DNA of 64,000 nucleotides from Promethearchaeota archaeon (GTDB lineage: Archaea; Asgardarchaeota; Lokiarchaeia; Sigyniarchaeales; SOKP01). The notes under the pieces are model-generated. The model was not told where the DNA came from. It searched no databases and saw only the letters and a list, made by a program, of their open reading frames with translations. This document shows, in pieces, positions 1 through 64,000 of the stretch; position 1 is the first letter of the stretch, and every line of letters starts with the position of its first letter. The position numbers and the translations under genes were made by a program. The stretch covers positions 1,721-65,720 of the forward strand of contig JBHLLU010000004.1 in the NCBI GenBank assembly GCA_048938895.1. Direction: 5' to 3'.

Positions 1-1
1 A

Positions 2-3000
2 GATAGCGGCAATAATAACCATCTGATAACAGATACTTTCAATATTACTAATGTTTATAGTCCTTGGATCCCAGGGAATACACTAAAATTTACATACGAA
101 GCTGATGGTAGTGTTAGTAATTATGGTTATCATATGGATTATTATGAATTTATGAATGGTAGTTCAGATTATGACATCAATTCTGATACATGGGGATTTA
201 ATTATGCAGAGAATGGTGTGAGTGGAACTAATACATACGGTGCGGGTGAACATAGAAATGCGACAGGAATGTATGTTGGATTATATGGAGAAGTTGACAC
301 CCTTCCTTATATATTCAGCTATTCTGAAGGTGCTTTTTCAGAAATTTATCAAAATATATCTATTCCACGAGGAAGGATAATAAATGCATATCTTAGTTTT
401 GATTACAATGTTCCATTTGGATTGAAATCTAATGATAATTATATTTATTTTGAAATAAATAACCAAAGAGTATACTCAAGGGGAATGAGAGATATTATAG
501 AAGCTGGTAAAGGAATATGGTATAATACTGGTAAGATTTATATGAATCTTTGGTCAAATACTTCTGAAATTTTTGATGGTATTCTGGATGGACAACAATT
601 TAATATGTCAGTAGGTATAATGAGTGGGAGTGATGTTCAACTCTCCTATTTTGAAGAAGCTTATCAAAATATCGTGTGGTTTGATAATGTTTCACTTGTT
701 TTAACAACAATAGCTAATTCTACTCAAACTGGTGTAGATTTAAAATTTGATGATACGGCTCTTAATGATGTTAATGAATGGGGGTCTTCGGTCTTAAATC
801 TTACTGGCAATTGGGATATGAATCCTGTCACATTACAAATTGATACAACTTCACCACTTCTAAGCTTTAATTTGAATCTAACACTTTTTGGATATCATGA
901 TACAATTTCAAAAATTAATCAACAAAACGATAATGGAATTTCTTATGTAATATTAAAGAACGGTACAGTTTATTGGGAATTTTATCATAATTTTTACATG
1001 CCCTCCCAATATTCTGACTTTAAAATTACTATTTATAAACCTAAAAATTGGGAGATATTATCAGTTTTAGATCCTACATTTGTATCTCGTGAATTTGAAG
1101 GAGGTGAAATTGGAGATAATCATATTGTTATTAACCAAACATCCGCCCTTTATCCTGGTTGGTGGTTATTTACAGCAACCTCTCCAAATTATATAGAAAT
1201 TTCGAATACTAAAATGCTTAAACAGGGACAATGGGGTCAAAATTCATTCAGTACTGGTGAAACTACTAAAATAAGAACTCAGATTAATAAAAGTAATGAG
1301 ATACCACCAAACCTAGCACTAACAATGGCAAACTTAACCATTTATGATCCTAATGGATTAATTTGGTATGAAGAGAGTAGTAATCCTCTCCCAAATGGAA
1401 CTGTTGTATTTTCTGACATCACATTTACTGCTTTGAACTCCATAGGAGGTCAATATAATTATACAATATTTTGGAGCAATGGGACCGCTGTAGGAGGTGT
1501 TGAATCGAACTTTATTGTTAATCATCATTGTTCACTGACTCTTTTAAAACCAGATGATGCGAAATTGGATTTAAGAACAGAAGGAACTGTAGGTGATTTA
1601 ATTTATCTACAAGTTCTTTTAGAGGATTCTGAAAATAATTTAACGATCCCAGATTCTGAAATTTATTATAATTGGACTGATGGGACGCATCTATTCGGTG
1701 AATTAGGCTTTGGACTTTATGAAACGTTTCTTGATACAGGAGACTTAATGACTCTAGGTTTACATAACATTATTATAAAATCCAATAAAACTGGTTTTTA
1801 TGAAACCAATATTACTTTAGAAATTAATTTAGGTGAAAATACCAATTTACAGGTTCTCGAATCTGATGAAAAAATTGAATTACATGCGAACAGTACAATC
1901 AGATTTAAATACACAAACTATGCAGAGAACGGAATTGAGGGAGCATTAGTAAATGTTAGTATAAGTAATAAATCTCTATATTCTATTGATGATGAAAGCG
2001 GAGGAGTCTACAGTATCGAATTTAGTACTCTCTTTATAGATGCAATTGGTACCTATGAATTAAGTATTAATTTTTCTGCAACAGGTTATGAACCTCAATA
2101 TTACAAATATCAATTTGAAATCATTAAACAATCAGTTAATTTATCAGTTTATATCAATTCTGTTGAGAAAAGCGAAAATTCAGGAGTCGACGCAGCATTC
2201 AACGAACAACTTAATATCTCTGTAAGAGCTATTTCTAACATAGATGGAAAATATCTAACGGGGGGAGTAGTAATTTGCAAAAATATAGAGGGTAGTTATC
2301 AAAAGAACTTAACCATGTACCCAAATTACTGGTATAATACTACTATTATATGTTCTCCTGAAAATTTCTCATGGGGAGATCATGGTTATAAGCTTGAGTT
2401 TACTCACCCTAATTACAAAACAGCTACATTTGGATTTAATTTATTTATTGATCGTATAGAAATTGATGTAAACCCAATTGGATTTGAAGACACTATAGAT
2501 GCCGAAGTAGGTAAAAAAGTAAATATTCAAATACAATTGCTCGATCCTTACAATGCTAATCCTATTGAGAATGCAATTATAACTTATATATGGCACGGTG
2601 GATTTGGTTATATTAATCAAACTTCTCCCGGTATTTATGAAGTAAATCTTGAATTACCTAAGGATTTGCGTGGAAACTATAGGGTTGATTTGGTAATTTC
2701 ACCTAATAGTTCTATTTATAAGTCCACTCTGTATTCTTTTATTTTGGTAATTACCGATCCCACTCCTAGTAGAAATGAAGGCCTAGGGTTATTCTTATGG
2801 ATAATTATAGGGATATTAATATCTGTCGCAAGTATTTTAGGAGTGCTAAGCTTAAGATCTTATGTGATAATGCCAAGAAAGAGAAAAAAGGAAGCAGAAT
2901 TGCTTTCAAAGACTCAAAGATTTAAAGATCTTCGGAATATTCAAGCTATAGTAATAATACATAAAATGAGCGGCATCCCTCTTTATTCAAGGAGTTATTC

Positions 3001-3607
3001 GATTTTAGAACGGCATAAAAAAGAATTATTTTCAGGTTTCATTCAAGCTATAACTACTGTTGGGGAGGAATTCTCTGAAAAAGATCAAAAAGTTCCAGAA
3101 TCAAAAGAATCTACGACTCAATATGGTGTTGAAAAGATACTTGAACTTGATTTTAAATATTTTTATTGTTTAATAGCAGATATTGGGGATGTAAGAGCAG
3201 TATTTATACTTAGAGAAAAAGCATCTGAAAGACTAAAAAGCCAAGTGTCTAATTTAGTGTTAGCCTTGAATCTGAAATTATCCCAAGAATTGGAAAACTG
3301 GGATGGATCATTAGATACTTTTGAACAAACTATCCCACCAATTATAAATGAATATTTTGAGTTATATTATAAGGGTTCATTTCAATTGTCCTCTAAGATT
3401 GATCTATTAAAAATGCGAAAAGAAAAAAGCTTAGAAAAATTAGAAATCCGAGTATTAAATGTAATTCAGTCTGTAGCAAAACGGAACAACAATATCGTTA
3501 GTCTAGAGAATATCATAGAGTTGGTACATGAAGAAAACAAGGATCTCATAATAGAAGCATTAGAGGTATTAATCGAAAAGAAATTAATTACACCTATTAA
3601 TCCTTAG
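2..3607 (+). CDS. Giant surface protein, 5'-partial: sequon-rich ectodomain, one TM helix, cytoplasmic longin/roadblock-like domain plus winged-helix-like tail
   Basis: The frame of the 134..3607 ORF has no stop back to position 2, so the true N-terminus lies outside the window. I counted about 30 N-x-S/T sequons by hand in the first ~880 aa. The hydrophobic segment GLGLFLWIIIGILISVASILGVLSL is followed by PRKRKKE (positive-inside). The tail carries IQAIVIIHKMSGIPLYSRSY, SGFIQAITTVGEEF and ENWDG, the same motif set as the N-terminus of the 39306..41891 protein. The last ~60 aa (LEIRVLNVIQSVAKRNNNIVSLENIIELV...) look wHTH-like. Confidence 0.6.
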   Translation, partial: DSGNNNHLITDTFNITNVYSPWIPGNTLKFTYEADGSVSNYGYHMDYYEFMNGSSDYDINSDTWGFNYAENGVSGTNTYGAGEHRNATGMYVGLYGEVDTLPYIFSYSEGAFSEIYQNISIPRGRIINAYLSFDYNVPFGLKSNDNYIYFEINNQRVYSRGMRDIIEAGKGIWYNTGKIYMNLWSNTSEIFDGILDGQQFNMSVGIMSGSDVQLSYFEEAYQNIVWFDNVSLVLTTIANSTQTGVDLKFDDTALNDVNEWGSSVLNLTGNWDMNPVTLQIDTTSPLLSFNLNLTLFGYHDTISKINQQNDNGISYVILKNGTVYWEFYHNFYMPSQYSDFKITIYKPKNWEILSVLDPTFVSREFEGGEIGDNHIVINQTSALYPGWWLFTATSPNYIEISNTKMLKQGQWGQNSFSTGETTKIRTQINKSNEIPPNLALTMANLTIYDPNGLIWYEESSNPLPNGTVVFSDITFTALNSIGGQYNYTIFWSNGTAVGGVESNFIVNHHCSLTLLKPDDAKLDLRTEGTVGDLIYLQVLLEDSENNLTIPDSEIYYNWTDGTHLFGELGFGLYETFLDTGDLMTLGLHNIIIKSNKTGFYETNITLEINLGENTNLQVLESDEKIELHANSTIRFKYTNYAENGIEGALVNVSISNKSLYSIDDESGGVYSIEFSTLFIDAIGTYELSINFSATGYEPQYYKYQFEIIKQSVNLSVYINSVEKSENSGVDAAFNEQLNISVRAISNIDGKYLTGGVVICKNIEGSYQKNLTMYPNYWYNTTIICSPENFSWGDHGYKLEFTHPNYKTATFGFNLFIDRIEIDVNPIGFEDTIDAEVGKKVNIQIQLLDPYNANPIENAIITYIWHGGFGYINQTSPGIYEVNLELPKDLRGNYRVDLVISPNSSIYKSTLYSFILVITDPTPSRNEGLGLFLWIIIGILISVASILGVLSLRSYVIMPRKRKKEAELLSKTQRFKDLRNIQAIVIIHKMSGIPLYSRSYSILERHKKELFSGFIQAITTVGEEFSEKDQKVPESKESTTQYGVEKILELDFKYFYCLIADIGDVRAVFILREKASERLKSQVSNLVLALNLKLSQELENWDGSLDTFEQTIPPIINEYFELYYKGSFQLSSKIDLLKMRKEKSLEKLEIRVLNVIQSVAKRNNNIVSLENIIELVHEENKDLIIEALEVLIEKKLITPINP

Positions 3608-3655
3608 ATAAATAACAATAAAATTCAAATTTTTATTTTCCTTTTTCTTTTTTTA

Positions 3656-4285
3656 ATGGTAAAATTGGATAAATTAAGGTTTGTTTGTACTCGGTGTGGA
3701 AATTGTTGTACAGATAAAAATACCATAGTAAATGTAACCTATTTAGATATAATGAGAATAATTAAGAGATTAAAACTAAATTTCGCTGAATCTCTTGAAT
3801 TATTCGGATTTTACGTTTATGAAAAAGCTTTGACCTCTCATATACTCGAAAAAATGGTCATTTCTCCAATAAAGACTGAGAAAGGATTCGCTTTTATAGG
3901 ACTCATCAAAAATAATCAAGGAACTTGTTGTTTTTATGACCAAAGTAATAAGAAATGTTTGATCTATGATTTGCGCCCAATTTTTTGCAGATCATTTCCC
4001 TTTACGTTTAGTATATCTGAAATTAATGAAAATATTGTAAAACAGGAATTTGATATCCTTTATACTGAAAAAGCTAAAAACTATTGTGAAGGAATAGGTT
4101 CTGATTCTCCCCTTATAGATATTGATCAACAAGTTGAGTTAGGTCGAAATATAATTGAAGATTTAAAAAAAAATCACATTTTTAACGAGGATTGGAACAA
4201 AATAGTTTCTAATAAACAAATATCACCTTCAGCTAAGAATTTTCTTAAAAAGATATTTGATATGATTGATACAGAAGCTATTTAG
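3656..4285 (+). CDS. YkgJ/UPF0153-family CxxCxxCC putative Fe-S or Zn-binding protein
   Basis: N-terminal CTRCGNCC plus CCFYD...KKCLIYDLRPIFCRSFPF. A paralogue lies at 26312..27064 with the same motifs. Confidence 0.6.
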   Translation: MVKLDKLRFVCTRCGNCCTDKNTIVNVTYLDIMRIIKRLKLNFAESLELFGFYVYEKALTSHILEKMVISPIKTEKGFAFIGLIKNNQGTCCFYDQSNKKCLIYDLRPIFCRSFPFTFSISEINENIVKQEFDILYTEKAKNYCEGIGSDSPLIDIDQQVELGRNIIEDLKKNHIFNEDWNKIVSNKQISPSAKNFLKKIFDMIDTEAI

Positions 4286-4318
4286 TTTGATAATGATTAT
4301 TTAACTAATTTATTAAAA

Positions 4319-6037
4319 TTATAGATTGATAATATTACCTGGAGAATACTGAGAACAAGCTAATAATGTCCAATATAACATCTGTAATTCAATTTTATAA
4401 GCTAATTTATCAACTCGCCAGTTAAAGTCCTTTTCAAGATTTTCTAAAGTGAAAAATTCAGTAGAGTTCATTATATAATTAAGTAAGCGACTACATAATA
4501 CAGATTCTTGTTCTTTTAAATTCAGCAAATCTATAATTAATAATGTTCTGGCAGAATCTGTTATTAAATCCCCAATCGAGCCTTTCGACGTTAACTGTTT
4601 TTTAAGCTCGTTTACATATAAGGTGTTAAATCTTGATAAATCTACTCTCTTATCTATTATCTTAAGGATGGAAAGTTGATTATATATATCTAATGCTGGA
4701 TGAAATTCTTCTGATCGGGATAAATCTAAATTTATTATTTGCTTTATTAAGTTATCTTTTCTTGAGGAAATTATTTTGCTTTTTGCCAATAATTTTAAAC
4801 TAAGGAGAGTGAAATAATTTATTTTTAGTCTCTCTGGTACGAATTCCTTTAAGTTTCGTGTTAGAAACTCCTCTGTGGAGGTAAGATTGATAATATTAGT
4901 TCGATGTATTAAATTTAATTCAGTAATAATTGATAAGCCATAAAAAATACTAATTGAATCAGGTATTATATTCTTTGAAGAACTAAAAGCCATTCTATTG
5001 GTATAATTTCTTAAAAAATCAATTATCTCATTTGAAGCAAAAGGAAAATCTATACCAGCCATTTTAAGAATGGATATGTAATAAAACATTACTTCTAAAT
5101 CTAGAAAATCAGGATTAACCACCTTAGAATTTAATAGATTTTGAACATCAATTTTGATTCTACTCAGTAACTCTCTATGAACTGTTGGTAAATTTCCAAA
5201 AGAATTTAGAAAATCGGGTTTTTGTTCTTCGAGAGTCAACTCTCTATAGAGATATTGACTACTAGTACTATCATTTTGAGTAATTTCAGAAGATTCTGGT
5301 TCAGTTTTAATAATTTCAAGGTTCGGAGTTAACACTTCTTTTTTAGGTGTTTTAAGGGTTTCAATAAAATCTTTTTTAGCTTCTTGCAATTGAGCTAAAA
5401 TATTTGATTCTCCTTTGTTTTTCTCCTCCTTGTTTTGTCCTTTCTCTTTATTCATATCAGGGATATTTATAGGGTTTTCGTTGATAGATTTTATATTAAT
5501 AGATAAATCTGTTAAATTTAAATTTTCTTCAATCTCTGGAAAGTTAAAAAAAGTTTTTGACCTCGAATTAATATAGGTATCTTTAAAATTATTTAATTTA
5601 TCAATAAAACCTTGATGTATTAATTTGAATAATTTTAAAGTCTCAATTTTTTTTATATCTAAATCTAAAAGATATTCAGTTAATATCTCGAAAAGAATCT
5701 TACTGATATAGTTGTTTAGATATAGTTCAAGAAAGGTTCCATAACTAAATGATTCAGTACTGTTTTCTTCAATCTCTTCTAAATACTGTTTTTGGGTTGC
5801 TGATAATCTATTTATAGGCACTCCAATAGTATTTAATCCCGTTTTAACAGCTTTTAACATTAATAATATATTTTTTTTGGTAATTTCTTTATTAGTGCTC
5901 CCTAGTTCTTCTCTTAAATCAATATTTTTATAGGAAACAAGATCTCTCAAATATAAATAGGATTTATTGTAATATTCTAAAATTTCATTCCTCAATAACT
6001 GTGAAAATTTAGTGAGAATAATAACGCGTTCTCCCAT
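4319..6037 (-). CDS. Hypothetical helical-repeat protein
   Basis: Long ORF with no catalytic motif I recognise. A K/E/N-rich linker (NKEKGQNKEEKNKGES) separates two helical halves. The C-terminal half has 5-6 repeats spaced ~44 aa apart, centred on aromatic-x-x-L-S-I/L-L (FYYISILK, FYGLSIITEL, YFTLLSLKLL, YNQLSILKII, ARTLLIIDLL, LYWTLLACS). Confidence 0.4.
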   Translation of the reverse strand: MGERVIILTKFSQLLRNEILEYYNKSYLYLRDLVSYKNIDLREELGSTNKEITKKNILLMLKAVKTGLNTIGVPINRLSATQKQYLEEIEENSTESFSYGTFLELYLNNYISKILFEILTEYLLDLDIKKIETLKLFKLIHQGFIDKLNNFKDTYINSRSKTFFNFPEIEENLNLTDLSINIKSINENPINIPDMNKEKGQNKEEKNKGESNILAQLQEAKKDFIETLKTPKKEVLTPNLEIIKTEPESSEITQNDSTSSQYLYRELTLEEQKPDFLNSFGNLPTVHRELLSRIKIDVQNLLNSKVVNPDFLDLEVMFYYISILKMAGIDFPFASNEIIDFLRNYTNRMAFSSSKNIIPDSISIFYGLSIITELNLIHRTNIINLTSTEEFLTRNLKEFVPERLKINYFTLLSLKLLAKSKIISSRKDNLIKQIINLDLSRSEEFHPALDIYNQLSILKIIDKRVDLSRFNTLYVNELKKQLTSKGSIGDLITDSARTLLIIDLLNLKEQESVLCSRLLNYIMNSTEFFTLENLEKDFNWRVDKLAYKIELQMLYWTLLACSQYSPGNIINL

Positions 6038-6101
6038 TTCTCTATCCCCTATAATGGTTATTAATATATATTGAAAATTTTATAGCCTTATTAACATTTA
6101 T

Positions 6102-6875
6102 ATGTTAAAAATAAAAATAAAACGTTTTCATTTCATGGAGGGTTATAACTACAACAAGATTGCTCAAGATTACCATTCAAAAAGAAGAAAACCTTGGCGT
6201 CCGCTTGAATTTTTTGTTTCCTATCTTAAAAAAAAAAAGTATAATTTTAGCGGAATTTGTTTGGATTTAGGATGTGCAAATGGTAGAAATTTCAAAATTT
6301 TAGGTAGTCCTCCAAAAAAATTGGTTGGAATTGATATCTCCATTGAATTTTTAAAAATTGCTCAAAAGGATTTAAAAGATTCACGTTCATACTCAAAAGA
6401 AGAAGCCGCTTTTATTCAAATAATATTAGCAGATATAAGATATCTTCCAATTCGTACTGAATCAATCGATAATATCTATTCCATCGCAACAATCCATCAT
6501 GTTAAAAGAAGATCTGATAGAAAAAAGTTAATATCGCAATTAGAAAATATTCTAAAAAGAAAAGGTAATCTGATTATTACTGTATGGCGTAAATGGCAAA
6601 AAGAATATAAAAGTTATTTTTTTATTGATGGCTTTAAAAGAAGGTTTAGTTTAAATTATAAAGAACAGCAGAGAATGGCAGGGTTAAATGAGCATGGTGA
6701 TAAAGTTGTTCCTTGGACACTTTCAAGAGAAAATAAAACATATAATCGTTTCTATCACTTCTTTTCTAAACATGAGATTAAAAAATTATTAGAAGTCTTT
6801 GATATCAAAGAATTTAAAATTATGGGTGGAGCAGGTAATAGTGATAACTTCTTTATATTTGCTCAGAAAAAATAG
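6102..6875 (+). CDS. Class I SAM-dependent methyltransferase, Trm9/ALKBH8-like tRNA methyltransferase
   Basis: YNKIAQDYHSKRRKPW, SAM motif LDLGCANGRN, VGIDIS, IATIHHV, VPW...NRFYHFFSKHEI. By eye this matches the Trm9-type domain. An alternative ATG start lies at 6135. An A11 run at 6228..6238 sits inside the CDS. Confidence 0.55.
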   Translation: MLKIKIKRFHFMEGYNYNKIAQDYHSKRRKPWRPLEFFVSYLKKKKYNFSGICLDLGCANGRNFKILGSPPKKLVGIDISIEFLKIAQKDLKDSRSYSKEEAAFIQIILADIRYLPIRTESIDNIYSIATIHHVKRRSDRKKLISQLENILKRKGNLIITVWRKWQKEYKSYFFIDGFKRRFSLNYKEQQRMAGLNEHGDKVVPWTLSRENKTYNRFYHFFSKHEIKKLLEVFDIKEFKIMGGAGNSDNFFIFAQKK

Positions 6876-6878
6876 CAC

Positions 6879-7370
6879 TTAATGACACTCTATTGAACTA
6901 TAGGATTTTATGATATATGGCTTGAAATTTTCATACATGCTTTCTATAATTGAAGTATGTAAGTTAAATAATCGTTCAGTAACCTCACAATAAAAAATAC
7001 CATGTATAACTTTTTCAACATAATATCGTTTCCTAATCATCTTCCTTCGATGACCAAACCATGAAGTATATTCATGGCTCATTAACCAATCTCTTTCTTT
7101 ATTTGTAACAACTATGCCAATTGCATTATATGTTTCAATGCTATTCTCTACTTCTTTATAGTAAAATAAATCTGTCCGGTCTATTTTCTCCCATTTTATT
7201 TCAAATTTAGAATTAGAACCCCAAATTTCATCATAATCGTTTTGAGAATGCAATATTATGTAGCCATTATCTTCATTATCTTCACATTCCTCTTCTTTAA
7301 ACCAAATCGGCATTTTATTAATAATTAAACTACACTCTGGTTTTTCATAAATGATATAATTATACTCCAT
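6879..7370 (-). CDS. Hypothetical protein
   Basis: 163-aa ORF that fits the gap between neighbours. No recognisable motif. Confidence 0.4.
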   Translation of the reverse strand: MEYNYIIYEKPECSLIINKMPIWFKEEECEDNEDNGYIILHSQNDYDEIWGSNSKFEIKWEKIDRTDLFYYKEVENSIETYNAIGIVVTNKERDWLMSHEYTSWFGHRRKMIRKRYYVEKVIHGIFYCEVTERLFNLHTSIIESMYENFKPYIIKSYSSIECH

Positions 7371-7517
7371 GGAAATCCTTGATTTCTCTTAATTTAAAAT
7401 TATCAGATAAACTTATTTCTAACATAAATTATGTATTTATAAAACTTCTGAAAATTGAAATTGTCCCTAGATTAAATTTCTGGTAAATAAATTAGGGAGC
7501 AGATGAAAAGTATTATT

Positions 7518-8126
7518 TTATTTAATCAATTCTTTAGCATCTTCTATCCAATTTTTGCATCTATCAACTGAAACTCCCTTAATTAAAGAAGCAAGTTCTT
7601 CAGGGTTCTCTTTACATAGATCTTCAACTGTATTGACACCTAATTCCATGAATTTTTTCGCTGTTGCAACTCCAAGTCCAGGTAATTCTGTTAAAGGCGT
7701 ACCTATTTCTTCGATTTTAGCTTTTTCTATTTTAGCCAGTTTTGCTTTTTCTTTCTTTTTGGGTCTAACTTTTTCCTTAACGACAGGAGCCTTAGGAACC
7801 TTCTCAACAGGCTTTTTACGTATTACTTTGGCTGTCTCTTTCTTAGGTTTGAACTGAGTTCTTTTTTTCTCTCTTGGTACAAAAGGTTTTCTTTTCTCTA
7901 TTTCTTTTTTATCAATTTTTAAAGATTTAAGAGCTTCAATATTCTCAGAATAGACTGATTTTCGAAAATAATCAATCTCAATATTCATTTCTTTTAATTG
8001 AATTAAACTTTTCCCCGATTGTTTAATTTCTTCTAAAGAAAATCCTTTAGCTCGTCTCCAACTTAAACTTTTGGAAGGGCTTTTAACTGTTGCAAATACT
8101 TTAGCGTTACTCTCCATAATAACCAC
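7518..8126 (-). CDS. rpl13e: Ribosomal protein eL13-like domain fused to a Lys-rich linker and a C-terminal helix-hairpin-helix
   Basis: RRAKGFSLEEIKQSGKSLIQLKEMNIEIDYFRKS...ENIEALKSLK parallels the eL13 core (GRGFSLEEL..AGI....GI.VD.RR...S.E.L..N...LK). It is followed by a KPKKETAKVIRKKP... basic linker and LPGLGVATAKKFMELGVNTVEDL (HhH). GTG start at 8126; ATG at 8117. Confidence 0.5.
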   Translation of the reverse strand: MVIMESNAKVFATVKSPSKSLSWRRAKGFSLEEIKQSGKSLIQLKEMNIEIDYFRKSVYSENIEALKSLKIDKKEIEKRKPFVPREKKRTQFKPKKETAKVIRKKPVEKVPKAPVVKEKVRPKKKEKAKLAKIEKAKIEEIGTPLTELPGLGVATAKKFMELGVNTVEDLCKENPEELASLIKGVSVDRCKNWIEDAKELIK

Positions 8127-8249
8127 TCAAGTTTAATGTAAGTTTGATAAATTATGAAAACTTTTATCTTTTTCTATTTCATGGTTATAAATTAAAAAAA
8201 ACGTTGATTTTTATTCACAATCTCTTGAAAGAAAACAGAAATTTTTGTA

Positions 8250-8867
8250 CTAGGTTTCAATTACATCTAATTTTTCTAATTTTTTAAGGGAATCAGATAT
8301 CTCAGTTTTCTTCCTATTAAGCATTCTTGAAATTTTAAGTGGAGAATTCTTTCCTGTGCAAAGTAAAGCAATTTCCAAATCAATTTTTTCAATCATACCC
8401 ATAAGTGATACTTTTTCTAATACATTTTTAGCAACAAGTAATTTTGGGAATACTTCCGCAATCTTTCCTCCTAATGTTATATTCTCGATGTCAGCATTTA
8501 AAGTTTGGAACCTTGCCTTTTCTGTTGTATTTCGGAATATCTTGAGGTCAGATCGATGCTTTTTCCAAAATCTCATTGCGATCTTATGAATTACTTCTTT
8601 TATTTTCTCAGTATCATCATCAGCATCAGAAATTGAACAAAATAAGATTCGAGATAAAGGATGATAATAGATAAAAATCGTTGAATCTTCAGATTCTACC
8701 ACTCTATTCATTTCATTTACTCTTCTTCCTTTAGCCATAGATGCTTGTATTTTATCAATTGTTTTATTGATAACGTTAAAGAAATCTGTTAGAGTGATAT
8801 CTTGAATCTTTTCTAATTTCTTAAATGTTGCCTCAAAAAGCGATATTCCATTATCTGCATCAATCAA
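8250..8867 (-). CDS. Longin/roadblock-like domain protein with C-terminal wHTH
   Basis: The N-terminal alpha/beta pattern (LIDADNGISLFEATF ... TIFIYYHPLSRILFCSISDADDD) resembles the roadblock/longin-like modules elsewhere in the window. The C-terminus KNSPLKISRMLNRKKTEISDSLKKLEKLDVIE is wHTH-like. The first canonical start is TTG at 8867, but the frame is open to 8897. Confidence 0.45.
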   Translation of the reverse strand: MIDADNGISLFEATFKKLEKIQDITLTDFFNVINKTIDKIQASMAKGRRVNEMNRVVESEDSTIFIYYHPLSRILFCSISDADDDTEKIKEVIHKIAMRFWKKHRSDLKIFRNTTEKARFQTLNADIENITLGGKIAEVFPKLLVAKNVLEKVSLMGMIEKIDLEIALLCTGKNSPLKISRMLNRKKTEISDSLKKLEKLDVIET

Positions 8868-9054
8868 ATATGTCTTATAGATAATTAGATTCTCAACCTA
8901 CCTTTTATTGTTCAAAAATTAAATAATAGAAAAATATTATCCTCATTAGAAACATAAAAATAAGCAATAATAAAAATATGTGAAATCGATCTAGAAATGG
9001 GAATTTCCCTATAATTACTAAAGAAATAAAATTATAAATGGTAAGTTTTATACA

Positions 9055-10335
9055 TTGTATAAGAATAAAGTATACGCAATGAATATAAACATGAAAGCTA
9101 AAGTTAAGTATTTACTTCTCTATTTAGTGTTTTTCCCAGCTGGAATCTTTACATTTTCGTCAATACCCAATTCAAGCTTGTTTAATGGACCTAATCCTCT
9201 AACTTCTGATTATGGGGTCTCATGTTATAATATCACTCAGAGTGTTACTTATGACGTGGAGATTAATTTTACATTAACCCATCATTCGGGGGCAGGGAAC
9301 TATTTCTTTAAATTTGCTCGAATAAATAACCGAGTGCCAAATTCAACTTTCACTCAATTTACACCCCCATATCAAAAAAGTATGCTACTTTATAACAATA
9401 TTTCAGGTTACAATCCTACAGAAATCAAAATTGGTCATAATGACCGGTTCAACAACACATACGACTCATTCAACGCGTCATTGTTATCATCAGAAGCTGT
9501 CTCCTTGGATCAGAAATACCAAGTTGAGTTAAACGCAGTCAAATTTCAAAATATAGATGATACTGATATTGGAACCTATGATATGTCAAATGAGATTTTT
9601 GATTTATATTGCAATCATTCAGAATCCTATTATGAGAGAGATGATCCCTCTTTAATTTCTCTATCAAATAGTATAGTTAATCCAAGTGATAATCCAATAG
9701 AGAAAGCAAAGAAGATCTATGATTGGGTTTCAAATCATCTTTCTTATAATGGAAATTTACCCGCTCAAGAGAAAGGTGCTTTATGGGCATATCAAAATTT
9801 AGAGGGTGATTGTAGTGAATTTTCCAGTTTGATGATAACTCTATTACGGATACAAAATATACCTGCCCGAAAAGTCACAGGATTCTTAGTTTCCAATAAT
9901 CCCTCATTAAGACCTTCCGTGGGTAAAACATGGAATTTCTATTCTTCTAACTTAGGAACAAATATGTTAGGGCATGCCTGGGTTGAATATTTTGTGCCAG
10001 AAATAGGTTGGATAGCTTGTGATCCTACATGGAATTCGGATTATTTCAATAAAATTGATTATTTGCGTTTTAACTTAAATGTGGGTGCGAATTTCTTCTT
10101 ACCTCCTTCTTATATTGTAAGTGAATTTTCAAATCCAATGTTCGTTTATGGAGTAGGAGCTTCATTTGATTTTAACTACAATGTAAAAATAACGGTTATT
10201 GCATCGAATTTAGCACCTATAGGTAATTTCCCTATATTGTTCATTGTATTTATTGGAATAGGCGTTGCAGCAGTTTTCATTACTATAATAATTATTATAA
10301 AAAGAAGTCGGAAAAAAAAGATATCTTATAACTAA
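9055..10335 (+). CDS. Transglutaminase-like cysteine protease-fold surface protein with C-terminal TM anchor
   Basis: Cys-His-Asp core: EGDCSEFSSLMITLLRIQNIPARKVTGF ... GHAWVEYFVPEIGWIACDPT. N-terminal hydrophobic signal/anchor. C-terminal FPILFIVFIGIGVAAVFITIIIII followed by KRSRKKK. Many N-x-S/T sequons. A likely ATG start lies at 9079. Confidence 0.7.
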   Translation: MYKNKVYAMNINMKAKVKYLLLYLVFFPAGIFTFSSIPNSSLFNGPNPLTSDYGVSCYNITQSVTYDVEINFTLTHHSGAGNYFFKFARINNRVPNSTFTQFTPPYQKSMLLYNNISGYNPTEIKIGHNDRFNNTYDSFNASLLSSEAVSLDQKYQVELNAVKFQNIDDTDIGTYDMSNEIFDLYCNHSESYYERDDPSLISLSNSIVNPSDNPIEKAKKIYDWVSNHLSYNGNLPAQEKGALWAYQNLEGDCSEFSSLMITLLRIQNIPARKVTGFLVSNNPSLRPSVGKTWNFYSSNLGTNMLGHAWVEYFVPEIGWIACDPTWNSDYFNKIDYLRFNLNVGANFFLPPSYIVSEFSNPMFVYGVGASFDFNYNVKITVIASNLAPIGNFPILFIVFIGIGVAAVFITIIIIIKRSRKKKISYN

Positions 10336-10352
10336 AATCAGTGATAATTCTC

Positions 10353-10364
10353 TTTTTTTTTTTT
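10353..10364 (+). terminator. Oligo-T tract (T12) after the transglutaminase-like gene, abutting the convergent GTPase gene stop
   Basis: T12 on the plus strand 18 nt after the stop at 10335. It overlaps the TAA (minus strand) of 10363..11829. Confidence 0.4.
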
Positions 10365-11829
10365 AAATATAAGTGTGTATTAGTTCTATTAGATTTTTAG
10401 AAAAATCAGGAAGAAACTTTTCAATCTTTTGAATTTGAAGAGATTTTTCTATAAATAGAAGGAGATATAAATTATATTTTTCTACCTGAATTTTCTTAAA
10501 GACAATCTTTTTTGATTCATCAGCAATTCCAGAAGATACTAGAAAATCCTTTTTTAAAATTTTGAATTCTTTAAAAGTGCGATATAATTCTTGGAAATGT
10601 GGTGCTGAGATTTCGAAAAATTTCTTAGATACTTCGTCCTTTGAATAATTTGATAAAATAATTCCATTCTCATTTAATAGCAAAATTGCATCCGAATTGG
10701 TTTTCTTAGCAAATTTCTTTAATTGCGTCCTGAATAATTCTCGATTAGGACTTAGTTGTGATAGCCCAAAAGAGTAGGCTGTTACAAGACTCCAATGATC
10801 AAAAATACTAGTCTGAAAGATTTTAATTAAAAATCTGTCAGAGTTCTTCTCAATTTCATCTGCTATTGTTTCTAAGCTCTGAAAAATTTCTTTTGAGCCC
10901 TTCAAGTCAGGATCAAATTTATTTAGGCATACAACAATTGGGGGGTACTCTTCTAAATCAATTAAGGAATTAACAATTCTTCTAAAGAGTCCTAAAGCTT
11001 CCTCTATCCTTTCAACATCTTGTATGTCAATAAAGAAAAATATTAGATCTACATTATATAAGTACAATTTGCTTTGTTCAAGGAATCTATCTCGGTATTG
11101 TTTTTGACCTGCAAGATCCCAAAGAGAGATCACTGAATTTTGTTCTTCAAATAAGTTTTCCTCAGTTCGCTCTACTCCTCTTGTAGGTAAAGCTTTAATG
11201 ATCTCAGAATACCTTCGTCTAATTCCTAATAAGAAACTTGATTTACCTGCCTTATCTAATCCAGTTAATAATACTTTAATTTGTCTCCTTGCTGAGAATG
11301 GATCTTTTAAATCTTTTGTAAATTCAAATAACTCACTTCTAAGATCGGACATAAACCGATTTAAATCGTTGAATTCTTTATTGCTTTGTATTTGGCTAGC
11401 AGTTTTATCAATAATGATTCTTAAATATTTCATGTTTTCATAAAAAAAGACTCTATCATCCTCACTTATTAATACGGTAATTGTGGCAGCTAATGCTTGA
11501 CCTCTTGCTTTTTCATCTGGAATAAGGAAGAAATAAGTTAATCCGTTCAATTTTAAATCAGGAAATGGTAAAATACCAAAATAGTTAACCCCTACGTCTG
11601 ATCCTTGTGAATCTTGATAAACAGAATCACCCATTAGCAAACTAATTGTTTTCATTGCGATTAAAAGTCCAGCTTTCTCATCTAAATCATTTGGCCAAAC
11701 AATCCTAGGTGTCGGACCTTTTTCATCAAAAATACTTAAAACGATTGCTTTAATGAGATTCGAATTATCAACGATATTTTTTTCTTCCTCTGCTTGTTTT
11801 ATATTTGATTTAGAGTTGTTATCAGTCAA
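10363..11829 (-). CDS. Arf/Rag-like small GTPase with N-terminal longin-like domain and C-terminal roadblock-like domain
   Basis: G1 LTGLDKAGKSSFL, switch I PTRGV, G3 LWDLAGQKQYR, G4-like LNKFD. The N-domain (IKAIVLSIFDEKGPTPRIVWP...YFGILPFPDLKLNGLTYFF) is shared with the proteins at 21761, 31992 and 33264. C-terminus: DAILLLNENGIILSNYSKDE... Confidence 0.7.
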   Translation of the reverse strand: MTDNNSKSNIKQAEEEKNIVDNSNLIKAIVLSIFDEKGPTPRIVWPNDLDEKAGLLIAMKTISLLMGDSVYQDSQGSDVGVNYFGILPFPDLKLNGLTYFFLIPDEKARGQALAATITVLISEDDRVFFYENMKYLRIIIDKTASQIQSNKEFNDLNRFMSDLRSELFEFTKDLKDPFSARRQIKVLLTGLDKAGKSSFLLGIRRRYSEIIKALPTRGVERTEENLFEEQNSVISLWDLAGQKQYRDRFLEQSKLYLYNVDLIFFFIDIQDVERIEEALGLFRRIVNSLIDLEEYPPIVVCLNKFDPDLKGSKEIFQSLETIADEIEKNSDRFLIKIFQTSIFDHWSLVTAYSFGLSQLSPNRELFRTQLKKFAKKTNSDAILLLNENGIILSNYSKDEVSKKFFEISAPHFQELYRTFKEFKILKKDFLVSSGIADESKKIVFKKIQVEKYNLYLLLFIEKSLQIQKIEKFLPDFSKNLIELIHTYI

Positions 11830-11998
11830 TTAATCCCCAAATATTTAATTGTAAAGTAATAGTTTCTAAAGTTCCTTACTATCTTCTCAAAATTATATTG
11901 TAGTAAAATCTAGATATTACTCTAATATAGTCAAAATAATAATTATTATTAAATAATTACTTTTTCTTCACAAAAGGCTTTTAATTTTAGTATATAGT

Positions 11999-13804
11999 TT
12001 AAAAAAATTTCAATCTTGTAAGTTTTGAAGGTAAAAATATCCTCTTAATAAATTCCTCAACACCAAGATTAGATCTTTGAAGTTCGTCGAATGATAAGTA
12101 CTCTGTTGCCCCATTTTTGATAAAAAATTGAAGTTTCTCCTGTTTTTTTATCCTCTCCGAAAGATCAATTTTCGCATCATTATTAAAATGATAAGAGCGA
12201 GTATAATAATATTTATCTCCTTTAAATTGAGGAATTGCGATTTTTGGAAAATGTTTCAAATCTAATTTAGCAAAACGAATTCCTGCTTTCTTAGTTATAG
12301 TTTCACTTAATAGAAATGAGATTTCATTTTCTTGAGAAAATCGTTCGCATATTGAATTCATCCTATCTAAAATTTTTATCCCAAAATTAATAGCAGAAGC
12401 ATTTTCATGTAATTCAGAATTGATCAAAAATTTGACTGCTTCATTCAATCCTATAAAACTAATAGTTAATGATTGATTATCTAAATTATAAAGGTTACTA
12501 TTGTGAATTTTACCACTACATAAAGGTAAATGGTTAGATTTTAAGTGGTTTTGAATTATATGAGATTTTTTTAATAATATCTGATATGTCATTATTAATG
12601 TTTCATTTAATAATTCTAGAAATCTTGTTTCTTCTTTAGCGATATAAGCTAGTCTTGGAAGGTTTAAACATACTTCTTGAAGAATTCCAGTGTTTATATA
12701 ATCAGTAAGATTCTCAGATTTCGATTTTTTTCCATTCAGTACGATATTATCACTATTTGTTAGTATTAGTGACTTGAGAGTATTAATTTCACTAAAAAGA
12801 TCTAGATATACTTCATTATATTCATTCAACCATGTTTCATTCAACAAAATCTCTAGTTGAGGAGATTTAAAATGGTTTTTATAATCATCTCCTTCTTTAA
12901 AAGCAGCCATTAGTGCAGTAAACAAATTTAAACATTCATTATAATATTCCCTATAGTGTGTTATAGTCGCTTCTAAATTCCCTGCAATAGTAAAATTCAT
13001 AAAATCTTCTAATATAGAAGGACCTATTTGAATTGAGCTTGATGATATGGTACGTCCGGTCATATTTATTAAATGATTTAATTCGTAAAGCATTATTTTC
13101 ATAGTTTGAACTAACTTTGGATAGGAAATTCCCTTGGCATATGGAGATAAAAACATTGCCAAATAACAATAACCTTGATTTCCGCAAAATTCATTTTGAG
13201 TAAAGGCTAACCATTTTACTAAATGATGAATAGCTTCTTTTAAATTATGAGCACGCTTTAATGTACAGCAAGAAATATTATTTTCTATTGGTGGTAAACC
13301 ATTTTCTAAAATTACTCGAGGATCCCAGATTTGCGTTAGCGGTCGTAAATCAAAATATCTTAATTTATGAATGTGAATATCTCCATATAAATGAGCTTTA
13401 GACTCGTCATTAGTCAAAATTTTTAAATGAGCATATTCTTCAGATATTCTGTTAGCAGCCCAATGATGGATTTTTTCAGGATTTATTATTCTGTCAGGGT
13501 GCTCTATCAATCCATTCTCTAGGATTTTTTCATAATCCATTAAGGGCATACCAATCCGTGTATACAACTTACGTTCATTTTCAAAATGTTGCTCAGAAAG
13601 TATTGAACAAACTATTTCTCTAATATGTGGCCCGGAAAGAAATTTAATCCCAGAACTGATAATTCTTCTTACTACAAGCTCCGTAATGTTATTTGCATCA
13701 GATTCGCTCATCCCAGTTTCTTTTATAATACTTTCTAAAATTCTTGAAGAATCGAATTCTGCTAAATCTCCTTCAGTCCTAAAAACTTTTGGAAATAAGT
13801 CCAT
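11999..13804 (-). CDS. ATP-cone plus class III (anaerobic) ribonucleotide reductase NrdD-like protein lacking the glycyl-radical C-terminus
   Basis: ATP-cone-like N-terminus (VFRTEGDLAEFDSSRILESIIKETG). NrdD-like motifs: HLYGDIHIHKL, TQNEFCGNQGY..FLSPY, IGLNEAVKF, YYYTRSYHF. The ORF ends ...LTRLKFF with no CxxC...CxxC zinc ribbon and no R-x-x-G-Y radical motif. Confidence 0.6.
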   Translation of the reverse strand: MDLFPKVFRTEGDLAEFDSSRILESIIKETGMSESDANNITELVVRRIISSGIKFLSGPHIREIVCSILSEQHFENERKLYTRIGMPLMDYEKILENGLIEHPDRIINPEKIHHWAANRISEEYAHLKILTNDESKAHLYGDIHIHKLRYFDLRPLTQIWDPRVILENGLPPIENNISCCTLKRAHNLKEAIHHLVKWLAFTQNEFCGNQGYCYLAMFLSPYAKGISYPKLVQTMKIMLYELNHLINMTGRTISSSSIQIGPSILEDFMNFTIAGNLEATITHYREYYNECLNLFTALMAAFKEGDDYKNHFKSPQLEILLNETWLNEYNEVYLDLFSEINTLKSLILTNSDNIVLNGKKSKSENLTDYINTGILQEVCLNLPRLAYIAKEETRFLELLNETLIMTYQILLKKSHIIQNHLKSNHLPLCSGKIHNSNLYNLDNQSLTISFIGLNEAVKFLINSELHENASAINFGIKILDRMNSICERFSQENEISFLLSETITKKAGIRFAKLDLKHFPKIAIPQFKGDKYYYTRSYHFNNDAKIDLSERIKKQEKLQFFIKNGATEYLSFDELQRSNLGVEEFIKRIFLPSKLTRLKFF

Positions 13805-14067
13805 AATTAGTTTAAAAGAAGGTAATTATTTACTTTTTAAAAGTACTTTTTGAATTATATTATTCTAGAGATTTAAAAAACTAAATTATTAATGGATTAA
13901 ATAGAAGAAAATTGCATGATTAAAAAGAATAGCATGGAAATAGTAAAATAATCTCATTTATTTCATTTCTAATTAATCTTTAAGATAAATAGATTCACTG
14001 AATCTTGATTTTATACTATATCTATACTCTCTAGGTCTTAATTTATAATATCTGAAATTTAAAACAT

Positions 14068-14844
14068 ATGCTAAAGCTATACACAGAATCTTCCATAAAA
14101 CGCTTCTATACAGAAATTTATAACATCTTAAAAGATTCTGATTCCAAAATCACTGAAATATGGTGTGAAATTTCAGAGATCTCTTTTCTTAATGAGTTGG
14201 GAACAAATGAATTAAATAGGTTTCTGGAAAACTTTGATTATATCTCAATTAAAAGTGGAAATTATATTTCTTATGTAGTTATAGAGAAGATAATATTTAT
14301 TATAGATTGTATAAAATATCTAAAATATGATATTTACCAATTATCTGAAATTTTAGATTATAATGGTTTTGAAGCATTAGTAAAAGAAATTTTATCAAGA
14401 AATAATTGTCATACAACATGTAATTTTAGATTTTCCGAGAGTTCAAAATTAACAGATAAATCTCAGAGCCGATATGAAATAGATGTAATTGGGATTTATA
14501 GGAAATATATCTTAATCATAGATGCAAAGCAATGGAAACATAAAGATTCATATAGCGCTATTAGTAAGGCTGCTAATCTACAACTTGAACGCGTCAAAGC
14601 ATTAAAAAGAAATCCTGAATCTTTTTTCAAACTAGTAACATCAATATTGGGGAATAATGTAGAGATAAAAAAGTATTTACCTTACGTTCTTATTCCAATA
14701 GTCGTTACACTTGAAGAAAATAGTATTAAATTTAATGAAAATCACATTCCTCTTGTATCAATTTACGAATTCAATTCTTTTTTACAAGAATTTCAAAATA
14801 ATTTACAATATTTTAAATCAATTCAGATAGATAAAATAGGATAA
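14068..14844 (+). CDS. PD-(D/E)xK nuclease-fold-like (NERD/Mrr-like) hypothetical protein
   Basis: SRYEIDVIGIYRKYILIIDAKQWK fits an E-x-D ... D-x-K nuclease-type core. The rest is unrecognised. Confidence 0.35.
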   Translation: MLKLYTESSIKRFYTEIYNILKDSDSKITEIWCEISEISFLNELGTNELNRFLENFDYISIKSGNYISYVVIEKIIFIIDCIKYLKYDIYQLSEILDYNGFEALVKEILSRNNCHTTCNFRFSESSKLTDKSQSRYEIDVIGIYRKYILIIDAKQWKHKDSYSAISKAANLQLERVKALKRNPESFFKLVTSILGNNVEIKKYLPYVLIPIVVTLEENSIKFNENHIPLVSIYEFNSFLQEFQNNLQYFKSIQIDKIG

Positions 14845-14859
14845 TTTTTAAACAAAAAA

Positions 14860-15687
14860 TTATTGTTCCAAACCCATATAATACTTTATTTGCTTCTTTA
14901 TAACATTAATAGCAATAGAGATGATTCCACTTTTAACATTAGGATGAGAAAACAATATTAAAATCATATCCTTTAAACTCGGAGATTCTGTATCAATAGG
15001 AGCTAGATCTAGTACACCTTCAGTTCCTTTAACACTAATCGATTTTAGCGTCCCTGCGCTTAATCCATGAATTATATCCGACCCTATCATTGAAAGATTC
15101 ATCCCAATAGTATTGAATAGAGCCTCTGAAATTCTACTTGAGATTGCAGAGGCAAGCATTGTTCCATCAGTTTTAATTATTGCTGAAGCTTCTATTCGAG
15201 AATCAAGTGTAATTAATTCATTCAATATTTCATTCATACTTGAAGGGGGTATTTTCTTTTCAGGTGCTTTCCTAAGAGGGGGTTCTGGAGTTTGTGAATC
15301 TAATTTTTTTACCGATATCTTTTTTGAAAGAAAACTTAAGACCTCCGTCATATCTTTTTCCAATCTTTTTTGCTTGGAAGACGTTTCTACAGATTCTGCA
15401 GATTTAGTGGGAATTGGTACTAACGATGGTTTTGAGTTTTTGTCCTCATCCTCAAGAATTGATTGTTTAAGTTCTGAAAACGCATCAGATATAGAATCCT
15501 TTTTTGAAGAAAGAATTGAACTTTGAAATGGTTTTGGTGTGATTTCTTGTAAAACCTGGCTTTCTTCTTCATTAACTTCTTCAAAATCATTTGTAATTGC
15601 AGTGAAAGAATTCTCTTCAATAGCTTTAGTACTGATTGTAGGTATTTTGTTAAGCTTTAAATCTTCTTCTTTTGGGATTTCTTGCAA
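14860..15687 (-). CDS. Roadblock/LC7 (MglB-like) domain protein with long acidic/Ser-rich N-terminal linker; probable N-terminal zinc-ribbon extension to 15879
   Basis: The C-terminal ~110 aa (LITLDSRIEASAIIKTDGTMLASAISSRISEALFNTIGMNLSMIG...GTLKSISVKGTEGVLDLAPI) show the Roadblock/LC7 pattern. The listed start is TTG. The same frame is open upstream to 15879 and encodes CQNCG...CRKCG. Confidence 0.65.
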   Translation of the reverse strand: MQEIPKEEDLKLNKIPTISTKAIEENSFTAITNDFEEVNEEESQVLQEITPKPFQSSILSSKKDSISDAFSELKQSILEDEDKNSKPSLVPIPTKSAESVETSSKQKRLEKDMTEVLSFLSKKISVKKLDSQTPEPPLRKAPEKKIPPSSMNEILNELITLDSRIEASAIIKTDGTMLASAISSRISEALFNTIGMNLSMIGSDIIHGLSAGTLKSISVKGTEGVLDLAPIDTESPSLKDMILILFSHPNVKSGIISIAINVIKKQIKYYMGLEQ

Positions 15688-15879
15688 TTCAACATGTTGG
15701 CTGATTGGTTCTACATTGGTTTCTTGTTGAATTTTTTTTTTCGTCTTTTTATCTTTTTTTGATTTAGAGGAAATAGGGAGTAGCGCACCACACTTTCTAC
15801 ACGTACGGTTTACTGCTTCGTTGTTTGTTGTCCCACAATTTTGACAAATGATAATAGTATGTATTCTCCTCCATGAATT
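15688..15879 (-). other. In-frame upstream extension of the Roadblock gene, encoding a zinc ribbon but lacking ATG/GTG/TTG
   Basis: Codons read NSWRRIHTIIICQNCGTTNNEAVNRTCRKCGALLPISSKSKKDKKTKKKIQQETNVEPISQHVE and then the TTG at 15687. An in-frame TAG lies at 15880..15882. An ATG at 15872..15874 is in another frame. A GGAGG lies just upstream of ATA/ATT/ATC codons. Confidence 0.5.
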
Positions 15880-16043
15880 CTAATTACAAAAAATTGGTAA
15901 AACTAATAAAATTAATAAAATATTAAGATTCTTTTAATTTCTGTATAAATTATAAATACAAATTTAGTGTTATTAATATTTCCAACATTAAATTAACAGT
16001 ATTTAATATTTCGTAAGTAATCTAAAAAGGGCTGTGAATTTTT

Positions 16044-17018
16044 TTATCTATATAAGATCTCTTTCAATATATTAGCAAATGTTTCAAAATCTTCTTTTTG
16101 AAAAACCGGGTCATCTTTGAGCAATAATAGATAATAAGGAGTCGAATCTTTTTTCAAGGTGATCTGTTTAAAAATGAAATTCTTTCCAAACCTTTGAAGA
16201 ATCATTCTATCTTCATATCTACTTTCTTGTACACCTGTATATTGTAGAGAATCAGAAAGAGTAAGGAAATATGGAGTTGAAGCTGAAAGTAAATGTTTAG
16301 TTTCATCATTTTTATAATAGGACCCAATAACAAGGGAGTTATCATCAATAACAACTACACCTTCAGAATCTATTTTCTTGGCAAATTCCAGTATAGTCTT
16401 CTCAATCAATTCTGATTTGGGATAGAGACTAAGCATAATTTCCGACATTGCTCGTATGATGGAACTAAAATCATAAATCGAGGTTTCATAAAAGTAAAGT
16501 TCTTTATAATCGGTAGCTTTCTTTACCTGCTCTTTTAAATCTATACTAAGATCTCGCATTTCATTTGGGGCACCTCTTCTTAAAGCAGGATCAAATTTGT
16601 GAAGGAAAATATAGATAGGTGGTTCAATTTCTAATTCTCTGAACTGATCAATAACATCTTTAAAATAACTCATTGCTTCCGGGATTCGAGGCTTATTTTG
16701 AACATCGATAACATAGATAGCAATTTCAGTACCATCAAAAAACTTACCTGGATTCTTTAAATAAGATATTCTATAACTAATTTGTCCCCCTAGATCCCAT
16801 TCTGCAATTTCTTTCCCTAGAAAATCAAAAACTCTCCTTTGGGCACCCCTAGTGGGTGAGAGCACTGCAATCTTCGAAAATTCTCTCTGAAGAGAAAGGA
16901 TAATGCTAGTCTTTCCTGCATCGTCAAGTCCCGTGAATAAAAGCTTAGATGGCTCTGGTTTCTGTTCTTGTTCTTCCTTTTTCAGATACAATATTGATTG
17001 TTTTAGATCCTTCTCCAA
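16044..17018 (-). CDS. Arf/Rag(Gtr)-like small GTPase with C-terminal roadblock-like domain
   Basis: G1 FTGLDDAGKTSII, PTRGA, G3 EWDLGGQISYR, G4-like LHKFDP. C-terminus: SEGVVVIDDNSLVIGSYYKNDE...YYLLLLKD. TTG start, with an in-frame TGA 4 codons upstream. Confidence 0.7.
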   Translation of the reverse strand: MEKDLKQSILYLKKEEQEQKPEPSKLLFTGLDDAGKTSIILSLQREFSKIAVLSPTRGAQRRVFDFLGKEIAEWDLGGQISYRISYLKNPGKFFDGTEIAIYVIDVQNKPRIPEAMSYFKDVIDQFRELEIEPPIYIFLHKFDPALRRGAPNEMRDLSIDLKEQVKKATDYKELYFYETSIYDFSSIIRAMSEIMLSLYPKSELIEKTILEFAKKIDSEGVVVIDDNSLVIGSYYKNDETKHLLSASTPYFLTLSDSLQYTGVQESRYEDRMILQRFGKNFIFKQITLKKDSTPYYLLLLKDDPVFQKEDFETFANILKEILYR

Positions 17019-17112
17019 AGTTAAATTTCACCTTTATAACTAAATGAAGAAATTAACTAATATATTCTTTTCCAAGATAAAAAATTATACCATTCTTTAT
17101 TTAGATTACGCA

Positions 17113-18468
17113 TTACATGGTAGTTTGGATAAATAATTTGAAATCTTCATATTTATTAATTTCTACAGGATTTGGATATTCATTCTTGTTTTGAATGATC
17201 TCTAGGGTTTTGGGTAACTTTGGTTTCAATTTAATTAATGAAATAATTTCTTCAGGAAATTTCGCTGGATCAGCAGTTTCATAAGTAATTGATTTAAGAT
17301 TATCTTGATAAGGATTCTTAGTACGATATTTCTGAAGTGCAGCCCACCCGACAGCTCCATGTGGCTCGATAATTTTATCAAATTTGTTATAGAACTCTAC
17401 TATTGTTTCTTTTGTTAATCCATTATTTATTGAATAGGAATCGATAATAGATCTTAACTCTTTCATATTAGGGAGTTTATGGATGTATCCTTTTTCATCA
17501 ATCTGTCCTTCAAATAAATCAAATATACGGGCTAAATTACTGGGGTTACCAACGTTCATAGCAGATGATAAACAATTTTTGGAGGGATTGATTGGTTCAT
17601 AAATCCCTGAATTTAGAAATTTTGGAAATTCATCATTTTCATTAACTGCAGAAATAAAGATTTCTACAGGTAAGCCCATCTTATATGCAATAATTCCTCC
17701 CGTAAGATTACCAAAGTTGCCTGAAGGTACTGAAAAAATAACCTTTTCATCTTGATTTTTAACAATACGAGAATAACTCCAAAAATAATAAATAATCTGT
17801 GGTAGTAATCGACCCAAATTAATAGAATTTGCAGATGATAGGTTAAGCTCTCTTAAATCTTCATCTGCAAAAGCTGTTTTTATTATTTTTTGACAATCAT
17901 CGAACTTTCCATTAATTCCTATAGCAATCACATTTTTACCTAAGGTAGTCATCTGTTTTCTTTGAAGATCACTTATCTCATTTTTAGGATAGAGTACAAT
18001 AACTTTAATTCGTGACATTTTATGCATTGCTTGAGCTACTGCACCTCCAGTGTCTCCAGATGTTGCGGTTAATATAATTATTTCTTTATCTTCGAGTGAA
18101 AGGAAATATTCCATAATCCTAGCTAAGACTCTCGCTCCAAAATCTTTAAAACTACAAGTTGGACCTTTACTTAGATAGCAAAGATAATCATTACTCTCAA
18201 TGTTGTCTATTTCTATATCAAAGTTTAACGCCTTTTTAACAATCTCTTTTAAATCATCCTTTGGGATTTGTTGATTAAGGATTTTTTGGAGAATCTGTAA
18301 GGCAATTTCCTGCAAGCTTAGATTTTTAAAATTAAATATATCTTGAGTAGGAAATTTAGGGATTTTGTTTAACATATATAATCCTTTATCTAAAGCTTGT
18401 CCCTGTAAAACTGCAGTCTTAAAATCAACATCGGGAGTATTATAATTCGTCGAGTGAAATTTTATCAT
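17113..18468 (-). CDS. thrC: Threonine synthase
   Basis: PLP-lysine motif GPTCSFKDFGARV, TATSGDTGGAV, SANSINLGRLLPQ. The length is typical of long-form ThrC. Confidence 0.85.
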   Translation of the reverse strand: MIKFHSTNYNTPDVDFKTAVLQGQALDKGLYMLNKIPKFPTQDIFNFKNLSLQEIALQILQKILNQQIPKDDLKEIVKKALNFDIEIDNIESNDYLCYLSKGPTCSFKDFGARVLARIMEYFLSLEDKEIIILTATSGDTGGAVAQAMHKMSRIKVIVLYPKNEISDLQRKQMTTLGKNVIAIGINGKFDDCQKIIKTAFADEDLRELNLSSANSINLGRLLPQIIYYFWSYSRIVKNQDEKVIFSVPSGNFGNLTGGIIAYKMGLPVEIFISAVNENDEFPKFLNSGIYEPINPSKNCLSSAMNVGNPSNLARIFDLFEGQIDEKGYIHKLPNMKELRSIIDSYSINNGLTKETIVEFYNKFDKIIEPHGAVGWAALQKYRTKNPYQDNLKSITYETADPAKFPEEIISLIKLKPKLPKTLEIIQNKNEYPNPVEINKYEDFKLFIQTTM

Positions 18469-18486
18469 AGTATCTTTCCTACTGCT

Positions 18487-19005
18487 CTATTCTATTAACT
18501 CATTGATTTTGTTAATTACCTCTAATGGCGTTTTAACTCCATATATCATGTCATTTCTTCTATCATCTAATTTTTGATTTGCAATATTAGAAGACCAACC
18601 GGGAACACTAGATAAAGCGATTAATGGTTTATTATAAATCCATGCAAAACAGATCTCAGATAATGTTCCTGCCTTACCACTTATGGCTAAACATATATCT
18701 CCAGTAAGGACGACTACAATATTTCTTGCTTGAGAGAATGGACAAGGAACTATAATATCTACATATTTATTTGCTCTGCTTTTTTCAGTATAGGGAATTA
18801 TACCAATAGTTAAACCTCCTTTCTCTTTTACACCCTTACATATTGCCTCCATCACTCCTGAAAGCCCCCCACAAGCCACTGCGTAATTATTTAATGCTAA
18901 TAATCTCCCGATTTCTATTGTTTTTTCTTCTATTTTTTTATCAATATCACTTGCTCCAATTACAGAAACTATTGCCTTAATATCCTTTTTAAAATTGAAA
19001 TTCAT
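18487..19005 (-). CDS. TIGR00725/LOG-like Rossmann-fold protein
   Basis: VSVIGASD...EIGRLLALNNYAVACGGLSGVMEAICKGVKEKGGLTIGIIP is the pattern of the TIGR00725 (lysine-decarboxylase-like/LOG) family. Confidence 0.6.
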   Translation of the reverse strand: MNFNFKKDIKAIVSVIGASDIDKKIEEKTIEIGRLLALNNYAVACGGLSGVMEAICKGVKEKGGLTIGIIPYTEKSRANKYVDIIVPCPFSQARNIVVVLTGDICLAISGKAGTLSEICFAWIYNKPLIALSSVPGWSSNIANQKLDDRRNDMIYGVKTPLEVINKINELIE

Positions 19006-19039
19006 GATTATGGATCATATTTGGTTTATAATTCTACTT

Positions 19040-20053
19040 TTAAATGCTATATCCTCTCTTTATTGAAATATCAATCATGTCATTTAATATAGCTGATGCT
19101 GCCTCGAAACCACCAGCTCCTCTTCCCATTATTAGTAACGGGCCTGCATATTTTGTTTCTAATTCTACTGCATTCAAATTACCACTAATATTTAGCGAAG
19201 AATGTTTATCAATCAACCGGGGTTCGACAATAAGTTCGTCATTTTCTGCAATAGCGAGATGTTTAATAACGAAACCATCTGTATCTGCTAATTCAATAGC
19301 ATGTGAGGTTACTTTTGAGATGCCCTCCACTCGTACATCACTAATTTTTTTAGACCATCCTAATAATTCGTTTGCTAATATTACCAACTTTCCAGCAGCA
19401 TCGTAGCCTTCAATATCTAGGGTAGGATCTGTTTCGGCATATCCTAATTCCTGGGCTTCCTTTAAAGCTAATGAAAATTTAATCCCTTCTGAAGTCATTC
19501 TACTTAAAATGAAATTAGATGTGCCATTTAATATTGCTTTTATGCGAAGAATTTCATTTCCAACTAAGACTTCTTTGATCTTTAAAGCTGGAACACAACT
19601 TGCCACTGTCGCTTCAAACTTTATAAAACACTTGTTTTCCGCAGCTAACTTCATTATTTTTTCATATTCAAGATAAAATGGTCCTTTATTAGAGGAAACC
19701 ACATCAATATGACTATTTAAAGCTTGTGTAATATGTGTTAATCCTGGTTCCCCCGTGTTTGGGTTTGTAGGAGTTGTTTCTACGCAAATATTTATATCTA
19801 GCCTAGAAATTGAAGGGAGCAAGCTAACCTTATTTTCCCAATAAGGTAAATTTCTAAAATTTTCATTAGCATCAATGACTTCTTTTAAGTCAATTCCTGA
19901 TGGATTAATAAGAGCACCATCCTTTTCTAAAATTGAATTCACTATTAAATCTAAATTAAATTTTTGTTTCAAAAATTCTTTTTTTTCTAATAATAGTTGC
20001 AGTAGACTTGTCCCTACTAATCCTTTTCCAATTAGACAAACATTAACTTTCAT
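19040..20053 (-). CDS. hom: Homoserine dehydrogenase
   Basis: N-terminal Rossmann VCLIGKGLVGTS, LNGTSNFILSRM, EAQELGYAETDPTLDIEGYDAAGKLVILAN. Confidence 0.85.
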   Translation of the reverse strand: MKVNVCLIGKGLVGTSLLQLLLEKKEFLKQKFNLDLIVNSILEKDGALINPSGIDLKEVIDANENFRNLPYWENKVSLLPSISRLDINICVETTPTNPNTGEPGLTHITQALNSHIDVVSSNKGPFYLEYEKIMKLAAENKCFIKFEATVASCVPALKIKEVLVGNEILRIKAILNGTSNFILSRMTSEGIKFSLALKEAQELGYAETDPTLDIEGYDAAGKLVILANELLGWSKKISDVRVEGISKVTSHAIELADTDGFVIKHLAIAENDELIVEPRLIDKHSSLNISGNLNAVELETKYAGPLLIMGRGAGGFEAASAILNDMIDISIKRGYSI

Positions 20054-20152
20054 TTTTTCAATTACATTTAATTTAATTATAGTAAAATCTTATACAGAAA
20101 TATTGTCGGATGGATAGCATTCTACTGTTTTAATATGATTTTTACAATTTTT

Positions 20153-20644
20153 CTAACTAGTTATTAATAATAGGTTTTTTTCTTCACAAATGTTCCTAAG
20201 CTCCTTAATGAGCTCGCTTTTATTCATTTCTTCAGGGAATTCAATTTTTAATTTAACATTACTAACTTCTTCTAAATCTGTAAATTTGGCTTGTAATTCT
20301 AATACATTGATATCTCTAGATGCTAACCTTTTAATAGTATCCATAACATCAGTATCAAAAACATGCCCTGTTAAAAGAACGGTTATTAATTTCTTTTCAA
20401 TACCATAGGTTATTTTCTCAATTTGAATATTTCTTTCTTTTAATTCCTTTTTGATTTTGTTTAAACTCACTTCTCGAATTGATTCACTTAACTCGAAGGA
20501 TATATTAACAGGGATCATATTATATATTTTCCTATCATGAAAATGGAGTATGCCATATATATTTCCACCATTTTTTGAAATAGGTTTTATTAGTTCAATT
20601 AAACTTCCAGGAGTGTCAGGGATTTTCACTTCTAGATTTATCAT
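20153..20644 (-). CDS. ACT-domain (amino-acid-binding) protein upstream of hom
   Basis: Two beta-alpha-beta-beta-alpha-beta-like halves, starting MINLEVKIPDTPGSLIELIKPIS. The position directly upstream of hom is typical for archaeal ACT regulators. Confidence 0.55.
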   Translation of the reverse strand: MINLEVKIPDTPGSLIELIKPISKNGGNIYGILHFHDRKIYNMIPVNISFELSESIREVSLNKIKKELKERNIQIEKITYGIEKKLITVLLTGHVFDTDVMDTIKRLASRDINVLELQAKFTDLEEVSNVKLKIEFPEEMNKSELIKELRNICEEKNLLLITS

Positions 20645-20749
20645 AATATTAAATTCTGTCTCTAATTTCTTTTTTTTTTAAGGTATTGCTATATCGTATT
20701 AAGAATCTAAGGATCTCGCATTTAACTATGAAAGTCATCCATTAAAACA

Positions 20750-21715
20750 TTAAAATCTGAGAACTTCAATTGACTTTTCTGTACCATTATTTATTCTCAA
20801 AAGATTTGGATCTTTAATAATATTACCAATGATTTGAGCATTTAATCCATATTCTTGAAATATTACAGTAATCTCTTTATATTTTTTTTTAGATGCGGTA
20901 AGTAAAAAAGAGGTAGTTAAATACATTTTTATATACATTTCTAAATCATATCCTTTATCAATTAAATTTGGGGGTATTTTGATATTGGATATATTCACAT
21001 CTGCGCCAATCCTCGAATAACTAATCAATTGAAGTAGCGTTCCAAAAATCCCTCCATTAGATATATCTTTTGATGCATTAACAATATGTTTAGATGCGAT
21101 AATATTCATTGATCTTCTTTTCCTTAATACTTCTTCAGAAGATTTGTGCATTGTGGTGTCATAAAAGAATTTACTAGCTTTTCCAACTCTTCCATCAAAA
21201 TCTACGACTAATATAATCTTGTCTCCTACTTGAGCATTTCCTGCTGAAATGTAATCTTGTTTATTGATTTCTCCTACCATTGTAGAACTCAATTCGTAAC
21301 ATTTTCCCTGAATATTTGTGTGCCCTCTTATGATGGGTACTTTAAATTTTTCTGAGGCATCGCATATCCCTTTTAAGATTTCTTCATAGATATTAGGATC
21401 TTTAAGAGAAATTATGATACTTGCTGCGAGAGGTGTTCCCCCACAAGCATAGATGTCATCAACACTAACTAAAATTGATGAATAACCCGCTCCATGAGGG
21501 AAATTTTCGATAAATGATGTTTTTATTCTATCTGTAGTGACTAATATATATTTATCTTTATCTTCTATTGCGGCAGAGTCTTCCCCAATATCCTTGATTA
21601 TTCTTTTGCTTTTGTAAGATTGCTTATTAATAAATTGAACTATAGGATTTATTTTTCTTTTTTCAAGAATATATTCATTGTTCCTTATGCTGTTGGCTAT
21701 TTTTTCAAGACTCAT
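20750..21715 (-). CDS. AIR synthase-related (PurM/ThiL/HypE superfamily) protein
   Basis: DIGEDSAAIE, VSVDDIYACGGTPLA, KDISNGGIFGTLLQL. Confidence 0.6.
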   Translation of the reverse strand: MSLEKIANSIRNNEYILEKRKINPIVQFINKQSYKSKRIIKDIGEDSAAIEDKDKYILVTTDRIKTSFIENFPHGAGYSSILVSVDDIYACGGTPLAASIIISLKDPNIYEEILKGICDASEKFKVPIIRGHTNIQGKCYELSSTMVGEINKQDYISAGNAQVGDKIILVVDFDGRVGKASKFFYDTTMHKSSEEVLRKRRSMNIIASKHIVNASKDISNGGIFGTLLQLISYSRIGADVNISNIKIPPNLIDKGYDLEMYIKMYLTTSFLLTASKKKYKEITVIFQEYGLNAQIIGNIIKDPNLLRINNGTEKSIEVLRF

Positions 21716-21760
21716 CTATTAATTTAATATAAAGTTATTAATAATTAAAGTTGCTTAATT

Positions 21761-23272
21761 ATGATTATGGAAGAATTATTTAAATCTTCGATTATTAGAG
21801 GTTTAATTTTTAGTTCTTATGGTGATCTAGGGCCACAACCCATTTATGCATGGCCAAAATATTATACAGATAAGGAATTAGAAACTGTAAGAGAAAAAAG
21901 AGAAAAACAAAATCTTCTTACTCTATCAACTAGAGACGTGACACAAATTTCGATTAAAAATCTTAGTTTATTTATAAGTGATAGAGCTTTCATCCCTGAT
22001 ATAGACATTCAAAAACTTCAATATTTTGCAATCCTGCCTTATCCTGATTTTAATGTCACCTCTTTAACTTATTTTCACTATATTAGTACGAATTCTTCCA
22101 ATTCTCAGGTACCAACAGCTTTTTCAGTATTAGTTAATGAAAACAGTAGAAGCTTCTTGTATAATAATATAAATAGAATTAAACCGATTATAATCGCTTT
22201 TTTTGAATCTTTTGATAAAGAACTCGTTGATGATTTTCCGGCTCAAGAGAGAATTTCACCGTTGTTTCACAATTTATTAAAAAATTTGATTGAGATCGAA
22301 AAAAATCCCTCAACACCAATTACAACTCACCGAAAGATGAAAATTTTATTTGCCGGGCTTGATGATAGTGGAAAAACTAGTTTTTTACTTTCGGTTGATC
22401 GAAAATTTAGTAAACTTATTGGATTAAAACCTACTACAGGAGCGAGTATTAAATCAATAGAAGCTTTGGGTGCTACAATCTTTCTTTGGGATTTAGGAGG
22501 GCAGTTAGCTTTTAGGAAGAAATACATCAGTAAAGCAGAAATTTATCTATATGAAGCTGATTTACTATTTTACTTTATTGATATTAGAAATAAAGTTAGA
22601 TTTGAGGAAAGTATTGAATATCTTCTGAATTTAAAAAATATTTTACAGCAATTTAATCAAAGTACCCCAATCATCTATATCTTATCAAAAGGGGATCCAG
22701 ATATTATTAATACAGGAGATATTATCGAAAACATTGAAAAAGTCAAGCTCAAGCTAAATGAAGTTTCTTCTGATGAACCTCTTGAAATTTATGTAACAAG
22801 TATTTTCCAAGTATTTACTATCCTTAGAGCTTTCTCATCTGGAATCTCAAAATTAAGCCCTAATAGAAATTTGATTAATCATAATCTTAAAAATTTTTCT
22901 ATAAAGACTAACACATACTTAACACTATTATTAAGCGCAGATGGATTAGTTCTCGCTGATTTTTATTCACCAAAAGCAAAAAAACTTACAAAAATACCCA
23001 ATTCCGAAGAGATTGTCAATATATTTGAAGTGACCGCTCCTCAATTTACGATGTTGTTTAAGATTTTTTCCAGATTTAAAGCTTTAAAGGAAGAAGAAGC
23101 TGTTTTTAAAGTTGCAGATTCAGTTATACTATTTAGAAAAGTAAAAATAGCAGATAATGATATGTTCATCTTATTTTTGCTTGATAATGAAAAAAAAAAA
23201 GAGAAAATAAATGTAATGTTATTAGAATTTCTAGATCAAACTCAAGATCTATTATTAAGATATATAGCTTAA
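21761..23272 (+). CDS. Arf/Rag-like small GTPase with N-terminal longin-like domain and C-terminal roadblock-like domain (paralogue of 10363..11829)
   Basis: G1 FAGLDDSGKTSFL, PTTGAS, G3 LWDLGGQLAFR, G4-like LSKGDP. N-domain: IIRGLIFSSYGDLGPQPIYAWP...YFAILPYPDFNVTSLTYFH. C-terminus: TYLTLLLSADGLVLADFYSPK. An A11 run at 23190..23200 sits in the CDS. Confidence 0.7.
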   Translation: MIMEELFKSSIIRGLIFSSYGDLGPQPIYAWPKYYTDKELETVREKREKQNLLTLSTRDVTQISIKNLSLFISDRAFIPDIDIQKLQYFAILPYPDFNVTSLTYFHYISTNSSNSQVPTAFSVLVNENSRSFLYNNINRIKPIIIAFFESFDKELVDDFPAQERISPLFHNLLKNLIEIEKNPSTPITTHRKMKILFAGLDDSGKTSFLLSVDRKFSKLIGLKPTTGASIKSIEALGATIFLWDLGGQLAFRKKYISKAEIYLYEADLLFYFIDIRNKVRFEESIEYLLNLKNILQQFNQSTPIIYILSKGDPDIINTGDIIENIEKVKLKLNEVSSDEPLEIYVTSIFQVFTILRAFSSGISKLSPNRNLINHNLKNFSIKTNTYLTLLLSADGLVLADFYSPKAKKLTKIPNSEEIVNIFEVTAPQFTMLFKIFSRFKALKEEEAVFKVADSVILFRKVKIADNDMFILFLLDNEKKKEKINVMLLEFLDQTQDLLLRYIA

Positions 23273-23290
23273 AGATTTATTTTTAAACCT

Positions 23291-24193
23291 CTAGAAAATC
23301 ACATTTAATGGCGTTTTTTCTGATATTTTTTTACGTAAAATTCTTTTCCGATAGTATGAATTTATTCCAGAAATTAATGAAAGAGCAGGAATAACACAGT
23401 TTGCGAATTTAACGGGTCCAAATAATATAAAATCACTAGGAGCACACGCACAATAAGTCATAATTGAGGCTATAGCCCCACATCTTGGAGCTTCCCCATA
23501 CTTCTTTATATAATTCCATCCATAGATTGCGTTTGCGGGAGCAAATCCCGTAGGTAATCCTAATTCTCTTTTAACCAGTTGAGAAGTTTCAAAGTTAATT
23601 GGTATTGATGGTAAATCTAAGACTGCAGTATCAACAATTATATTTTCAATATTTGCCTTTTTTGCTTTAGGAATTAATGTCTCTTTTAGCAATTTCAGTT
23701 TTTGATGAGGAAAAATATATCTACTACCAAAAGTTAGTAGAACAGCATTTTTAACACCAATTTCCAACAATTTTTCAAGATTTTCCTCATTAGTAGCTTC
23801 ATCAATGCTATTCAATATAGCTCGATCAATTAAACCAATTTCCTTTAAACTTTGCATTGCTGGGATGCGTGATGTGTCGTTTAACCCGTCAACTAGGAAA
23901 GGATAGTCAACTAGATCAGCTACAAACTCGCATTCTTTTATTAAAGCCTCAGGATATGCCCCAACTACATCTACTATTCCCTGCATATTAGCTTCTTCTA
24001 TAAGTTCAGTATAATTATTAAGCTCTTTTTCTACTAAGGCTTTATCAATCTCACCAGTTTTCTCATCTATCAATGCTGCGTGATTAGTGTAAAAAACAGT
24101 TCCAATCATCACAATTGGATTTTCACCTGGTTGTCCACCTAATTTAACATTTCCGATATGAGATATTTTTTGTTCAGTTTCAAAACTAAGCAT
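23291..24193 (-). CDS. MtrH-like (tetrahydromethanopterin S-methyltransferase subunit H family) methyltransferase
   Basis: The N-terminus FETEQKISHIGNVKLGGQPGENPIVMIGTVFY closely parallels the MtrH family N-terminus as I recall it. The ~300-aa length fits. Confidence 0.55.
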   Translation of the reverse strand: MLSFETEQKISHIGNVKLGGQPGENPIVMIGTVFYTNHAALIDEKTGEIDKALVEKELNNYTELIEEANMQGIVDVVGAYPEALIKECEFVADLVDYPFLVDGLNDTSRIPAMQSLKEIGLIDRAILNSIDEATNEENLEKLLEIGVKNAVLLTFGSRYIFPHQKLKLLKETLIPKAKKANIENIIVDTAVLDLPSIPINFETSQLVKRELGLPTGFAPANAIYGWNYIKKYGEAPRCGAIASIMTYCACAPSDFILFGPVKFANCVIPALSLISGINSYYRKRILRKKISEKTPLNVIF

Positions 24194-24258
24194 GATTTTA
24201 TTCTTATAATTTTTCTTAAGTACTTTTTATCTATGATAATTTATCTATTTTGGCAAAT

Positions 24259-25140
24259 TTAGGTCTTATCTTCTTTAAAAGGGTTTTCTTGCATCAGTAG
24301 TTCAATAAAATTAGAAACTTTTTCATCAGGTATAATCAGGTAATCTGCTTCTATTGTGTAACCATATCTCTCTGACCAGAGAACTATATCACGTATGTAA
24401 GATTTTTTATCCATTCTTAGGATTTTTCTCATTGTATTTAATTTAACTTTACTTGTCTCTTTTACAGTTTTCTTAACTTTTTCCTTTCTTTTTTGTTTTA
24501 TTGGCTCACTTATTAAAGTACCTACATAAATTATACTTATTATGAATTCGGGAATCCATTTATGCATTAAAAGAACAATTATTGCTGCAATAAACGAGCT
24601 TGCAGCACTTATTGAAAAATGTATATCTCGCCATGCATAACCAATATTGTATAGCTCAATTTGTATTAGCATTCTGATTATATTGACAATATAAAATATG
24701 ACTGATGAAATTATCAAAGCCTTGGTTTTCCTCCAGACAATATCTCTCTTTGTATCTCTATCCTGGCTATGTGGAGTAAAGATAATAACACCTGCGAATA
24801 CGCATATCGCTTGAATCCCAGTACAAAACGTTTCGAAGGATATACTTGATTTACCAGGGATCTCGAAGTGCCAATAATATCTTCCTAATTGGGTATAAAT
24901 GGCCTTCGCATCCATATTAAAAAAAAGATTAAGGAAATAAACAGTCTGCTTTACGACTAGCTCGTGCAACCAGTAGTTAATCTTGAGATCAAAGAATAGA
25001 TAAATCAGATAAGCTGAAACTGGAGCACCTATTGCAAACAAAATTAAAGATCTAATTGAGAAAATATATTTTTTACCGTTATATTCTATGATTGGTTTTT
25101 TAATTAGCCCTAAGATTTCTTTAATTCTCCATCTCAACAT
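24259..25140 (-). CDS. Exosortase/archaeosortase-family membrane protein with ~90-aa basic cytoplasmic tail
   Basis: Multi-TM protein. ETFCTGIQAICVFAG is a candidate catalytic Cys motif, IVNIIRMLIQ a conserved Arg context, and there is a later His in a TM segment. The tail is KQKRKEKVKKTVKE... Confidence 0.5.
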   Translation of the reverse strand: MLRWRIKEILGLIKKPIIEYNGKKYIFSIRSLILFAIGAPVSAYLIYLFFDLKINYWLHELVVKQTVYFLNLFFNMDAKAIYTQLGRYYWHFEIPGKSSISFETFCTGIQAICVFAGVIIFTPHSQDRDTKRDIVWRKTKALIISSVIFYIVNIIRMLIQIELYNIGYAWRDIHFSISAASSFIAAIIVLLMHKWIPEFIISIIYVGTLISEPIKQKRKEKVKKTVKETSKVKLNTMRKILRMDKKSYIRDIVLWSERYGYTIEADYLIIPDEKVSNFIELLMQENPFKEDKT

Positions 25141-25369
25141 CAGTCTTTTCCTCTTTTTTATTTTCTTTTCTTAAATAGAAATGAAATCTATCCAGTATTA
25201 TGTAATTTAGAATAATTAATAATGGAATCATGACAAATCCAAACAAGTTCCTGTTCGGAGTTTCTAATTGTGGAATGCTTAAGCCAATAATATAGGAAAA
25301 TAGTAAATTTATCGTCAGTAAAATCCATATATATATTTTCTTTCGATTGATTTGTTCCATGGCATTCAA
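25121..25369 (-). CDS. Small two-TM membrane protein overlapping the archaeosortase-like gene by 20 nt
   Basis: 82 aa with two hydrophobic helices (IWILLTINLLFSYIIGLSI; FGFVMIPLLIILNYIIL). Its stop lies inside the start region of 24259..25140. Confidence 0.4.
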   Translation of the reverse strand: MNAMEQINRKKIYIWILLTINLLFSYIIGLSIPQLETPNRNLFGFVMIPLLIILNYIILDRFHFYLRKENKKEEKTDVEMEN

Positions 25370-25604
25370 GACCTTATATGCAATATAAAAATAACAAATT
25401 AACCATAAATAAAAAACATTTATTACTGTGTGAAAATGTTGTTTCTATTTATTTTTATGTCTTATCTAAATTCAGTAAAACATTCAGAATCTATTGAACA
25501 TTCACATTTTTGATAGCCAAAGCGCGAAATAGTATAATTAAATAGAATGCTACCTTATTATGTTAATAAGGTTTTAAGGCTATTCGATACTTTGGAGTCC
25601 AATA

Positions 25605-26201
25605 ATGGTTTTGGATCTTAAAAAAAGAGAAAATAAAAGTAGTTTAACATACACCATTCAAAATATCGTTGTTAAAACTTCTTTAAATACCAAAGAAGGA
25701 TTAGATTTAGCGTTATTATCTGAAAAATTAGAAAACTCGAATTATGATAAAGAACGTTTTCCTGGACTTTTTACTAGGTTTAAAAACCCTAAAAGTGCAT
25801 TTATAATCTTTAAAAATGGGAATCTTATATTAACTGGTTTAAAATCTTTCTTAGATATTGAACCAATAATCATGAGACTAATTACAAGTCTAAATCAAAT
25901 AATCCCAACCAAAATTGCAAAAGAATATGTTGAAACACAGGTAGTCAACATAGTGGTAACCGCAGATTTTGGTAAAAAAATTAATTTAGACAGTGCATCT
26001 CTCAAATTAATAAATTCGATTTATGAACCAGAAGTTTTTCCAGGGTTAACCTATAATATTTCCACTCCTGTAAAATCAGTATTTTTAATATTTAGTACGG
26101 GAAAAGTAGTTTTAACAGGAATTAATCAAGAAAAATATATTGAACCTATTTTAGCCGATCTTGGAAGATTATTAAAAAAAAAGATGTTATTTAAGAATTA
26201 A
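25605..26201 (+). CDS. tbp: TATA-box binding protein
   Basis: Two direct TBP repeats: IQNIVVKTSLN...YDKERFPGLFTRFKNPKSAFIIFKNGNLILTGLKS and VVNIVVTADFG...YEPEVFPGLTYNISTPVKSVFLIFSTGKVVLTG. Confidence 0.9.
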   Translation: MVLDLKKRENKSSLTYTIQNIVVKTSLNTKEGLDLALLSEKLENSNYDKERFPGLFTRFKNPKSAFIIFKNGNLILTGLKSFLDIEPIIMRLITSLNQIIPTKIAKEYVETQVVNIVVTADFGKKINLDSASLKLINSIYEPEVFPGLTYNISTPVKSVFLIFSTGKVVLTGINQEKYIEPILADLGRLLKKKMLFKN

Positions 26202-26311
26202 TGCAATTATATTTTTGATATCGTAATCATTATTAAAAATAAAATTTTTTTTCAAAGGAATATAGTATAATTTGATAAATCAAGATAAATAACTTTTTGG
26301 GGAAGAAGAAA

Positions 26312-27064
26312 ATGTCAGAAAATAACCAAGAAAATAATGAATCAAAAACAGAAGAAAGTGTTGAAAAAGAGGAACCAGAAGCAAAAGAATCCGAAGAAAT
26401 AGAAAAAGAAGTTAAAACCAAATTTACGTTCAAATGTACTCGTTGTGACGATTGTTGTTTAGGTAGAGGTCCCATCCCAATCACCTTTTGGGATTTAGAA
26501 TTATGGGCAAGAAATGGTGTAGTCGCTAATTTCATGCCATATCTCGATATTTATCAAAAACCTGACGGTACAGCAGACCTTATATTAAAACCTTTAGCAC
26601 CACCTAAAGAATCAGAAGCAGATAATGCTCCTCAAGACCCTTTTGAAACCACACCTATTGATGAATTACTTGAAGCTAAGTGTCCTTTATATAATAAGGA
26701 GGATAAAAAATGTCTTATTTATGACAATCGTCCCTTAAGCTGTAGAACTTATCCATTAGAATTCGATGGAAAAAACTTTATTGTTGTTGATGCTGACTGT
26801 CCTGGGATTGGTGAAGAGGGAATGACAAAAGAGGATCTAGTTGAAATGAGGGAAACTGCCAAAACTATGCACTATGAATTAACACGTATGAGAATAGCAC
26901 TTCCTGTCCTCAATCAAATAATCTCGAGTAATTTCATGAAGATGTTGATGAAACAACAAATGGAAGCTATGAGTAAAATGTCTGATGAGGATAAGGAGAA
27001 GTTGGATGAGATTTTTAAGAAACAAGAACAAGATCTCGATCATGAACATAATCATGATCAATAA
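26312..27064 (+). CDS. YkgJ/UPF0153-family CxxCxxCC protein with acidic N-terminus and His-rich C-terminus
   Basis: FKCTRCDDCC, KKCLIYDNRPLSCRTYPL. The N-terminal 40 aa are E/K-rich and the C-terminus is DLDHEHNHDQ. I prefer the ATG at 26312 over the TTG at 26297. Confidence 0.6.
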   Translation: MSENNQENNESKTEESVEKEEPEAKESEEIEKEVKTKFTFKCTRCDDCCLGRGPIPITFWDLELWARNGVVANFMPYLDIYQKPDGTADLILKPLAPPKESEADNAPQDPFETTPIDELLEAKCPLYNKEDKKCLIYDNRPLSCRTYPLEFDGKNFIVVDADCPGIGEEGMTKEDLVEMRETAKTMHYELTRMRIALPVLNQIISSNFMKMLMKQQMEAMSKMSDEDKEKLDEIFKKQEQDLDHEHNHDQ

Positions 27065-27142
27065 ATCATTTTCTTTTTATCAAATTTTTATTATCTAATA
27101 TTTCCTATATTATATTTGAATTAATAGATTAGATGTATTAAT

Positions 27143-27661
27143 ATGAAAGAAATAGAAATAAAAAATTCTAAAATCAAGCTTGTTCAAGGGGATATAACAG
27201 AGTTAGCAACAGATGCTATAGTGAATGCTGCAAATGCACAACTTATTCTAGGAGGAGGTGTAGCAGGAGCAATAAGAAGAAAAGGGGGTCCAAGAATTCA
27301 AGAGGAATGTAGTAAAATTGGTGGAACCTTTGTAGGAGGGGCTGTTATCACAACTGGAGGTAATTTAAAAGCTACACATGTAATTCACGCAGTAGGTCCC
27401 CGAATGGGAGAAGGAAATGAGGATAAAAAATTAGAAAATGCCACTTTTAATAGTTTAAAATTAATGGATGAAAAAAAGTTAAAGAGTATTGCATTTCCTG
27501 CCATCTCAACAGGTATATTTGGGTATCCGATTGAAAGATGTGCAAAAATCATGATTCATACTGCGAAAGAATATCTAAAGGGTGAAACTCAGATTCAAGA
27601 GGTTGTTTTTTGTCTTTACACTACTTCTGATTTTGATGTCTTCTTCAAAGAGTTAAAATAA
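27143..27661 (+). CDS. Macro domain protein (ADP-ribose/O-acetyl-ADP-ribose hydrolase-like)
   Basis: IKLVQGDITELATDAIVNAANAQLILGGGVAGAIRRKGG, IHAVGP, IAFPAISTGIFGYP. Confidence 0.85.
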   Translation: MKEIEIKNSKIKLVQGDITELATDAIVNAANAQLILGGGVAGAIRRKGGPRIQEECSKIGGTFVGGAVITTGGNLKATHVIHAVGPRMGEGNEDKKLENATFNSLKLMDEKKLKSIAFPAISTGIFGYPIERCAKIMIHTAKEYLKGETQIQEVVFCLYTTSDFDVFFKELK

Positions 27662-27773
27662 TTTATTTTTGATGTTACTTTTTTTATTAACGTTTAATTT
27701 ATATTTAGAAGAATCATAAATATTGAGGAGAAAAACTAACCCCCAATTTAAGACCGAGGGAGTTTTCCTTGAA

Positions 27774-30686
27774 ATGACCGATTATAGATATATAAAGTTT
27801 TTTGAAGATTTAAGAGTTAATGATGTTCCTCTTGTAGGGGGAAAAAATGCTTCTCTTGGTGAATTATTAAGCTTTGGTATTGCTGTTCCCCTAGGATTTG
27901 CAGTTACTTCCAATGCTTTTGATAATGTTTTAGATACTAACTATTATACTATTAAGGAGAAAGAGGTATCACTCCGAGAATTGATTTCCAGAGACATAAA
28001 AAAAATCTCAAATGAATTAAAATCAGAAGACATCAAGGCTGTAGAAATAGTCGATAAGATTTGCGCAAATATTCGATACGTAATCGAGCAATCAAAGATT
28101 CCAGATTCATTAGCAGATGAAATATTAGACGCATATAATAGATTAATTGAAAAAATTGGAGGAGAATCTACATTCGCAGTAAGAAGTTCAGCCACGGCGG
28201 AAGACTTACCTGATGCATCCTTTGCAGGACAGCAAGATACTCATCTTAACATATCAGGAGAAAAAGAGATCTTAGAATATATCTTAAAGGATATGGCTTC
28301 AGTTTTTACCACTCGTGCAACAATGTATCGAGAACGTGCAGGTTTCGATCATTTCTCTGTGAAATTGTCAGTCGGAGTTCAAGAAATGGCAGGAGGTTTA
28401 AATGGTGTAAAGGCTTCTGGTGTAATGTTCACTGAAGATCCTGACTCAGGAAATCCAAATGTTCTCGTCATTCGAGGAACATGGGGTTTAGGTGAATTAA
28501 TTGTACAGGGTGTAGAAAAAGGCGATGAATTCATTGTCTTTAAACATGATCCGAATGGTCTTAGAATAATTCGTCGAGAACTGGTAAAAAAAGAAAAAAT
28601 GATGATTTTTTCTGAAGGAGCTGAAAAAATCGGAACGGAAGTAGTCCCTGTACCTGAAGATCGACAATTAGAATATTGTCTAACAGAAAATCAAGTTTTA
28701 ACTTTAGCAGATTATGCTCAAAAAATTAGAGCTCATTATGGAAGAAGAATGGATATTGAATGGGCTGTTGGGAACAATGGGAAAGTCTATATAGTACAAG
28801 CTCGTCCTGAAACTGTTCACAGTATAAAAGGTGATGTCGAGGAAATCTTTTATCTCTTGGAAGATCCAGAAGAATTATCCCGAAATAATTTGTTAATTGA
28901 AAACTCAGGAATAGCTATAGGAAGACGAATCGGTTATGGAAAAGTGAAGATCATAGAATCAATTAACAATGCTCATCTTTTAAAGGAGGGAGATATCCTT
29001 ATTACTGAAGAAACTAATCCTGATTGGACTTCATACATGCAAAATTTAGGAGGTGTAATCACCGAACGCGGAGGTCCTACATGCCATGCAGCAATAGTAT
29101 CTAGAGAACTAAACATCGCTTCAATAGTAGGTGCCGATGATATAGTACAGATTATGAAAGAAAAACACCGAGAAGGTATTGAGTATGTTACTATTGATTG
29201 TAGTGAAGGAGAACCCAGAATATGGTTAAAAGATGTCGAGTATGATTTTGATACAATTGAATTTGCTAAACTTCCTGAAACTAAGACTAAAGTACTAGTA
29301 AATTTAGGAATCCCCAAAGGAGCACTTTCTTCGGGAAAATATCCAGATGGAACGGGTTTAGCAAGATTAGAATTTATAATTAATGATGAGATTCAAATCC
29401 ATCCAAATGCCTTAATAGATTTTGAAGCTTTAGTAATGAGGTATGATATCCTTCTAGATCAGAGAAATAAAATTGAAAATATTAAAAAAAGCGATTTATA
29501 TCATAAAGATCCATTTAATCGGGAAATTTTTCAACTTAAACAAACCTTAGATAAGATAAAACAACTTACAGTCGGTTATGAGAATAAAGAGAACTTTTAC
29601 GTAGAAAAATTGGCGGAAGGAATTGCGACTATTGCTGCAAGTGTATGGAAGAAATTACCTGATGGTAGTTTTGCTGAATGTGTGGTAAGACTTTCAGATT
29701 TTAAAACTAATGAATATGCAAATCTAATTGGTGGCTGGATTTATGAAGGAGAAGAAAATAATCCACTTTTAGGTTTTCGAGGTTGCTCACGATATACCCA
29801 TGATGAGTTTCAAGAAGCTTTTCTTCTGGAATTGAGAGCAATTAAAAAAGCTAGAGATTGGGGTTTAAAAAACATAATACCTATGTTACCTTTCTGTCGT
29901 AGTTCTGATGAAGCAGCTCAGATAATAGAAATCATGGAGAGTGAAGGATTAATCCGGGGAAAAGATGGACTAAAAGTTTATGTTATGGCAGAAATTCCCT
30001 CAAATATTATTTGTGCAGATTTATTCTGTAAATATATAGACGGTTTTTCGATTGGTTCAAATGATCTAACGATGCTTACTTATGGTGTAGATAGAGACGA
30101 AGCTAAATTAATCCCAATAGCAAAGAGATTTCAATACACTACAAACAGTGAAGCACTTAGGAGATCATTGAGTCATCTCATCAAAACAGCTCATGAGCAT
30201 GGAAAAAAAGTTGGTATTTGTGGTCAGGCTCCAAGTGATGACCCAGATTTCCTTCGTTTTCTAGTAAGAGAGGGGATTGATTCAATTTCCCTTAATTTTG
30301 ATACATTTGCTCGAGGACGAATAAATTGCAATAGAACGGAAATTATTGAAGCTAAGCTCAGTGAAGAAAATAAAAAGAAGTCTTATGATTTCTTAAATGA
30401 ATGTGATAATTTAATAGAAAAAATTAGAATACCACGAGGTAAGCTTAGGAATATGGTTCGAAAGCTTGCTAAAGAACAGAATCAAAAGTTATTAGATTCT
30501 ACAAAAAATTTTGATGATATCTTTGAAAATCTTCAAGAATTATCGTATGATTTTGTAAGAGAAATAGACCAAAATAAAATTGACAAATTTGATAAGTGCT
30601 ATGAGAAATATAATAATGAAATTCAAGGATTTAAGGAAAAAATTCCAGAATTGAGACGAGAAATTCGTGAATTTGGAATATATTAA
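27774..30686 (+). CDS. ppsA: Phosphoenolpyruvate synthase-like enzyme with internal insertion and C-terminal coiled-coil extension
   Basis: VGGKNASLGEL; phosphohistidine motif ERGGPTCHAAIVSRELNIASIVG; C-terminal PEP-utiliser barrel with FSIGSNDLTMLTYG. I prefer the ATG at 27774 (MTDYRYIKFFEDL) over the TTG at 27723. About 150 extra K/E-rich residues follow the barrel. Confidence 0.8.
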   Translation: MTDYRYIKFFEDLRVNDVPLVGGKNASLGELLSFGIAVPLGFAVTSNAFDNVLDTNYYTIKEKEVSLRELISRDIKKISNELKSEDIKAVEIVDKICANIRYVIEQSKIPDSLADEILDAYNRLIEKIGGESTFAVRSSATAEDLPDASFAGQQDTHLNISGEKEILEYILKDMASVFTTRATMYRERAGFDHFSVKLSVGVQEMAGGLNGVKASGVMFTEDPDSGNPNVLVIRGTWGLGELIVQGVEKGDEFIVFKHDPNGLRIIRRELVKKEKMMIFSEGAEKIGTEVVPVPEDRQLEYCLTENQVLTLADYAQKIRAHYGRRMDIEWAVGNNGKVYIVQARPETVHSIKGDVEEIFYLLEDPEELSRNNLLIENSGIAIGRRIGYGKVKIIESINNAHLLKEGDILITEETNPDWTSYMQNLGGVITERGGPTCHAAIVSRELNIASIVGADDIVQIMKEKHREGIEYVTIDCSEGEPRIWLKDVEYDFDTIEFAKLPETKTKVLVNLGIPKGALSSGKYPDGTGLARLEFIINDEIQIHPNALIDFEALVMRYDILLDQRNKIENIKKSDLYHKDPFNREIFQLKQTLDKIKQLTVGYENKENFYVEKLAEGIATIAASVWKKLPDGSFAECVVRLSDFKTNEYANLIGGWIYEGEENNPLLGFRGCSRYTHDEFQEAFLLELRAIKKARDWGLKNIIPMLPFCRSSDEAAQIIEIMESEGLIRGKDGLKVYVMAEIPSNIICADLFCKYIDGFSIGSNDLTMLTYGVDRDEAKLIPIAKRFQYTTNSEALRRSLSHLIKTAHEHGKKVGICGQAPSDDPDFLRFLVREGIDSISLNFDTFARGRINCNRTEIIEAKLSEENKKKSYDFLNECDNLIEKIRIPRGKLRNMVRKLAKEQNQKLLDSTKNFDDIFENLQELSYDFVREIDQNKIDKFDKCYEKYNNEIQGFKEKIPELRREIREFGIY

Positions 30687-30768
30687 AAATTAACTAAAAT
30701 CCAAAAAATTATATTTTAAAAAATATTTCCTAATCTACATTTCTCACTATTTTTGGTGATCCTTCTCT

Positions 30769-31044
30769 ATGACTAAGGAATTTAGTGATGATGTTAAAAA
30801 GGCTTTTGAGACAGTTGAAAATCTTCTAAATGGTCTAATAGGAGATCGAAGTGTGCCTCGAAATATCAAAAGAGTGGCTCAACGTAGTGTTGATGAATTA
30901 CATAAAGAAGATGAGACTCAAGGAGTCATATCAAGTAATATTATGTATATGGTGGATGATCTAAGTCAAGATCCAAATATCCCCTTCGCGGCACGTACAA
31001 CAATTTACCGAATCATCTCAATTTTGGAAAATATCAAAGATTAA
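30769..31044 (+). CDS. UPF0147-family small archaeal protein
   Basis: GDRSVPRNIKRVAQRSVDEL ... DPNIPFAARTTIYRIISILE matches the UPF0147 pattern as I recall it. Confidence 0.55.
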   Translation: MTKEFSDDVKKAFETVENLLNGLIGDRSVPRNIKRVAQRSVDELHKEDETQGVISSNIMYMVDDLSQDPNIPFAARTTIYRIISILENIKD

Positions 31045-31177
31045 TCCATTATTAGAGATCTAGTGGCTGTTCATTTATTCCTGATCCAATCATTTATTAA
31101 ACTGAAAGATCATATATAATGGTAAGAATGTACCTCATTCTCGGTTATCATTCATATTAGGATGGTGAATTCTACTT

Positions 31178-31888
31178 TTGGCTTTAAAATTTAATGGTTG
31201 GATTGATGGGATTACAGCCTCAGGAGTGGTATTGTTAGGGATTATCTTTGGTCTTTTTTTTATATACAGATCAAGGAAATCAGGAGCAAAGCTTCTTTCA
31301 TATCTAGGTTTAGCAAATATGCTCGCAGGTTTAATGTTCTTAGGAGTGTTTATTGATTTTTTGTTAGTTTTAATTACAGAACATAATATAGATAATAACG
31401 GAATTGTAGCTATACTTTCTTATATTTGGTTTGCCCCCGTAATAATTACATCTATGTATATAGGTGCATTGCTTCTTACCCCAAAAATTAAACTTCATAT
31501 AGTCATAATTTTTGTGATTATTTCAATAGCATTTGAAATCATAATCTTTATTGACCCTTTAACCTCATTTAATTTTATCCCTGAACCTCCTACATCCCCA
31601 GATAGATTATTAATCGACTATAATGTCAATTTACTCACATTAGCAGGAATATTGATGGGGGGATTATTATTGCCTGTTCTCATATTTCTCGGTTTTGGGT
31701 TTCTAATTAAAGGATTAAAAACTTCAGGTGTGATTCGCAAAAATTTCTTATATTTATCGGCAGGTTCTATATGTTTTTGCATATTTGGATTGCTAGAGGG
31801 GTTGACAGTTCCTGGATTTCTAGTTATAATAGTGAGGATTGGATACCTTAGTTCTTTTTGGCTTATGTATCTAGGTTTAAAAGATTAA
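31178..31888 (+). CDS. Seven-TM membrane protein (paralogue of the membrane domain of 37967..39007)
   Basis: About 7 hydrophobic segments. Blocks shared with the 37967 protein: FIYRSRKSGAKLLSYLGLANMLAGLMFLGVFIDFLLVLITEHN, IAFEIIIFIDPLTSFNF, KTSGVIRKNFLYLSAGSI, VRIGYLSSFWLMYLGLK. TTG start. Confidence 0.6.
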   Translation: MALKFNGWIDGITASGVVLLGIIFGLFFIYRSRKSGAKLLSYLGLANMLAGLMFLGVFIDFLLVLITEHNIDNNGIVAILSYIWFAPVIITSMYIGALLLTPKIKLHIVIIFVIISIAFEIIIFIDPLTSFNFIPEPPTSPDRLLIDYNVNLLTLAGILMGGLLLPVLIFLGFGFLIKGLKTSGVIRKNFLYLSAGSICFCIFGLLEGLTVPGFLVIIVRIGYLSSFWLMYLGLKD

Positions 31889-31891
31889 ATC

Positions 31892-31902
31892 TTTTTTTTT
31901 TT
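31892..31902 (+). terminator. Oligo-T tract (T11) 4 nt after the stop of 31178..31888
   Basis: T11 on the coding strand directly after the TAA. Archaeal termination commonly uses oligo-T. Confidence 0.4.
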
Positions 31903-31991
31903 ATACCGATTATTATTTATACTACAATTATTTATTATTAGTTAAATCCTCAAAAATAACTATTGTATTTGATTAATATTCGTTCAGTATT

Positions 31992-33032
31992 ATGGAGAGA
32001 CAAATAATTAAAGCTATTATATATAATAGTTTAGATGAAGAAGTAGGGCCTAATCCTAAGGCTTATTTCCCAGAAGATTTCTCTCAATTAGATTTACTTC
32101 ATATTAGTGTTAAAACCTTTGCTGTTCTTACTGGTGAGAAGGGTTTTATCCCACAATCTGTTGTTATTTTGCCATTTCCATCCCTACAACTAAAAGGATT
32201 GATTAAATATATTCAATGGGAAGATCCAGATAAACGTGGGGGGATTGGACAAGCAAATATAACTTTATTATTTCAGGAAATGGATGATGTAATTTTTTAT
32301 AAGTATGTAAAAGAGCTCTCAGCCCCTTTCGGAGATATAGCTCAAAATATATCCTTTTTAGAAAAATCAGGCGCACCTAAAGAACAATACATTACTGAAT
32401 TACACAATCTTAAAAATGCAATTTTAGAACTTCTTGAAGTATATAGACAGAAAGAACTAGAAGCATCGAAAATTGAAGCTCTAACTGGGCAAATTACAGA
32501 TCGAAGCATGATTGATTATCAATTTAAGATAATCGTAGTAGGGGATCCTACAGTGGGAAAAACAAGTTTAATTTTAAGATATACTGATAATGCCTTTAGA
32601 AGATCATATGTATCCACTTTAGGTGTTCATGTTTCGAACAAAATTTTTAAAACTGAAGATTCAACAATTATTCAACTCGTGCTTTGGGATGTAGGGGGAC
32701 AAGAAAGGTTTAAACTCATGAGACAACAGTTTTACCAAGGATCTGATGCTATATTTCTAGTTTTTGATTTAACAAATCCGGAGTCTTTTGGTAATATTCC
32801 AATCTGGTATTCTGAAATTAAAAAATATATAAAAACTCCAGAAGAAGAACTAGAAGGTTTTATTATTGGGAATAAAAAAGATTTGGAAGAGAGAAAAATT
32901 ACTAGTGAAAGTGCTCAAAAATTAGCTGAACAGTTTAATTTAAAGTATCTTGAGACATCTGCACTATCAGGAGAAAATGTTGATTATGCTTTTACTACCC
33001 TCGCTAAAAACCTCTTTGAATCGAGAGTATAA
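31992..33032 (+). CDS. Longin-like N-domain fused to Rab/Ras-like small GTPase
   Basis: G1 VVGDPTVGKTS, switch I YVSTLGV, G3 LWDVGGQERF, G4 GNKKDL, G5 ETSALSGENV. N-domain: IIKAIIYNSLDEEVGPNPKAYFP...VVILPFPSLQLKGLIKYIQWED. No C-terminal Cys. Confidence 0.75.
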   Translation: MERQIIKAIIYNSLDEEVGPNPKAYFPEDFSQLDLLHISVKTFAVLTGEKGFIPQSVVILPFPSLQLKGLIKYIQWEDPDKRGGIGQANITLLFQEMDDVIFYKYVKELSAPFGDIAQNISFLEKSGAPKEQYITELHNLKNAILELLEVYRQKELEASKIEALTGQITDRSMIDYQFKIIVVGDPTVGKTSLILRYTDNAFRRSYVSTLGVHVSNKIFKTEDSTIIQLVLWDVGGQERFKLMRQQFYQGSDAIFLVFDLTNPESFGNIPIWYSEIKKYIKTPEEELEGFIIGNKKDLEERKITSESAQKLAEQFNLKYLETSALSGENVDYAFTTLAKNLFESRV

Positions 33033-33073
33033 AATACATTTGCTAACTTAGATTTTTACAACAACAGGAGATC

Positions 33074-33082
33074 TTTTTTTTT
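33074..33082 (+). terminator. Oligo-T tract (T9) downstream of 31992..33032
   Basis: A T9 run 42 nt after the stop codon, on the coding strand. Confidence 0.35.
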
Positions 33083-33115
33083 CTAAAAATTCTTCATATC
33101 ATATCTTTAGAGAGA

Positions 33116-33137
33116 TCGTGAAAGCCTTGTTTCACGA
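33116..33137 (+). other. Intergenic hairpin (8-bp stem, 6-nt loop)
   Basis: TCGTGAAA gccttg TTTCACGA in the 231-nt spacer between the two longin-Rab genes. Confidence 0.3.
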
Positions 33138-33263
33138 ACTTTCGAGCAAAGTTAATAGACAATTAAGGGCAAATAGTTTTTAAAATTTTAATAATTATTA
33201 TTCAAAAAAGAACTCAAATTACTACTGTTAAACCATTAACTATTTGAGCCCATAAGCTGTCTT

Positions 33264-34289
33264 ATGTCTGAAGAGATAATCAAAGCAATCGTGTACACTT
33301 CGCTTGATGAGTCAATTGGTCCTAATCCTCTTCTATGGATCCCACTTGATTTATCAGAAAAGATTCGAATGGGAGTAGGTATTAAAACCATTACCATGCT
33401 CACCACGGATCAAGGCATCGTACCTAATTCTTTAGTAATTGTACCCTTTCCGGCATTAAAATTAAAAGGTATTATCAAATATATTGAAAGAGAAGACTAT
33501 TCTCGACGAGGAGGAGTTGCATTATCTTCTCTTGCACTACTTTTTGGTGAAGCCGATGATCTGATTTTTTATAAATATATGGAGTATCTTGAACCTGTTT
33601 TCTCAGAAACTTCGAAAAGAGTTGTTGAATTAGAAAATGAAAAAACAAAAAGTGATGAGATTTTTGTTGAATTAGATAAATTCCGTCAAAAACTAACAGA
33701 AATTTTAGATGATTTATACAAAAAAGAGAAGTCAAACTCAGAATTAGAAGCTTTTCCTGAAGAAGAGATTAAAGATGATTTATTAGAATCTAATTTCAAA
33801 ATTATTGTATGCGGAGATCCTGGCGTAGGGAAGACAAGTACTGTTCTACGACTTACAAACAATGCTTTTATGCGTACTTATGTTCCTACATTAGGAGTAA
33901 GTATATCAGAACGGTTTATGATGTTAGGAGATAAGCCTATTAATCTAATTCTTTGGGATATTGCAGGTCAAAGTAAATTTGAGATAATGCGTCGTCACTT
34001 CTATAAAGGTACAGATGCGGTTATTCTTATCTTTGATCTTACTAGCCGAAAATCATTTGAAAGTGTTTCTAATTGGTTTAAGGATATAAGAAGATATGAA
34101 AATAACGTAATTGGTATTATTTTTGGAAATAAAGAAGATCTACAGGATAAGCGAATTATCTCTTTAGAAGAAGCCTTGGAGAAGGCAGAAAGTCTAAATC
34201 TAGAATATGTTGAAACCTCTGCTTTAACAGGTAAAAATATTGAAGATAGTTTCTATAAAGTGGCTGAAACTTTATTCAAACCAAGATAA
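33264..34289 (+). CDS. Longin-like N-domain fused to Rab/Ras-like small GTPase (tandem paralogue)
   Basis: G1 VCGDPGVGKTS, YVPTLGV, G3 LWDIAGQSKF, G4 GNKEDL, G5 ETSALTGKNI. N-domain: IIKAIVYTSLDESIGPNPLLWIP...LVIVPFPALKLKGIIKYIERED. Confidence 0.75.
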   Translation: MSEEIIKAIVYTSLDESIGPNPLLWIPLDLSEKIRMGVGIKTITMLTTDQGIVPNSLVIVPFPALKLKGIIKYIEREDYSRRGGVALSSLALLFGEADDLIFYKYMEYLEPVFSETSKRVVELENEKTKSDEIFVELDKFRQKLTEILDDLYKKEKSNSELEAFPEEEIKDDLLESNFKIIVCGDPGVGKTSTVLRLTNNAFMRTYVPTLGVSISERFMMLGDKPINLILWDIAGQSKFEIMRRHFYKGTDAVILIFDLTSRKSFESVSNWFKDIRRYENNVIGIIFGNKEDLQDKRIISLEEALEKAESLNLEYVETSALTGKNIEDSFYKVAETLFKPR

Positions 34290-34294
34290 TTTCC

Positions 34295-35836
34295 TTAATT
34301 AAAAATATCAGAATCATTCCAGAAGAAGGCTTTTGATTTTAATTCGGCTTTTATCGGATATTTTATTTCTTGATATTTTTTATCTTCAACGGATAAATCT
34401 GTATTAGATACCCACCATTTTGACTTCTTAAGATCATTTCTACTGGGAATCCACTCCTTCCATATCTCAGGGAGCCATTGTTGTTCATAGAATACCATCA
34501 AATCTGTAAGATACTTTATTCTCTCCTCATCTTCAATCCATCTGCACATAGGATCGTGAAGCATCGCTTTATAAATAAGATCAATATCATTTCCTAGGGC
34601 TGCATCAACAGTTAGTCTTTGCTGTTTACAGTGTGGAAGTAATAATTCAGCGATGTGATTAGGGAGCTTGATTCCATCTAAGGGTGTAATCACCTTATTG
34701 TTAAAATAGGCGGGAATTTCAACAATGCAATCACTTGGAAGTTTATCTATAATCTTGTTTCCATTTATCTCATTTGGAATATTAACTGCATGCAAAGATT
34801 TGTCATTATCAAAAAAACTGAGAGTCATATCAATTACTCTTTCTAAACTAGGACCCCTTATGTAAAAATTTTTAGGATTATTCGTTTCCTTTATTTTTTC
34901 ATAGAAAATTCTGCGTGCATTACCAATACTAGATACATTTCTCACTTGGGGAAATTTCCAATATGATGTTTGAATTTTATAGTTAAAATAATTATAATAG
35001 TCCGGTAAAAATTCTGCTATATGACGAGAACCAGGATAAGGATAATAATTATACTTTTCTAGTAGGTGAAAATTAAATCCACCTCTGTAATCATTTACTG
35101 GAGCATTAAGATTTTTTAAGACAAATTTATGAGGGTTGGATCTTAATTTATCATAAAGATCATTTTGAGACAACCCTATTTCAGTCAACCAAGCAAAATG
35201 GTTCACTCCCGCATACTTAATATCGATTTCATGTAAATTTTTAATTTTTATACTATGGAATTTATTAAAATATTTTAAAACAGGGTTTATACCAAAATAA
35301 AGTTCATGGCAAAGTCCAACAAATTGAATATCTTTTGAAATAGTATTTGCTGCCATTACAATTGTAGATTGGGGATTAGTATAATTAAGTATCGGAGCTT
35401 TAGGACATAATTCCTTCATATCCCTTACAATTCCCATAACTATCGGAATTACCCGTAATCCACGGAAGAGTCCTCCAGGACCTACAGTATCCCCCGTATT
35501 CTGGGGAATTCCGAGTTTTAGAGGTAGATATATATCATACCATTCTGATTCTTGGGTTCCCACAGAAATTGACTTATATACTATATCAGCATTCTCGAGT
35601 ATATCACGATGATTAACTGAAGAGGTAATCTTAATATCACATTTAAATTTTTTATTAGCCTCAATTATTTTAATAAAATATTTTTTTATTAAATTCAATG
35701 ATTTTGCATTTATATCGCATAGTCCAACTTCTAATGGCAATGAATTATTTGCAGACAATAGTATTAAATCATTGAAAAAAGCTGTGGAAAATCGAAATGA
35801 ACCTGCTCCAATATATCCAATTTTAATCCGTTCCAT
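34295..35836 (-). CDS. Glycoside hydrolase family 4 (NAD-dependent alpha-glucosidase/galactosidase-like)
   Basis: IKIGYIGAGSFRFS Rossmann start, LNYTNPQS, VGLCHE, HFAWL. Confidence 0.7.
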   Translation of the reverse strand: MERIKIGYIGAGSFRFSTAFFNDLILLSANNSLPLEVGLCDINAKSLNLIKKYFIKIIEANKKFKCDIKITSSVNHRDILENADIVYKSISVGTQESEWYDIYLPLKLGIPQNTGDTVGPGGLFRGLRVIPIVMGIVRDMKELCPKAPILNYTNPQSTIVMAANTISKDIQFVGLCHELYFGINPVLKYFNKFHSIKIKNLHEIDIKYAGVNHFAWLTEIGLSQNDLYDKLRSNPHKFVLKNLNAPVNDYRGGFNFHLLEKYNYYPYPGSRHIAEFLPDYYNYFNYKIQTSYWKFPQVRNVSSIGNARRIFYEKIKETNNPKNFYIRGPSLERVIDMTLSFFDNDKSLHAVNIPNEINGNKIIDKLPSDCIVEIPAYFNNKVITPLDGIKLPNHIAELLLPHCKQQRLTVDAALGNDIDLIYKAMLHDPMCRWIEDEERIKYLTDLMVFYEQQWLPEIWKEWIPSRNDLKKSKWWVSNTDLSVEDKKYQEIKYPIKAELKSKAFFWNDSDIFN

Positions 35837-36018
35837 GTCCTATATATCCCCAATCGAGATTTCGGAAACCCCTCAGTTTTATTTAACTCTAATTTAACCC
35901 TTAAAAGTTCGCGTTATTTTTAAATTGTGTGTTATTCCAAGAAAATTTAGGTAGAAAGAAAGTTTTTATAAAATCAAAAAAATAATTATTAATTCATAAA
36001 ATAAAAATTGATACTAAA

Positions 36019-36594
36019 ATGGATTTAGAAGAAATTATCTACAAAAGAAGAACAATAAGAAGATTTAAGCAAAACCCAGTTTCAATGGAAATATTAGAAA
36101 AGTTAATTGATTTTGCTCGAGTTGCTCCAGTAGCGAGAAATGTTCAAGCTCTTGAGTTTATCATTATTGAAGATGCTGAAATAAGAAAGAAAGTATTTCC
36201 CTTAGTAAGGTGGGCTGCCTCCTTACCTGAAAATCAAAGAACTCCGGAAGAAGGAAGAGAACCTACGGCCTATATTGTAGTTTTAGTAAATAAAGATCTT
36301 AAAAATGTGTATGTGGATTTTGATGTAGGCGCTGCTGTTGAAAATATATTATTGGGTGCAGTAAGTTATGGAATTGGAGCATGTTGGATGGGAGCAATAA
36401 ACTTTAGGAAAATTAAAGCGCTTTTTGAGATCCCTGATAACTATGAAATAAAGCAGGTTATAAGTTTAGGGTATCCTGATGAAGAGTCAGTTATGGAACC
36501 TTTTAAGGATTCCTATACTTATTGGAAAGATTCAAACGGAAAGATGCATGTTCCTAAAAGGAGTTTAGATGATATTATCTTCAAGAAATATTAA
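36019..36594 (+). CDS. Nitroreductase-family protein
   Basis: RRTIRRFKQNPVS, ARVAPVARNVQ, GACWMG. Confidence 0.75.
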   Translation: MDLEEIIYKRRTIRRFKQNPVSMEILEKLIDFARVAPVARNVQALEFIIIEDAEIRKKVFPLVRWAASLPENQRTPEEGREPTAYIVVLVNKDLKNVYVDFDVGAAVENILLGAVSYGIGACWMGAINFRKIKALFEIPDNYEIKQVISLGYPDEESVMEPFKDSYTYWKDSNGKMHVPKRSLDDIIFKKY

Positions 36595-37481
36595 ATTAAT
36601 GCTGCCATATCTTTGCAATGTTTCGTAATTTGTACCATTACTTTAATTTTCTCGATATCATTAGAATCTAAATTACCCATAAAAGTGTTTGCTTGATCCA
36701 CTAGTAATTCTTTTTTTAACCATGAATTATGGGCTAATTCCAAATCTTTCTTAAGGTAAGCATTCATAACTTCATTAAAATATTGTTCAACCTCTTTGAA
36801 AAACTCCATGACATTTTCAGTGAGTCGTAAATCCCTTAAAATGACTCCAATGTCTTCTATTTTTTCACAAAACATACGTAAATCCATAGCTTCAAGTGGA
36901 GTAAAGTCAGTATCTTCTGTAACATAGATGCCTGTTCTAAGATAAGTTCTAATATGAATTACTAATATAAAATAAAATCTCTTAAGTTGTTGGAAGTTAT
37001 CATTCAACTCTTCAAAGTTTTCCTCCACTAAATTTTCAAACATATCCACTATCAAATATAATTGTCGTTGGATTAACCTTTTCGTTGGAATTGTCTTATA
37101 TCCAAAGTTTTGGATTACCATCCGTTGCCTTTGATCTTCAATGATTTCGGTATTAGGTAAACCTTTCACAAACCATTTAATTTCACTCTTTAAATCCTTA
37201 TCAATCTCCCTGTCTGAAATAACGGTGATATTAGTTTGTCCCGATAAACTGTGTTTTACAATTTCTCTAGGAACATAAGGACTAATTTGAAGTATTAATT
37301 CATCTTTTTGGGATATGTCTTCTTGAATTATTTTGGGTGAAATTAATAATGACCCATCATCTCGTATATCTATTCGAACAGGAGATTTACTTTCTAAATT
37401 GAAATTTTCAATCCAATTCTTAGGGAGACTTACGAAAAACGATCCACTGATCTTTTGAAGCTTTCGAAAAACACTTGACAT
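36591..37481 (-). CDS. AbrB/SpoVT-domain plus PhoU-domain regulator (archaeal phosphate-uptake-regulator-like)
   Basis: N-terminal SGSFFVSLPKNWIENFNL...PVRIDIRDDGSLLISP (AbrB-like swapped hairpin), followed by helical PhoU-like repeats. The stop codon overlaps the stop of 36019..36594. Confidence 0.55.
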   Translation of the reverse strand: MSSVFRKLQKISGSFFVSLPKNWIENFNLESKSPVRIDIRDDGSLLISPKIIQEDISQKDELILQISPYVPREIVKHSLSGQTNITVISDREIDKDLKSEIKWFVKGLPNTEIIEDQRQRMVIQNFGYKTIPTKRLIQRQLYLIVDMFENLVEENFEELNDNFQQLKRFYFILVIHIRTYLRTGIYVTEDTDFTPLEAMDLRMFCEKIEDIGVILRDLRLTENVMEFFKEVEQYFNEVMNAYLKKDLELAHNSWLKKELLVDQANTFMGNLDSNDIEKIKVMVQITKHCKDMAALI

Positions 37482-37637
37482 AAATAAAAAATGGTTGAGG
37501 TTTTATTTATATTTGTTTAATTTGTTTAATGTTTTTCATTCACCTTTAATATATTATACAGAACATTAATTAGTTCTTTAAACAATCTTAAAAATAATAA
37601 AAAAAAAATAAAAAAACAGTATGGAGGTAGATTTAAA

Positions 37638-37868
37638 ATGGCTGTAGGCAAAAAGAAAATAACCTCTGTGTTACTAGATTTTCCTAAATACAAAATATTA
37701 GATGAGATTGAAGAAAGTGTTAAAAAAGAAGTAAGTTTTTTCGGTACATTAGAAACTGATTCAGATCCTGTACAAATGAAAAGAAATGAAAGAAATTGGA
37801 AGCAATCAATTGGTTATTATCTTTTACATCCTGAAAAGTTCAAATTTGGGTTAAAAGATCTTAAATAA
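37638..37868 (+). CDS. Small hypothetical protein
   Basis: 76-aa ORF in an otherwise empty gap. No motif recognised. Confidence 0.3.
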   Translation: MAVGKKKITSVLLDFPKYKILDEIEESVKKEVSFFGTLETDSDPVQMKRNERNWKQSIGYYLLHPEKFKFGLKDLK

Positions 37869-37966
37869 ATATTTATTTTTTTTCTCTTTTTAAATTTAAA
37901 ATCAATCCATCAATTTTAAAAATAATTACCTTTTATTAACCTATAACGGAATCTATATAATATAAT

Positions 37967-39007
37967 GTGAATGATTTAATGCTTTTTCTATCTGTTTTAA
38001 GCGGGATTATTGGTTTAACTACATTAATTGTCCTCATAGCATTTTGTATTTCAGGAATATTATTTTATTATGTCTCAAGGAAGACAAATATAAAGCTTCT
38101 CTCTGTTATGGGAATATTTTTATTCTTCGCAGGAATTTGTTATCTTGGTATTTGTGTAGATTTCTTGACAATTATTCTAACAGGTCATAATACAACTAGG
38201 CTTATATTAGCGTACTTAATTTGGCCATTTGTTCCTATAGTTTATACACTAGGAACTTATGTCACATTTGAAATCTTAATACCTAAAAGAAAAATATACG
38301 GTATGGCAATATATATTATAATAGCCATAGTTTTTGAATTAAGCATTTTTTTAGACCCATTTGGGAACATTACTTTTGTTGTTACTAGTGATGAATTAAT
38401 TGATGATAGTCTTATCTCTGGATCTATAGCAGGAATGATAGGATCCTTTATGACTCTTTTTGGTATGTTTATTGCTATAATGGTGGTATATAAAGGTAAA
38501 AAAGCTTCTGGAGTAATTCGCAGAAAATATTATTTTTTGGCATTAGCATTTTTCATCGTCAATATATCCGCATTTTTAGATTTTATAGGAATAAGGGAGA
38601 TTGTAAGTTTTATAAGATTAGGATCTTTGAGTAGTATTTGGTTTTATTATTTAGGTTTAAGAAAAGAACCAGAAAAACGTGAAAAAAAAGAAAAGAGAGA
38701 GGAAGTAAAGATTGAGGACTCGTTATTTAGACTTACTAGAAGACCAGACCATATAACCGAAGAAGAAGTTACTTATTATAGAGAACAAAAAATTTGTCTA
38801 GTATGCAAAGGAAACGTTGGGGGCTTTAACAATTATATATGCACTGCTTGTGATGCCTTATATTGTGAAAACTGTGCACGTGCCTTATCAAATGCTGAAA
38901 ACGCTTGTTGGGTGTGTAATGAACCAATCGATAAATCTAAACCTTCAAAACCATTTAAAATTGCAGAAAAACCCAAAGAAATTGAAAAAGTTGGGAAAAA
39001 AAAATGA
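37967..39007 (+). CDS. Seven-TM membrane protein fused to a C-terminal C4C4 RING-like (binuclear treble-clef) zinc finger
   Basis: The membrane domain is paralogous to 31178..31888. A K/E-rich linker (EPEKREKKEKREE) follows, then CLVC-x11-CTAC-x4-CENC-x10-CWVC. GTG start at 37967; ATG at 37979. Confidence 0.65.
   Translation: MNDLMLFLSVLSGIIGLTTLIVLIAFCISGILFYYVSRKTNIKLLSVMGIFLFFAGICYLGICVDFLTIILTGHNTTRLILAYLIWPFVPIVYTLGTYVTFEILIPKRKIYGMAIYIIIAIVFELSIFLDPFGNITFVVTSDELIDDSLISGSIAGMIGSFMTLFGMFIAIMVVYKGKKASGVIRRKYYFLALAFFIVNISAFLDFIGIREIVSFIRLGSLSSIWFYYLGLRKEPEKREKKEKREEVKIEDSLFRLTRRPDHITEEEVTYYREQKICLVCKGNVGGFNNYICTACDALYCENCARALSNAENACWVCNEPIDKSKPSKPFKIAEKPKEIEKVGKKK
38795..38917 (+). other. 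Eight-cysteine RING/PHD-like finger coding segment
   Basis: C-x2-C-x11-C-x2-C-x4-C-x2-C-x10-C-x2-C, read directly from the translation (Cys277 to Cys317). Confidence 0.6.
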
Positions 39008-39030
39008 AAAATATGAAGAATTGAGTATTA

Positions 39031-39300
39031 ATGAGAATATCAGTTGAGGATACAAGAACAGGGAAAGTAATAAAGCTTGACGTCAGAGAACATCACCTTA
39101 TTGAACATATTATAGATATAGTTGTTAAGCATATGGGAATTATAACTGCGGAACAACGTTCCTATAATTTAGTACATAAACAACAAGAATTACCAAATTC
39201 AATAACTATTGAAGAAGCGATACACAAATATGGATTGCGAGAAGATGACAAATTATCTATGTGGGCTAGAGTCATAGGAGGTTTAGAATATAATTATTGA
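39031..39300 (+). CDS. Ubiquitin-like beta-grasp protein with internal Gly-Gly and 5-residue C-terminal tail
   Basis: MRISVEDTRTGKVIKLDVREHH...DDKLSMWARVIGG-LEYNY. The layout parallels ubiquitin (MQIFVKTLTGKTITLEV...LHLVLRLRGG). GG is encoded at 39277..39282. The gene starts 23 nt after the finger protein. Confidence 0.6.
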   Translation: MRISVEDTRTGKVIKLDVREHHLIEHIIDIVVKHMGIITAEQRSYNLVHKQQELPNSITIEEAIHKYGLREDDKLSMWARVIGGLEYNY

Positions 39301-39305
39301 ATAAA

Positions 39306-41891
39306 TTATCGCGTACTTTGAATATACTGTCTCCTTTTTTTCTGTTCCTTCTCCCATTTCTTACGTTCTGAACGAAGCTTAAATATGTCAACATCTTTAA
39401 AAATTATATTTTCCTCTTTGGGAGGGATTAACCTTTCGATCCTTTCCTTCTCTGGAGTATATATTAGCGATTCACCAAATTCAGCTACATTCACAAAAAA
39501 GCAATATGCATAAATCGATCGTCTAGCATCAAAATGAGCTGCTTTAAAATCAGCGGTAACAGGAGTAAACGCAGGATTGATAATAAAATCAATTGGGGGT
39601 TCAAAATTTTTCAATTCTACTCGTAAATCCATATCAAGAAAATCCCTACAAATAATTATTGCTATTCGACCGTATTCTGTATTACACACTATAGTTTTTC
39701 TAGGTAATATATTAACCTTAATGGATTCTTCAATTCTTTTACCTTCTATATGGATAAGCGCAGGAATATGTTTTTCTTGTTCCCAAACAATTCCTTCGGG
39801 TCCAACTACCATACTAATATTTTGGTTTGTTTCAAGATTGTGAAATGACCCTGGAATAATATACATATCATATAACTTTGCCTGGTTAGAAATTTCTTCT
39901 AAGAATTGACCAAAATTTAGATCAACTGTCATCTCAGGGAATATAAGGATATTTGCTTCATTTTCATGAGCTACCTTGATCATATTTTTGACTTTTTCAA
40001 GAATGATAGGTACTTTTTCTTCTCTTAATCCTAATAAACCTGAAGCTTTTTCTTCATAAAATTCATTTATCAAATCTCCCGACTCTGATAGTCCGATTTG
40101 GGCAATTGCTACTTTTACGTCTCTCTTTTGGATTTTTGGATATATTTCTAATAAATCATTGTAGATGAGTTTATATTTCTTCTTTTTAGTTCCCTTTTTT
40201 TCATCTTTTTCTTGAGAAATTGATGGAGTTAAAATATCTGAAGAAATAGTTGGTTCGCGTATCGTATCAAGAGCCGAGATTAATATTTTTTCTTCTTTTT
40301 CAACTAAAAGTAAACTATCTAAAACCTCTTTTTCTTTATCGTTATATCCTGCTAATCTGAAAAGTTCAGCTGCAGATTTCATTAATTCTAAGCCCAATTC
40401 TAAAAGTTTTTTCTTCTCATCAAGATTTAATTCTTCATCTGCTCTTATGATAAACCATGTACTATCGAAATATGTAGTAGTAGCTAGTGCCCAATCTGCT
40501 TCACTTTCGAAACCACCTCTTCGATAAGAGTTTGCAGCATTTCTAAGCATTGCTTTAATTTTGGGATATAATTCTGCTTTTTCTTTTGGATCATCTGACT
40601 TATCGAATTCTGAACCTAATCTTAAAGCCTGACAAAATGCAGCATTTCCTAAAGTCAAGGACTTTAGTTTAAGATCTTTAAATTTTTCACCTGCATTATT
40701 AAAGAAATCCACAGCTTCCATGTATTTATCTGGATTTTCACCCTCCTCGGCAAATTCCATGCATTCCCAACCTTTGCAGAGATAAAATAATGCATTTAAT
40801 TCTTTTCTATCCTTCTCATTCATTATATTTGAGCATAGATCCTTAAACTGAGTTGCTGCTTGAGAAAATTTTTCAGCTGCTAAAATACGGTTTCCTTGTT
40901 TCTCTAATAATCTAGCTTCATCTATCTGATCCCAAATTTTTGAATAATCTACTTTTACCTCAATTTGCTCTGGTGGTGATTCTATTTCAACAGGGGTAAT
41001 AGATTCTAAAGGTTTTTTCTCTAAGATGGACATTTGAATAATTTCAGTTAAAATTTGAATTATATTATCTTTTGAATCCTCATTATTTGCTGAAAACCTA
41101 TATGTTCTAGTATCAAACAGTTCCTCTATTTTTTCAGGTTCAAATGCCGATTCTATTAAATCCTGAAAGTTAGCGATAATAAAGAATTCTGCTTTCTCAA
41201 ATCGAGGTTTTAATTGTGAAATTAGTTTATGAGTTCTCCCTAAATTACTTGCTGCTGAGTTAGTTATAACTAAAACAATATCTGTTGATTTTAATAGAGA
41301 TTTATACAGGCTTGAGTTGTTAATTAATTCATTTAAATCAATTTCTCTCATAATGAATTGTTTTATCTCATAAAAATTAGGGAAATCAACAGGCTTCTGT
41401 ATTGTCTCAACTAAATCATCATCTAATTCAATTATTGTCTCTCCTGAAAAGAGATCCATTATGGTAGTTTTCCCAACTCCTTTTTCGCCTACCAACAATA
41501 TTTTGGGGGGAATAAAAATATTTTTCTCAACAAATTCATTAAAATCTTGAAAAATACTAATATTACCTGTCCAATTTTCTAAAAAGGGTTTATACCTTTT
41601 AATAAATTCGTTCTTCATTAATTCTAAATTAGGTCTAGCCTCTTCTTCCATATCATCTTTATCTATTACAACAACAAAAATACAGTCATATTCTAGTGAA
41701 TATGAATAAATAAAATTATAATTTTTAAAAATAAGAGCTTTAATTTCTCCAACTTTAATTTCTTTGGCAAAGCTATCTATTGCTGTGAGAAATCCACTAA
41801 TAATACTCTCGTCAATGTCAATTTGTTTAAAAAATTCCTTGGAATAACATAGAATACCACCTGGACCAATAATAAAAATTTTGTATATCAA
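39306..41891 (-). CDS. Multidomain protein: longin/roadblock-like N-domain, P-loop GTPase-like domain, helical TPR-like repeats, C-terminal carbon-nitrogen hydrolase (nitrilase-superfamily) domain
   Basis: N-terminus MIYKIFIIGPGGILCYSKEF..SGFLTAIDSFAKEI..ENWTG. P-loop LLVGEKGVGKTT, with NKxD degenerated to ANFQD. Helical repeats span about residues 330-540. The CN-hydrolase triad context is VKVAIAQIG, ILIFPE(653), EKH (K707) and AIIICRD (C748; TGT at 39648..39650). Confidence 0.65.
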   Translation of the reverse strand: MIYKIFIIGPGGILCYSKEFFKQIDIDESIISGFLTAIDSFAKEIKVGEIKALIFKNYNFIYSYSLEYDCIFVVVIDKDDMEEEARPNLELMKNEFIKRYKPFLENWTGNISIFQDFNEFVEKNIFIPPKILLVGEKGVGKTTIMDLFSGETIIELDDDLVETIQKPVDFPNFYEIKQFIMREIDLNELINNSSLYKSLLKSTDIVLVITNSAASNLGRTHKLISQLKPRFEKAEFFIIANFQDLIESAFEPEKIEELFDTRTYRFSANNEDSKDNIIQILTEIIQMSILEKKPLESITPVEIESPPEQIEVKVDYSKIWDQIDEARLLEKQGNRILAAEKFSQAATQFKDLCSNIMNEKDRKELNALFYLCKGWECMEFAEEGENPDKYMEAVDFFNNAGEKFKDLKLKSLTLGNAAFCQALRLGSEFDKSDDPKEKAELYPKIKAMLRNAANSYRRGGFESEADWALATTTYFDSTWFIIRADEELNLDEKKKLLELGLELMKSAAELFRLAGYNDKEKEVLDSLLLVEKEEKILISALDTIREPTISSDILTPSISQEKDEKKGTKKKKYKLIYNDLLEIYPKIQKRDVKVAIAQIGLSESGDLINEFYEEKASGLLGLREEKVPIILEKVKNMIKVAHENEANILIFPEMTVDLNFGQFLEEISNQAKLYDMYIIPGSFHNLETNQNISMVVGPEGIVWEQEKHIPALIHIEGKRIEESIKVNILPRKTIVCNTEYGRIAIIICRDFLDMDLRVELKNFEPPIDFIINPAFTPVTADFKAAHFDARRSIYAYCFFVNVAEFGESLIYTPEKERIERLIPPKEENIIFKDVDIFKLRSERKKWEKEQKKRRQYIQSTR

Positions 41892-41966
41892 TAGTGATCT
41901 CCCACCGTACTTATTTGTAATTAATTCAACAACATATATTAAAATTAATTAAAATGGTGAAGTTAT

Positions 41967-42536
41967 CTATTTAGAACCAGTTAATTCTTCATAAAGCGCT
42001 TTTGATTTATAATATAACTCATTAATTATGGCTAGAAAGCCATCATAAACTCTTTCTCCTGTTTTTGCTGAAGTTAAATAATACCCAATGAAGTTTTTTT
42101 TCTCTACTAATTTTTCAATTTTCTTGGTTTCTATTTGTTTTTTATCTACAAGATCGATTTTATTAGCAAATAATATAACAGGAATATCACCACAAAAATG
42201 CTTTAAGTCACTATACCAATGTGTAATGTTCTTGAAACTTTCTTTACCAAGAGAATTGTCTTCAAGAGAATATACAATTATTGCTGCACTACTATTTTTA
42301 TAAAAAGAAGGACGTAGAAAGTGAAACTCGTCTTGACCAGCAATATCCCAGAATACTAATTCACATTGATCATTTTCAATATCTTGTTTGTAATTTGAAA
42401 ATTGCGCTCCTATTGTTTTAATGTAATCCTTTTCAAAACTACCTTTTGTAAACTTCTTAATTAAACTAGTTTTCCCGACCATCCCATCTCCAATAACAGT
42501 AATCTTGTATTTATATTTGTCTTGACGCTTACTCAC
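41967..42536 (-). CDS. Rab/Ras-like small GTPase
   Basis: G1 VIGDGMVGKTS, YIKTIGAQF, G3 FWDIAGQDEF, G4 ANKIDL, G5 TSAKTGERV. No C-terminal Cys. It lies 75 nt upstream of 39306..41891 on the same strand. Confidence 0.8.
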   Translation of the reverse strand: MSKRQDKYKYKITVIGDGMVGKTSLIKKFTKGSFEKDYIKTIGAQFSNYKQDIENDQCELVFWDIAGQDEFHFLRPSFYKNSSAAIIVYSLEDNSLGKESFKNITHWYSDLKHFCGDIPVILFANKIDLVDKKQIETKKIEKLVEKKNFIGYYLTSAKTGERVYDGFLAIINELYYKSKALYEELTGSK

Positions 42537-42637
42537 AGATTAATCCAACAAAAGATGAAATTCTTATAAATATTGATATTCTTTATACAATATAACAATC
42601 TGATTACTATGAAGGATTCTTTAAAAATACATATAGT

Positions 42638-43426
42638 ATGATTATAATGGTTGCAAAAATCGAGCAAAAAATGGAAGTATTATTTGGTTTGTTTGGAGTT
42701 TTGTTTGCATCAATTCTTCTAATAATAGCTATTTTTTTTACTCCCGGATATAGCCCTTTGCTTAAACCTGTAAGTTCATTGGGGAGAGGTGAAGCAAAAT
42801 CATTATTCAGTATAAGTTTTGTAGTCGCAGGTTCCTTAAGTATTCCATTTTTCATTTCTGTTGAAAGGGAATTAGTAAATATAAAAGAAAGTGTTCGGAG
42901 ACTAGCAACTGGAGTTTCAATATTTTCTTCAGTATGTATCGCTCTAGTAGGAATAATTCCAGATGAAACTTACATCGAATTATTTTTGATGTTTCATGGT
43001 TTTGTGGCATGGGTTAGTTTTATTGGTACTTGCTTTTATATAGATCTCTATAGTGTTTTGATGTATCAAGGCCCTAAATCAAAATTATATAATGGCCCAG
43101 ATTTTAAAAGATTTTTGTCATATTTTGGTTTTAGTATTACTTTTGTATTAATAGCTTTTTTGATCACACGTGAACCCTTGATCGAGTGGATTTTGACGAC
43201 TTCTATTATAGTTTGGATTCTAATTACTGCTATTCAGATGATATCATTCAAATTCTTTAACATTCCTGGTGTTTACTATAAACGAGCACAATTTCCAGAA
43301 GCACTCAAAATGTTTGAAAATGCAATGCAGATTTTAGATCGTCTTGATTTGAATCAAGAACCCATAACTGAGACTATTCAGGAAAATATAGAATTTCTGA
43401 AAAAGCAATTAGAGAGAGAAAAATAA
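42638..43426 (+). CDS. DUF998-like multi-TM membrane protein with helical cytoplasmic tail
   Basis: 6-7 hydrophobic segments with a VSSLGRGEAKSLFSISFVVAGSL motif like its neighbour. An alternative start lies at 42671. Confidence 0.4.
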   Translation: MIIMVAKIEQKMEVLFGLFGVLFASILLIIAIFFTPGYSPLLKPVSSLGRGEAKSLFSISFVVAGSLSIPFFISVERELVNIKESVRRLATGVSIFSSVCIALVGIIPDETYIELFLMFHGFVAWVSFIGTCFYIDLYSVLMYQGPKSKLYNGPDFKRFLSYFGFSITFVLIAFLITREPLIEWILTTSIIVWILITAIQMISFKFFNIPGVYYKRAQFPEALKMFENAMQILDRLDLNQEPITETIQENIEFLKKQLEREK

Positions 43427-43622
43427 ATTAATACTAAATCAAGTTAGATTACCGAATGCTTCTATGATAACTGGAACTATGATGCTCATTTGAATATCAC
43501 AATTTCTAAATTGGGAAGAAAATAGCTTAAAACAGTCAAAGAAGGATTTTCCTCAAAGAAGGACAATGTGGAAAAAAACTATAAATATTTATGTCAATAA
43601 GTATAGATGAAATTGTGATTAT

Positions 43623-44225
43623 ATGAAGCTTGATATAAAGTTAAAATGGCCAATAAGTTGTTATACGGGAATACTTGTAATATTATTGTATTGTATTTTT
43701 ACATTTACCTCCCTTGTATTATTTCCCCCTCCATTTAGTGCTTTTGATAATTGGCTGAGCGATTTAGGTAATTCGAGTTATAATCCAAATGGAGCAGTTT
43801 TATATAACCTTGGTTGCATCTTTACAGGCATAATGCTATTCCCCTTTTTTCTGGGATTAAATAAGTGGTACAAGGAAGATTTATGGCATAAAATTCTCTT
43901 GATAGTTATTCAAGGTATAGGATGCTTTTCAGGATTTGCCCTGATTATGATTGGCGTTTTCTCAGAAGATTTTGGGACCCCACATGTATTCTGGTCTGAT
44001 GTTTTTTTCGAGTTAAATCTTTTGGTTTTAATTCTTGCGTCAATAGCATTATATTTCCACCCCGAATTTATTAAATGGATTTCTATTTATGGAATTGTTG
44101 TTGCTGTAATCAATTTACTTTTCGTTTTCTTCTTAGGCACACCAATTTTAGAGTGGTTTACTGTTTTTACTGCTCTTGGTTATGTTGGGTTAATAGTTTT
44201 TAATATGCATCAGAAATTTCGATGA
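43623..44225 (+). CDS. DUF998-like multi-TM membrane protein
   Basis: WLSDLGNSSYNPNGAVLYNLGCIFTGIML is the pattern I associate with DUF998. Six hydrophobic segments. Confidence 0.45.
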   Translation: MKLDIKLKWPISCYTGILVILLYCIFTFTSLVLFPPPFSAFDNWLSDLGNSSYNPNGAVLYNLGCIFTGIMLFPFFLGLNKWYKEDLWHKILLIVIQGIGCFSGFALIMIGVFSEDFGTPHVFWSDVFFELNLLVLILASIALYFHPEFIKWISIYGIVVAVINLLFVFFLGTPILEWFTVFTALGYVGLIVFNMHQKFR

Positions 44226-44314
44226 TCTCAATCTTTAAATTCCTGTTTTTTTATTTCTCTGATTATTCCAGTACTTTCCCATTTGGTGTTCTGATTTGAA
44301 ATTATCATAGTTCT

Positions 44315-45025
44315 TTATTCTCTTATATAATGATAAGCGCCACATCTTAGACATTGATAGCGATTATTATCTAATTCCTTAAAATTATTTTTTTCTTTAC
44401 AATTTGCACATATTTTATTTATAATTTCTTTTCCAGAAATATCTATTACTTTTGAGATTCTCATTAAAAATAATTTTTCAGGGATTTTGGTAGATTCATA
44501 TTCATCTAAAAAATGAGTTTTTATTAATGTCTCTTCAATTGTATTTAAAACTGCTATTCTTCTGTAATAAAACTCTTTTTTTTTTTCTTTTTTGTTCTTA
44601 AAAGGAGTGATTCTAAAGCCTATTGCTTTTATTTCAAATTGATGTTCATAGTTGAGTTCTATAGAATAGGATATATTCGTTAATGATTTCTTAATAGAAT
44701 AAGCCTTAATAATTGGGAAATTGTATTTGAATTTACCTAGTTCTTCATCAGAAAATGTTTCTCTCATTTCTCTGGTTATGGCCCATTTAATTGATTTTTC
44801 TTTTTCTTTTTCATCTAATGTAGCAAGAGCCATTAATGAAGCACCTAACAATCCTGCTATATTCCCTCCAAGGGAAATTGCAGCTGCATTCATTGGTATT
44901 CGCTTTATAGCACCTATCCCCCCAATTCTTAAATTTGTTAAAAGTAAATTTCCTTTAAATTCCTCCCCATATCTTTCTACCTTACCCTTAAAAGAGATTA
45001 CTAGATTTTCTCTTTCATCTTGCAT
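44315..45025 (-). CDS. Hypothetical protein: PH/GRAM-like N-terminus, C-terminal zinc ribbon
   Basis: FKGNLLLTNLRIGG resembles the G-x-L-x-L-T-x-x-R strand of bacterial PH/GRAM-like domains. C-terminus: CANCKEKNN...YQCLRCGAYHY. Confidence 0.35.
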   Translation of the reverse strand: MQDERENLVISFKGKVERYGEEFKGNLLLTNLRIGGIGAIKRIPMNAAAISLGGNIAGLLGASLMALATLDEKEKEKSIKWAITREMRETFSDEELGKFKYNFPIIKAYSIKKSLTNISYSIELNYEHQFEIKAIGFRITPFKNKKEKKKEFYYRRIAVLNTIEETLIKTHFLDEYESTKIPEKLFLMRISKVIDISGKEIINKICANCKEKNNFKELDNNRYQCLRCGAYHYIRE

Positions 45026-45059
45026 GATTATACAATTGATTTTAGAACATATTCTGTTG

Positions 45060-45809
45060 TTATTCTAAAATTCTTCCATTTGGTAATATCATATCATATT
45101 CAGCATAAAAACCACCTAAATCTTTAATTGCATCTTCTAAAACAACATTTGAAATATCATATTTAGATGGTTTACTTATTAGTTTATTAGTTGTAGCTCC
45201 ATTTTGTATGTAAATTTCTTCAATTTTGATAAAAGTTTCTGTAAGTTGTCTAAGAGCTGGTTTTGTGTTATTTTCAATGTCTGGAATTAATTTTACGTTA
45301 TAAAACGGAAGACTATCAAACATATCTCTTGGGCTTAGACCAGGTTCATCATTTGTGATTTCCCCACTAATATCAAATATTTTTATTCCTTTTCTAGTAA
45401 CACTTCCGTTAATTCTATTTTTTTTAACTTTAGAAAGCTTTATTTCTGCGATTTTCTTAGGAATCCCCCAAATTTCTCTCCCTGCGGCTAAAGCAACATC
45501 ATCATCAACATATATACTAAATACATACATTCCTGGTTTGTTTTTATAAGTACAACTTAAAAGAAGTAGAGCTTCATTATAACGCCCAATAGAAGTTTCC
45601 GGATATTCCAGAACAACGAGAGAATCAAGACTACTTTCGATAGATTCTAATTCTGGAGGTAAATAATTCTTCTTTAGATTAGGAGCGCATTGAAATATTA
45701 GTGCAAGAGCACGAGCTTTTTTGTAGATAATTGGTGGGGGTGGATATAATCCATGTTGTTGAGGCATTGAATATCCCACATTTTGATTCTTTTCTATCAT
45801 AATTTTCAT
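45060..45809 (-). CDS. Acetoacetate decarboxylase (ADC) family protein
   Basis: LYPPPPIIYKKARALALIF, VALAAGREIWGIPKK; ~250-aa length. Confidence 0.6.
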   Translation of the reverse strand: MKIMIEKNQNVGYSMPQQHGLYPPPPIIYKKARALALIFQCAPNLKKNYLPPELESIESSLDSLVVLEYPETSIGRYNEALLLLSCTYKNKPGMYVFSIYVDDDVALAAGREIWGIPKKIAEIKLSKVKKNRINGSVTRKGIKIFDISGEITNDEPGLSPRDMFDSLPFYNVKLIPDIENNTKPALRQLTETFIKIEEIYIQNGATTNKLISKPSKYDISNVVLEDAIKDLGGFYAEYDMILPNGRILE

Positions 45810-45833
45810 CTCATCTCCTCAAAAATAAATTAT

Positions 45834-46067
45834 TTAAAGGGGTACGACAATATGCGTTTGTGTTCTGTCTACACCCTCAATTTTATGAATTTTAGCTAAT
45901 ATTGTTTTTGCAATAGTTTCGACATCTTTACCTTCGATTTTTGTTATTATGTCAATTCCTCCTGTTACAGAATAAGTTTCTTTTACTTCATCAATACTAT
46001 TTAATTCTTCTACAACAGACTCTACAAAACCAGCTTTAACTTTCATTAAGACAAAGCATAATGTCAA
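45834..46067 (-). CDS. Stand-alone Lrp/AsnC-type ligand-binding (RAM) domain protein
   Basis: 77 aa: CFVLMKVKAGFVESVVEELNSIDEVKETYSVTGGIDIITKIEG...GVDRTQTHIVV. TTG start. Confidence 0.6.
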   Translation of the reverse strand: MTLCFVLMKVKAGFVESVVEELNSIDEVKETYSVTGGIDIITKIEGKDVETIAKTILAKIHKIEGVDRTQTHIVVPL

Positions 46068-46095
46068 ATTTTGGACTCATCTCAATAAAATTATT

Positions 46096-46920
46096 TTGAT
46101 CATTATGATGATTATCTGGGGAATTTATAAGTTTTACAGTTCATTAGAGATTTTAGATATGAAAGAAAAGATTCGGAATTTATTTAACAATTTCATTAAT
46201 CATTATAAAGAAATAAATACCATTAAGACTAAATGGAGAGCACCACTCATAGCATTTGCGAATGCTAAGGATCCACTTTTCAATCAGTTAAAACAAGTAG
46301 TGGACAAAGATCATAAGCACCCCCGCGAATTACTTAAAAATGCTAACAGTGTAATAAGCTTTTTTATTCCATTTAACGAAGAAATTGTACTTAGCAATTC
46401 TAAAGGTGTTAATGCTTCAAAAAACTGGGCAATTGCTTACATTGAAACAAATAAACTATTAATTGAATTAACAAAGTATGTAGCTAACTATTTAGAAGAG
46501 GAAAGCTATGATTGCTTTCAAATAGCTCCAACTCATAATTTTGACGAAAAAAGATTAATAAGCTACTGGTCTCATCGACATATTGCTTATATTGCAGGAT
46601 TGGGAAAGTTAGGTATACATAATATGCTTATAACTGAAAAAGGGTGTTGCGGAAGATTAGGAAGCTTAATAACATCAGCATCAATTGACGCTACAGAAAG
46701 AAGTGAAAAGGAGTATTGCCTTTTTTTTCAGGATGGAAGCTGTAAACAGTGTATTGATAAATGTTTAGTAGGTGCATTAAATTTAGATTCGTTTGATCGA
46801 TATAAATGCTATGAGATTTGTAAAAGAAACGAGGGACTTTATTCACTTCACGGAGTATCAGATGTGTGTGGAAAATGCGCATGTGGGATTCCATGTTCGT
46901 TAAAAAACCCTTGTAAATAA
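46096..46920 (+). CDS. 4Fe-4S cluster protein, epoxyqueuosine-reductase/reductive-dehalogenase-like
   Basis: WRAPLIAFANAKDPLF..., CGRLGS, CKQCIDKCLVGAL and CGKCACGIPC cysteine clusters. A likely ATG start lies at 46159. Confidence 0.45.
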   Translation: MIIMMIIWGIYKFYSSLEILDMKEKIRNLFNNFINHYKEINTIKTKWRAPLIAFANAKDPLFNQLKQVVDKDHKHPRELLKNANSVISFFIPFNEEIVLSNSKGVNASKNWAIAYIETNKLLIELTKYVANYLEEESYDCFQIAPTHNFDEKRLISYWSHRHIAYIAGLGKLGIHNMLITEKGCCGRLGSLITSASIDATERSEKEYCLFFQDGSCKQCIDKCLVGALNLDSFDRYKCYEICKRNEGLYSLHGVSDVCGKCACGIPCSLKNPCK

Positions 46921-46951
46921 GCAAAAATAAAAAAAATAAAAAAAAATGAAA

Positions 46952-48406
46952 TTATTGGGGTTTTAATTCGGGATGTTCTTTTAATTCCATTCTCATTTTT
47001 TTTAAAGTATCACCATGTAATCCATAAGAATTGAAAAAAAGAATCGAACCCACAAGTGCTAGAGCGGGAAATACAAAAACTAGCAGCTTTATTCCAATCT
47101 CTCTTAAAACGGGGTTAGCAACAATTGGTGCATATTCACTCCAACCAGTTCCAGAAAATATTATGTAAATTGTTGTAATTCCAAGTATCATTGAAAATCG
47201 GTGTATGAAGGCATTTACTCCATAATAACTAGCAGCTCTTCTTACTCCAAATTTGAGGGCATCCTGATCAATGACGTCACCGTGAATTAAATCAATAAAA
47301 AATAGCACTGCAGACAGTCCAAATCCGATTGATGCAAAAACTACAAACGATAATATTCTGCTTATTTCATTATTTGATAAGAGTATCAAAGGGAACAGTG
47401 TGATTATCCAAACACCCATACCAATCATTAATCCTTTACGTGTACCAACTCTTTTTCGAATCCATGCTTGAAGAGGCATAAAAAAGGCAGCACATAGAAG
47501 GGCTAAAGCCAAAGTTACTCCAATTAATAAAGATCCTTGATCTCTGCCAAGTACATATACTGCATAAAGAGGAAAAACAGTTAATAACACATTAAAACAG
47601 TACCAAATTAACATATTTCCAAATGTAAATTTAATGAAAGTTCGATTAGAAAATGTTATTTTCAATGATTTAAAGAATCCTGGTCTTTTTTCAAAATCAC
47701 TCAGTTGTTCTTCTTTTTCTTTTACACCAAAAAATATGAATAATATTGCCATAACTAATACAATAGCACCTAAAATTATGCCAGATATAATATATTGCAA
47801 TTGAATTTTATCTACTTGATTATAATATCCTATTAGATCAATTTCAGGATCGATCGTTGGAACTAATGGAGTAATGATAATTGTAGGAATAAAAGATGCT
47901 AATATTACGGCAATCATTGTAAAGCTCTTGATAAATATATTTACATCTCCTCGTTGTTTTTCTGTAGGAAACATTTCGGGAAAAACTGCGTTTGTATTCA
48001 CTGAAAACATTGTATAGAATAACTCGAACGTGAAGATTATTCCTAGGAAATACCAAAACTTAAAATCGAACATTTTTGTGCTTAATGGATTTCTCAAGCT
48101 TACGGTAAAAAGAAATATCATAATTAGTGATAACGGAATAAAGGCAATTATTAAATAAAATTTACGTTTTCCTAATCTACCCTTCTGTTTTGTTTTTTCG
48201 CTTAATGCACCTAAAAGAGGATCATTAAACATGTTCCAAATGCCCCATAAAACAAATCCGATCCACATTTCAAGCATACTAAGATGTACTACGGCAAAAT
48301 AATATGTAAAAACATAGATAGTAAATGCTTGATACGTTAACTGATCAGGAAAAGCATTTGTGCCAAATAAGACTCTTTCTTTCAAAGATATTTTTCTTTC
48401 ACTCAT
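46952..48406 (-). CDS. GPH-family (glycoside-pentoside-hexuronide:cation symporter-like) MFS transporter
   Basis: About 12 TM segments. The N-terminus KERVLFGTNAFPDQLTYQAFTIYVFTYY and the GKRKFY loop are typical of MelB/GPH-type carriers. Confidence 0.6.
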   Translation of the reverse strand: MSERKISLKERVLFGTNAFPDQLTYQAFTIYVFTYYFAVVHLSMLEMWIGFVLWGIWNMFNDPLLGALSEKTKQKGRLGKRKFYLIIAFIPLSLIMIFLFTVSLRNPLSTKMFDFKFWYFLGIIFTFELFYTMFSVNTNAVFPEMFPTEKQRGDVNIFIKSFTMIAVILASFIPTIIITPLVPTIDPEIDLIGYYNQVDKIQLQYIISGIILGAIVLVMAILFIFFGVKEKEEQLSDFEKRPGFFKSLKITFSNRTFIKFTFGNMLIWYCFNVLLTVFPLYAVYVLGRDQGSLLIGVTLALALLCAAFFMPLQAWIRKRVGTRKGLMIGMGVWIITLFPLILLSNNEISRILSFVVFASIGFGLSAVLFFIDLIHGDVIDQDALKFGVRRAASYYGVNAFIHRFSMILGITTIYIIFSGTGWSEYAPIVANPVLREIGIKLLVFVFPALALVGSILFFNSYGLHGDTLKKMRMELKEHPELKPQ

Positions 48407-48573
48407 CTAATGTCACAAATTTGTGGTAAAATTTAAGATTTAAATGAAATTAGATTTTTAACCTTTTAAAACTATACTAATCTATTCAAAATATCAACCA
48501 TCTTAATATTATTCATTTAAACAAAATCACTTAAGGAAAGACATTTTATTTTTATTAAAAAATAACTACAAAT

Positions 48574-49167
48574 TTGATAAAAATGGCTGATTTAAAACTT
48601 GAAGTGGTATATTTTGAAACTGGAGGACCTAGTAATACAGAAAAGGCTTTAGAGATCGCTAAAAAATACGCTGAACAGTTCGATATTAAAGATATTATAA
48701 TGGCTAGTACCACAGGTTCAACAGCTGAGAAATCTCTTGAACTTTTTGACGCTAATAATTATAATTTAGTAGTCATAACACATTCCTATTATTTTGTTGG
48801 AGCAAATGTTAGGCAAGAATTTCCTGAAGAAAAAATGGCAGATCTAAAGGATAAGGGCTTGAAATTCTTTATAGGTACTCATGCTTTTGCAGGTCCAGAA
48901 AGGAGTATGAGAATTTCCCTTAAAGAATGGGGTCCAGTTGAAATTATGGCTAAGTATTTGCGTACAAATTTTAGTCAAGGAATGAAAGTATGTATGGAAA
49001 TTGCTACAATGGCTGTCGATGGGGGTTTAATAGAGGACATTGAAAAGGATATTATTTGCATTGGAGGAACTGGTCGTGGGGCAGACACAGTTTGCGTTAT
49101 AAAACCTGCACCTACTAGTTTATTTGACAAATTACGAGTAAAAATGATACTATGCAAACCATTATAA
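48574..49167 (+). CDS. Pyruvate kinase C-terminal (alpha/beta) domain-like protein
   Basis: VVYFETGGPSNTEKALEIAKKYAEQFDIKDIIMASTTGSTA ... GGTGRGADT. A likely ATG start lies at 48583. Confidence 0.5.
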   Translation: MIKMADLKLEVVYFETGGPSNTEKALEIAKKYAEQFDIKDIIMASTTGSTAEKSLELFDANNYNLVVITHSYYFVGANVRQEFPEEKMADLKDKGLKFFIGTHAFAGPERSMRISLKEWGPVEIMAKYLRTNFSQGMKVCMEIATMAVDGGLIEDIEKDIICIGGTGRGADTVCVIKPAPTSLFDKLRVKMILCKPL

Positions 49168-49198
49168 CTAATAGAAATAAATGAAATAAAAATATAGT

Positions 49199-50386
49199 CT
49201 AGATAATTTTTAATTTTTTTCCTACTTTTTCTATGGCACTTAAAGCCATATTTAAGTCTTCTTTTGTAAGGAGGGCATTCATCTGAACTCGAATTCGAGA
49301 TAATTCACGTGCCACCATTGGAAAAACGATTGGAGTCCCATATATGCCCTCTTCTTCGAAAAGTACTCTTGCTAAGTCTTGGGCTTTACCCGGATCGCCA
49401 ATGATTAATGGAATAATTGGAGTTTCAGAATTTCCTGTATTATACCCCATACTCTGAACTTCTTTTTTAAAGTAATTTGTATTATCCCACACTCTTTGTA
49501 CGTGTTCCGGTTCACTCTCAACTACTTCAATAGAAGCAATATTAGCCGCAACTACACCAGGAGGATGAGCTGTACTAAGAAGGTAAGTCCTACTTTTATT
49601 AGCACAAAATTCAATTAAATCTTGTGAACCTGCAACAGTTCCACCAAAAACACCAAATCCTTTACTCATTGATCCTCCTTCTACATGAACTTTTCCTTGT
49701 AGATTAAAATGGGCTACTATTCCTCTTCCTTCTCCTAACACGCCTTCTCCATGACAATCGTCAACGAAAATCATAGCTCCGAAATCTTCTGCTACTTTTG
49801 CTATTCCAGGCAGTGGTGCCATATCACCATCCATTGAAAATACTCCATCAGTTATTATACAAATTCGTCGTGCTCCTTCTTTTTCAGCCTCCTTTAATTG
49901 TCTCTCTAGATCACCGACATTATTATGCTTATAAATTACTCTTTTTGCTCCAGAAAGACGTACACCATCGATAATTGATCCATGATTTAATTCATCAGAA
50001 ACAACAATGTCAGGCTTTCCTACTAACATAGGAATTAATCCTGAATTGACTGCAAAACCAGTTTGACATAAAAGAGAAGCTTCTACTTCTTTAAAATTTG
50101 CAAATTTTTCTTGAAATTTTCTTGTTAAATCAAAACTCCCAGCTATAACGGGTACTGCTCCTGCTCCAGCACCGTATTTTTTGGTTGCATCGATTGTAGC
50201 TTGAATAATTTTAGGATGAGTCGCAAGACCGAGATAATTATTAGTATTGAGCATCAAAACCTCTTTCCCATCAACAGTAGAATGAGGTTTAGATCCATCT
50301 TCCAAATATCTAATAATCCATTCTAGGTTATTATTTCTTAATTCTGTCATATCCTCTTTAAGGAATGCAACAGGATCTCTGTTCAT
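49199..50386 (-). CDS. kbl: 2-amino-3-ketobutyrate CoA ligase (glycine C-acetyltransferase)/AONS-family PLP enzyme
   Basis: NNYLGLATHPKII, DELNHGSIIDG, FVDDCHG, PLP-lysine context GGSMSKGFG. Divergent from a tdh-like gene. Confidence 0.75.
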   Translation of the reverse strand: MNRDPVAFLKEDMTELRNNNLEWIIRYLEDGSKPHSTVDGKEVLMLNTNNYLGLATHPKIIQATIDATKKYGAGAGAVPVIAGSFDLTRKFQEKFANFKEVEASLLCQTGFAVNSGLIPMLVGKPDIVVSDELNHGSIIDGVRLSGAKRVIYKHNNVGDLERQLKEAEKEGARRICIITDGVFSMDGDMAPLPGIAKVAEDFGAMIFVDDCHGEGVLGEGRGIVAHFNLQGKVHVEGGSMSKGFGVFGGTVAGSQDLIEFCANKSRTYLLSTAHPPGVVAANIASIEVVESEPEHVQRVWDNTNYFKKEVQSMGYNTGNSETPIIPLIIGDPGKAQDLARVLFEEEGIYGTPIVFPMVARELSRIRVQMNALLTKEDLNMALSAIEKVGKKLKII

Positions 50387-50496
50387 TATATCACCTTATT
50401 TTTTAACCAACTCTGTGAAATTATTAGTTATTGGTATTCTGAAAACTATATTAGTTTTTCCGATCGGAATTATAGAGGGCAGAATGTGGGAAAATT

Positions 50497-51516
50497 ATGA
50501 ATAAACCTTTTTTTAAGGAGTATATTATGAAGTATACTAATAATGTGAAATTTAAGAACTTGATAAAAATGAGAAGAATTCTTGTAATAGGTGCTGCTGG
50601 ACAAATTGGAAGCGAGTTAGTACCATTTCTTAGGAAAAAATATGGAAATGACAATGTCATTGCTACTGGTAGAAAAACACCTCTTCCCGATGTAATTAAA
50701 AATTCTGGACCTGTAATATATTTAGATGCTTTAGAGAGAAATAGACTATCAGAAGTACTATATGAGTATGAAATTGATACTATCTTTCACATGGCTTCAA
50801 TATTGTCAGCTACAGGAGAAAAAATTCCTCAAACAGCATGGGACATTAATATTAATGGACTGCTTAATGTTTTGGAGGTTGGTCGTTCTTACAATGTTGA
50901 TAGAATCATATGGCCCAGTTCTATTGCGGCGTTTGGTCCTACAACACCTAGAGAAAATACACCAAATATTACTGTGCTACAACCAACAACTATGTATGGA
51001 ATTACAAAAGTAGCTGGAGAGTTATTAGCAGAATATTATTATAAGAAATATAATCTTGATGTTCGTTCAATGAGATTGCCTGGTATCATAAGTAGTGAAA
51101 CACTACCCGGTGGTGGAACTACAGATTATGCTGTTGAAATCTTTTATGAAGCTATTCAAAATAAAAGATATACTTGTTTTCTAAGAGAAGACACGGTACT
51201 TCCTATGATGTATCAACCAGACTGTCTTAAATGTATGGTTGATATATTAGAAGCCGATAATGCTAATTTAAGAAGACGTGTTTATAATATCACCGGTATG
51301 AGCTTTTCTACCGGAGAAATTGCAGCTGAAATTAAGAAGCACATTCCGGATTTTAAAATTGATTATAAACCAGACTTCAGGCAAGAAATTGCAGATTCTT
51401 GGCCCAAAACAATTGATGATTCTCTTGCTCGTGAAGAGTGGGGTTGGAATCCTTCCTATGGTCTAACCTCTATGACAAAGGATATGATAGAAATCTTAAG
51501 CAAACGGCTTAAATAA
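50497..51516 (+). CDS. tdh: L-threonine 3-dehydrogenase, extended-SDR (NAD-dependent epimerase-like) type
   Basis: ILVIGAAGQIGSELVPFLRKKYG, YGITKVAGELL (Y-x3-K), GGGTTDYAVEIF. Pairing with kbl supports the call. The start is uncertain (50497, 50527 or 50569). Confidence 0.65.
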   Translation: MNKPFFKEYIMKYTNNVKFKNLIKMRRILVIGAAGQIGSELVPFLRKKYGNDNVIATGRKTPLPDVIKNSGPVIYLDALERNRLSEVLYEYEIDTIFHMASILSATGEKIPQTAWDININGLLNVLEVGRSYNVDRIIWPSSIAAFGPTTPRENTPNITVLQPTTMYGITKVAGELLAEYYYKKYNLDVRSMRLPGIISSETLPGGGTTDYAVEIFYEAIQNKRYTCFLREDTVLPMMYQPDCLKCMVDILEADNANLRRRVYNITGMSFSTGEIAAEIKKHIPDFKIDYKPDFRQEIADSWPKTIDDSLAREEWGWNPSYGLTSMTKDMIEILSKRLK

Positions 51517-51597
51517 GTACAATTATAGTTCAACAGTTTAAAATATAAAAATCATTATTATTTTAAACTGATTAAAACTATTTTATTTTACAAATAA

Positions 51598-52425
51598 ATG
51601 GATGATAATACAAATAATCTACCAATTGTAAGTTTAGATTACTGGTCAGATTTTGCCAAAGAATTGGTCAAATTTGCAAATTTAAAGCCTAATGGAAAGA
51701 TCCTTGACGTTGGGACAGGCTCAGGAGCTTGTTTAATTGCTGCTACTGAAAAATTAGAATCGAATTGCTCTTTAGTAGGGATTGATCACAATGAAGCTAA
51801 TCTCTCCAAAGCAAGAAACAACTTTAAAAAGATTGTTGTAGAAAGTGCTCAATTCAGAACTATGAAGGCATCCAATTTAAAATTCGATGAGAATCGTTTT
51901 GACAATATTTTATGTGGTTTTATAGGATTTAGTGATTCTTTTGATTTCCAAAATAACCAATTTATTGATAAGAATCCTAAAATGAAAGAGATTTTTAGAG
52001 TGTTAAAATCAGGAGGTGAAGCCGCGTTTAGTACTTGGGAATACCAACAAGATATTGAAGTCGCAAGAGGGTTGTTACAAAAATATCTCATTGATAAAAA
52101 AATGAAAAATATAGACGAAATTGAAAATTTATCTATCAGTTATAGCAAAGAAACAAAGGGTGGTTTTAAACTACTTATGGAAGATGCTGGTTTTAATAAT
52201 ATCAAAATAACTTCGAAAGATTTTCAAATACATTATAAAACAATTGATGAATGGTGGGAAAAAATGAAATTTGCTGCTTGGATAATGAGATACACACTAA
52301 ATAATGATTTAAATAGACTTAATGATTTAAAGAAGCATGTCTTACCTCAAGGAATTGAATATTTTAAAGAAGAAGAGGTATTTAAATTTCAGAAATCAGT
52401 AATTTTTGCCTATGGTTCAAAATAA
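51598..52425 (+). CDS. Class I SAM-dependent methyltransferase
   Basis: ILDVGTGSGACLIAA, VGIDHN, LKSGGEAAFSTW. Confidence 0.6.
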   Translation: MDDNTNNLPIVSLDYWSDFAKELVKFANLKPNGKILDVGTGSGACLIAATEKLESNCSLVGIDHNEANLSKARNNFKKIVVESAQFRTMKASNLKFDENRFDNILCGFIGFSDSFDFQNNQFIDKNPKMKEIFRVLKSGGEAAFSTWEYQQDIEVARGLLQKYLIDKKMKNIDEIENLSISYSKETKGGFKLLMEDAGFNNIKITSKDFQIHYKTIDEWWEKMKFAAWIMRYTLNNDLNRLNDLKKHVLPQGIEYFKEEEVFKFQKSVIFAYGSK

Positions 52426-52534
52426 TGCCTTTTAGTTGAATAAAGGGAATTTTTTTTAAAATTTCTGTGAATAAAGCAAATTTTATTTTTCAATTACTTT
52501 TATATTCACTTAGTATAAATGGAGTGATTTGTAA

Positions 52535-53305
52535 TTGAAAATAGTATTTCAAGAAAAATATTACAACTCAGAATATGCAGGAGATCCCGCTGCTGCTCCA
52601 GGTAGATTGGAAGGCATTATTGAGCTCTTATCGAAAAATAAAGAATTTGAGTTTATAACACCAAATCCCGCAAAAAAAGAAGATATATTACGAGCTCATA
52701 CCGAGCGTCATTATAGATATATTAAGAAAGATTCATTACTATTTGAATTGGCTTCTTTAGCAGCAGGAGGATCAATTTTGGCTGCTGAAGAAGGATTTAA
52801 GAGAAATCCTACTTTTGCTGTTATTCGTCCTCCAGGACATCATGCTTCAGCAGATTCGTGCTGGGGATTTTGTTATTTTAATAATATCAGTATTAGCCTG
52901 TTGAAATTATACTCAGAAGATAAAATTAAATCTGCTTTTGTGCTTGATTTTGACCTTCATACTGGTGATGGTAATATAAATATTTTGAAAGGTAGAAGTG
53001 ATGGATTTCAGGTAAAGATTTTAAACCCAGGTTCAAGTGGACGCGTTAATTACATCAAAGAAGTCGAGGATTATATGCAAAATATAGAAAACATTGATAT
53101 ATTTGTTGCCAGTGCTGGATTTGATGAGGGTATTGAAGATTGGGGTAACAAATTATATCCTGAAGATTATTATGAATTAGGACGCTTTATGAAAGCATAC
53201 TCAGAGAAATTGTGTGAAGGAAGGCGTTATGCTCTTCTAGAAGGGGGTTATAATCCTGCGGTACTACCAAAAAATATAGAATCATTTTGCGAAGGATTTA
53301 AATGA
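52535..53305 (+). CDS. Histone deacetylase/acetylpolyamine amidohydrolase-family protein (short form)
   Basis: IRPPGHHA, DFDLHTGDGN, LLEGGYN. TTG start. Confidence 0.7.
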   Translation: MKIVFQEKYYNSEYAGDPAAAPGRLEGIIELLSKNKEFEFITPNPAKKEDILRAHTERHYRYIKKDSLLFELASLAAGGSILAAEEGFKRNPTFAVIRPPGHHASADSCWGFCYFNNISISLLKLYSEDKIKSAFVLDFDLHTGDGNINILKGRSDGFQVKILNPGSSGRVNYIKEVEDYMQNIENIDIFVASAGFDEGIEDWGNKLYPEDYYELGRFMKAYSEKLCEGRRYALLEGGYNPAVLPKNIESFCEGFK

Positions 53306-53395
53306 GGAAAATTACCTTAGATGAAAATCATTTGATTTCTTATTTCAATAAAAAATTTAATCAAGACCTGTGAATTCGAAAAAAAGGGTAAGAGA

Positions 53396-55222
53396 TTAGG
53401 AGTTCCGTAATTTTCTACTGATAAAGATTACTACAGTGGATAGAATTCCAAGTAGAAAGTAAAGAGAATATCCAGGAATTAGTCTAGTATCTTCACCATA
53501 AGTACAAGAACCATTATCTTTAAATTTATTTCCTGCACAATCCATTTCTATGATACATTTCTCATTTCCTATTAATGTGTTTCCCGATATATCGTTATTA
53601 TCACTAAACTGTAAGTTAATCCCGTATTTGCGATTGTTATTTGCATTATTTCCCGATATATCGTTATTATCACTATGCTCTACGTGTATCCCGTCATGGT
53701 CATTGTCGCTTGCGATATTTCCTGAGACAATGTTATTATCACTACTGTCTAAATATATCCCATGCCAACGATTGTGACATGCGTTATTTCCCGAAATAGT
53801 GTGATAACTTCCATCTACAAGTATCCCATAATCATTATTATTAGCAATATTTCCCGAAACAGTGTTATAACGTGCCTCTATAAGTATTCCATAACCATTA
53901 TTGTTACTTACATTATTTCCCGAAATGGTGTTATTATGACAAAATTGTAAGTTTATCCCGTCCTGGTTATTGTAGTTTGCGATATTTCCTGAGATGATGT
54001 TGTTATCACTAATGTCCAAGTATATCCCATACCAATGATTATTACTTGCGAAGTTTCCCATAATAGTGTTGTTATAGCAAAAAAATAATAAAATTCCTAT
54101 GGAACCGTAAGAAACGTTTAAATTTGATATTAATGATTCATTACAATTGACCAATATAACTTGCCCTGCATTTGTAAAATTATTGGGTTCTAAATTTAGT
54201 TCATTGGTGTAATAATAAAGAGGTTTTCCATTCACTAGATTTGTAGTATCTATATCATTTGAAGGCAGGGTTTCAAAATTTGAACCCACAATCATTCGCA
54301 ATCCACATTCATTCATAAAATTTCCCTTTATACTGTTATTATGGCTATATGATAGGTATATCCCATAACCATCATTATTTGCAACATTTCCCGTTATGGT
54401 GTTATTATGACTTGAAGATAATTCTATCCCATAATCATTATTATTTGCAATATTTCCAGAAATAGTGTTATTTATACTGTTTTTCAAATATATCCCATAA
54501 AGCCAATTGTGACGTAAGGTATTTCCCGAAATATTGTTACTCTTACTAGTCTCTAAACTTATTCCTGCACCAATATTAGTACCTACATCATTTCCCGTTA
54601 AGGAGTTATGATTACTATAAATTAAACCTATCCCCCCCATGTTGTCAAATACAATGTTTCCTAAAATAACGCTATTATTACTTTTGCTTATACGTATGCC
54701 ATACCATTCGTTACTTATTGCGGTGTTTCCTAAAAGAGTGTTATTGTTACTGTTTTGTAAATATATCCCATTAGCAATATTGTTTACTGTGTTCTCGATT
54801 ACTGTTCCATTACCAACATTATATAAGCGGATCCCTGCATCAAACCATGCATTTCCAGAATTATAGAGTGTACAATTCACTATTCTAAAGAACACATCAG
54901 AATTTTCAATCCAAATGCAACTTCCCATCCCTCCACCATCAATTACCAAATCTTCTATGACATAAGGAACTGAATACGTACCATTCCCAGTACAGTTACC
55001 AGCACTTTTAAAATCCTTCCACCCTGAATTGTTGATAATATGAATTTTTTTGGAGATTTTAGAGAGTTTCAGGGCATCATTATCAAGGGTACTTTCACCA
55101 TTATATTCCGAAATGTTGTTGCTAAGTCTTTTGGTAAATTTAAGATTAAGAGGAATTATAAGGAAAAAGGAGTAAAGGATTCCCACAATTAGTAATACTT
55201 GGATTTTTTGATTTGACTTCAA
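53396..55222 (-). CDS. Right-handed parallel beta-helix (PbH1/NosD-like repeat) surface protein with N-terminal signal anchor and C-terminal PGF-CTERM-like anchor
   Basis: More than 15 repeats of ~22-23 aa of the type NNTISGNIANNNDYGI(Y/E)L. N-terminus: VLLIVGILYSFFLIIP. C-terminus: RLIPGYSLYFLLGILSTVVIFISRKLRNS. Confidence 0.7.
   Translation of the reverse strand: MKSNQKIQVLLIVGILYSFFLIIPLNLKFTKRLSNNISEYNGESTLDNDALKLSKISKKIHIINNSGWKDFKSAGNCTGNGTYSVPYVIEDLVIDGGGMGSCIWIENSDVFFRIVNCTLYNSGNAWFDAGIRLYNVGNGTVIENTVNNIANGIYLQNSNNNTLLGNTAISNEWYGIRISKSNNSVILGNIVFDNMGGIGLIYSNHNSLTGNDVGTNIGAGISLETSKSNNISGNTLRHNWLYGIYLKNSINNTISGNIANNNDYGIELSSSHNNTITGNVANNDGYGIYLSYSHNNSIKGNFMNECGLRMIVGSNFETLPSNDIDTTNLVNGKPLYYYTNELNLEPNNFTNAGQVILVNCNESLISNLNVSYGSIGILLFFCYNNTIMGNFASNNHWYGIYLDISDNNIISGNIANYNNQDGINLQFCHNNTISGNNVSNNNGYGILIEARYNTVSGNIANNNDYGILVDGSYHTISGNNACHNRWHGIYLDSSDNNIVSGNIASDNDHDGIHVEHSDNNDISGNNANNNRKYGINLQFSDNNDISGNTLIGNEKCIIEMDCAGNKFKDNGSCTYGEDTRLIPGYSLYFLLGILSTVVIFISRKLRNS
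53399..53476 (-). other. PGF-CTERM-like tripartite sorting signal (PGY, TM helix, basic tail)
   Basis: The last 26 codons read PGYSLYFLLGILSTVVIFISRKLRNS. Confidence 0.4.
53564..54955 (-). repeat. Coding tandem repeats (69-nt/23-codon period) of the beta-helix gene
   Basis: For example, the 27-nt string tttcccgatatatcgttattatcacta occurs at 53580..53606 and 53649..53675 (69 nt apart). Many degenerate copies occur throughout. Confidence 0.7.
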
Positions 55223-55384
55223 CTGAATTTCATTTTACTTTTTTTTGCCCTTGAGAGAAATTAAGTTAATATACTATTTAAGCATATAGCCTGATTTCTA
55301 TCAAAATTCAGTAATTCCATCGATCATAATTAGTATTTAGAAATATTTCATAATCTTGATATCTTTAATTAATATTTGATCCCT

Positions 55385-55486
55385 TCAAAAACCAAGTTCT
55401 TTAAGTTCTACGTTAGGAACAACTTCATTTACCAGACCAATCCGATATTCTTCTAGGCTAAAAATTATTTTAGCTCGTAGTATCAT
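55385..55486 (-). pseudogene. Relic fragment of an enoyl-CoA hydratase (crotonase-fold) gene
   Basis: The minus-strand translation MILRAKIIFSLEEYRIGLVNEVVPNVELKELGF-stop contains the crotonase hallmark (E)A..(I)GLVN.VVP..EL. Only ~33 codons remain and there is no upstream catalytic part. Confidence 0.5.
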
Positions 55487-55568
55487 TATAAATAGAATTA
55501 TCTTATCATAGATAATTTAGAATCTCAGGTTAAAAAAACCTCATATTAATTTATTAGAAAATATTTTA

Positions 55569-57674
55569 ATGAGTATTATGGAAAAACATCGAGTAGCTAT
55601 CGGTCGTTATAGAAAAAAGACTACATCTCTGAGAAGAGTTGTGGAGCTCTCTGGAGCATTTGACAATCTTAAAGGTGATGAAAAAGTCTTCCTAAAACCA
55701 AATATAGTTTTTTGGTCTCCAATTCCAGACTATCCACCCTATGGAGTTGTCACTACCTCACGTATAATGGAAGATACTATTATTTTACTTAAAGAACGTG
55801 GCATCAAGGACATAACTATTGGAGAAGGAACCGTAACAATGGATCCTAAAGACAATAAAACCGTTCAATATGCTTTTGAAGCTTTAGGATATAATAGATT
55901 CAAAAAAAAATATGGAATTAATTTAATCAATGTTTTAGAAAGACCATTTGAAAAATTAGATTTGGGTGATGGTATTGATTTAAATTTTAACACTGATGCA
56001 TTAAATAGTGATTTAATTGTTTCTGTTGCAGTTCTAAAAACCCATAGTCAAGCAAAGGTTAGTTTAAGTTTGAAAAATTTAAAAGGTCTAATTGATGTCT
56101 CTTCACGGAAAAAATGTCATACTGCAGATGCTGAAAATGATTTAGATTTTTATTTATACCACTTACCAAAGAAATTACCTTCTGTTATCTCAATTATTGA
56201 TGGGATCTACACAAATGAACTAGGTCCGGGATATGATGGGAACATAAGAAGAAGTAATATTTTAATAGCGTCTTCAGATATGCTTTCCGCTGATAAAGTT
56301 GGTGCTATGGTATTAGGATATAATCCCACTAATGTATCATATTTATCATATTATGCTCAAGAAAATAATCGTTCTATAGATCTTTCAGATGTTGAGGTTA
56401 TTGGAAAAACTATTGATAGTGTGCGTGATCCTCATAGATATCAATTTCCATATACTGACGATCATACTCTTCCAATCGCGCTTTCTAAACAAGGTGTGAA
56501 AGGATTATCATATCGTCAATATGATAATACTACATGCACTTATTGTTCTCTACTTACAGGTTTGCTTCCAATTGCTATCACTTATGCGTGGAATAGTTCA
56601 GAAGGAGACCCCTGGGATGATGTTGAAGTAATTATGGGAAAAAGAATGATTCCAACACCGGGAAAGAAGAAAACCATACTACTCGGTCAATGTATGGTTA
56701 ATAAGCATAGAAATAATCCAGATATAAATGAAATGATCCCGATAAAGGGTTGTCCTGTAAAGCCAGAAAATATTGCAAAAGCATTCCAACAAGCGGGAGT
56801 TTATCTACATCCAGATTTCTTTCCGAATCTTGACAATATCCCCAGATTTTTCGGGATACCATATAAACACCGTTTTAATGAATTTCAGATGTCACATTTT
56901 AATGATGAAATTATTGATGAAACAGTCCCAACTATTGACGAAATTGGAGTTAGCCAATTCTACTTTGATAATGGGATACCAGAAAAACAAACTAAATTTG
57001 ATGTAAAATTTTTTGGTTTAGTTGGTGAAAAAAACACTAATGCTATAAGTAAAATAAGCGTGGAAGGCCCAAATGGTTATGATTTCCAGTTTAAGAACCA
57101 ACCATATTCAGATAAAAACGGTAATGGCTTTATAGTTGATAATTATAATCGTCAAATGATCTACTATCGGGCATTTGATAGAAACGGGTTTTTGGAAGAT
57201 GGTAAATATAAAATTACAGTTGATTATTGGAATGGTGCATCACGGTCTCAATCCCGTGTTCTTAAGTCTAATAACACTCTTTTAAAGAGTTATCTAAATG
57301 TAAAAGATAAAATCAAATATTCCTATGAAGAAAAACCGAAGTTCATGGGAGATCCCCGTATTTATGTAAATGTAAAGTGGACGACATTAAACCAGTTAGG
57401 AGAACTCGATGCTTATTATATTCCTTATGTATCCAAAGGAAGAACTGATTATATAGATCTCCATGATTTAACTCATTTAGATGATATATTTATGAATTCA
57501 ATATTAATACCATCCTATGGTTTGAATAAAAGTTCAACTCTAATAAATACTCGATGGAGACCTTTAACACCCAATTCAGAATATTCATGGCAAGCCGAAA
57601 TTTGTGATTCAAATTCATTTAAAGATATTAATATGACAATTCATCAACCAATTCAATATTTCAAAACGAACTGA
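55569..57674 (+). CDS. DUF362-domain protein with ~280-aa all-beta-looking C-terminal extension
   Basis: VFLKPNIVFW, GVVTTSRIMEDTIILLKERGIKDITIGEG, AVLKTHSQAKVSLSLKNLKGLI, CTYCS, GQCMV...IKGCP. Paralogue of 61077..62411. Confidence 0.6.
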   Translation: MSIMEKHRVAIGRYRKKTTSLRRVVELSGAFDNLKGDEKVFLKPNIVFWSPIPDYPPYGVVTTSRIMEDTIILLKERGIKDITIGEGTVTMDPKDNKTVQYAFEALGYNRFKKKYGINLINVLERPFEKLDLGDGIDLNFNTDALNSDLIVSVAVLKTHSQAKVSLSLKNLKGLIDVSSRKKCHTADAENDLDFYLYHLPKKLPSVISIIDGIYTNELGPGYDGNIRRSNILIASSDMLSADKVGAMVLGYNPTNVSYLSYYAQENNRSIDLSDVEVIGKTIDSVRDPHRYQFPYTDDHTLPIALSKQGVKGLSYRQYDNTTCTYCSLLTGLLPIAITYAWNSSEGDPWDDVEVIMGKRMIPTPGKKKTILLGQCMVNKHRNNPDINEMIPIKGCPVKPENIAKAFQQAGVYLHPDFFPNLDNIPRFFGIPYKHRFNEFQMSHFNDEIIDETVPTIDEIGVSQFYFDNGIPEKQTKFDVKFFGLVGEKNTNAISKISVEGPNGYDFQFKNQPYSDKNGNGFIVDNYNRQMIYYRAFDRNGFLEDGKYKITVDYWNGASRSQSRVLKSNNTLLKSYLNVKDKIKYSYEEKPKFMGDPRIYVNVKWTTLNQLGELDAYYIPYVSKGRTDYIDLHDLTHLDDIFMNSILIPSYGLNKSSTLINTRWRPLTPNSEYSWQAEICDSNSFKDINMTIHQPIQYFKTN

Positions 57675-57689
57675 ATCTGGTGGTTCAAT

Positions 57690-58319
57690 GTGGATAAGAA
57701 AGAAATGGTTAGGATAGGATATAATGAAGCTGCTGAGAAATTGAATAAAATCGTCGGTATAGATAGAAAAGAAGAAAAGGAACAAGTAAAACTCTTATTA
57801 GAATTCTCTTCTCGAATCCCTTCAAATGGTCGAATATTAGATGCGGGTTGTGGAAATGGTGCATACTCTCGTATTCTAAGTAAGAACTTCGAAGTGATTG
57901 GAATAGATATCTCAGAAAAGCAAATTGAGATAGCGAAACAAAATGCTCCAAAATCTAAATTTATATGTCAGGATATGACAAAACTTACATTTCCAGATGA
58001 ACACTTTAATGGGATTTTATCCTACTATGCTGTTATTCATGTCCCTAGAGAAGAGCAGTATGAATTATTGAAAAATTTTTATCGTATGTTGAAAGTGGAA
58101 GGTGTAGTTCTAATATCTCTCCACCCTATGGATGATCCTGAATCTTATAATGAAGATTTTTTTGAAACTAGTTCAAGAATGTTTTGGAGCGGTTTTGATA
58201 AAGAAAGAAATCTGAAGATGATTCAAGATATAGGATTTAAGATTATCTGGTCAAAATTGGTGCAAGAATCTTCCAAATGGGGGGATAATTATCATCTATT
58301 TGTAATGGCAGAAAAATAA
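57690..58319 (+). CDS. Class I SAM-dependent methyltransferase
   Basis: ILDAGCGNGAYS, IGIDISEKQIEIA, LKVEGVVLISL. GTG start at 57690; ATG at 57705. Confidence 0.6.
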   Translation: MDKKEMVRIGYNEAAEKLNKIVGIDRKEEKEQVKLLLEFSSRIPSNGRILDAGCGNGAYSRILSKNFEVIGIDISEKQIEIAKQNAPKSKFICQDMTKLTFPDEHFNGILSYYAVIHVPREEQYELLKNFYRMLKVEGVVLISLHPMDDPESYNEDFFETSSRMFWSGFDKERNLKMIQDIGFKIIWSKLVQESSKWGDNYHLFVMAEK

Positions 58320-58369
58320 TCAAAATAGTTTAAGACGATTTTATTAATTAATTCTAAGGTTTAGATAAT

Positions 58370-59254
58370 ATGAAAGAATTTAAGAATAAAGTGGCAGTAA
58401 TCACTGGCGCAGCAAGTGGAATTGGTCTTGGCATTGCAAGAAGGGCAGCAAAAGAAGGTATGAAAATAGTAGTAGCTGATATTGAAAAGGATGCATTAAA
58501 AAAGACTGAAGAAGAATTTAGATCATTAGGAACAGACGTAATATCGGTATTGACTGATGTTTCAAAGGCTGAAAATGTTGAAAAATTAGCTCAGGAGACA
58601 CTCGATGCATTTGGAGAAGTTCATTTACTTTGTAATAATGCAGGAGTAGCTGTTCCAGGATTTCTTTGGGAAACAATCTCCTCTGATTGGCATTGGGTTA
58701 TAGGAGTAAATTTATGGGGAGTAATCCATGGAATTCGCAAGTTTATTCCAATAATGCATGAACAGAAAAATGAATGTCATATTGTCAATACTTCATCCAT
58801 GGCTGGTATCCTATCTGGAGATCCCATAAATGGAATTTATAGTATTACAAAACAAGGAGTCGTTGCACTTTCAGAGAGTTTAAAAAGGGGTCTTACTCTA
58901 AGAGGTGCCAAAATAGGTGTTTCAGTGCTTTGTCCGGGAATTGTAAATACTAGAATTACCGATAGCGAAAGAAATCGTCCAGCTGAATATCGTGGCTCAG
59001 ACTATATGCCAAGTTTTGATAGAATTGCAAAAAATCATCCAGAACTTGAACAAGCAATTAGAGAGGCTCCAAAATTATGGAAGGCAGGCACCCCAGCTGA
59101 TCAATCTGGTGATATTGTATTCGAGGCAATCAAGAATGATGTATTCTATATTTTTACAGAAATCGGAGAAGCATGGGAAACAGGTATGAAAACGCGATTT
59201 GACGAAGTCTGGAAGGATTATGAGAAGATAAAAACTATAGTAAAAGAATTATAA
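58370..59254 (+). CDS. Short-chain dehydrogenase/reductase (SDR)
   Basis: KVAVITGAASGIGLGIA, NNAGV, catalytic YSITKQG. Confidence 0.8.
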   Translation: MKEFKNKVAVITGAASGIGLGIARRAAKEGMKIVVADIEKDALKKTEEEFRSLGTDVISVLTDVSKAENVEKLAQETLDAFGEVHLLCNNAGVAVPGFLWETISSDWHWVIGVNLWGVIHGIRKFIPIMHEQKNECHIVNTSSMAGILSGDPINGIYSITKQGVVALSESLKRGLTLRGAKIGVSVLCPGIVNTRITDSERNRPAEYRGSDYMPSFDRIAKNHPELEQAIREAPKLWKAGTPADQSGDIVFEAIKNDVFYIFTEIGEAWETGMKTRFDEVWKDYEKIKTIVKEL

Positions 59255-59300
59255 AGGAATTGGTTTTTAAAAAAAATTAAAATTATATTGGTGTTAAGGG

Positions 59301-60992
59301 TTAATCCTTATTTTCAATGGCTTTTTCCCTCAGTTTTCTTCTAAATATTTTACCAACGGCTGTTCGAGGCAAAACATTTATAAATTCTACTTGGCGGGGG
59401 TATTTGTATCCAGCCATTCTTTCTTTTGCCCATTCTATAATTTCCTTTTCAGTTATCTTATCTTTATATTCTGAATTTATAACAACATAGGCTTTAATCG
59501 TTTCCCCTATATTTGGATCGGGTGCTGAGACCACCCCCGCTTCCATTATTGCTGGATGTTCTACTAATTTTTCTTCAACTTCTCTCGCCATTACTTTATA
59601 ACCTTTATATTTTACCATATCCTTAGTACGTCCTTCAATATAGAAATACCCATTCTCATCCATTCTAGCCAAATCTCCTGTTCTTAACCATCCATTCACT
59701 ATATCCTGGTTGGTGGCTTCAGGATTTTTCCAATAACCTTTCATTACGTTTGGACCTTTAACTAATAATTCACCTATTTCTCCAGGATTTAGTTCTTCCA
59801 AATTTTCTGGATTTACAATAATGACATCTGTATCGATATTAGGTACACCAATACTATTAGGTTTAATTTCTGGCATCCAAGATGCAGCAGAAGTTGCAAA
59901 TGCAGATGATTCTGTCAACCCATAACCTTGACCTACTTTAAATCCAACAATCTCTTCCCATTTCTTATTGAATTCAGGTGCTAAAGCTGCTGATCCAGAT
60001 CCTGCTGTTTCAAGACTTGAGAAATCTGTTTCTGTGAATTCAGGAGAATTTATTAACATTTGATACATCACTGGGACCCCCACAAATAGCTTAATACGAT
60101 AATATTCTATTGCTTTTAATATATCTGAGGGATTAAATGGGAGCATCACTAGCATTGCGCCCAAATACAAAGCAATTATCAATATTCCAAAACCCATAGC
60201 GTGGCATAACGGTAGAATTGATAAATTAACACCATTTCCGAAATCATCTTCAATACTACTTCCTGATGCATAAGCTAGCGAGAGACAGCTATAAAGCAAT
60301 CCATTATGCGTCCACATTACTCCCTTAGGTAATCCTGTGGTACCACCTGTATACATTAATGCCACTAAATCATTAAGAGGATCAATTTCTACTTCTGGAG
60401 GATTGGGGCTCACATCAGTTATAAAGTCATTAAAGGTAGTGGTATCGGGTTTTTCTTCATCAGTTCCAAGAAGTATTAAATTTTGAAGCTCAATATTTTT
60501 TCCAACTCTTTTTACCGTTCTAAAATTATTTTTATGTACAATAAAAGCCTTCACATTTCCAGCATCCCTAACTATATGTTCAACATCAGATTCTTTAAGT
60601 AAAGGATTAACGGGAATGACTATTGCTCCTGTTTCCATTATTCCTACACAACAAAAAATGAATTCTGCACAATTTTCAGACATAATAGCTACCGAATCTC
60701 CTTTTTTAATACCCAGGTTAAACAATGCATTTCCAACCTTGTCAGAATAATATATAAGTTCCCGATAGGTGTATTTTTTATCAGTAGGTTTATAATACAC
60801 ACATACATTATTAGGATATTGTTCAGCAATCCATCTAATAAATTCATGGAGGGGTATTGGATCAAACTTTATTGATTTTGGTACATCTGGTTCTCGAAAT
60901 TTTAGCCAAGGTCTATTAGGTTTTACATATGATGACTCATTCTCAAAATCCAAATTTATTTTCCAGTCTGAATAATCTTTCATTGAATACAC
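59301..60992 (-). CDS. AMP-forming acyl-CoA synthetase (long/medium-chain fatty acid-CoA ligase-like)
   Basis: AMP-binding motif MYTGGTTGLPKGVMWTH, GYGLTE, WLRTGDLA, GKIFRRKL. Confidence 0.85.
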   Translation of the reverse strand: MYSMKDYSDWKINLDFENESSYVKPNRPWLKFREPDVPKSIKFDPIPLHEFIRWIAEQYPNNVCVYYKPTDKKYTYRELIYYSDKVGNALFNLGIKKGDSVAIMSENCAEFIFCCVGIMETGAIVIPVNPLLKESDVEHIVRDAGNVKAFIVHKNNFRTVKRVGKNIELQNLILLGTDEEKPDTTTFNDFITDVSPNPPEVEIDPLNDLVALMYTGGTTGLPKGVMWTHNGLLYSCLSLAYASGSSIEDDFGNGVNLSILPLCHAMGFGILIIALYLGAMLVMLPFNPSDILKAIEYYRIKLFVGVPVMYQMLINSPEFTETDFSSLETAGSGSAALAPEFNKKWEEIVGFKVGQGYGLTESSAFATSAASWMPEIKPNSIGVPNIDTDVIIVNPENLEELNPGEIGELLVKGPNVMKGYWKNPEATNQDIVNGWLRTGDLARMDENGYFYIEGRTKDMVKYKGYKVMAREVEEKLVEHPAIMEAGVVSAPDPNIGETIKAYVVINSEYKDKITEKEIIEWAKERMAGYKYPRQVEFINVLPRTAVGKIFRRKLREKAIENKD

Positions 60993-61076
60993 CTCAAAAA
61001 GTTGATTTTAAATTAAAATATCCAGACTTATAAATATTATGTAAAAGAAATAAAAAAAATACAAAGAAAAAAATTT

Positions 61077-62411
61077 TTAACTTATTTGAAAGAAAGATTC
61101 TTCAAATTCTGGTCTCCCTTTATACTTTGCCATCATGAGTCCTGCACCTGCTCTATTTGTGTTATCTAACATCCCAGCAGGGAGTTCGATTCCAATTTGA
61201 CTAAAAGCATGTCTCACATCTTCCATCGAGGGAGGACATCCTTTAACTGGAATGACTTCTTTAATATCAGGATGTTCTTTGTTTTTATTAACCTGACATT
61301 GACCAATGAGGATAGTTTTATTCATTCCAGGAGTTGGTTCCTGAAGTTTGCCATTTAGAAATTCAACATTATCAAAAGGTTTTCCTTTTCTTGACTGCCA
61401 TGCATTTTTAATGATTAATAATAACATTCCATTAATTCCTGAACAATAAGTACACAAACTACTGTCATATTTTCGATATTTCAACCCTTTTACTCCAATC
61501 CTCTGAAAAGGGAGCGGAAGATCACCAGCATCGTTATAGATGAAATCCCATTCATGATGAGATGCCAAATCCTCTATTTTTTCACCAACAACTTCAACAT
61601 CAGAAAGATCCATAGGTCTGTTTCTATCTTTAGCTGCTTGCACTAAATGAGGTACATCAGAAGGTTCAATACCTAATAATTTAGATCCAACCATATCTGC
61701 TGATAGAATATCAGAAGAGGCAACAAGAATATTTTTCCTATGAGGTTTTCCATCGATTGCAGGTCCTCGTTCAAGAGTATAAATCCCATCGATGATTGTT
61801 AATACTTTTTTAAGTTTGTTGGGTAATTGAGCGACATTGTAATGTAAATTTTTTTCAGGATCCGCACTATGAAATTTCTTGCGAGATGTTCGGTGAATTA
61901 GACCCTTCAAATTCTTAAAACCTAAAGTTACCACGGCTTGACTATGAGTTTTAAGGACGGGAACCGATATTACAACATCAGCAGCTAACGCATCTGAACT
62001 GAATTTAGTTTTAAAGTCAGTCCCTAAGTCTATTTTTTCAAAAGGCCGTTGAAAAGTATTGATAGGTTTCACTCCATATCTTTCTTTGAGAAGATTATAA
62101 CCTAATTTTTCAAATGCATCTGCTGCAGTTTCTGTATCTCTTATTTCGCCGGTTACAATTCCTTCCCCTATAGTTATATCATCAACTCCTCTTTCTTTAA
62201 GTAGAACAACTATATCTTCAATAATTCGAGAACTTGTAATAACGCCCCATTTTGGGAAATTAGTAAAGCGATTCCAGTATACTATATTAGGTTTGATAAA
62301 TACTTTTGCATCTTTGGGTATCTCATCAAGCAGGTTTATCGATTCTACTAATTTTCTTACGGATTCAAGGGGTTTTTCATATTTTACAACAGAAACTTTT
62401 GATTTACTCAT
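61077..62411 (-). CDS. DUF362-domain protein
   Basis: VFIKPNIVYW, GVITSSRIIEDIVVLLKERGVDDITIGEG, PVLKTHSQAVVTLGFKNLKGLI, CTYCS, GQCQV...VKGCP. Confidence 0.6.
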   Translation of the reverse strand: MSKSKVSVVKYEKPLESVRKLVESINLLDEIPKDAKVFIKPNIVYWNRFTNFPKWGVITSSRIIEDIVVLLKERGVDDITIGEGIVTGEIRDTETAADAFEKLGYNLLKERYGVKPINTFQRPFEKIDLGTDFKTKFSSDALAADVVISVPVLKTHSQAVVTLGFKNLKGLIHRTSRKKFHSADPEKNLHYNVAQLPNKLKKVLTIIDGIYTLERGPAIDGKPHRKNILVASSDILSADMVGSKLLGIEPSDVPHLVQAAKDRNRPMDLSDVEVVGEKIEDLASHHEWDFIYNDAGDLPLPFQRIGVKGLKYRKYDSSLCTYCSGINGMLLLIIKNAWQSRKGKPFDNVEFLNGKLQEPTPGMNKTILIGQCQVNKNKEHPDIKEVIPVKGCPPSMEDVRHAFSQIGIELPAGMLDNTNRAGAGLMMAKYKGRPEFEESFFQIS

Positions 62412-62516
62412 ATCTTTACACCATTATGTTAATTAATATAAAAATTAATGTGAGATATTTTAAAAATTAATTTATTATGGAGATTAGCCAAGAAGAAAAT
62501 AAAAGGTGAAAAATGA

Positions 62517-63632
62517 TTAGTTAGAATCTTTAAATATAGGGATAATTTCTTCACTAATTATTTTAGTAACATCAAAATAAGTAAAAGGGGCATTTCTTCT
62601 TGATACTCCATTTTGAAGCTCCAAAATAAAATGTTCAGCACCTACATCAACGAAATTTTGAACTTTTTTGATAATGTCTTCTTTAGTACCGATCATACCA
62701 CTTTCCTTGATTAACTTATCAGGAATATCCTCTGCTAAAGGTGCAAGTTTTCTGTAGTCGAACTTCCCAATATCATGTCTGTCATACACTAAAATGCTCA
62801 TTTCTTCACTACTAAATCCAGTAGCCTCTTGAAATATTTCTTCATATTCCTCTTTCCAATAGCCCAATTTCTTTAAAGTCCTGGGTTGCATACTTAAACC
62901 CGATTTCATACCACTATAAAAAGATTTCAGCCGTTCCTCATCGTCATGCATGAAAATGCGTGTAAAGTATCCAAAAGTAAAATTATTTGGATCTCGTCCT
63001 TCTTTTTTCATAATGTCAAGAAGTGTATTTCGATTTTCTTTATAAACTTGAGGGAATGCACCAAGAGGCATCCAACCATCAGCGATTTCTGCGGTAAGTT
63101 TTAGAGTTTTAGGACCATTTCCCGCGATCCAAACGGGAATATCAGAAATAGGCTTAGGAAGTAGAAATGCACCATTCACTTGATAATATTTCCCTTTAAA
63201 AGAAACATTCTCTCCTTCTTTCCAGAATTTTTTCATTAACCTAATTGATTCATCCATCCTGGTTACAGCATGACTATAGTCAATATTAAAAGCCTTTAAA
63301 TTCATCCCTTCTCCTGCACCCATTCCCAAAATAAATTTCCCTCCAGTCATATGGTTAAGGGTAGTTGACATTTGAGCTAGAGAAGCAGGATGTAATCTAT
63401 ATGGATCAGTTACAGCTGACCCTAAAGCTTTTCCTTTAGCTAATTCAGTAAAGGCTCCAAATAAAGGCCATAAGCAAAAAAAATCATCAATAGCACCACC
63501 AGGAATACCACTTAAATGATCTGGAAGCCAAATAGAATCCCATGCTTCTTGACTAGCAGTAATGATTTTTTTCTTAAGTAGTTCATACGCTTGGGAATAA
63601 TACAAATTATTACCGAATTTAATGTCTTTCAT
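62517..63632 (-). CDS. Luciferase-like (LLM-class) flavin/F420-dependent oxidoreductase
   Basis: DSIWLPDHL, GKFILGMGAGEG, PVWIAGNGPKTLKLTAEIADGWMP. Confidence 0.65.
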   Translation of the reverse strand: MKDIKFGNNLYYSQAYELLKKKIITASQEAWDSIWLPDHLSGIPGGAIDDFFCLWPLFGAFTELAKGKALGSAVTDPYRLHPASLAQMSTTLNHMTGGKFILGMGAGEGMNLKAFNIDYSHAVTRMDESIRLMKKFWKEGENVSFKGKYYQVNGAFLLPKPISDIPVWIAGNGPKTLKLTAEIADGWMPLGAFPQVYKENRNTLLDIMKKEGRDPNNFTFGYFTRIFMHDDEERLKSFYSGMKSGLSMQPRTLKKLGYWKEEYEEIFQEATGFSSEEMSILVYDRHDIGKFDYRKLAPLAEDIPDKLIKESGMIGTKEDIIKKVQNFVDVGAEHFILELQNGVSRRNAPFTYFDVTKIISEEIIPIFKDSN

Positions 63633-63794
63633 TGTCTAAGTTTTCTTATAATTAGTTTAGTATATATTAATCAAGCTAAAGTTTAAGTTTTTTTATTATT
63701 GTTTATATCATTTTAACTCTATTTCCAAAAAATCATCTTTAGTATACTGATTTTCTTTTTTCAAAAGTTTAAATATGCTAATTATTTATATTTT

Positions 63795-63828
63795 TTTATA
63801 AAAAAAAGGAAAAATTTATAAAAAAAAG
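63795..63828 (+). promoter_or_regulatory. Duplicated TATA-like element TTTATAAAAAAAAG (two copies 20 nt apart) upstream of the last gene
   Basis: Copies lie at 63795..63808 and 63815..63828. The proximal copy starts 33 nt upstream of the ATG at 63848, which is consistent with a short-leader or leaderless archaeal transcript. Confidence 0.35.
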
Positions 63829-63847
63829 AATTTTTGGTGCAAAAAAA

Positions 63848-64000
63848 ATGGCTTCTATAGAATTTAACAAAATTGAATTAGAAAAAGCAGAATCTGATTT
63901 TTCAAAAGCAAAATTGGATGGATTTCAGAGGAATATAATTGTTACTCAAGCTGAAATGATGTGCAAATTTATCAACATGTCAGAGTTGGCAATGCGTGGA
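63848..64000 (+). CDS. Hypothetical protein, 3'-partial (runs off the window)
   Basis: An ATG at 63848 is followed by 51 open codons (MASIEFNKIELEKAESDF...) to the window end. A TATA-like element lies upstream. Confidence 0.35.
   Translation, partial: MASIEFNKIELEKAESDFSKAKLDGFQRNIIVTQAEMMCKFINMSELAMRG

Follow-up and report, generated by a model that had tools for sequence, protein, structure and literature searches.

The window, that is, the whole stretch of 64,000 nucleotides analysed here (GC content about 30%), comes from an Asgard archaeon of Lokiarchaeia type and contains four genes, A to D, whose products share an N-terminal domain of about 150 amino acids followed by a G domain. A sequence-only reading had described four open reading frames opening with a homologous domain; all its coordinates hold and the peptides it quoted are present, and position 10363, given for A, is the 3' end of this minus-strand gene. 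A and B also carry a third domain missed by that reading, a roadblock of about 125 residues at the C-terminus. Two genes without the N-terminal domain serve as comparators: E, a paralogue located between A and B, and F, a paralogue of C and D (phmmer 1e-30 against the C and D G domains). The features are as follows.

10363 to 11829, minus strand: gene A, 488 aa, longin, Rag-like G domain and roadblock (L-G-R), of the Arg-plus type.
11305 to 11760, minus strand: longin domain of A, residues 24-175, from AF2 and Foldseek.
11707 to 11718, minus strand: GPTP motif of A, residues 38-41.
11497 to 11508, minus strand: ARGQ motif of A, residues 108-111, with R109 as candidate arginine finger.
10750 to 11283, minus strand: G domain of A, residues 183-360, with GLDKAGKS, DLAGQ and NKFD.
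10366 to 10749, minus strand: C-terminal roadblock of A, residues 361-488, from AF2 and Foldseek.
16044 to 17018, minus strand: gene E, 324 aa, Rag-like G domain (HKFD) and roadblock, without longin; Pfam Gtr1_RagA 1e-25.
21761 to 23272, plus strand: gene B, 503 aa, longin at about residues 9-190, Rag-like G domain at about 191-372 and roadblock at about 373-503, limits approximate and aligned to A.
21830 to 21841, plus strand: GP motif of B, kept.
31992 to 33032, plus strand: gene C, 346 aa, longin and Rab-like G domain; Pfam Ras 2e-47.
31992 to 32471, plus strand: longin domain of C, residues 1-160.
32046 to 32057, plus strand: GPNP motif of C.
32232 to 32243, plus strand: KRGG motif of C, with R82.
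32508 to 33029, plus strand: Rab-like G domain of C, residues 173-346.
33264 to 34289, plus strand: gene D, 341 aa, tandem paralogue of C; Pfam Ras 4e-46.
33264 to 33743, plus strand: longin domain of D, residues 1-160.
33318 to 33329, plus strand: GPNP motif of D.
33504 to 33515, plus strand: RRGG motif of D, with R82.
33783 to 34286, plus strand: Rab-like G domain of D, residues 174-341.
41967 to 42536, minus strand: gene F, 189 aa, stand-alone Rab-like GTPase without longin; Pfam Ras 2e-43.

The relationship of the four N-terminal domains was analysed by pairwise BLASTP of the first 170-190 or so residues. A and D share 32% identity (E 2e-20, 72 bits) and C and D 41% (E 5e-47), and the A-B and A-C pairs gave E 2e-16 and 5e-16, the bit scores of these four pairs lying between 60 and 140. 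The B-C and B-D matches (E 3e-5 and 3e-3) are weak taken alone, and B is counted as homologous to C and D because it is joined to them via A. A profile of the domain matched just A to D, themselves part of the profile, among the 153 window open reading frames of at least 60 aa; the N-terminus of an 861-aa GTPase-containing protein (39306-41891), considered as a further member, is not detectably in the family (hhalign E 0.17). Alignment of 26 sequences showed complete or almost complete conservation of G38, P39, P88, P90 and R109-G110 (numbered as in A), and that the linker after the domain differs by class, being DPFSxKR in the Rag type and EAFPEE in the Rab type. The N-domain of A used alone as query returned only close, mostly truncated A-type fragments, and the wider family was reached with the four-sequence profile and an exhaustive search of representatives. 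A profile search had been suggested by the sequence-only reading; in the library it led to 308 clusters, whose named members are all Asgard.

Direct scans of the N-domains of A to D gave no significant Pfam or NCBIfam family. The closest approach in A was Pfam PF11704 (Folliculin) at residues 97-153, whose 17.2 bits (E 0.0046) stay below the cutoff of 23.3; one family member, P0145, exceeded the cutoff with 24.5 bits, and the Folliculin match reached E 4e-6 in one of 104 members. Sequence profiles matched 8yqg in the PDB (E 1.3e-5 and 1.1e-15), and the next PDB sequence was SMCR8 (E 0.039), aligned precisely at the GP motif. The AF2 model of A residues 1-182 (pLDDT 84) has the topology b-b-a-b-b-b-a-a (E26-35, E38-45, H51-67, E83-89, E94-104, E112-122, H123-149, H153-174), with no N-terminal helix, and the full-length model keeps the same order of strands and helices. 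The absence of this helix sets longin apart from roadblock. In B an insert of about 20 residues follows strand 2. Foldseek placed the Lokiarchaeota longin 8yqg on top (4e-7), and the eukaryotic matches after it were nearly all chains of GATOR1, Lst4 (4zy8, 9e-4), FLCN-FNIP2, SEAC and C9orf72-SMCR8, with moderate TM-scores (0.35-0.55) against eukaryotic longins; the SRX structure 2fh5 stood low in the list. As judged from profiles and predicted structure, the N-domain is a longin, probably one of the folliculin/NPRL2/SMCR8 type. The guess of a longin or uDENN fold was thus right as to longin topology, the nearest eukaryotic longins being those of NPRL2/3, Lst4/FNIP, FLCN and SMCR8/C9orf72. The LP(F/Y)P element on which the guess relied is no general hallmark of longins, the GP motif and the arginine being diagnostic instead. 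A DENN domain was not matched by Pfam in A to D, where the longin leads into the small-GTPase domain.

The two classes of G domain proposed earlier were borne out by Pfam, which assigned A and B to Gtr1_RagA and Arf, and C and D to Ras, and the motifs quoted for them (GLDKAGKS, GLDDSGKT, WDLAGQ, WDLGGQ, GDPTVGKTS, GDPGVGKTS, NKKDL, NKEDL and ETSAL) are all present. Gtr1_RagA (PF04670) is the best family for A (1e-24), B (3e-19) and E, with 87.6, 69.9 and 90.9 bits, respectively, against a cutoff of 22, and Ras scored 161 bits in C and 157 in D. Among PDB sequences A matched Rag-like GTPases of Lokiarchaeota best (8yl2, E 7e-33), ahead of Gtr1/RagA entries at about 1e-10 over 240 residues. Its residues 363-487 adopt the a-b-b-a-b-b-b-a topology in the AF2 model, and Foldseek aligned both G and C-terminal domains, over some 300-330 columns, with LokiRagO 8yl2 (6e-20) and with RagA/RagC/Gtr1/Gtr2 (1e-14 to 1e-9). 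HKxD in G4 is typical of Rag/Gtr GTPases; A has NKFD and B SKGD at this position, and HKFD occurs only in the longin-less E. NCBI names A and B Arf-like, and 'ArfL' would be possible under the older nomenclature. Among the best 60 PDB matches of D nearly all are eukaryotic Rabs, Rab1A first at 7e-35, with Ypt1, Rab6 and Rab8 also present. True eukaryotic Rabs bear a C-terminal Cys prenylation motif; none is found at the C-termini of C and D, which end in NLFESRV and ETLFKPR. Since no Asgard sequences were found to be specific sisters to eukaryotic Rabs (Vargova et al., 10.1101/2024.02.28.582541), 'Rab-like/RasL' is the proper label for C and D. The P-loop, the DxxGQ glutamine and (N/S)KxD are kept in all four proteins, so that they look like active switches.

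Two elements characterise the longin. All four proteins have GPxP, and an Arg-Gly pair occupies the loop between strands 4 and 5 in A (R109), C (R82) and D (R82). GP is kept in 171 and the arginine in 160 of 190 family members, both jointly in about 85-90%, and among the listed orthologues of A the counts are 114 and 116 of 120. GP aligns with SMCR8 G68-P69 in the profile match and, tentatively, with the NPRL2 GP in hhalign. A R109 aligns tentatively with FLCN R164, whose numbering came out correctly, in an hhalign match that is local and short (E 0.034). All the matches to FLCN, NPRL2 and SMCR8 span short stretches, and each is weak by itself (E 0.03-0.04 and 4e-4). B has SNS at the arginine position and no basic residue in its b4-b5 loop, B-type orthologues also lack the arginine, and 8yqg, the closest solved relative, has the GP without Arg-Gly at that position. 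The combination of GP and arginine finger is specific to GAP-type longins, being absent from the TRAPP, adaptin and DENND longins, and both were found in Asgard longins whose partner GTPase was left open (PMC12290439). From these alignments we infer that the conserved arginine of A, C and D is a candidate catalytic finger.

The longin family has partners beyond GTPases, among them roadblock, TrmB and TIR, and includes proteins of about 280 aa in which, as in the Roadblock-Longin protein 8yqg, an N-terminal segment of some 110 residues precedes the longin. Longin identity is higher between A and C (34%) than between A and B (28%), and the G domains show the reverse (21% against 37%). The ratio of longin to G-domain divergence (dL/dG) is 0.82 between classes and 1.1-1.6 within them, a contrast possibly inflated by saturation. 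Of the separate trees suggested earlier, the one for 141 longin domains, made by neighbour joining with 200 bootstraps, lacked support at its deep nodes and gives neither direction nor number of fusions; the G domains were indeed assigned to different families. The most parsimonious account is that the longin was fused independently to Rag-like and Rab-like GTPases and then inherited vertically, because E and F lack it, the linkers are class-specific, dL/dG differs between and within classes, and the domain has many other partners. The idea of a module shuffled between GTPase families therefore stands insofar as one module sits on two of them, on this same evidence; recent shuffling does not, the fusions being of old date and passed on vertically in each class.

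We lean, with slightly more belief than doubt, to the following reading of sequence and models: a longin of the GAP-complex subtype would have been placed by independent fusions on two GTPase chassis, Rag/Gtr-like with a C-terminal roadblock (A, B) and Rab-like RasL (C, D), as a dimerising, built-in regulator of GAP type. Homology, fold, motif conservation, architectures, distribution and synteny were computed, and from them we infer dimerisation, GAP activity and action in cis or in trans. The subtype would be shared with the catalytic longins of FLCN-FNIP, GATOR1 (NPRL2-NPRL3) and C9orf72-SMCR8, marked by the GP in the hairpin of strands 1 and 2 and the Arg-Gly in the strand 4-strand 5 loop at the position of FLCN Arg-164. 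To our knowledge, all characterised longin and roadblock platforms pair. The longin domains may thus form homo- or heterodimers, which would bind the fused G domain at its switch face and bring the conserved arginine, either in cis or from the other subunit, into the nucleotide pocket; each protein would then be a GTPase with its own GAP-type regulator. A, with the arginine, and B, which lost it and kept the GP, are conserved paralogues that may act as an asymmetric pair; Rag/Gtr GTPases are obligate heterodimers of two paralogues, and the genes A and B are linked. According to Tran et al. (PMC10933270), the MK-D1 longin-GTPases have no intrinsic switch I arginine and may for that reason need a GAP.

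The same longin could instead be a non-catalytic platform, for dimerisation or scaffolding, for sensing the nucleotide state or of GEF type, in which the conserved arginine is structural; SRX of SR-alpha binding the switches of SR-beta would be one model, and TRAPP, Mon1-Ccz1 and DENN those for a GEF. Most characterised longin/roadblock platforms are GEFs or scaffolds, and longin-longin dimers were predicted for MK-D1 L-G proteins, both according to Tran et al. (PMC10933270); B-type proteins and 8yqg are conserved despite having no arginine, and 2fh5 does appear in the Foldseek list, though low down. Against this role, GP and arginine occur jointly in most of the family, a combination specific to GAP longins (PMC12290439), and almost every one of the closest eukaryotic structures is a longin from a GAP complex. 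We regard a platform as possible but rather doubtful.

Two other explanations concern the shared domain itself. The similarity could be the product of chance or composition in an AT-rich genome, as the low GC of the window and the weak B-C and B-D pairs might suggest, but matches of 60-140 bits, 308 clusters, a confident AF2 fold and significant matches to a solved longin refute it. Co-divergence, with one longin-GTPase fusion preceding the split of Rab/Ras-like from Rag/Arf-like GTPases and later losses, would fit the clustering of longins largely by G class in the neighbour-joining tree, where the Rag-attached longins form one cluster, and the deep nodes that might contradict it are unsupported. 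It would, however, require very many losses: E and F have no longin, and just one of 28 listed MK-D1 Rab-clade GTPases is L-G. Moreover, between the classes the longins have diverged relatively less than the G domains have, the A longin is nearer to that of C than to that of B with the G domains opposite, and the linkers are class-specific. The RasL/RagGtr split also predates the Asgard-restricted longin family, because RasL groups with bacterial Rup1 (10.1101/2024.02.28.582541). A single ancient fusion is consequently quite improbable, and independent fusion is retained.

FLCN-FNIP is the GAP for RagC/D and GATOR1 NPRL2-NPRL3 that for RagA/B, and C9orf72-SMCR8 acts on Arf and has also been reported for Rab8a/Rab11a. 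With these eukaryotic systems A to D share the longin fold and the b1-b2 GP motif, and A, C and D have a b4-b5 arginine, which in A aligns tentatively with FLCN R164; the client classes (Rag, Arf/Rab) are those fused to the Asgard longin, and the association of a catalytic subunit with an Arg-less partner recalls the putative pair of A and B. In contrast, A to D have neither DENN nor the NPRL2-specific C-terminal domain, their longin is covalently joined to the GTPase whereas the eukaryotic GAPs act in trans, the sequence similarity is marginal and their GAP activity is putative. A, B and E resemble RagA-D, Gtr1/2, LokiRagO 8yl2 and LokiRagM 8zla in having a roadblock behind a G domain of Gtr1_RagA type, and A and B differ in the additional N-terminal longin and in G4 (NKFD or SKGD, not HKxD). 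The Lokiarchaeota Roadblock-Longin 8yqg, the closest solved structure, has the GP motif in common but neither GTPase fusion nor Arg-Gly; a literature search found no publications behind 8yqg, 8yl2 and 8zla. In bacteria the Ras-like GTPase MglA has a roadblock dimer, MglB, as its GAP, a case of a prokaryotic small GTPase under a dimeric platform of the roadblock/longin superfamily at the switch face, as proposed for A to D. However, MglB is a roadblock protein of its own and MglA itself contains the catalytic arginine, whereas in A, C and D the platform would be a fused longin with a candidate arginine.

The debate on the origin of eukaryotic membrane traffic and nutrient signalling from Asgard archaea gives a central place to small GTPases together with the longin and roadblock proteins that regulate them. 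The longin-GTPase and longin-GTPase-roadblock architectures are already published (Klinger 2016, Liu 2021, Tran 2024). L-G and L-G-R proteins are described in 'Ca. Prometheoarchaeum syntrophicum' MK-D1 (Tran et al. 2024, PMC10933270), five longin-ArfL fusions in Lokiarchaeum (Klinger et al. 2016, via PMC4917890), and 'Rag family GTPases fused to longin' together with NPRL2-like longin fusions (Liu et al. 2021, 10.1101/2020.10.19.343400), and promiscuous shuffling of the longin domain was already noted there. By architecture, the MK-D1 counterparts, from the same phylum, are the L-G protein WP_147663426.1 in the Rab clade and the L-G-R and L-G proteins WP_147663503.1, WP_147664208.1 and WP_162306576.1 in the Rag/Arf set. 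The sections of these papers available to us do not state that the fused longin is of the GP/Arg FLCN/SMCR8/NPRL2 subtype, and do not describe an Arg-plus/Arg-minus L-G-R pair or its conserved neighbourhood. The work is thus mainly a rediscovery of a published class of Asgard multidomain GTPases; modestly new are two points, that GP/Arg longins are tied by fusion to partner GTPases and that an Arg-plus/Arg-minus pair of paralogues is conserved, and the motif-level and synteny detail is testable and incremental. If a GAP-type longin is indeed present, the fusions would name the clients of GP-motif Asgard longins, Rag-like and Rab-like, and offer compact single-polypeptide systems to dissect the longin-GAP mechanism. 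A bolder proposal, which on sequence grounds we think unlikely, is that A and B heterodimerise through roadblock and longin contacts with the A longin as GAP and B as partner, and that the eukaryotic longin GAPs of Rag, Arf and Rab descend from fused ancestors. If so, A and B would unite in a single archaeal assembly what corresponds to RagA/C together with FLCN-FNIP or NPRL2-NPRL3, and the fusion would be a Rosetta stone answering which GTPases partner the GP-motif Asgard longins (the question of PMC12290439).

As to conservation, an identical public protein exists for A (P0225, 'ADP-ribosylation factor-like protein [Promethearchaeota archaeon]'), with at least 120 relatives at 76-100% identity over the G and roadblock region used as query, most of 487-488 aa, and C has a syntenic orthologue of 59% identity in chromosome CP070831.1. 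A dedicated B-E-A operon was considered and rejected, given that the genes between are housekeeping (NrdD, ThrC, Hom, ACT, AIRS-like, SLOG) and that synteny extends over the whole region among fairly close relatives. Only E and an adjacent roadblock gene have an operon-like look. The order B...E...A is repeated in related Promethearchaeota loci wherever the contig extends that far.

The stretch has a GC content of ~30% and encodes archaeal genes, for example those of TBP and MtrH, and Promethearchaeota (Lokiarchaeia) MAGs encode proteins that are identical, or almost so, to its own. Four of its ORFs (A to D) open with a related domain, and two paralogues (E and F) lack it.

Genes of the GTPases with and without the N-terminal longin
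A: 10363-11829, minus strand; 488 aa, ORF opening with the related domain
B: 21761-23272, plus strand; 503 aa, ORF opening with the related domain
C: 31992-33032, plus strand; 346 aa, ORF opening with the related domain
D: 33264-34289, plus strand; 341 aa, ORF opening with the related domain
E: 16044-17018; Rag-like G domain and C-terminal domain, without longin
F: 41967-42536; Rab-like GTPase, without longin

Pairwise BLASTP of the N-terminal regions gave 41% identity between C and D (E 5e-47) and 32% between A and D (E 2e-20), with E-values of 2e-16 for A-B and 5e-16 for A-C; B matches C and D weakly and is joined to the set via A. From these values the domain shared by the four proteins, as the sequence-only reading had proposed, is real and far above chance.

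The same reading had guessed a longin/uDENN-type fold. In the AlphaFold2 model of residues 1-182 of A, built from a 26-sequence alignment (pLDDT 84, pTM 0.77), the predicted elements are β1 26-35, β2 38-45, α1 51-67, β3 83-89, β4 94-104, β5 112-122, α2 123-149 and α3 153-174, an order that in the model is that of the longin topology. In a Foldseek search of the PDB the top match was the longin in 8yqg (4e-7), a Roadblock-Longin protein from Lokiarchaeota, and the eukaryotic matches were almost only chains of GATOR1, Lst4, FLCN-FNIP2, SEAC and C9orf72-SMCR8. Sequence profiles also reached 8yqg (E 1.3e-5, and 1.1e-15 with a broader profile), and in the PDB matches of the broader profile it was followed by human SMCR8 (E 0.039), the alignment falling on the GP motif of SMCR8. 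Since the structural matches and the profiles agree, and the predicted topology with them, the guess is supported.

In PMC12290439 an arginine finger and a GP ahead of strand 2 are defined as specific to longins of the GAP type (FLCN, NPRL2, SMCR8 and C9orf72); both are reported there for Asgard longins, whose client GTPases were left open. All four proteins carry GPxP in the β1-β2 hairpin, and a conserved Arg-Gly is located in the β4-β5 loop of A (R109), C (R82) and D (R82). Throughout the family GP is found in 171 and the arginine in 160 of 190 members, and among 120 orthologues of A the figures are 114 for GP and 116 for ARG, the others not matching the search pattern. By hhalign, in short local matches to the human sequences, R109 of A lies opposite R164 of FLCN, the known catalytic finger, and the GP region is aligned to NPRL2. 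The Pfam Folliculin model scored below threshold in A and above it in family member P0145. The GP is kept in B and its orthologues, proteins of 490-512 aa that have no conserved residue at the arginine position, and the β4-β5 loop of B contains no basic residue.

Pfam assigns the G domains of A and B to Gtr1_RagA/Arf and those of C and D to Ras. Among solved structures A comes closest to the Rag-like GTPases of Lokiarchaeota (8yl2, E 7e-33), with Gtr1/RagA next, and of the 60 that match D best nearly all are eukaryotic Rabs, so that one N-terminal domain does precede two different GTPase classes, as had been read from the sequence. The P-loop, the DxxGQ glutamine and (N/S)KxD are kept in the four G domains; the G4 motif is NKFD in A and SKGD in B, HKxD occurring in E only. 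When A is modelled at full length (pLDDT 72, pTM 0.64), residues 363-487 form a predicted C-terminal roadblock domain, α-β-β-α-β-β-β-α. With this model Foldseek aligned the G and C-terminal domains over ~300-330 columns to LokiRagO (6e-20) and to RagA/RagC/Gtr1/Gtr2 (1e-14 to 1e-9), and only the G domain to Arf proteins (~1e-6). Because of this two-domain alignment and the roadblock, A and B are Rag-architecture GTPases with an extra N-terminal longin.

A profile run exhaustively against 1.84 billion representatives found 308 clusters of the longin family at E ≤ 1e-3, and the proteins retrieved were assigned to architectures with local HMMs. The longin precedes a Rab-like domain in 92 proteins and a Rag-like domain in 49 (roadblock detected in 16 of these), and is the sole detected domain in 82, many of them fragments. 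About ten proteins of ~280 aa carry it after an N-terminal segment of ~110 aa, an arrangement shared with the Roadblock-Longin protein 8yqg; longins in tandem also occur, as do fusions to TrmB, TIR and further domains. One public protein, 'ADP-ribosylation factor-like protein' by name, has the same sequence as A, and the 120 relatives of A among the matches listed are 76-100% identical over the G and roadblock query region, most having 487-488 aa. Searches seeded with the N-terminal domain recovered only truncated or 'partial' A-type proteins, of up to 312 aa with a single-sequence query and up to 335 aa with a profile; the full-length orthologues of 487-488 aa, the identical one included, were recovered only with the G and roadblock query. 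The difference seems to be an artefact introduced when candidates are picked by word index, and not biology.

The best-supported reading is that each of the four proteins would be a small GTPase with a built-in regulator, a longin of the GAP subtype. The longins would pair, as do all longin and roadblock platforms known to us, and the pair would dock on the switch face and offer the conserved arginine to the nucleotide. In Tran et al. (PMC10933270), longin-longin pairing is predicted for the proteins of longin and G domain (L-G) of 'Ca. Prometheoarchaeum syntrophicum' MK-D1, and the longin-GTPases of this organism are described as lacking an intrinsic switch I arginine. The main rival, a longin acting as non-catalytic platform, sensor or GEF, is possible but rather unlikely. 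That an A:B heterodimer would constitute an all-in-one Rag plus FLCN/FNIP-like module is a still more doubtful proposal.

The sequence-only reading had further taken the module to be shuffled between GTPase families. Four lines speak for separate fusion events that joined one longin family to each of the two GTPase families. Both GTPase families include longin-less paralogues, E and F within the window itself, and in MK-D1 one of the 28 Rab-clade GTPases listed is L-G (Tran et al., PMC10933270). The linkers are class-specific, DPFSxKR in the Rag type and EAFPEE in the Rab type. The ratio of longin to G-domain divergence rates is 1.1-1.6 within classes and 0.82 between them, a line weakened by saturation and by the fast evolution of B; the longin of A is 34% identical to that of C and 28% to that of B, its G domain 21% and 37%, respectively. 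Moreover, the RasL/RagGtr split appears older than the longin family, since the members with a source name are all Asgard (Promethearchaeota/Loki, Hel, Hod, Hermod, Thor, Sigyn, Odin and Heimdall labels) and RasL clusters with bacterial Rup1 (10.1101/2024.02.28.582541). These lines make co-divergence from a single ancestral fusion preceding the family split quite improbable, even though a neighbour-joining tree of 141 longins, as co-divergence would have it, groups them largely by the attached G-domain class, with the Rag-attached longins in one cluster. The deep nodes of that tree lack bootstrap support.

Longin-GTPase fusions as a kind are already known from Asgard archaea, from the reports on Lokiarchaeum in 2016 (as cited in PMC4917890), on abundant, promiscuously fused NPRL2-like longins, with mention of Rag GTPases fused to longins (Liu et al., 10.1101/2020.10.19.343400), and on L-G proteins and those with an added roadblock (L-G-R) in both the Rab clade and the Rag/Arf set of MK-D1 (Tran et al., PMC10933270). 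Compared with the MK-D1 proteins, A to D have architectures of known kind. Neither the GP/Arg subtype of the fused longin nor the L-G-R proteins as a conserved pair of Arg-plus (A) and Arg-minus (B) paralogues appears to be stated in the available text of this literature. These two points constitute Rosetta-stone-type evidence on the partner-GTPase question of PMC12290439.

Neighbouring genes
9055-10335, plus strand; transglutaminase-like (Pfam Transglut_core 3e-24), with signal/anchor and C-terminal transmembrane segment
14860-15687, minus strand; 275 aa, immediately downstream of E
31178-31888, plus strand; polytopic membrane protein, directly upstream of C
37967-39007, plus strand; polytopic membrane protein with C-terminal Cys-rich, zinc-finger-like tail (weak Pfam C1/RING matches)
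39306-41891, minus strand; 861-aa multidomain protein

Wherever the contigs extend far enough, 22 Promethearchaeota genomes at species level share the order B, AIRS-like, SLOG, E, roadblock-tailed protein, NERD-like, NrdD, A, transglutaminase-like. Most genes between B and A are housekeeping, and the arrangement is therefore mostly general synteny, with the exception of E and its downstream gene, which adjoins E in every related locus reaching that far. The product of the latter has no Pfam match; its N-terminal half is acidic, rich in Ser and likely to be disordered, the ~120 aa at the C-terminus are similar to a Roadblock/LC7 (Robl_LC7) domain (PDB 7f8m, E 0.0024), and the gene is a possible operon partner for a Rag-like GTPase. 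The transglutaminase-like gene lies beside A, convergent with it, and is kept in related genomes.

In the complete Promethearchaeota chromosome CP070831.1 C has a syntenic orthologue and D has none, an unrelated 200-aa membrane protein occupying its position; D is thus a more recent tandem paralogue or was lost there. About 3 kb downstream of the orthologue of C, at positions 10223-11409 of the interval CP070831.1 2803875-2816879, there are two further genes of stand-alone small GTPases (176 and 175 aa). The two polytopic membrane proteins of the window are paralogous (35% identity, E 7e-29), and an unannotated 221-aa gene of CP070831.1 corresponds to 31178-31888 by position alone; a link of these proteins to the GTPases is possible. 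The 861-aa protein begins with ~120 aa resembling, by eye, a b-b-a-b-b-b-a domain, with no detectable membership of the longin family of A to D (hhalign E 0.17). Next come an Arf-like P-loop GTPase that is divergent (GEKGVGKT; Arf1 PDB match E 0.003), a helical stretch and, at the C-terminus, a carbon-nitrogen hydrolase domain (Pfam 1e-5). On the same strand, 75 bp upstream, lies F, the stand-alone Rab-like gene.

Follow-up and report, generated by a model that had tools for sequence, protein, structure and literature searches.

The locus described here raises the question of whether a stand-alone roadblock protein encoded beside a Rag-like GTPase is the partner of that GTPase. Asgard archaea carry scores of small GTPases as well as roadblock and longin proteins, and genome layout has yielded almost no match between a GTPase and its regulator (Tran et al. 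2024, PMC10933270; Liu et al. preprint). The window, a 64,000-nucleotide stretch of a contig from a Promethearchaeota archaeon (Lokiarchaeia), contains on its minus strand a gene for a Rag-like GTPase (RagL) followed by a gene for a zinc-ribbon/roadblock protein (ZnRB). A single GTPase–roadblock adjacency is weak evidence, since there are dozens of small GTPases in the genome; its repetition across genomes exceeds chance.

The upstream gene of the two encodes a two-domain protein:

16044..17018, minus strand: RagL, a Rag/Gtr-type GTPase gene of 324 aa with a TTG start (open reading frame, Pfam, PDB and Foldseek)
16419..16955, minus strand: G domain of RagL, about residues 22–200 (motifs read from the translation)
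16047..16418, minus strand: C-terminal roadblock domain (CRD) of RagL, about residues 201–324 (AF2 and Foldseek)

A sequence-only reading of this DNA had called the gene Rag-like, which is borne out by its match to the Pfam family Gtr1_RagA (1.1e-25, 90.9 bits, cut-off 22) and by a full-length match (residues 4–320) to PDB entry 8YL2 (288.9 bits, E-value of 4.5e-85). The sequence also aligns with RagA/Gtr1. The G domain contains the P-loop GLDDAGKT and the motifs PTRG, WDLGGQ, HKFD (G4) and TSIYD (G5), all of which are invariant in 34 orthologs. HKxD and TSIWD-like motifs are marks of Rag GTPases. In the AF2 model, the CRD is made up of a helix (201–215), two strands (220–224 and 230–235), a second helix (238–260), three strands (271–276, 279–286 and 295–300) and a C-terminal helix (308–322), and Foldseek finds full-length matches to 8YL2 and to RagA/C and Gtr1/2 chains. 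RagL has two of the elements that mark membership in the Rag/Gtr family, a Rag-type G domain and a trailing C-terminal roadblock domain. A paralog of RagL (52% identical) is encoded on another contig of the genome; in one relative, G135, this paralog adjoins RagL.

The entry 8YL2 (released 2025-09-10) is titled 'homo tetrameric RagA-like small GTPase from Asgard Lokiarchaeota'. This protein, LokiRagO, has the same G domain and roadblock architecture as RagL and matches it better than it matches the RagL paralog (288.9 versus 249.1 bits). A literature search for 8YL2, 9JUE, 8ZLA and LokiRag found no paper, and the biochemistry of LokiRagO is taken from the entry title only. A gene of the genus g65 is nearly identical to 8YL2 (672.8 bits), and it sits in the same order as in the window, namely GTPase2 (a second Rag-like GTPase), a NERD-like gene and the Rag gene. 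Another genome considered as the source of 8YL2, G219, was rejected because the sequence of the entry differs from that of its RagL homolog. RagL is a Rag/Gtr-type GTPase and, based on the synteny with the g65 gene, the positional ortholog of LokiRagO. The homotetramer named in the title implies that a GTPase of this type assembles without a separate roadblock protein, a point against the proposed pairing.

The downstream gene encodes a protein with four segments, of which the cysteines (C12 onwards) and the roadblock domain (215–339) are numbered along the stop-to-stop frame and not from the ATT:

14860..15855, minus strand: ZnRB gene, 331 codons from ATT (15853..15855) plus the stop codon (14860..14862)
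15775..15855, minus strand: N-terminal zinc ribbon, IIICQNCG..x11..CRKCGALLP (cysteine pattern, homologs and AF2)
15724..15774, minus strand: polybasic arm ISSKSKKDKKTKKKIQQ, net charge +7
15238..15723, minus strand: linker (conserved columns and AF2 helices)
14863..15237, minus strand: roadblock domain, residues 215–339 (phmmer, AF2, Foldseek and the Pfam match of an ortholog)

The zinc ribbon, previously noted as probable, is confirmed by the cysteines C12, C15, C27 and C30, which are in frame with the rest of the protein and conserved in homologs; C27 and C30 are nearly invariant in alignments of 16 and of 103 sequences. The ribbon is kept in homologs that begin with MIICQNCG, several of which carry a precomputed PF13240 assignment, and in the window protein it gives a weak L40e-like match. 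AF2 models it with two short strands and a block-mean pLDDT of 80–83 (residues 11–30). The arm that follows is basic in all aligned homologs. The linker (residues 36–214) had been described as rich in Ser, Glu and Lys and probably disordered. The composition (44% Ser+Glu+Lys) and the mostly low pLDDT agree with this description, but the segment also contains conserved motifs and is predicted to form two helices, 130–143 and 163–187, with a block-mean pLDDT of 88 at residues 171–180. The motifs, taken from columns that are invariant or nearly so in the alignments of 16 and 103 sequences, are ELQEIP, VLQEITPxPFQSSIL, ISDAFSELKxS (helix 130–143) and KQKRLEKDMTEVLSFLSKKISVKKL (helix 163–187).

The C-terminal domain, which the same reading had recognised as a Roadblock/LC7 pattern of ~110 aa, spans about 125 aa, and we are confident that it adopts a roadblock fold, as judged from the model and its structural matches. 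In the AF2 model, its secondary structure elements follow the order a-b-b-a-b-b-b-a with a block-mean pLDDT of 83–93 (residues 215–335). The C-terminal ~125 aa match the Thorarchaeota roadblock 7F8M in phmmer (E-value of 0.0025), and the top Foldseek matches are MK-D1 Roadblock3, the Thor roadblock, LAMTOR2/p14 and MglB (E-values of 1e-7 to 1e-6), with a probability of 1.00 for Asgard roadblocks, LAMTOR2 and MglB. In Pfam, Robl_LC7 (PF03259) does not match the window protein at E <= 0.1, and NCBIfam likewise gives no roadblock match; an ortholog from family f29 passes the Robl_LC7 cut-off (29.2 bits, cut-off 23), and JGI labels ZnRB homologs 'Roadblock/LC7/MglB family'. ZnRB is single-copy, with one gene per genome, and its full length, linker motifs included, is kept at 50–60% identity, which indicates purifying selection on the whole protein. 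It is Lokiarchaeia-specific, and its combination of a zinc ribbon with a roadblock domain is undescribed.

Among known proteins, the best structural matches of this domain are the Asgard roadblocks (Thor-RB 7F8M, MK-D1 RB 7YH1 and Roadblock2/3 9JQ8/9JUE; E-values of about 1e-7, 18–23% identity). Similar to ZnRB, the stand-alone roadblocks of Asgard archaea (PMC10933270) have the full topology with both terminal helices, but they consist of a single domain of ~120 aa, whereas ZnRB carries the zinc ribbon, polybasic arm and conserved linker in addition.

The two genes are separated by a spacer:

15856..16043, minus strand: RagL–ZnRB spacer, 188 nt, AT-rich (sequence and alignment with four near relatives)

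The earlier estimate of a ~160–350 nt gap fits both possible distances from the RagL stop to the ZnRB start, 188 nt for ATT and 356 nt for the TTG that the ORF finder picks. The start codon is most likely the ATT at 15853..15855, judging from comparison with relatives. No stop interrupts the reading frame between 15879 and the stop codon at 14860..14862, homologs start with MIICQNCG at the codon aligned with this ATT, the codon at this site is ATG, TTG, GTG, ATA or ATT in 57 family members, and one near relative has an ATG exactly at the position of the ATT. A +1 frameshift from an out-of-frame ATG at 15872..15874, which is AAG in two near relatives, was rejected on the grounds of the near-relative ATG and the start codons present at this site across the 57 members. 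The spacer carries a T5 tract directly past the RagL stop and a GGAGG 12 nt ahead of the ATT; aligned with its counterparts in four near relatives, it also shows a conserved block resembling a promoter, AAATATTAATAA..TTATACAG. In relatives, it is ~120–250 nt long and likewise AT-rich. An Rfam search of the spacer gave no match, and a scan for sigma-70 promoters and hairpin terminators, which is ill-suited to archaea, gave nothing above shuffled sequences. In two relatives (L041 and L051), opposite-strand genes sit between RagL and ZnRB. Because of these inserts and of the AT-rich spacer with its promoter-like block, RagL and ZnRB are probably separate transcription units.

Is the adjacency kept? 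In about 60 distinct genomes of f1, the GTDB family of the window, RagL is the gene directly upstream of ZnRB and has the same orientation. The arrangement is found in 21 of 22 genomes of this family, the 22nd being split by contig ends, and in 44 of the 45 NCBI loci for which the upstream flank is available (42 without an intervening gene). It recurs in the sister family f2, where the genera G216 and G218 have the same order despite different flanking genes. Conservation of the gene pair, which had been suggested as a check on the proposed pairing, therefore holds within f1 and in part of f2. RagL–ZnRB is the most stable junction of its block: the thrC-hom-ACT cassette, NrdD and the NERD-like gene are gained, lost or inverted around it. 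The distance matrices of ZnRB and RagL also correlate best (r = 0.81–0.83, calculated with no species-tree control and no significance test), and the partial r, likewise without a species-tree control, is 0.62 for ZnRB and RagL versus 0.34–0.42 for ZnRB and its other neighbours. This mirror-tree signal is suggestive.

Such a pattern could also arise from neutral synteny, in which the gene order is simply inherited in a slowly rearranging block and ZnRB serves a different GTPase, for example GTPase2 or one encoded elsewhere. Across 21 relatives, gene order is maintained over the whole ~20-kb block (4319–25140), which contains three Rag-like GTPases, so that position alone makes a GTPase neighbour likely. 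A further GTPase, GTPase3, is encoded at 21761..23272. The second Rag-like GTPase of the block is the following:

10363..11829, minus strand: GTPase2, a second Rag-like GTPase of 488 aa (Pfam Gtr1_RagA 1.1e-24, weak Folliculin match)

An N-terminal longin-like domain (the region of the weak Folliculin match) precedes its G domain, and a C-terminal extension follows. The gene is syntenic throughout the relatives and in G216 lies directly downstream of ZnRB, which is flanked there by both GTPases. GTPase2 is a possible alternative or additional partner of ZnRB. Against a purely inherited order speak the survival of the RagL–ZnRB junction where neighbouring junctions fail and the partial correlation of evolutionary distances, which is highest for this pair. 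We regard neutral synteny as a serious possibility, albeit one we lean against.

The distribution of ZnRB beyond the linked pair bears on the same question. The g65 genus, whose gene matches 8YL2, has the order GTPase2, NERD-like gene, RagO, with 110 nt at the expected ZnRB site, and no ZnRB was found anywhere in its four genomes. Genus g7 likewise keeps a RagL homolog and lacks ZnRB. In more distant families, ZnRB orthologs are found in other surroundings, following a SNAP-like TPR gene and a JAB/MPN gene in f29 and the NERD-like gene in f30–f32, with no GTPase gene within several kb of them. ZnRB predates its linkage to RagL, and this, together with the persistence of RagL without ZnRB in g65 and g7, is what neutral synteny would lead one to expect. 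Tran et al. (2024, PMC10933270) note that the GTPase genes of MK-D1 do not, as a rule, share an operon with a roadblock gene, a finding that points the same way and fits with the absence of ZnRB from the LokiRagO genus. Since ZnRB has been lost from some lineages that retain the GTPase, including the cultured reference genus, it is clearly dispensable and would be an accessory protein rather than an obligate subunit. The sequence-only reading of the two genes as a cognate regulator pair therefore holds only in part: the linkage is conserved, but the genes appear to form separate units, ZnRB is lost in g65 and g7, and its distant orthologs have no GTPase neighbour.

The other neighbour of ZnRB is conserved longer than RagL:

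14068..14844, plus strand: NERD-like gene, wHTH plus PD-(D/E)xK (NERD/DUF234-like), 258 aa (weak Pfam NERD and DUF234 matches; EIDVIG..IIDAKQWK)

Were its product the real partner, the roadblock protein would regulate or localise a nucleic-acid enzyme and not a GTPase. The NERD-like gene adjoins ZnRB in f1 with a convergent gap of 15–60 nt, and in f30–f32, with no GTPase nearby, it is located directly upstream of ZnRB in the same direction at a distance of 69–281 nt. The zinc ribbon, with its weak similarity to L40e, and the polybasic arm could bind nucleic acid. On the other hand, convergent genes cannot share a transcript, the NERD-like gene does not adjoin ZnRB in f29 or G218 and was not found in G216, and it is a widespread single-copy Asgard gene (267 of 400 genomes) that neighbours ZnRB only within Lokiarchaeia; at 20 loci outside this class it has no roadblock neighbour, and it was rejected as a deeper partner of ZnRB on this basis. 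We know of no roadblock–nuclease pair that could serve as a precedent. A partnership of this kind is very unlikely.

We tentatively propose that ZnRB is an accessory roadblock adaptor or modulator of RagL and, as such, a candidate partner, to which we give slightly less than an even chance. The locus appears to consist of two separately promoted, persistently linked genes. Both proteins carry roadblock folds according to AF2 and Foldseek, and roadblock dimers are docking platforms of small GTPases in MglB–MglA and LAMTOR–Rag complexes (Tran et al. 2024, PMC10933270). ZnRB probably dimerises via its roadblock domain, and the dimer would dock on RagL, most likely by stacking of roadblock on roadblock at the RagL C-terminal domains, in a manner similar to LAMTOR2/3 of Ragulator and Rag. 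A contact with the G domain, as made by MglB with MglA, is the less likely geometry. Via the zinc ribbon, the polybasic arm (+7) and the motifs and helices of the linker, the complex would be connected to a third partner, for example a membrane surface, nucleic acid or another protein.

In Ragulator/EGO, the LAMTOR2/3 roadblock heterodimer lies under the Rag C-terminal domains. RagL shares with the eukaryotic Rag/Gtr proteins the Rag-type G domain (HKxD, TSIYD) and the C-terminal roadblock, the ZnRB roadblock structurally matches LAMTOR2/p14, and the long, partly helical and otherwise disordered arm of ZnRB is loosely reminiscent of LAMTOR1. Unlike Ragulator, which has five subunits and several distinct roadblock proteins among them, the locus contains one stand-alone roadblock gene. 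Ragulator has a lipid-anchored LAMTOR1-type subunit, whereas the N-terminus of ZnRB is a zinc ribbon with a polybasic stretch and no acylation motif, and Rag A/C form heterodimers while proteins of the RagL type would form homo-oligomers, as the 8YL2 title indicates. Asgard archaea have no TOR pathway (Liu et al. preprint). A bolder version of the proposal makes ZnRB the archaeal functional counterpart of Ragulator, a homodimer under the C-terminal domains of a LokiRagO-type oligomer whose zinc-ribbon/polybasic arm and linear motifs recruit the complex to a membrane or sensor; it would be a pre-eukaryotic Rag-scaffold module that was lost by the MK-D1-like lineage. We consider this unlikely.

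The second known arrangement, a stand-alone roadblock gene beside a small GTPase gene, is that of MglA/MglB and of the archaeal and actinobacterial COG2018 pairs. The window shows the same arrangement, but RagL and ZnRB do not appear to form a tight operon. The fold of MglB is matched by the ZnRB roadblock about as well as that of LAMTOR2, but MglB lacks the 200-aa N-terminal extension of ZnRB. As a special case of the partner model, ZnRB could be an MglB-type GAP, a homodimer that clamps the RagL G domain and speeds GTP hydrolysis. The WDLGGQ motif provides RagL with a catalytic Gln of its own, which is a requirement of MglA-type systems, and Arg249 in the b2–a2 loop of ZnRB is nearly invariant within the family. 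This arginine is, however, absent in the f29 orthologs and in some of f30–f32, and RagL differs from MglA in being a Rag-type GTPase with a roadblock domain of its own, which is the usual docking site for roadblock dimers in Rag–Ragulator. The chance that ZnRB acts in this way is quite small.

RagL–ZnRB is one of the few persistent GTPase–roadblock linkages, and its GTPase is of a type that has already been crystallised. The genus of LokiRagO has no ZnRB at the exact syntenic site, so that a search there would never turn up a partner, and whatever ZnRB does can only be an accessory function. If RagL and ZnRB bind each other, this would be evidence that the scaffolding of Rag GTPases on roadblock proteins predates eukaryotes.

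The sequence-only reading had recognised a Rag-like GTPase at 16044..17018 on the minus strand, and the product of this gene, RagL, bears the assignment out. The genome is an Asgard one of the Lokiarchaeia type, and every relative that has a name is a Promethearchaeota/Promethearchaeia MAG.

Genes of the RagL–ZnRB locus in the window (G+C ~30%)
10363..11829, minus strand, GTPase2, a Rag-like GTPase of 488 aa with an N-terminal extension before the G domain; flanks the locus
14068..14844, plus strand, NERD-like protein, wHTH plus PD-(D/E)xK, motif EIDVIG..IIDAKQWK
14860..15855 (most likely extent), minus strand, ZnRB, consisting of a CxxC-x11-CxxC zinc ribbon, a +7 polybasic stretch, a linker and a C-terminal roadblock fold
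16044..17018, minus strand, RagL, 324 aa, Pfam Gtr1_RagA at 90.9 bits against a cut-off of 22
21761..23272, a Rag-like GTPase of 503 aa with an N-terminal extension before the G domain; flanks the locus

The RagL motifs GLDDAGKT, PTRG, WDLGGQ, HKFD and TSIYD are invariant across 34 orthologs, and the last two are the Rag-type versions of G4 and G5. PDB 8yl2 aligns with RagL over its full length (E 4.5e-85), AF2 predicts a G domain followed by an α-β-β-α-β-β-β-α domain, and Foldseek aligned the full chain to 8YL2, RagA/RagC and Gtr1/Gtr2. RagL is a member of a GTPase kind that is already known and crystallised, the 8YL2 entry being titled 'homo tetrameric RagA-like small GTPase from Asgard Lokiarchaeota, LokiRagO'. 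The window genome also carries a RagL paralog (52% identical; locus L108, G000:C33, 2319..5780) just 3' of two paralogous multi-pass membrane proteins, whose cytoplasmic C-termini display, by eye, a longin/roadblock-like strand–helix pattern.

The ZnRB reading frame runs uninterrupted from 15879 to its stop at 14860. Its zinc ribbon, previously called only probable, lies in frame at the N-terminus. The C-terminal Roadblock/LC7 domain expected downstream of the GTPase is likewise recovered: AF2 predicts a full roadblock fold (block-mean pLDDT 83–93), and its top structural matches in Foldseek are the Asgard roadblocks 9JUE, 7F8M and 7YH1, LAMTOR2/p14 and MglB. The domain is barely detectable from sequence (7f8m, E 0.0025); a Pfam search of the window ZnRB gave no match, and a sister-family ortholog scores above the Robl_LC7 cut-off. 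The linker had been described as Ser/Glu/Lys-rich and probably disordered. Its composition agrees (44% Ser/Glu/Lys), but it contains the motifs ELQEIP, VLQEITPxPFQSSIL, ISDAFSELK and KQKRLEKDMTEVLSFLSKKISVKKL, all with little or no variation across 103 homologs; AF2 predicts the last two motifs to be helices. In the ortholog of G218, a genome of the sister family (L086, G218:C180, 158..1841), the linker includes a masked stretch of bases and an RMRVL repeat, so the length and frame of this protein cannot be read confidently.

No in-frame ATG, GTG or TTG is found upstream of the ribbon in the window. ZnRB homologs start with MIICQNCG, and the window codon at the aligned site is ATT (15853..15855), with GGAGG 12 nt upstream. 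Among 57 distinct family members, this codon is TTG in 22, ATG in 14, ATA in 11, ATT in 7 and GTG in 3, and 13 of the 18 ATA/ATT cases lack a canonical in-frame start upstream. In the near relative L038, ATG occupies the bases of the window's ATT, and an out-of-frame ATG upstream of the window gene is AAG in two near relatives. These comparisons make ATT most likely the start of ZnRB, with the gene at 14860..15855. The family habitually starts at weak or non-canonical codons and gene callers shorten its members; the ribbon is partly or wholly missing from the called homologs P0002–P0004, P0007 and P0020.

Of 135 genomes sampled from the GTDB family to which the window belongs (f1), 121 gave a profile match to ZnRB, a single-copy gene; those without a match are mostly MAGs with a completeness estimate <90%. 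RagL lies directly 5' of ZnRB on the same strand in 21 of the 22 f1 genomes examined, the 22nd being split by contig ends, and in 44 of 45 NCBI loci with an upstream flank, with no intervening gene in 42. These sets partly coincide; distinct ZnRB sequences number 63, of which 59 come with a full RagL. Conservation of the gene pair in related genomes, proposed earlier as a check, thus extends across f1 and to two genomes of the sister family f2: G216, with the order RagL, ZnRB, GTPase2 and different upstream genes, and G218, with the order LOG, ThrC, RagL, ZnRB. RagL–ZnRB is the most stable junction within the ~20-kb syntenic block. Only some relatives have the cassette of thrC, homoserine dehydrogenase and the ACT-domain gene (17113..20644) that separates RagL from the SLOG gene, so its place beside RagL is not conserved. 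NrdD may be there, missing or inverted depending on the relative, and three of the genomes compared show the NERD-like gene displaced. Among pairwise distance matrices, the closest correlation is that between ZnRB and RagL (r = 0.81–0.83, partial r = 0.62), which is only suggestive as a pairing signal.

The gene order of the whole block, housekeeping genes included, is kept throughout f1, and the block holds three Rag-like GTPases. GTPase2, with a weak Folliculin/longin match in its N-terminal extension, and the GTPase at 21761..23272 are syntenic in all relatives, and the former lies directly 3' of ZnRB in G216. Neutral synteny, or another GTPase as the partner of ZnRB, would suit this arrangement and is only somewhat less likely than pairing with RagL; the persistence of the RagL–ZnRB junction speaks against it. 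RagL and ZnRB have the look of separately transcribed genes: 188 nt separate them in the window and ~120–250 nt in relatives, a T5 tract lies just 3' of the RagL stop, loci L041 and L051 carry opposite-strand genes between the two, and the spacer contains a block, AAATATTAATAAcActAAATTTgTAtTtATAAtTTATACAG (15900..15990, minus strand), that has been conserved in five near relatives, with indels in the spacer on either side. This block resembles an archaeal TATA region and is probably the ZnRB promoter region.

In g65, the genus of LokiRagO, the order is GTPase2, NERD-like gene, Rag gene, with 110 nt at the place of ZnRB (L105, G224:C284, 2853..6426), and the Rag gene is a near residue-for-residue match to 8YL2 (672.8 bits). 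The ZnRB profile gave no match in any of the four genomes of g65, including a closed one; the same profile recovers ZnRB in G218, and a smaller family profile does so in many other genomes. LokiRagO is therefore RagL's ortholog by position, and it comes from a genus without ZnRB. The gap has the appearance of a precise deletion, or of a site that ZnRB never entered. Genus g7 also retains a RagL homolog and lacks ZnRB. According to its entry title LokiRagO is a homotetramer by itself, which weakens the case for a cognate RagL–ZnRB pair. The absence of ZnRB from this genus would also explain why Tran et al. 2024 (PMC10933270), whose survey was based on MK-D1, found no general GTPase–roadblock operons.

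ZnRB is older than its linkage to RagL, because its orthologs in more distant Lokiarchaeia families (f29 and f30–f32) occur in GTPase-free contexts. No GTPase was found within several kb of these loci, and the RagL homologs of f30–f32 are only 33–36% identical and on different contigs from ZnRB. The f29 neighbourhood differs and is trafficking-flavoured, ZnRB being preceded by a SNAP-like TPR gene and a JAB/MPN gene. At the f29 loci L030 (28..6140) and L029 (541..5073), from higher-GC relatives, ZnRB is longer (441 aa), the TPR protein matches Pfam SNAP (1.4e-11) and the JAB/MPN protein has a long coiled-coil tail. In f30–f32, a shorter ZnRB (~250 aa) with the same ribbon and roadblock domain lies co-directionally 3' of the NERD-like gene, whose window product matches Pfam NERD and DUF234 below threshold. 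This single-copy gene adjoins ZnRB across Lokiarchaeia (convergently in the window), as a functional pairing of the two proteins would predict, but it is widespread (267 of 400 Asgard genomes), and at 20 loci outside Lokiarchaeia it lies next to no roadblock gene; such a pairing is improbable.

The cognate regulator pair put forward by the sequence-only reading finds support in the persistent adjacency in f1 and part of f2, but block-wide synteny, the look of separate units, RagL genera without ZnRB and GTPase-free ZnRB contexts weaken it. Given the observed anatomy, family memberships, linkage and losses at the locus, we tentatively favour, at a little under an even chance, ZnRB as an accessory roadblock adaptor of RagL. 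Docking on RagL would be through the ZnRB roadblock dimer, with the RagL roadblock domains (Ragulator-like) a likelier site than the G domain (MglB-like), leaving the zinc ribbon, the polybasic arm and the motifs of the linker to bind some other component. Roadblock–GTPase pairing is an already known kind of system; in the papers searched, neither the domain arrangement of ZnRB nor its lasting association with a Rag-like GTPase gene is described. New here are the lack of ZnRB at the exact syntenic site in the genus of LokiRagO, the older, GTPase-free settings of ZnRB, the evidence for separate promoters and the census of ZnRB start codons.

Follow-up and report, generated by a model that had tools for sequence, protein, structure and literature searches.

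The 64-kb stretch of Promethearchaeota DNA analyzed here, hereafter the window, encodes two seven-transmembrane (7-TM) proteins, ORF A and ORF B. The two genes, the relevant parts of ORF B and the surrounding genes are as follows.

30769..31044, + strand: UPF0147-family small protein, a conserved upstream neighbor of ORF A in the clade where lG1 follows A
31178..31888, + strand: ORF A, stand-alone 7-TM protein without an effector (236 aa, TTG start)
31992..33032, + strand: lG1, longin-like N-terminal domain and Rab-like GTPase (Pfam Ras, 2e-47)
33264..34289, + strand: lG2, second longin-like-Rab fusion (Pfam Ras, 4e-46; 45% identical to lG1)
37638..37868, + strand: 76-aa protein, usually 5' of B-type genes and persisting also without B
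37967..39007, + strand: ORF B (346 aa, starting at GTG 37967 or ATG 37979), 7-TM domain joined by a disordered K/E-rich linker to a RING/PHD-type zinc finger at the C-terminus
37994..38659, + strand: seven membrane helices of ORF B (aa 10-231)
38795..38917, + strand: eight-ligand cross-brace zinc finger of ORF B (aa 277-317), C-x2-C-x11-C-x2-C-x4-C/H-x2-C-x10-C-x2-C
39031..39300, + strand: ubiquitin-like protein (Ubl), a pro-form ending in RVIGG-LEYNY that aligns to ubiquitin residues 6-78
39306..41891, - strand: 861-aa multidomain protein (N-terminal domain of unknown family, P-loop GTPase-like region, helical region and CN_hydrolase domain)
41967..42536, - strand: Rab-like small GTPase (Ras/Rab-like, 2e-43), found at this site whether or not the B cassette is there

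ORF A and the first ~235 residues of ORF B are paralogs whose similarity is far beyond chance. BLASTP aligns residues 11-234 of A with residues 16-231 of B (80 identities in 227 positions, 35%; E=7e-29), and the four peptide pairs that the earlier note had matched by eye are present at this locus. By the Kyte-Doolittle scale, each protein has six strongly hydrophobic segments and a seventh that is weaker and amphipathic. The AlphaFold2 model of B, based on a 128-sequence alignment (pLDDT 87.4 overall and >95 in the membrane part), contains seven helices at residues 10-40, 43-72, 78-104, 106-129, 154-179, 182-207 and 210-231, in agreement with hydropathy, the positive-inside rule and the approximately seven segments originally predicted. 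K/R-rich loops alternate with acidic loops in both proteins, which points to an N-out/C-in topology. The model places a beta-hairpin in the outside loop (residues 135-149) and, together with the loop charges, locates the zinc finger of B after the disordered linker on the K/R-rich side of the membrane. Polar residues within the membrane are conserved (D65/F66 in TM2, E124 in TM4, D205 in TM6, and R217 and Y228 in TM7; B numbering), as are the basic cytoplasmic loops.

The zinc finger of ORF B uses C277, C280, C292, C295, C300, C303, C314 and C317 as its eight ligands, in the cross-brace spacing of RING-type fingers. Seven ligands are invariant in 36 homologs, and the fifth is either cysteine or histidine. 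The RING-like finger that had been noticed on this protein is borne out by its ligands, and its score against Pfam zf-C3HC4_3 (26.8 bits) lies just below the cut-off of 27. Pfam RING models reach 3.5e-9 among the B homologs (56 diverse members scanned), and precomputed matches to PF14446 Prok-RING_1 or PF13920 exist on several of them. A PDB profile search with the finger ranks the TFIIH p44 finger first (8e-4) and places PHD and RING fingers below it (2e-3 to 0.1); sequence does not separate the finger from those of the PHD or TFIIH-p44 type.

The 7-TM domain defines a large family. At E<=1e-3, a profile search retrieved 1662 representatives (50% identity level), and at E<=1e-10 it retrieved 924; some of these may match through the finger alone because the profile contained zinc-finger columns. 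The family is known so far only from Promethearchaeota/Lokiarchaeota (Lokiarchaeia) and other Asgard-labelled metagenome-assembled genomes, to which all source-named members belong. The membrane domain has no Pfam family match in 56 diverse members and no match among NCBIfam families or PDB sequences. This result upholds the view that it belongs to no named family and speaks against a common transporter or enzyme family, the outcome that would have undermined a receptor-like role. The commonest architecture, present in most members, has an eight-ligand RING/PHD-type finger C-terminal to the 7-TM domain. The same domain is fused to TIR_2 in 8 of the 56 members scanned (for example P0317, P0339, P0340, P0343, P0360 and P0375) and to (PAS-)HisKA-HATPase_c in four (P0324, P0327, P0348 and P0384). 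A-type members bear no C-terminal effector domain. The receptor- or scaffold-like role assigned by the earlier note is compatible with these fusions.

The two types differ in conservation, with a mean column identity of 79% for A (24 sequences) versus 52% for B. ORF A, a single-copy and very conserved paralog, is 100% identical to NCBI MFX1278188.1, and its orthologs are 58-95% identical. ORF B is 100% identical to family member P0121, which was called with 342 aa, and B-type genes occur in tandem copies, up to three in a row, with 38-50% identity.

What is the functional context of ORF B? The Ubl gene starts 23 bp past B on the same strand, and the two genes apparently form one operon. In all 15 orthologs, the Ubl C-terminus consists of RV[IV]GG and a tail of 1-10 aa. 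Related genomes contain a cassette in which the 76-aa protein, B and the Ubl pro-protein are followed by E2, E1, JAB and an ~860-aa GTPase-like/CN-hydrolase protein, whose gene accompanies cassette-type B genes more constantly than any other. In the window, this last protein has a weak P-loop GTPase-like region at residues ~129-290 and a CN_hydrolase domain at residues 629-838. On the complete chromosome CP070831, the order is B, Ubl, UQ_con (E2), ThiF (E1), JAB and an 868-aa CN_hydrolase protein, and it is repeated in L003, L020, L029, L031, L064, L068, L070, L080, L081 and L157. E1, E2 and JAB accompany B at these ten loci (L068 being partial) and at L072, that is, in 11 orthologous loci. 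Related genomes either have the cassette at this one locus or lack it as a whole; in ten that lack B, the nitroreductase gene is directly joined to the Rab/DUF998 genes. The window retains B, Ubl and the 861-aa gene, and L076 and L088 likewise have a reduced cassette. No ThiF, UQ_con or JAB gene occurs anywhere in the 64 kb, and the E3 reading for this genome therefore rests on the orthologous loci. Of 82 B-family loci sampled from metagenomes, 72 have no ubiquitin gene nearby, although many of these lie on short contigs.

We propose, as the probable reading, that the 7-TM domains are membrane input or anchor modules with interchangeable effectors, that B is the membrane E3-like part of a ubiquitin cassette, and that A acts in trans. 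The shared domain would serve as a seven-helix, N-out/C-in module embedded in the membrane, a sensing role suggested by the domain fusions and the conserved polar residues. Because ORF B carries a RING-like finger and stands at the head of an archaeal ubiquitin gene cluster, it is likely to be a membrane-embedded ubiquitin ligase. With Ubl and then E2, E1, JAB and the ~860-aa gene following B in 11 related loci, the protein is best read as the membrane-embedded E3-like component of the Lokiarchaeial cassette. The finger of B faces the cytoplasm, where it would recruit E2~Ub and steer ubiquitylation toward targets in or near the membrane that the 7-TM part chooses or senses. ORF A presumably does the same job at the membrane, using its conserved polar core and basic cytoplasmic loops to bind a ligand, lipid or partner, and would act through a partner in trans.

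An alternative reading, which we regard as unlikely, casts the 7-TM proteins as receptors or scaffolds whose signals pass through small GTPases; A would recruit or activate the longin-Rab proteins at the membrane, and B would work with the 861-aa protein and the Rab-like gene product. The neighbors on which it draws were correctly recognized at the outset. ORF A is indeed followed by two longin-like-Rab genes, whose G domains match Rab1/Rab8/Ypt1 in the PDB (1e-36); Foldseek returns Rab8 for the longin-Rab protein (4e-17; TM-score 0.83-0.88 on the target), and the Foldseek matches listed are Rab. The N-terminal ~125 residues, which have no Pfam match, are modeled by AlphaFold2 in the longin element order beta-beta-alpha-beta-beta-beta-alpha-alpha (E6-15, E19-26, H32-46, E58-62, E67-77, E85-95 and H96-126). 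ORF B likewise sits in a block with the Ubl, Rab-like GTPase and GTPase-like multidomain genes at 39031, 41967 and 39306.

Gene order lends this alternative some support. lG1 lies directly 3' of A in all loci with A of >=70% identity and downstream sequence (~47), at a gap of ~100-160 bp in most of them. Three loci have larger offsets, and none exceeds 1.2 kb, unlike both other sides of the block, where such gaps (probable insertions) occur. On CP070831, the block is broken, with 140 kb separating A-lG1 from lG2-nitroreductase-B, and both 7-TM genes still have a longin-Rab gene nearby. In addition, the 861-aa partner of B contains a P-loop GTPase-like region, and GPCR bundles are the best structural matches of the 7-TM domain. 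When expressed in HeLa cells, Asgard Rab-like proteins showed no membrane targeting (PMC10933270). However, the A-lG1 adjacency is seen in one clade only, within a >15-kb block whose entire gene order these genomes share, including clearly unrelated genes such as those for PEP synthase and nitroreductase. In 21 loci of a second A clade, the nearest GTPase is at least 7 kb from A and only 3 of 352 ORFs are GTPases; A is instead accompanied by a putative metallo-beta-lactamase-fold gene (HxHxDH motif), an AsnC-type regulator and MetF/Hdr-like genes. Dispersed B paralogs (72 metagenome loci) are not enriched for GTPases either, with Ras-type GTPases accounting for 1/107 immediate neighbors and 3/205 genes within three positions versus a local background of 10/451 (2.2%). 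The Rab-like gene at 41967 and the DUF998 genes keep their place in 10 genomes without B, so this GTPase is not specifically linked to B, and the structural matches to GPCRs are not significant (best E=0.0097). The small-GTPase link of the family is thus weak, and the placement beside GTPases is lineage-specific gene order rather than a family trait. The earlier note had tied the family to small-GTPase/Ubl signaling; the Ubl half of that claim holds for the B type, through the cassette in 11 loci, and the GTPase half is not supported for the family as a whole.

Could the cassette and the diversifying 7-TM-RING/TIR paralogs instead constitute a conflict- or defense-type system, in which a membrane sensor is coupled to Ubl conjugation or TIR effectors, rather than housekeeping ubiquitin machinery? 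We consider this improbable. The presence or absence of the cassette at a fixed locus among related genomes and the tandem duplication and fast divergence of B would suit such a system. TIR domains on the same 7-TM domain weakly match bSEFIR, TIR-NLR and ThsB models, and the nitrilase part of the 861-aa protein matches the DRT RT-nitrilase model at 2e-11. In contrast, A, B, Ubl and E2 have no PADLOC family match, and the PADLOC matches of E1, JAB and the nitrilase are generic domain matches. Moreover, phage or mobile-element genes were not seen flanking the cassette, E2 is of the eukaryote-type UQ_con family, and the cassette composition matches a proven archaeal ubiquitylation operon (PMC5654768).

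Equally doubtful is a reading of the 7-TM domain as a transporter, channel or membrane enzyme and of the finger as a PHD/zinc-ribbon regulatory or oligomerization appendage devoid of ligase activity. The conserved charged residues (D, E, D/E and R) in four helices are typical of transport or catalytic cores, the extremely conserved single-copy A type resembles a housekeeping membrane function, the finger is indistinguishable by sequence from PHD or p44 fingers, and many paralogs have no ubiquitin genes nearby; but fusion to three signaling outputs (RING-type, TIR and histidine kinase) follows the pattern of a sensor input module, B adjoins the Ubl gene and, in 11 loci, E2/E1/JAB, and the Pfam, NCBIfam and PDB searches matched no transporter or enzyme family.

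A broader form of our proposal, to which we attach little probability, is an Asgard receptor superfamily in which one seven-helix sensor feeds ubiquitin ligation (B), TIR, histidine kinase and, through A, longin-Rab recruitment or activation at the membrane. If this were true, A would be a prokaryotic 7-TM receptor or anchor for Rab-like GTPases and would explain how Asgard GTPases that lack a lipid anchor gain access to membranes, and B would be the first membrane-integral ubiquitin ligase outside eukaryotes.

The proposed role of B as a membrane E3-like component has a close parallel in the archaeal ubiquitin operon that encodes a small RING finger protein, which has been described in Caldiarchaeum subterraneum (Rpn11-Ub-E2-E1-srfp) and reported for Asgard archaea too (PMC5654768, PMC3082918, bioRxiv 10.1101/2023.07.25.550441) and encodes a true ubiquitylation cascade (PMC5654768). 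Like that operon, the B cassette clusters a GG-bearing Ubl pro-protein, a ThiF E1, a UQ_con E2, a JAB/Rpn11 peptidase and a RING-type finger protein. Unlike it, the cassette has the finger as the C-terminal tail of a 7-TM protein whose gene often occurs in tandem copies and adds the ~860-aa GTPase-like/CN-hydrolase protein, and E2, E1 and JAB are missing in this window. The literature that we found describes soluble archaeal RING E3s and does not mention a membrane form. PF14446 Prok-RING_1 is matched by 6 of the 56 diverse members (best E=1e-3) and is not reached by the window protein B, and its model excludes the 7-TM part. In its Pfam description, this family is tied to Ub/E1/E2/JAB neighborhoods and is sometimes anchored in the membrane.

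In eukaryotes, the polytopic membrane RING ligases MARCH/RING-CH, Doa10 and Hrd1 combine a multi-spanning domain with a cytoplasmic RING-type finger. ORF B resembles them in this logic, and its C4(H/C)C3 pattern resembles RING-CH and PHD fingers. The finger of B is, by contrast, C-terminal to seven helices, and the likeness is one of layout that does not imply homology; neither sequence nor structure searches matched B to them, and the top 50 Foldseek matches against the PDB include no membrane RING ligase, only GPCR bundles and one rhodopsin. The GPCR matches reflect a generic bundle resemblance: seven helices and the N-out/C-in topology are shared, with target-based TM-scores of 0.45-0.53 (about 0.6 when the 235-aa domain sets the scale), E-values of 0.01-0.07 (best 0.0097, none <=1e-3), an rmsd of 5-7 A and 9-16% identity. 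GPCR motifs and Pfam 7tm matches were not found among the proteins and 56 diverse members scanned, and neither the Foldseek values nor the inconsistent GTPase association supports membership in the GPCR superfamily.

lG1 and lG2 resemble in architecture the Asgard longin/roadblock-GTPase fusion proteins already described, with a longin-like element order preceding the Rab-like domain; the paper on those proteins reports that small GTPases of MK-D1 are as a rule not encoded in operons with their regulators, and it names no membrane partner (PMC10933270). The 7-TM domain itself can be compared with the 7TM modules that serve as sensor input to prokaryotic histidine kinases, including HisKA_7TM PF16927 (PMC5847659). 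One A ortholog carries the UniRef auto-name 'Histidine kinase N-terminal 7TM region domain-containing protein'. In hmmscan, PF16927 yields no match at E<=10 for A, the TM part of B or P0043, none at E<=0.01 for the four kinase fusions, and none for the UniRef-named ortholog; it is also not among the 25 most-matched families of the 56 diverse members, although HMMER filters could hide very weak matches. As in HisKA_7TM proteins, an N-terminal seven-helix module precedes HisKA-HATPase_c in the four kinase fusions, whereas the window proteins have no kinase and most family members bear a RING-type finger instead. The 7-TM input module and the membrane RING ligase are both kinds of protein that are already known, and the family described here would be a variant of both.

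The genes that matter here lie in the window as follows.

31178..31888, ORF A, a stand-alone seven-helix (7TM) membrane protein of 236 aa
31992..33032, the longin-like-Rab GTPase gene that follows ORF A
33264..34289, a second longin-like-Rab GTPase gene
37638..37868, a gene for a 76-aa protein
37967..39007, ORF B, 346 aa, a 7TM domain with a C-terminal finger
39031..39300, a ubiquitin-like (Ubl) gene
39306..41891, minus strand, an 861-aa protein in which a helical middle links a P-loop GTPase-like region (aa ~129-290, with GEKGVGKT) to a CN_hydrolase domain
41967..42536, a Rab-like gene
42638..43426, plus strand, a DUF998 membrane protein downstream of the Rab-like gene
43623..44225, plus strand, a second DUF998 membrane protein, also downstream of the Rab-like gene

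ORFs A and B were recovered at the positions given in an earlier note, together with the peptides quoted there, and the paralogy that it proposed is borne out by BLASTP, which aligns residues 11-234 of A with residues 16-231 of B at 35% identity (E=7e-29). Its count of about seven transmembrane segments also holds, as hydropathy gives six strong segments and a weaker seventh, and the AlphaFold2 model of B contains seven helices. K/R-rich loops (after helices 1, 3 and 5 and at the C-terminus) alternate with acidic loops, which indicates an N-out/C-in topology. The model of B, built with 128 sequences, has a pLDDT of 87.4 overall and >95 across the membrane part; it adds an outside β-hairpin (135-149), a disordered linker (241-256) and a small strand-strand-helix finger (265-310). 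Mean column identity is 79% for A versus 52% for B. ORF A is an effector-less single-copy paralogue under much stronger constraint than B.

The G+C content of the window is ~30%. ORF A is 100% identical to the hypothetical protein MFX1278188.1 from a 129-kb contig of a Promethearchaeota MAG, and all named relatives of A, B and their neighbours come from Lokiarchaeota/Promethearchaeota or other Asgard-labelled MAGs. Several MAGs (those of loci L006, L008, L020, L023, L025 and others) are labelled Hermod-, Hod-, Thor-, Odin- or Heimdallarchaeota. Their A orthologues are 70-81% identical and lie in the same gene order as in Promethearchaeota MAGs, and these phylum labels look unreliable.

The membrane domain had not been recognized as a named family, and the searches agree: it has no match in Pfam (E<=10), NCBIfam, PADLOC or a PDB sequence profile search, and it matches nothing in a Pfam scan of 56 diverse family members. 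A profile search of 1.84 billion representatives returned 1662 proteins at E<=1e-3 and 924 at E<=1e-10, counts that finger-only matches may inflate because the profile spanned all of B. The commonest members are B-like (~340-360 aa), and others are A-like (~235 aa). In some members a TIR domain replaces the finger (TIR_2 is matched by 8 of the 56 diverse members), and others carry (PAS-)HisKA-HATPase_c (P0324, P0327, P0348 and P0384, one of these four kinase fusions being a named Lokiarchaeota protein). One N-terminal module thus precedes three kinds of cytoplasmic signaling domain, an arrangement typical of sensor or input modules. The best-conserved positions among the 56 members are intrahelical polar residues and basic cytoplasmic loops, with D65/F66, E124, D205, R217 and Y228 (B numbering) conserved in the helices. 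Foldseek of the B model against the PDB gave a non-significant best E of 0.0097, and the matches were nearly all GPCR bundles plus one rhodopsin; we read this model-based resemblance as a generic likeness of 7TM bundles. One A orthologue carries a UniRef auto-name saying that it contains the histidine-kinase N-terminal 7TM region, a recognized archaeal sensor domain (HisKA_7TM; PMC5847659). However, hmmscan finds no match to PF16927 in that orthologue, the kinase fusions or the other tested members. Kinship with the neighboring DUF998 proteins was rejected (hhalign probability <1%). A B paralogue lies directly beside a DUF998 gene at L074/L075.

What is the biological function of the finger in ORF B? 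In B and 35 homologues it follows the pattern C-x2-C-x10-11-C-x2-C-x4-(C/H)-x2-C-x10-C-x2-C with invariant cysteines. The zf-C3HC4_3 model scores 26.8 bits on the B of the window (threshold 27), RING models match B homologues at up to 3.5e-9, and some homologues carry Prok-RING_1. A PDB profile search with the finger ranks the C4C4 finger of TFIIH p44 first (8e-4), followed by PHD fingers and RING ligases such as RNF4, Mdm2 and RNF38. Judged from its sequence, the finger is a predicted cross-brace domain of RING/PHD type, so a ligase role must come from context. The p44 and PHD resemblance would also fit a rival reading, in which the membrane domain is a transporter or enzyme and the finger is not a ligase; this reading is less well supported, given the genes that accompany B.

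These genes form a ubiquitin cassette. On the complete chromosome CP070831 (L072), one strand encodes a longin-Rab protein, a nitroreductase, the 76-aa protein, B (342 aa) and Ubl (85 aa); the other strand then encodes a UQ_con E2, a ThiF E1, a JAB peptidase and an 868-aa CN_hydrolase protein, and Rab-like and DUF998 genes follow. By tblastn and phmmer, B-Ubl-E2-E1-JAB, with or without the ~860-aa protein, also occurs in L003, L020, L029, L031, L064, L068, L070, L080, L081 and L157, and each of these ten loci holds one or two copies of B. Three loci have B-Ubl-861 but lack E2, E1 and JAB, namely the window, L088 and L076, the last being the closest relative of the window, and a search of the whole 64-kb window detected no E1, E2 or JAB. 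At L073, L141 and L145, B adjoins the ~860-aa protein with no Ubl, and L073 has three tandem B copies. The whole cassette is missing at the same locus in ten related genomes, where the nitroreductase leads directly to the Rab-like and DUF998 genes. The Ubl C-terminus is RV[IV]GG plus 1-10 residues in 15 of 15 orthologues, i.e. these are pro-forms. From its presence, absence and gene order, the cassette behaves as a unit with the 7TM-finger protein as its first gene. In composition it matches the archaeal ubiquitin operon, whose reconstitution used a RING protein that is small and soluble (PMC5654768). Archaeal ubiquitin systems have been described with RING proteins of this kind.

Several features of individual cassettes deserve mention. 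E2-E1-JAB lies between Ubl and the ~860-aa gene in eleven related loci; in the window, the stops of Ubl and the 861-aa gene are 5 bp apart (39300..39306), and Ubl keeps RVIGG with the tail LEYNY. L023 (~13.9-16.1 kb of JBHLRJ010000073) has E2-E1-JAB after the nitroreductase, no B gene and fragmentary ubiquitin-like matches in two separate short pieces, and could represent a cassette in decay. L076 (5046..7890 of ENA k119_437659) has three insertions that the window lacks, all located after the 76-aa gene and before B: an LRR protein, a phospholipase-C-like protein that is Zn-dependent, and an ORF of 142 aa. The ~860-aa protein is the most constant neighbor of cassette-type 7TM-RING genes, even at L073, L141 and L145, where Ubl, E2, E1 and JAB are absent. 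In the 861-aa protein of the window the Glu/Lys/Cys motifs (FPE, EKH and ICRD) read as intact, and a nitrilase-superfamily amidase within a ubiquitin cassette might serve Ubl tail processing or isopeptide cleavage. Comparison with the longin-like domain encoded at 31992..33032 detected no relation to the N-terminus of the 861-aa protein, and we therefore do not call this N-terminus longin.

A coupling of the 7TM family to small GTPases, as the earlier note had suggested, is less well supported. The note described the neighbors correctly; they are two Ras/Rab-type GTPases with ~170-aa N-terminal extensions, Ubl, a Rab-like GTPase and a large GTPase-like/CN-hydrolase protein. The extension at 31992 is modeled as β-β-α-β-β-β-α-α, the longin order of elements; Rab matches filled the Foldseek list and the extension was not scored separately, so the longin fold rests on secondary-structure order. 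When one genome was scanned for each species, with family-specific alignments because a mixed A+B alignment is too divergent, the pattern search gave 70 loci. Where A has an identity of 70% or more (~47 loci), the genes keep the order PEP synthase, UPF0147, A, first longin-Rab gene, (second longin-Rab gene), nitroreductase, inside a collinear block of >15 kb. In no locus does a gap of >1.2 kb separate A from the first longin-Rab gene; gaps of that size, which are probably insertions, are seen to the left and to the right of the pair, and the pair is intact where the block is split. This lends modest support to an operon. A glycoside hydrolase family 4 gene (34295..35836, minus strand) separates the second longin-Rab gene from the nitroreductase; neither the 70 related loci nor L076 have a counterpart of it, and it looks like a lineage-specific insertion.

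The remaining evidence speaks against a family-wide tie. In a second clade (21 loci, A 58-68% identical), GTPases account for only 3 of 352 ORFs, and none of the three is closer than 7 kb; the neighbors include two small proteins, a putative AsnC-type regulator and MetF/Hdr-like genes (read from translations), and a 344-aa protein with a metallo-β-lactamase-like HxHxDH motif (read by eye). The first-clade region is GTPase-rich (122 of 792 ORFs). With seven GTPase-like ORFs in the 64 kb of the window, four of them in the region of A and B, chance adjacency to a GTPase is likely. Weaker Ras-type HMM matches lie at 10363..11829 (minus strand), 16044..17018 (minus) and 21761..23272 (plus), and the 503-aa ORF among these three is the counterpart of an Arf/Gtr1_RagA-annotated protein in L073. 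Paralogues of B are mostly dispersed: 72 of 82 metagenome loci, many on short contigs, have neither ubiquitin genes nor the ~860-aa protein, and B lies, for example, between HypD and HypF or among radical-SAM genes. Of the 107 genes that adjoin these paralogues, 1 is a Ras-type GTPase, and of the 205 lying up to three genes away, 3 are, against a local background of 2.2%, and the Rab-like gene at 41967 is present with or without B. The GTPase association is therefore lineage-specific gene order and not a family property, and only the pair of A and the first longin-Rab gene is left as a candidate GTPase link. In GTPase-rich, slowly rearranging genomes, GTPase adjacency by itself tells little.

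B is best explained as a putative E3-like component of RING type that is embedded in the membrane and belongs to the Lokiarchaeial ubiquitin system. Its finger would face the cytoplasm, and the 7TM domain would provide localization and probably also sensing or target selection. A conflict or defense-type cassette is a minor rival, against which the lack of a PADLOC match to the 7TM domain counts. In the literature searched on Asgard ubiquitin, RING, 7TM and longin-GTPase proteins, Asgard RING E3s are portrayed as soluble, rhodopsins are covered and the present family is undescribed, although a mention in Spang et al. 2015 or Burroughs et al. 2011 is possible. What is new is the combination of a 7TM module, a ubiquitin operon and a RING-type finger, and the unnamed 7TM family itself, an input module whose outputs are of RING, TIR and kinase type. 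Constructs for in vitro work are now defined, namely the tail of B and the E1, E2 and Ub that an orthologous cassette (e.g. L072) encodes. Each element is already known by itself: 7TM input modules in prokaryotes, ubiquitin operons in archaea and polytopic RING ligases in eukaryotes. A 7TM-borne finger encoded by the first cassette gene and present in many paralogues suggests that in these archaea the membrane is a main place of ubiquitylation. Asgard cells would in this respect resemble eukaryotes, in which ER-associated degradation and the ubiquitin-dependent sorting of proteins into the ESCRT pathway are driven by membrane RING ligases.
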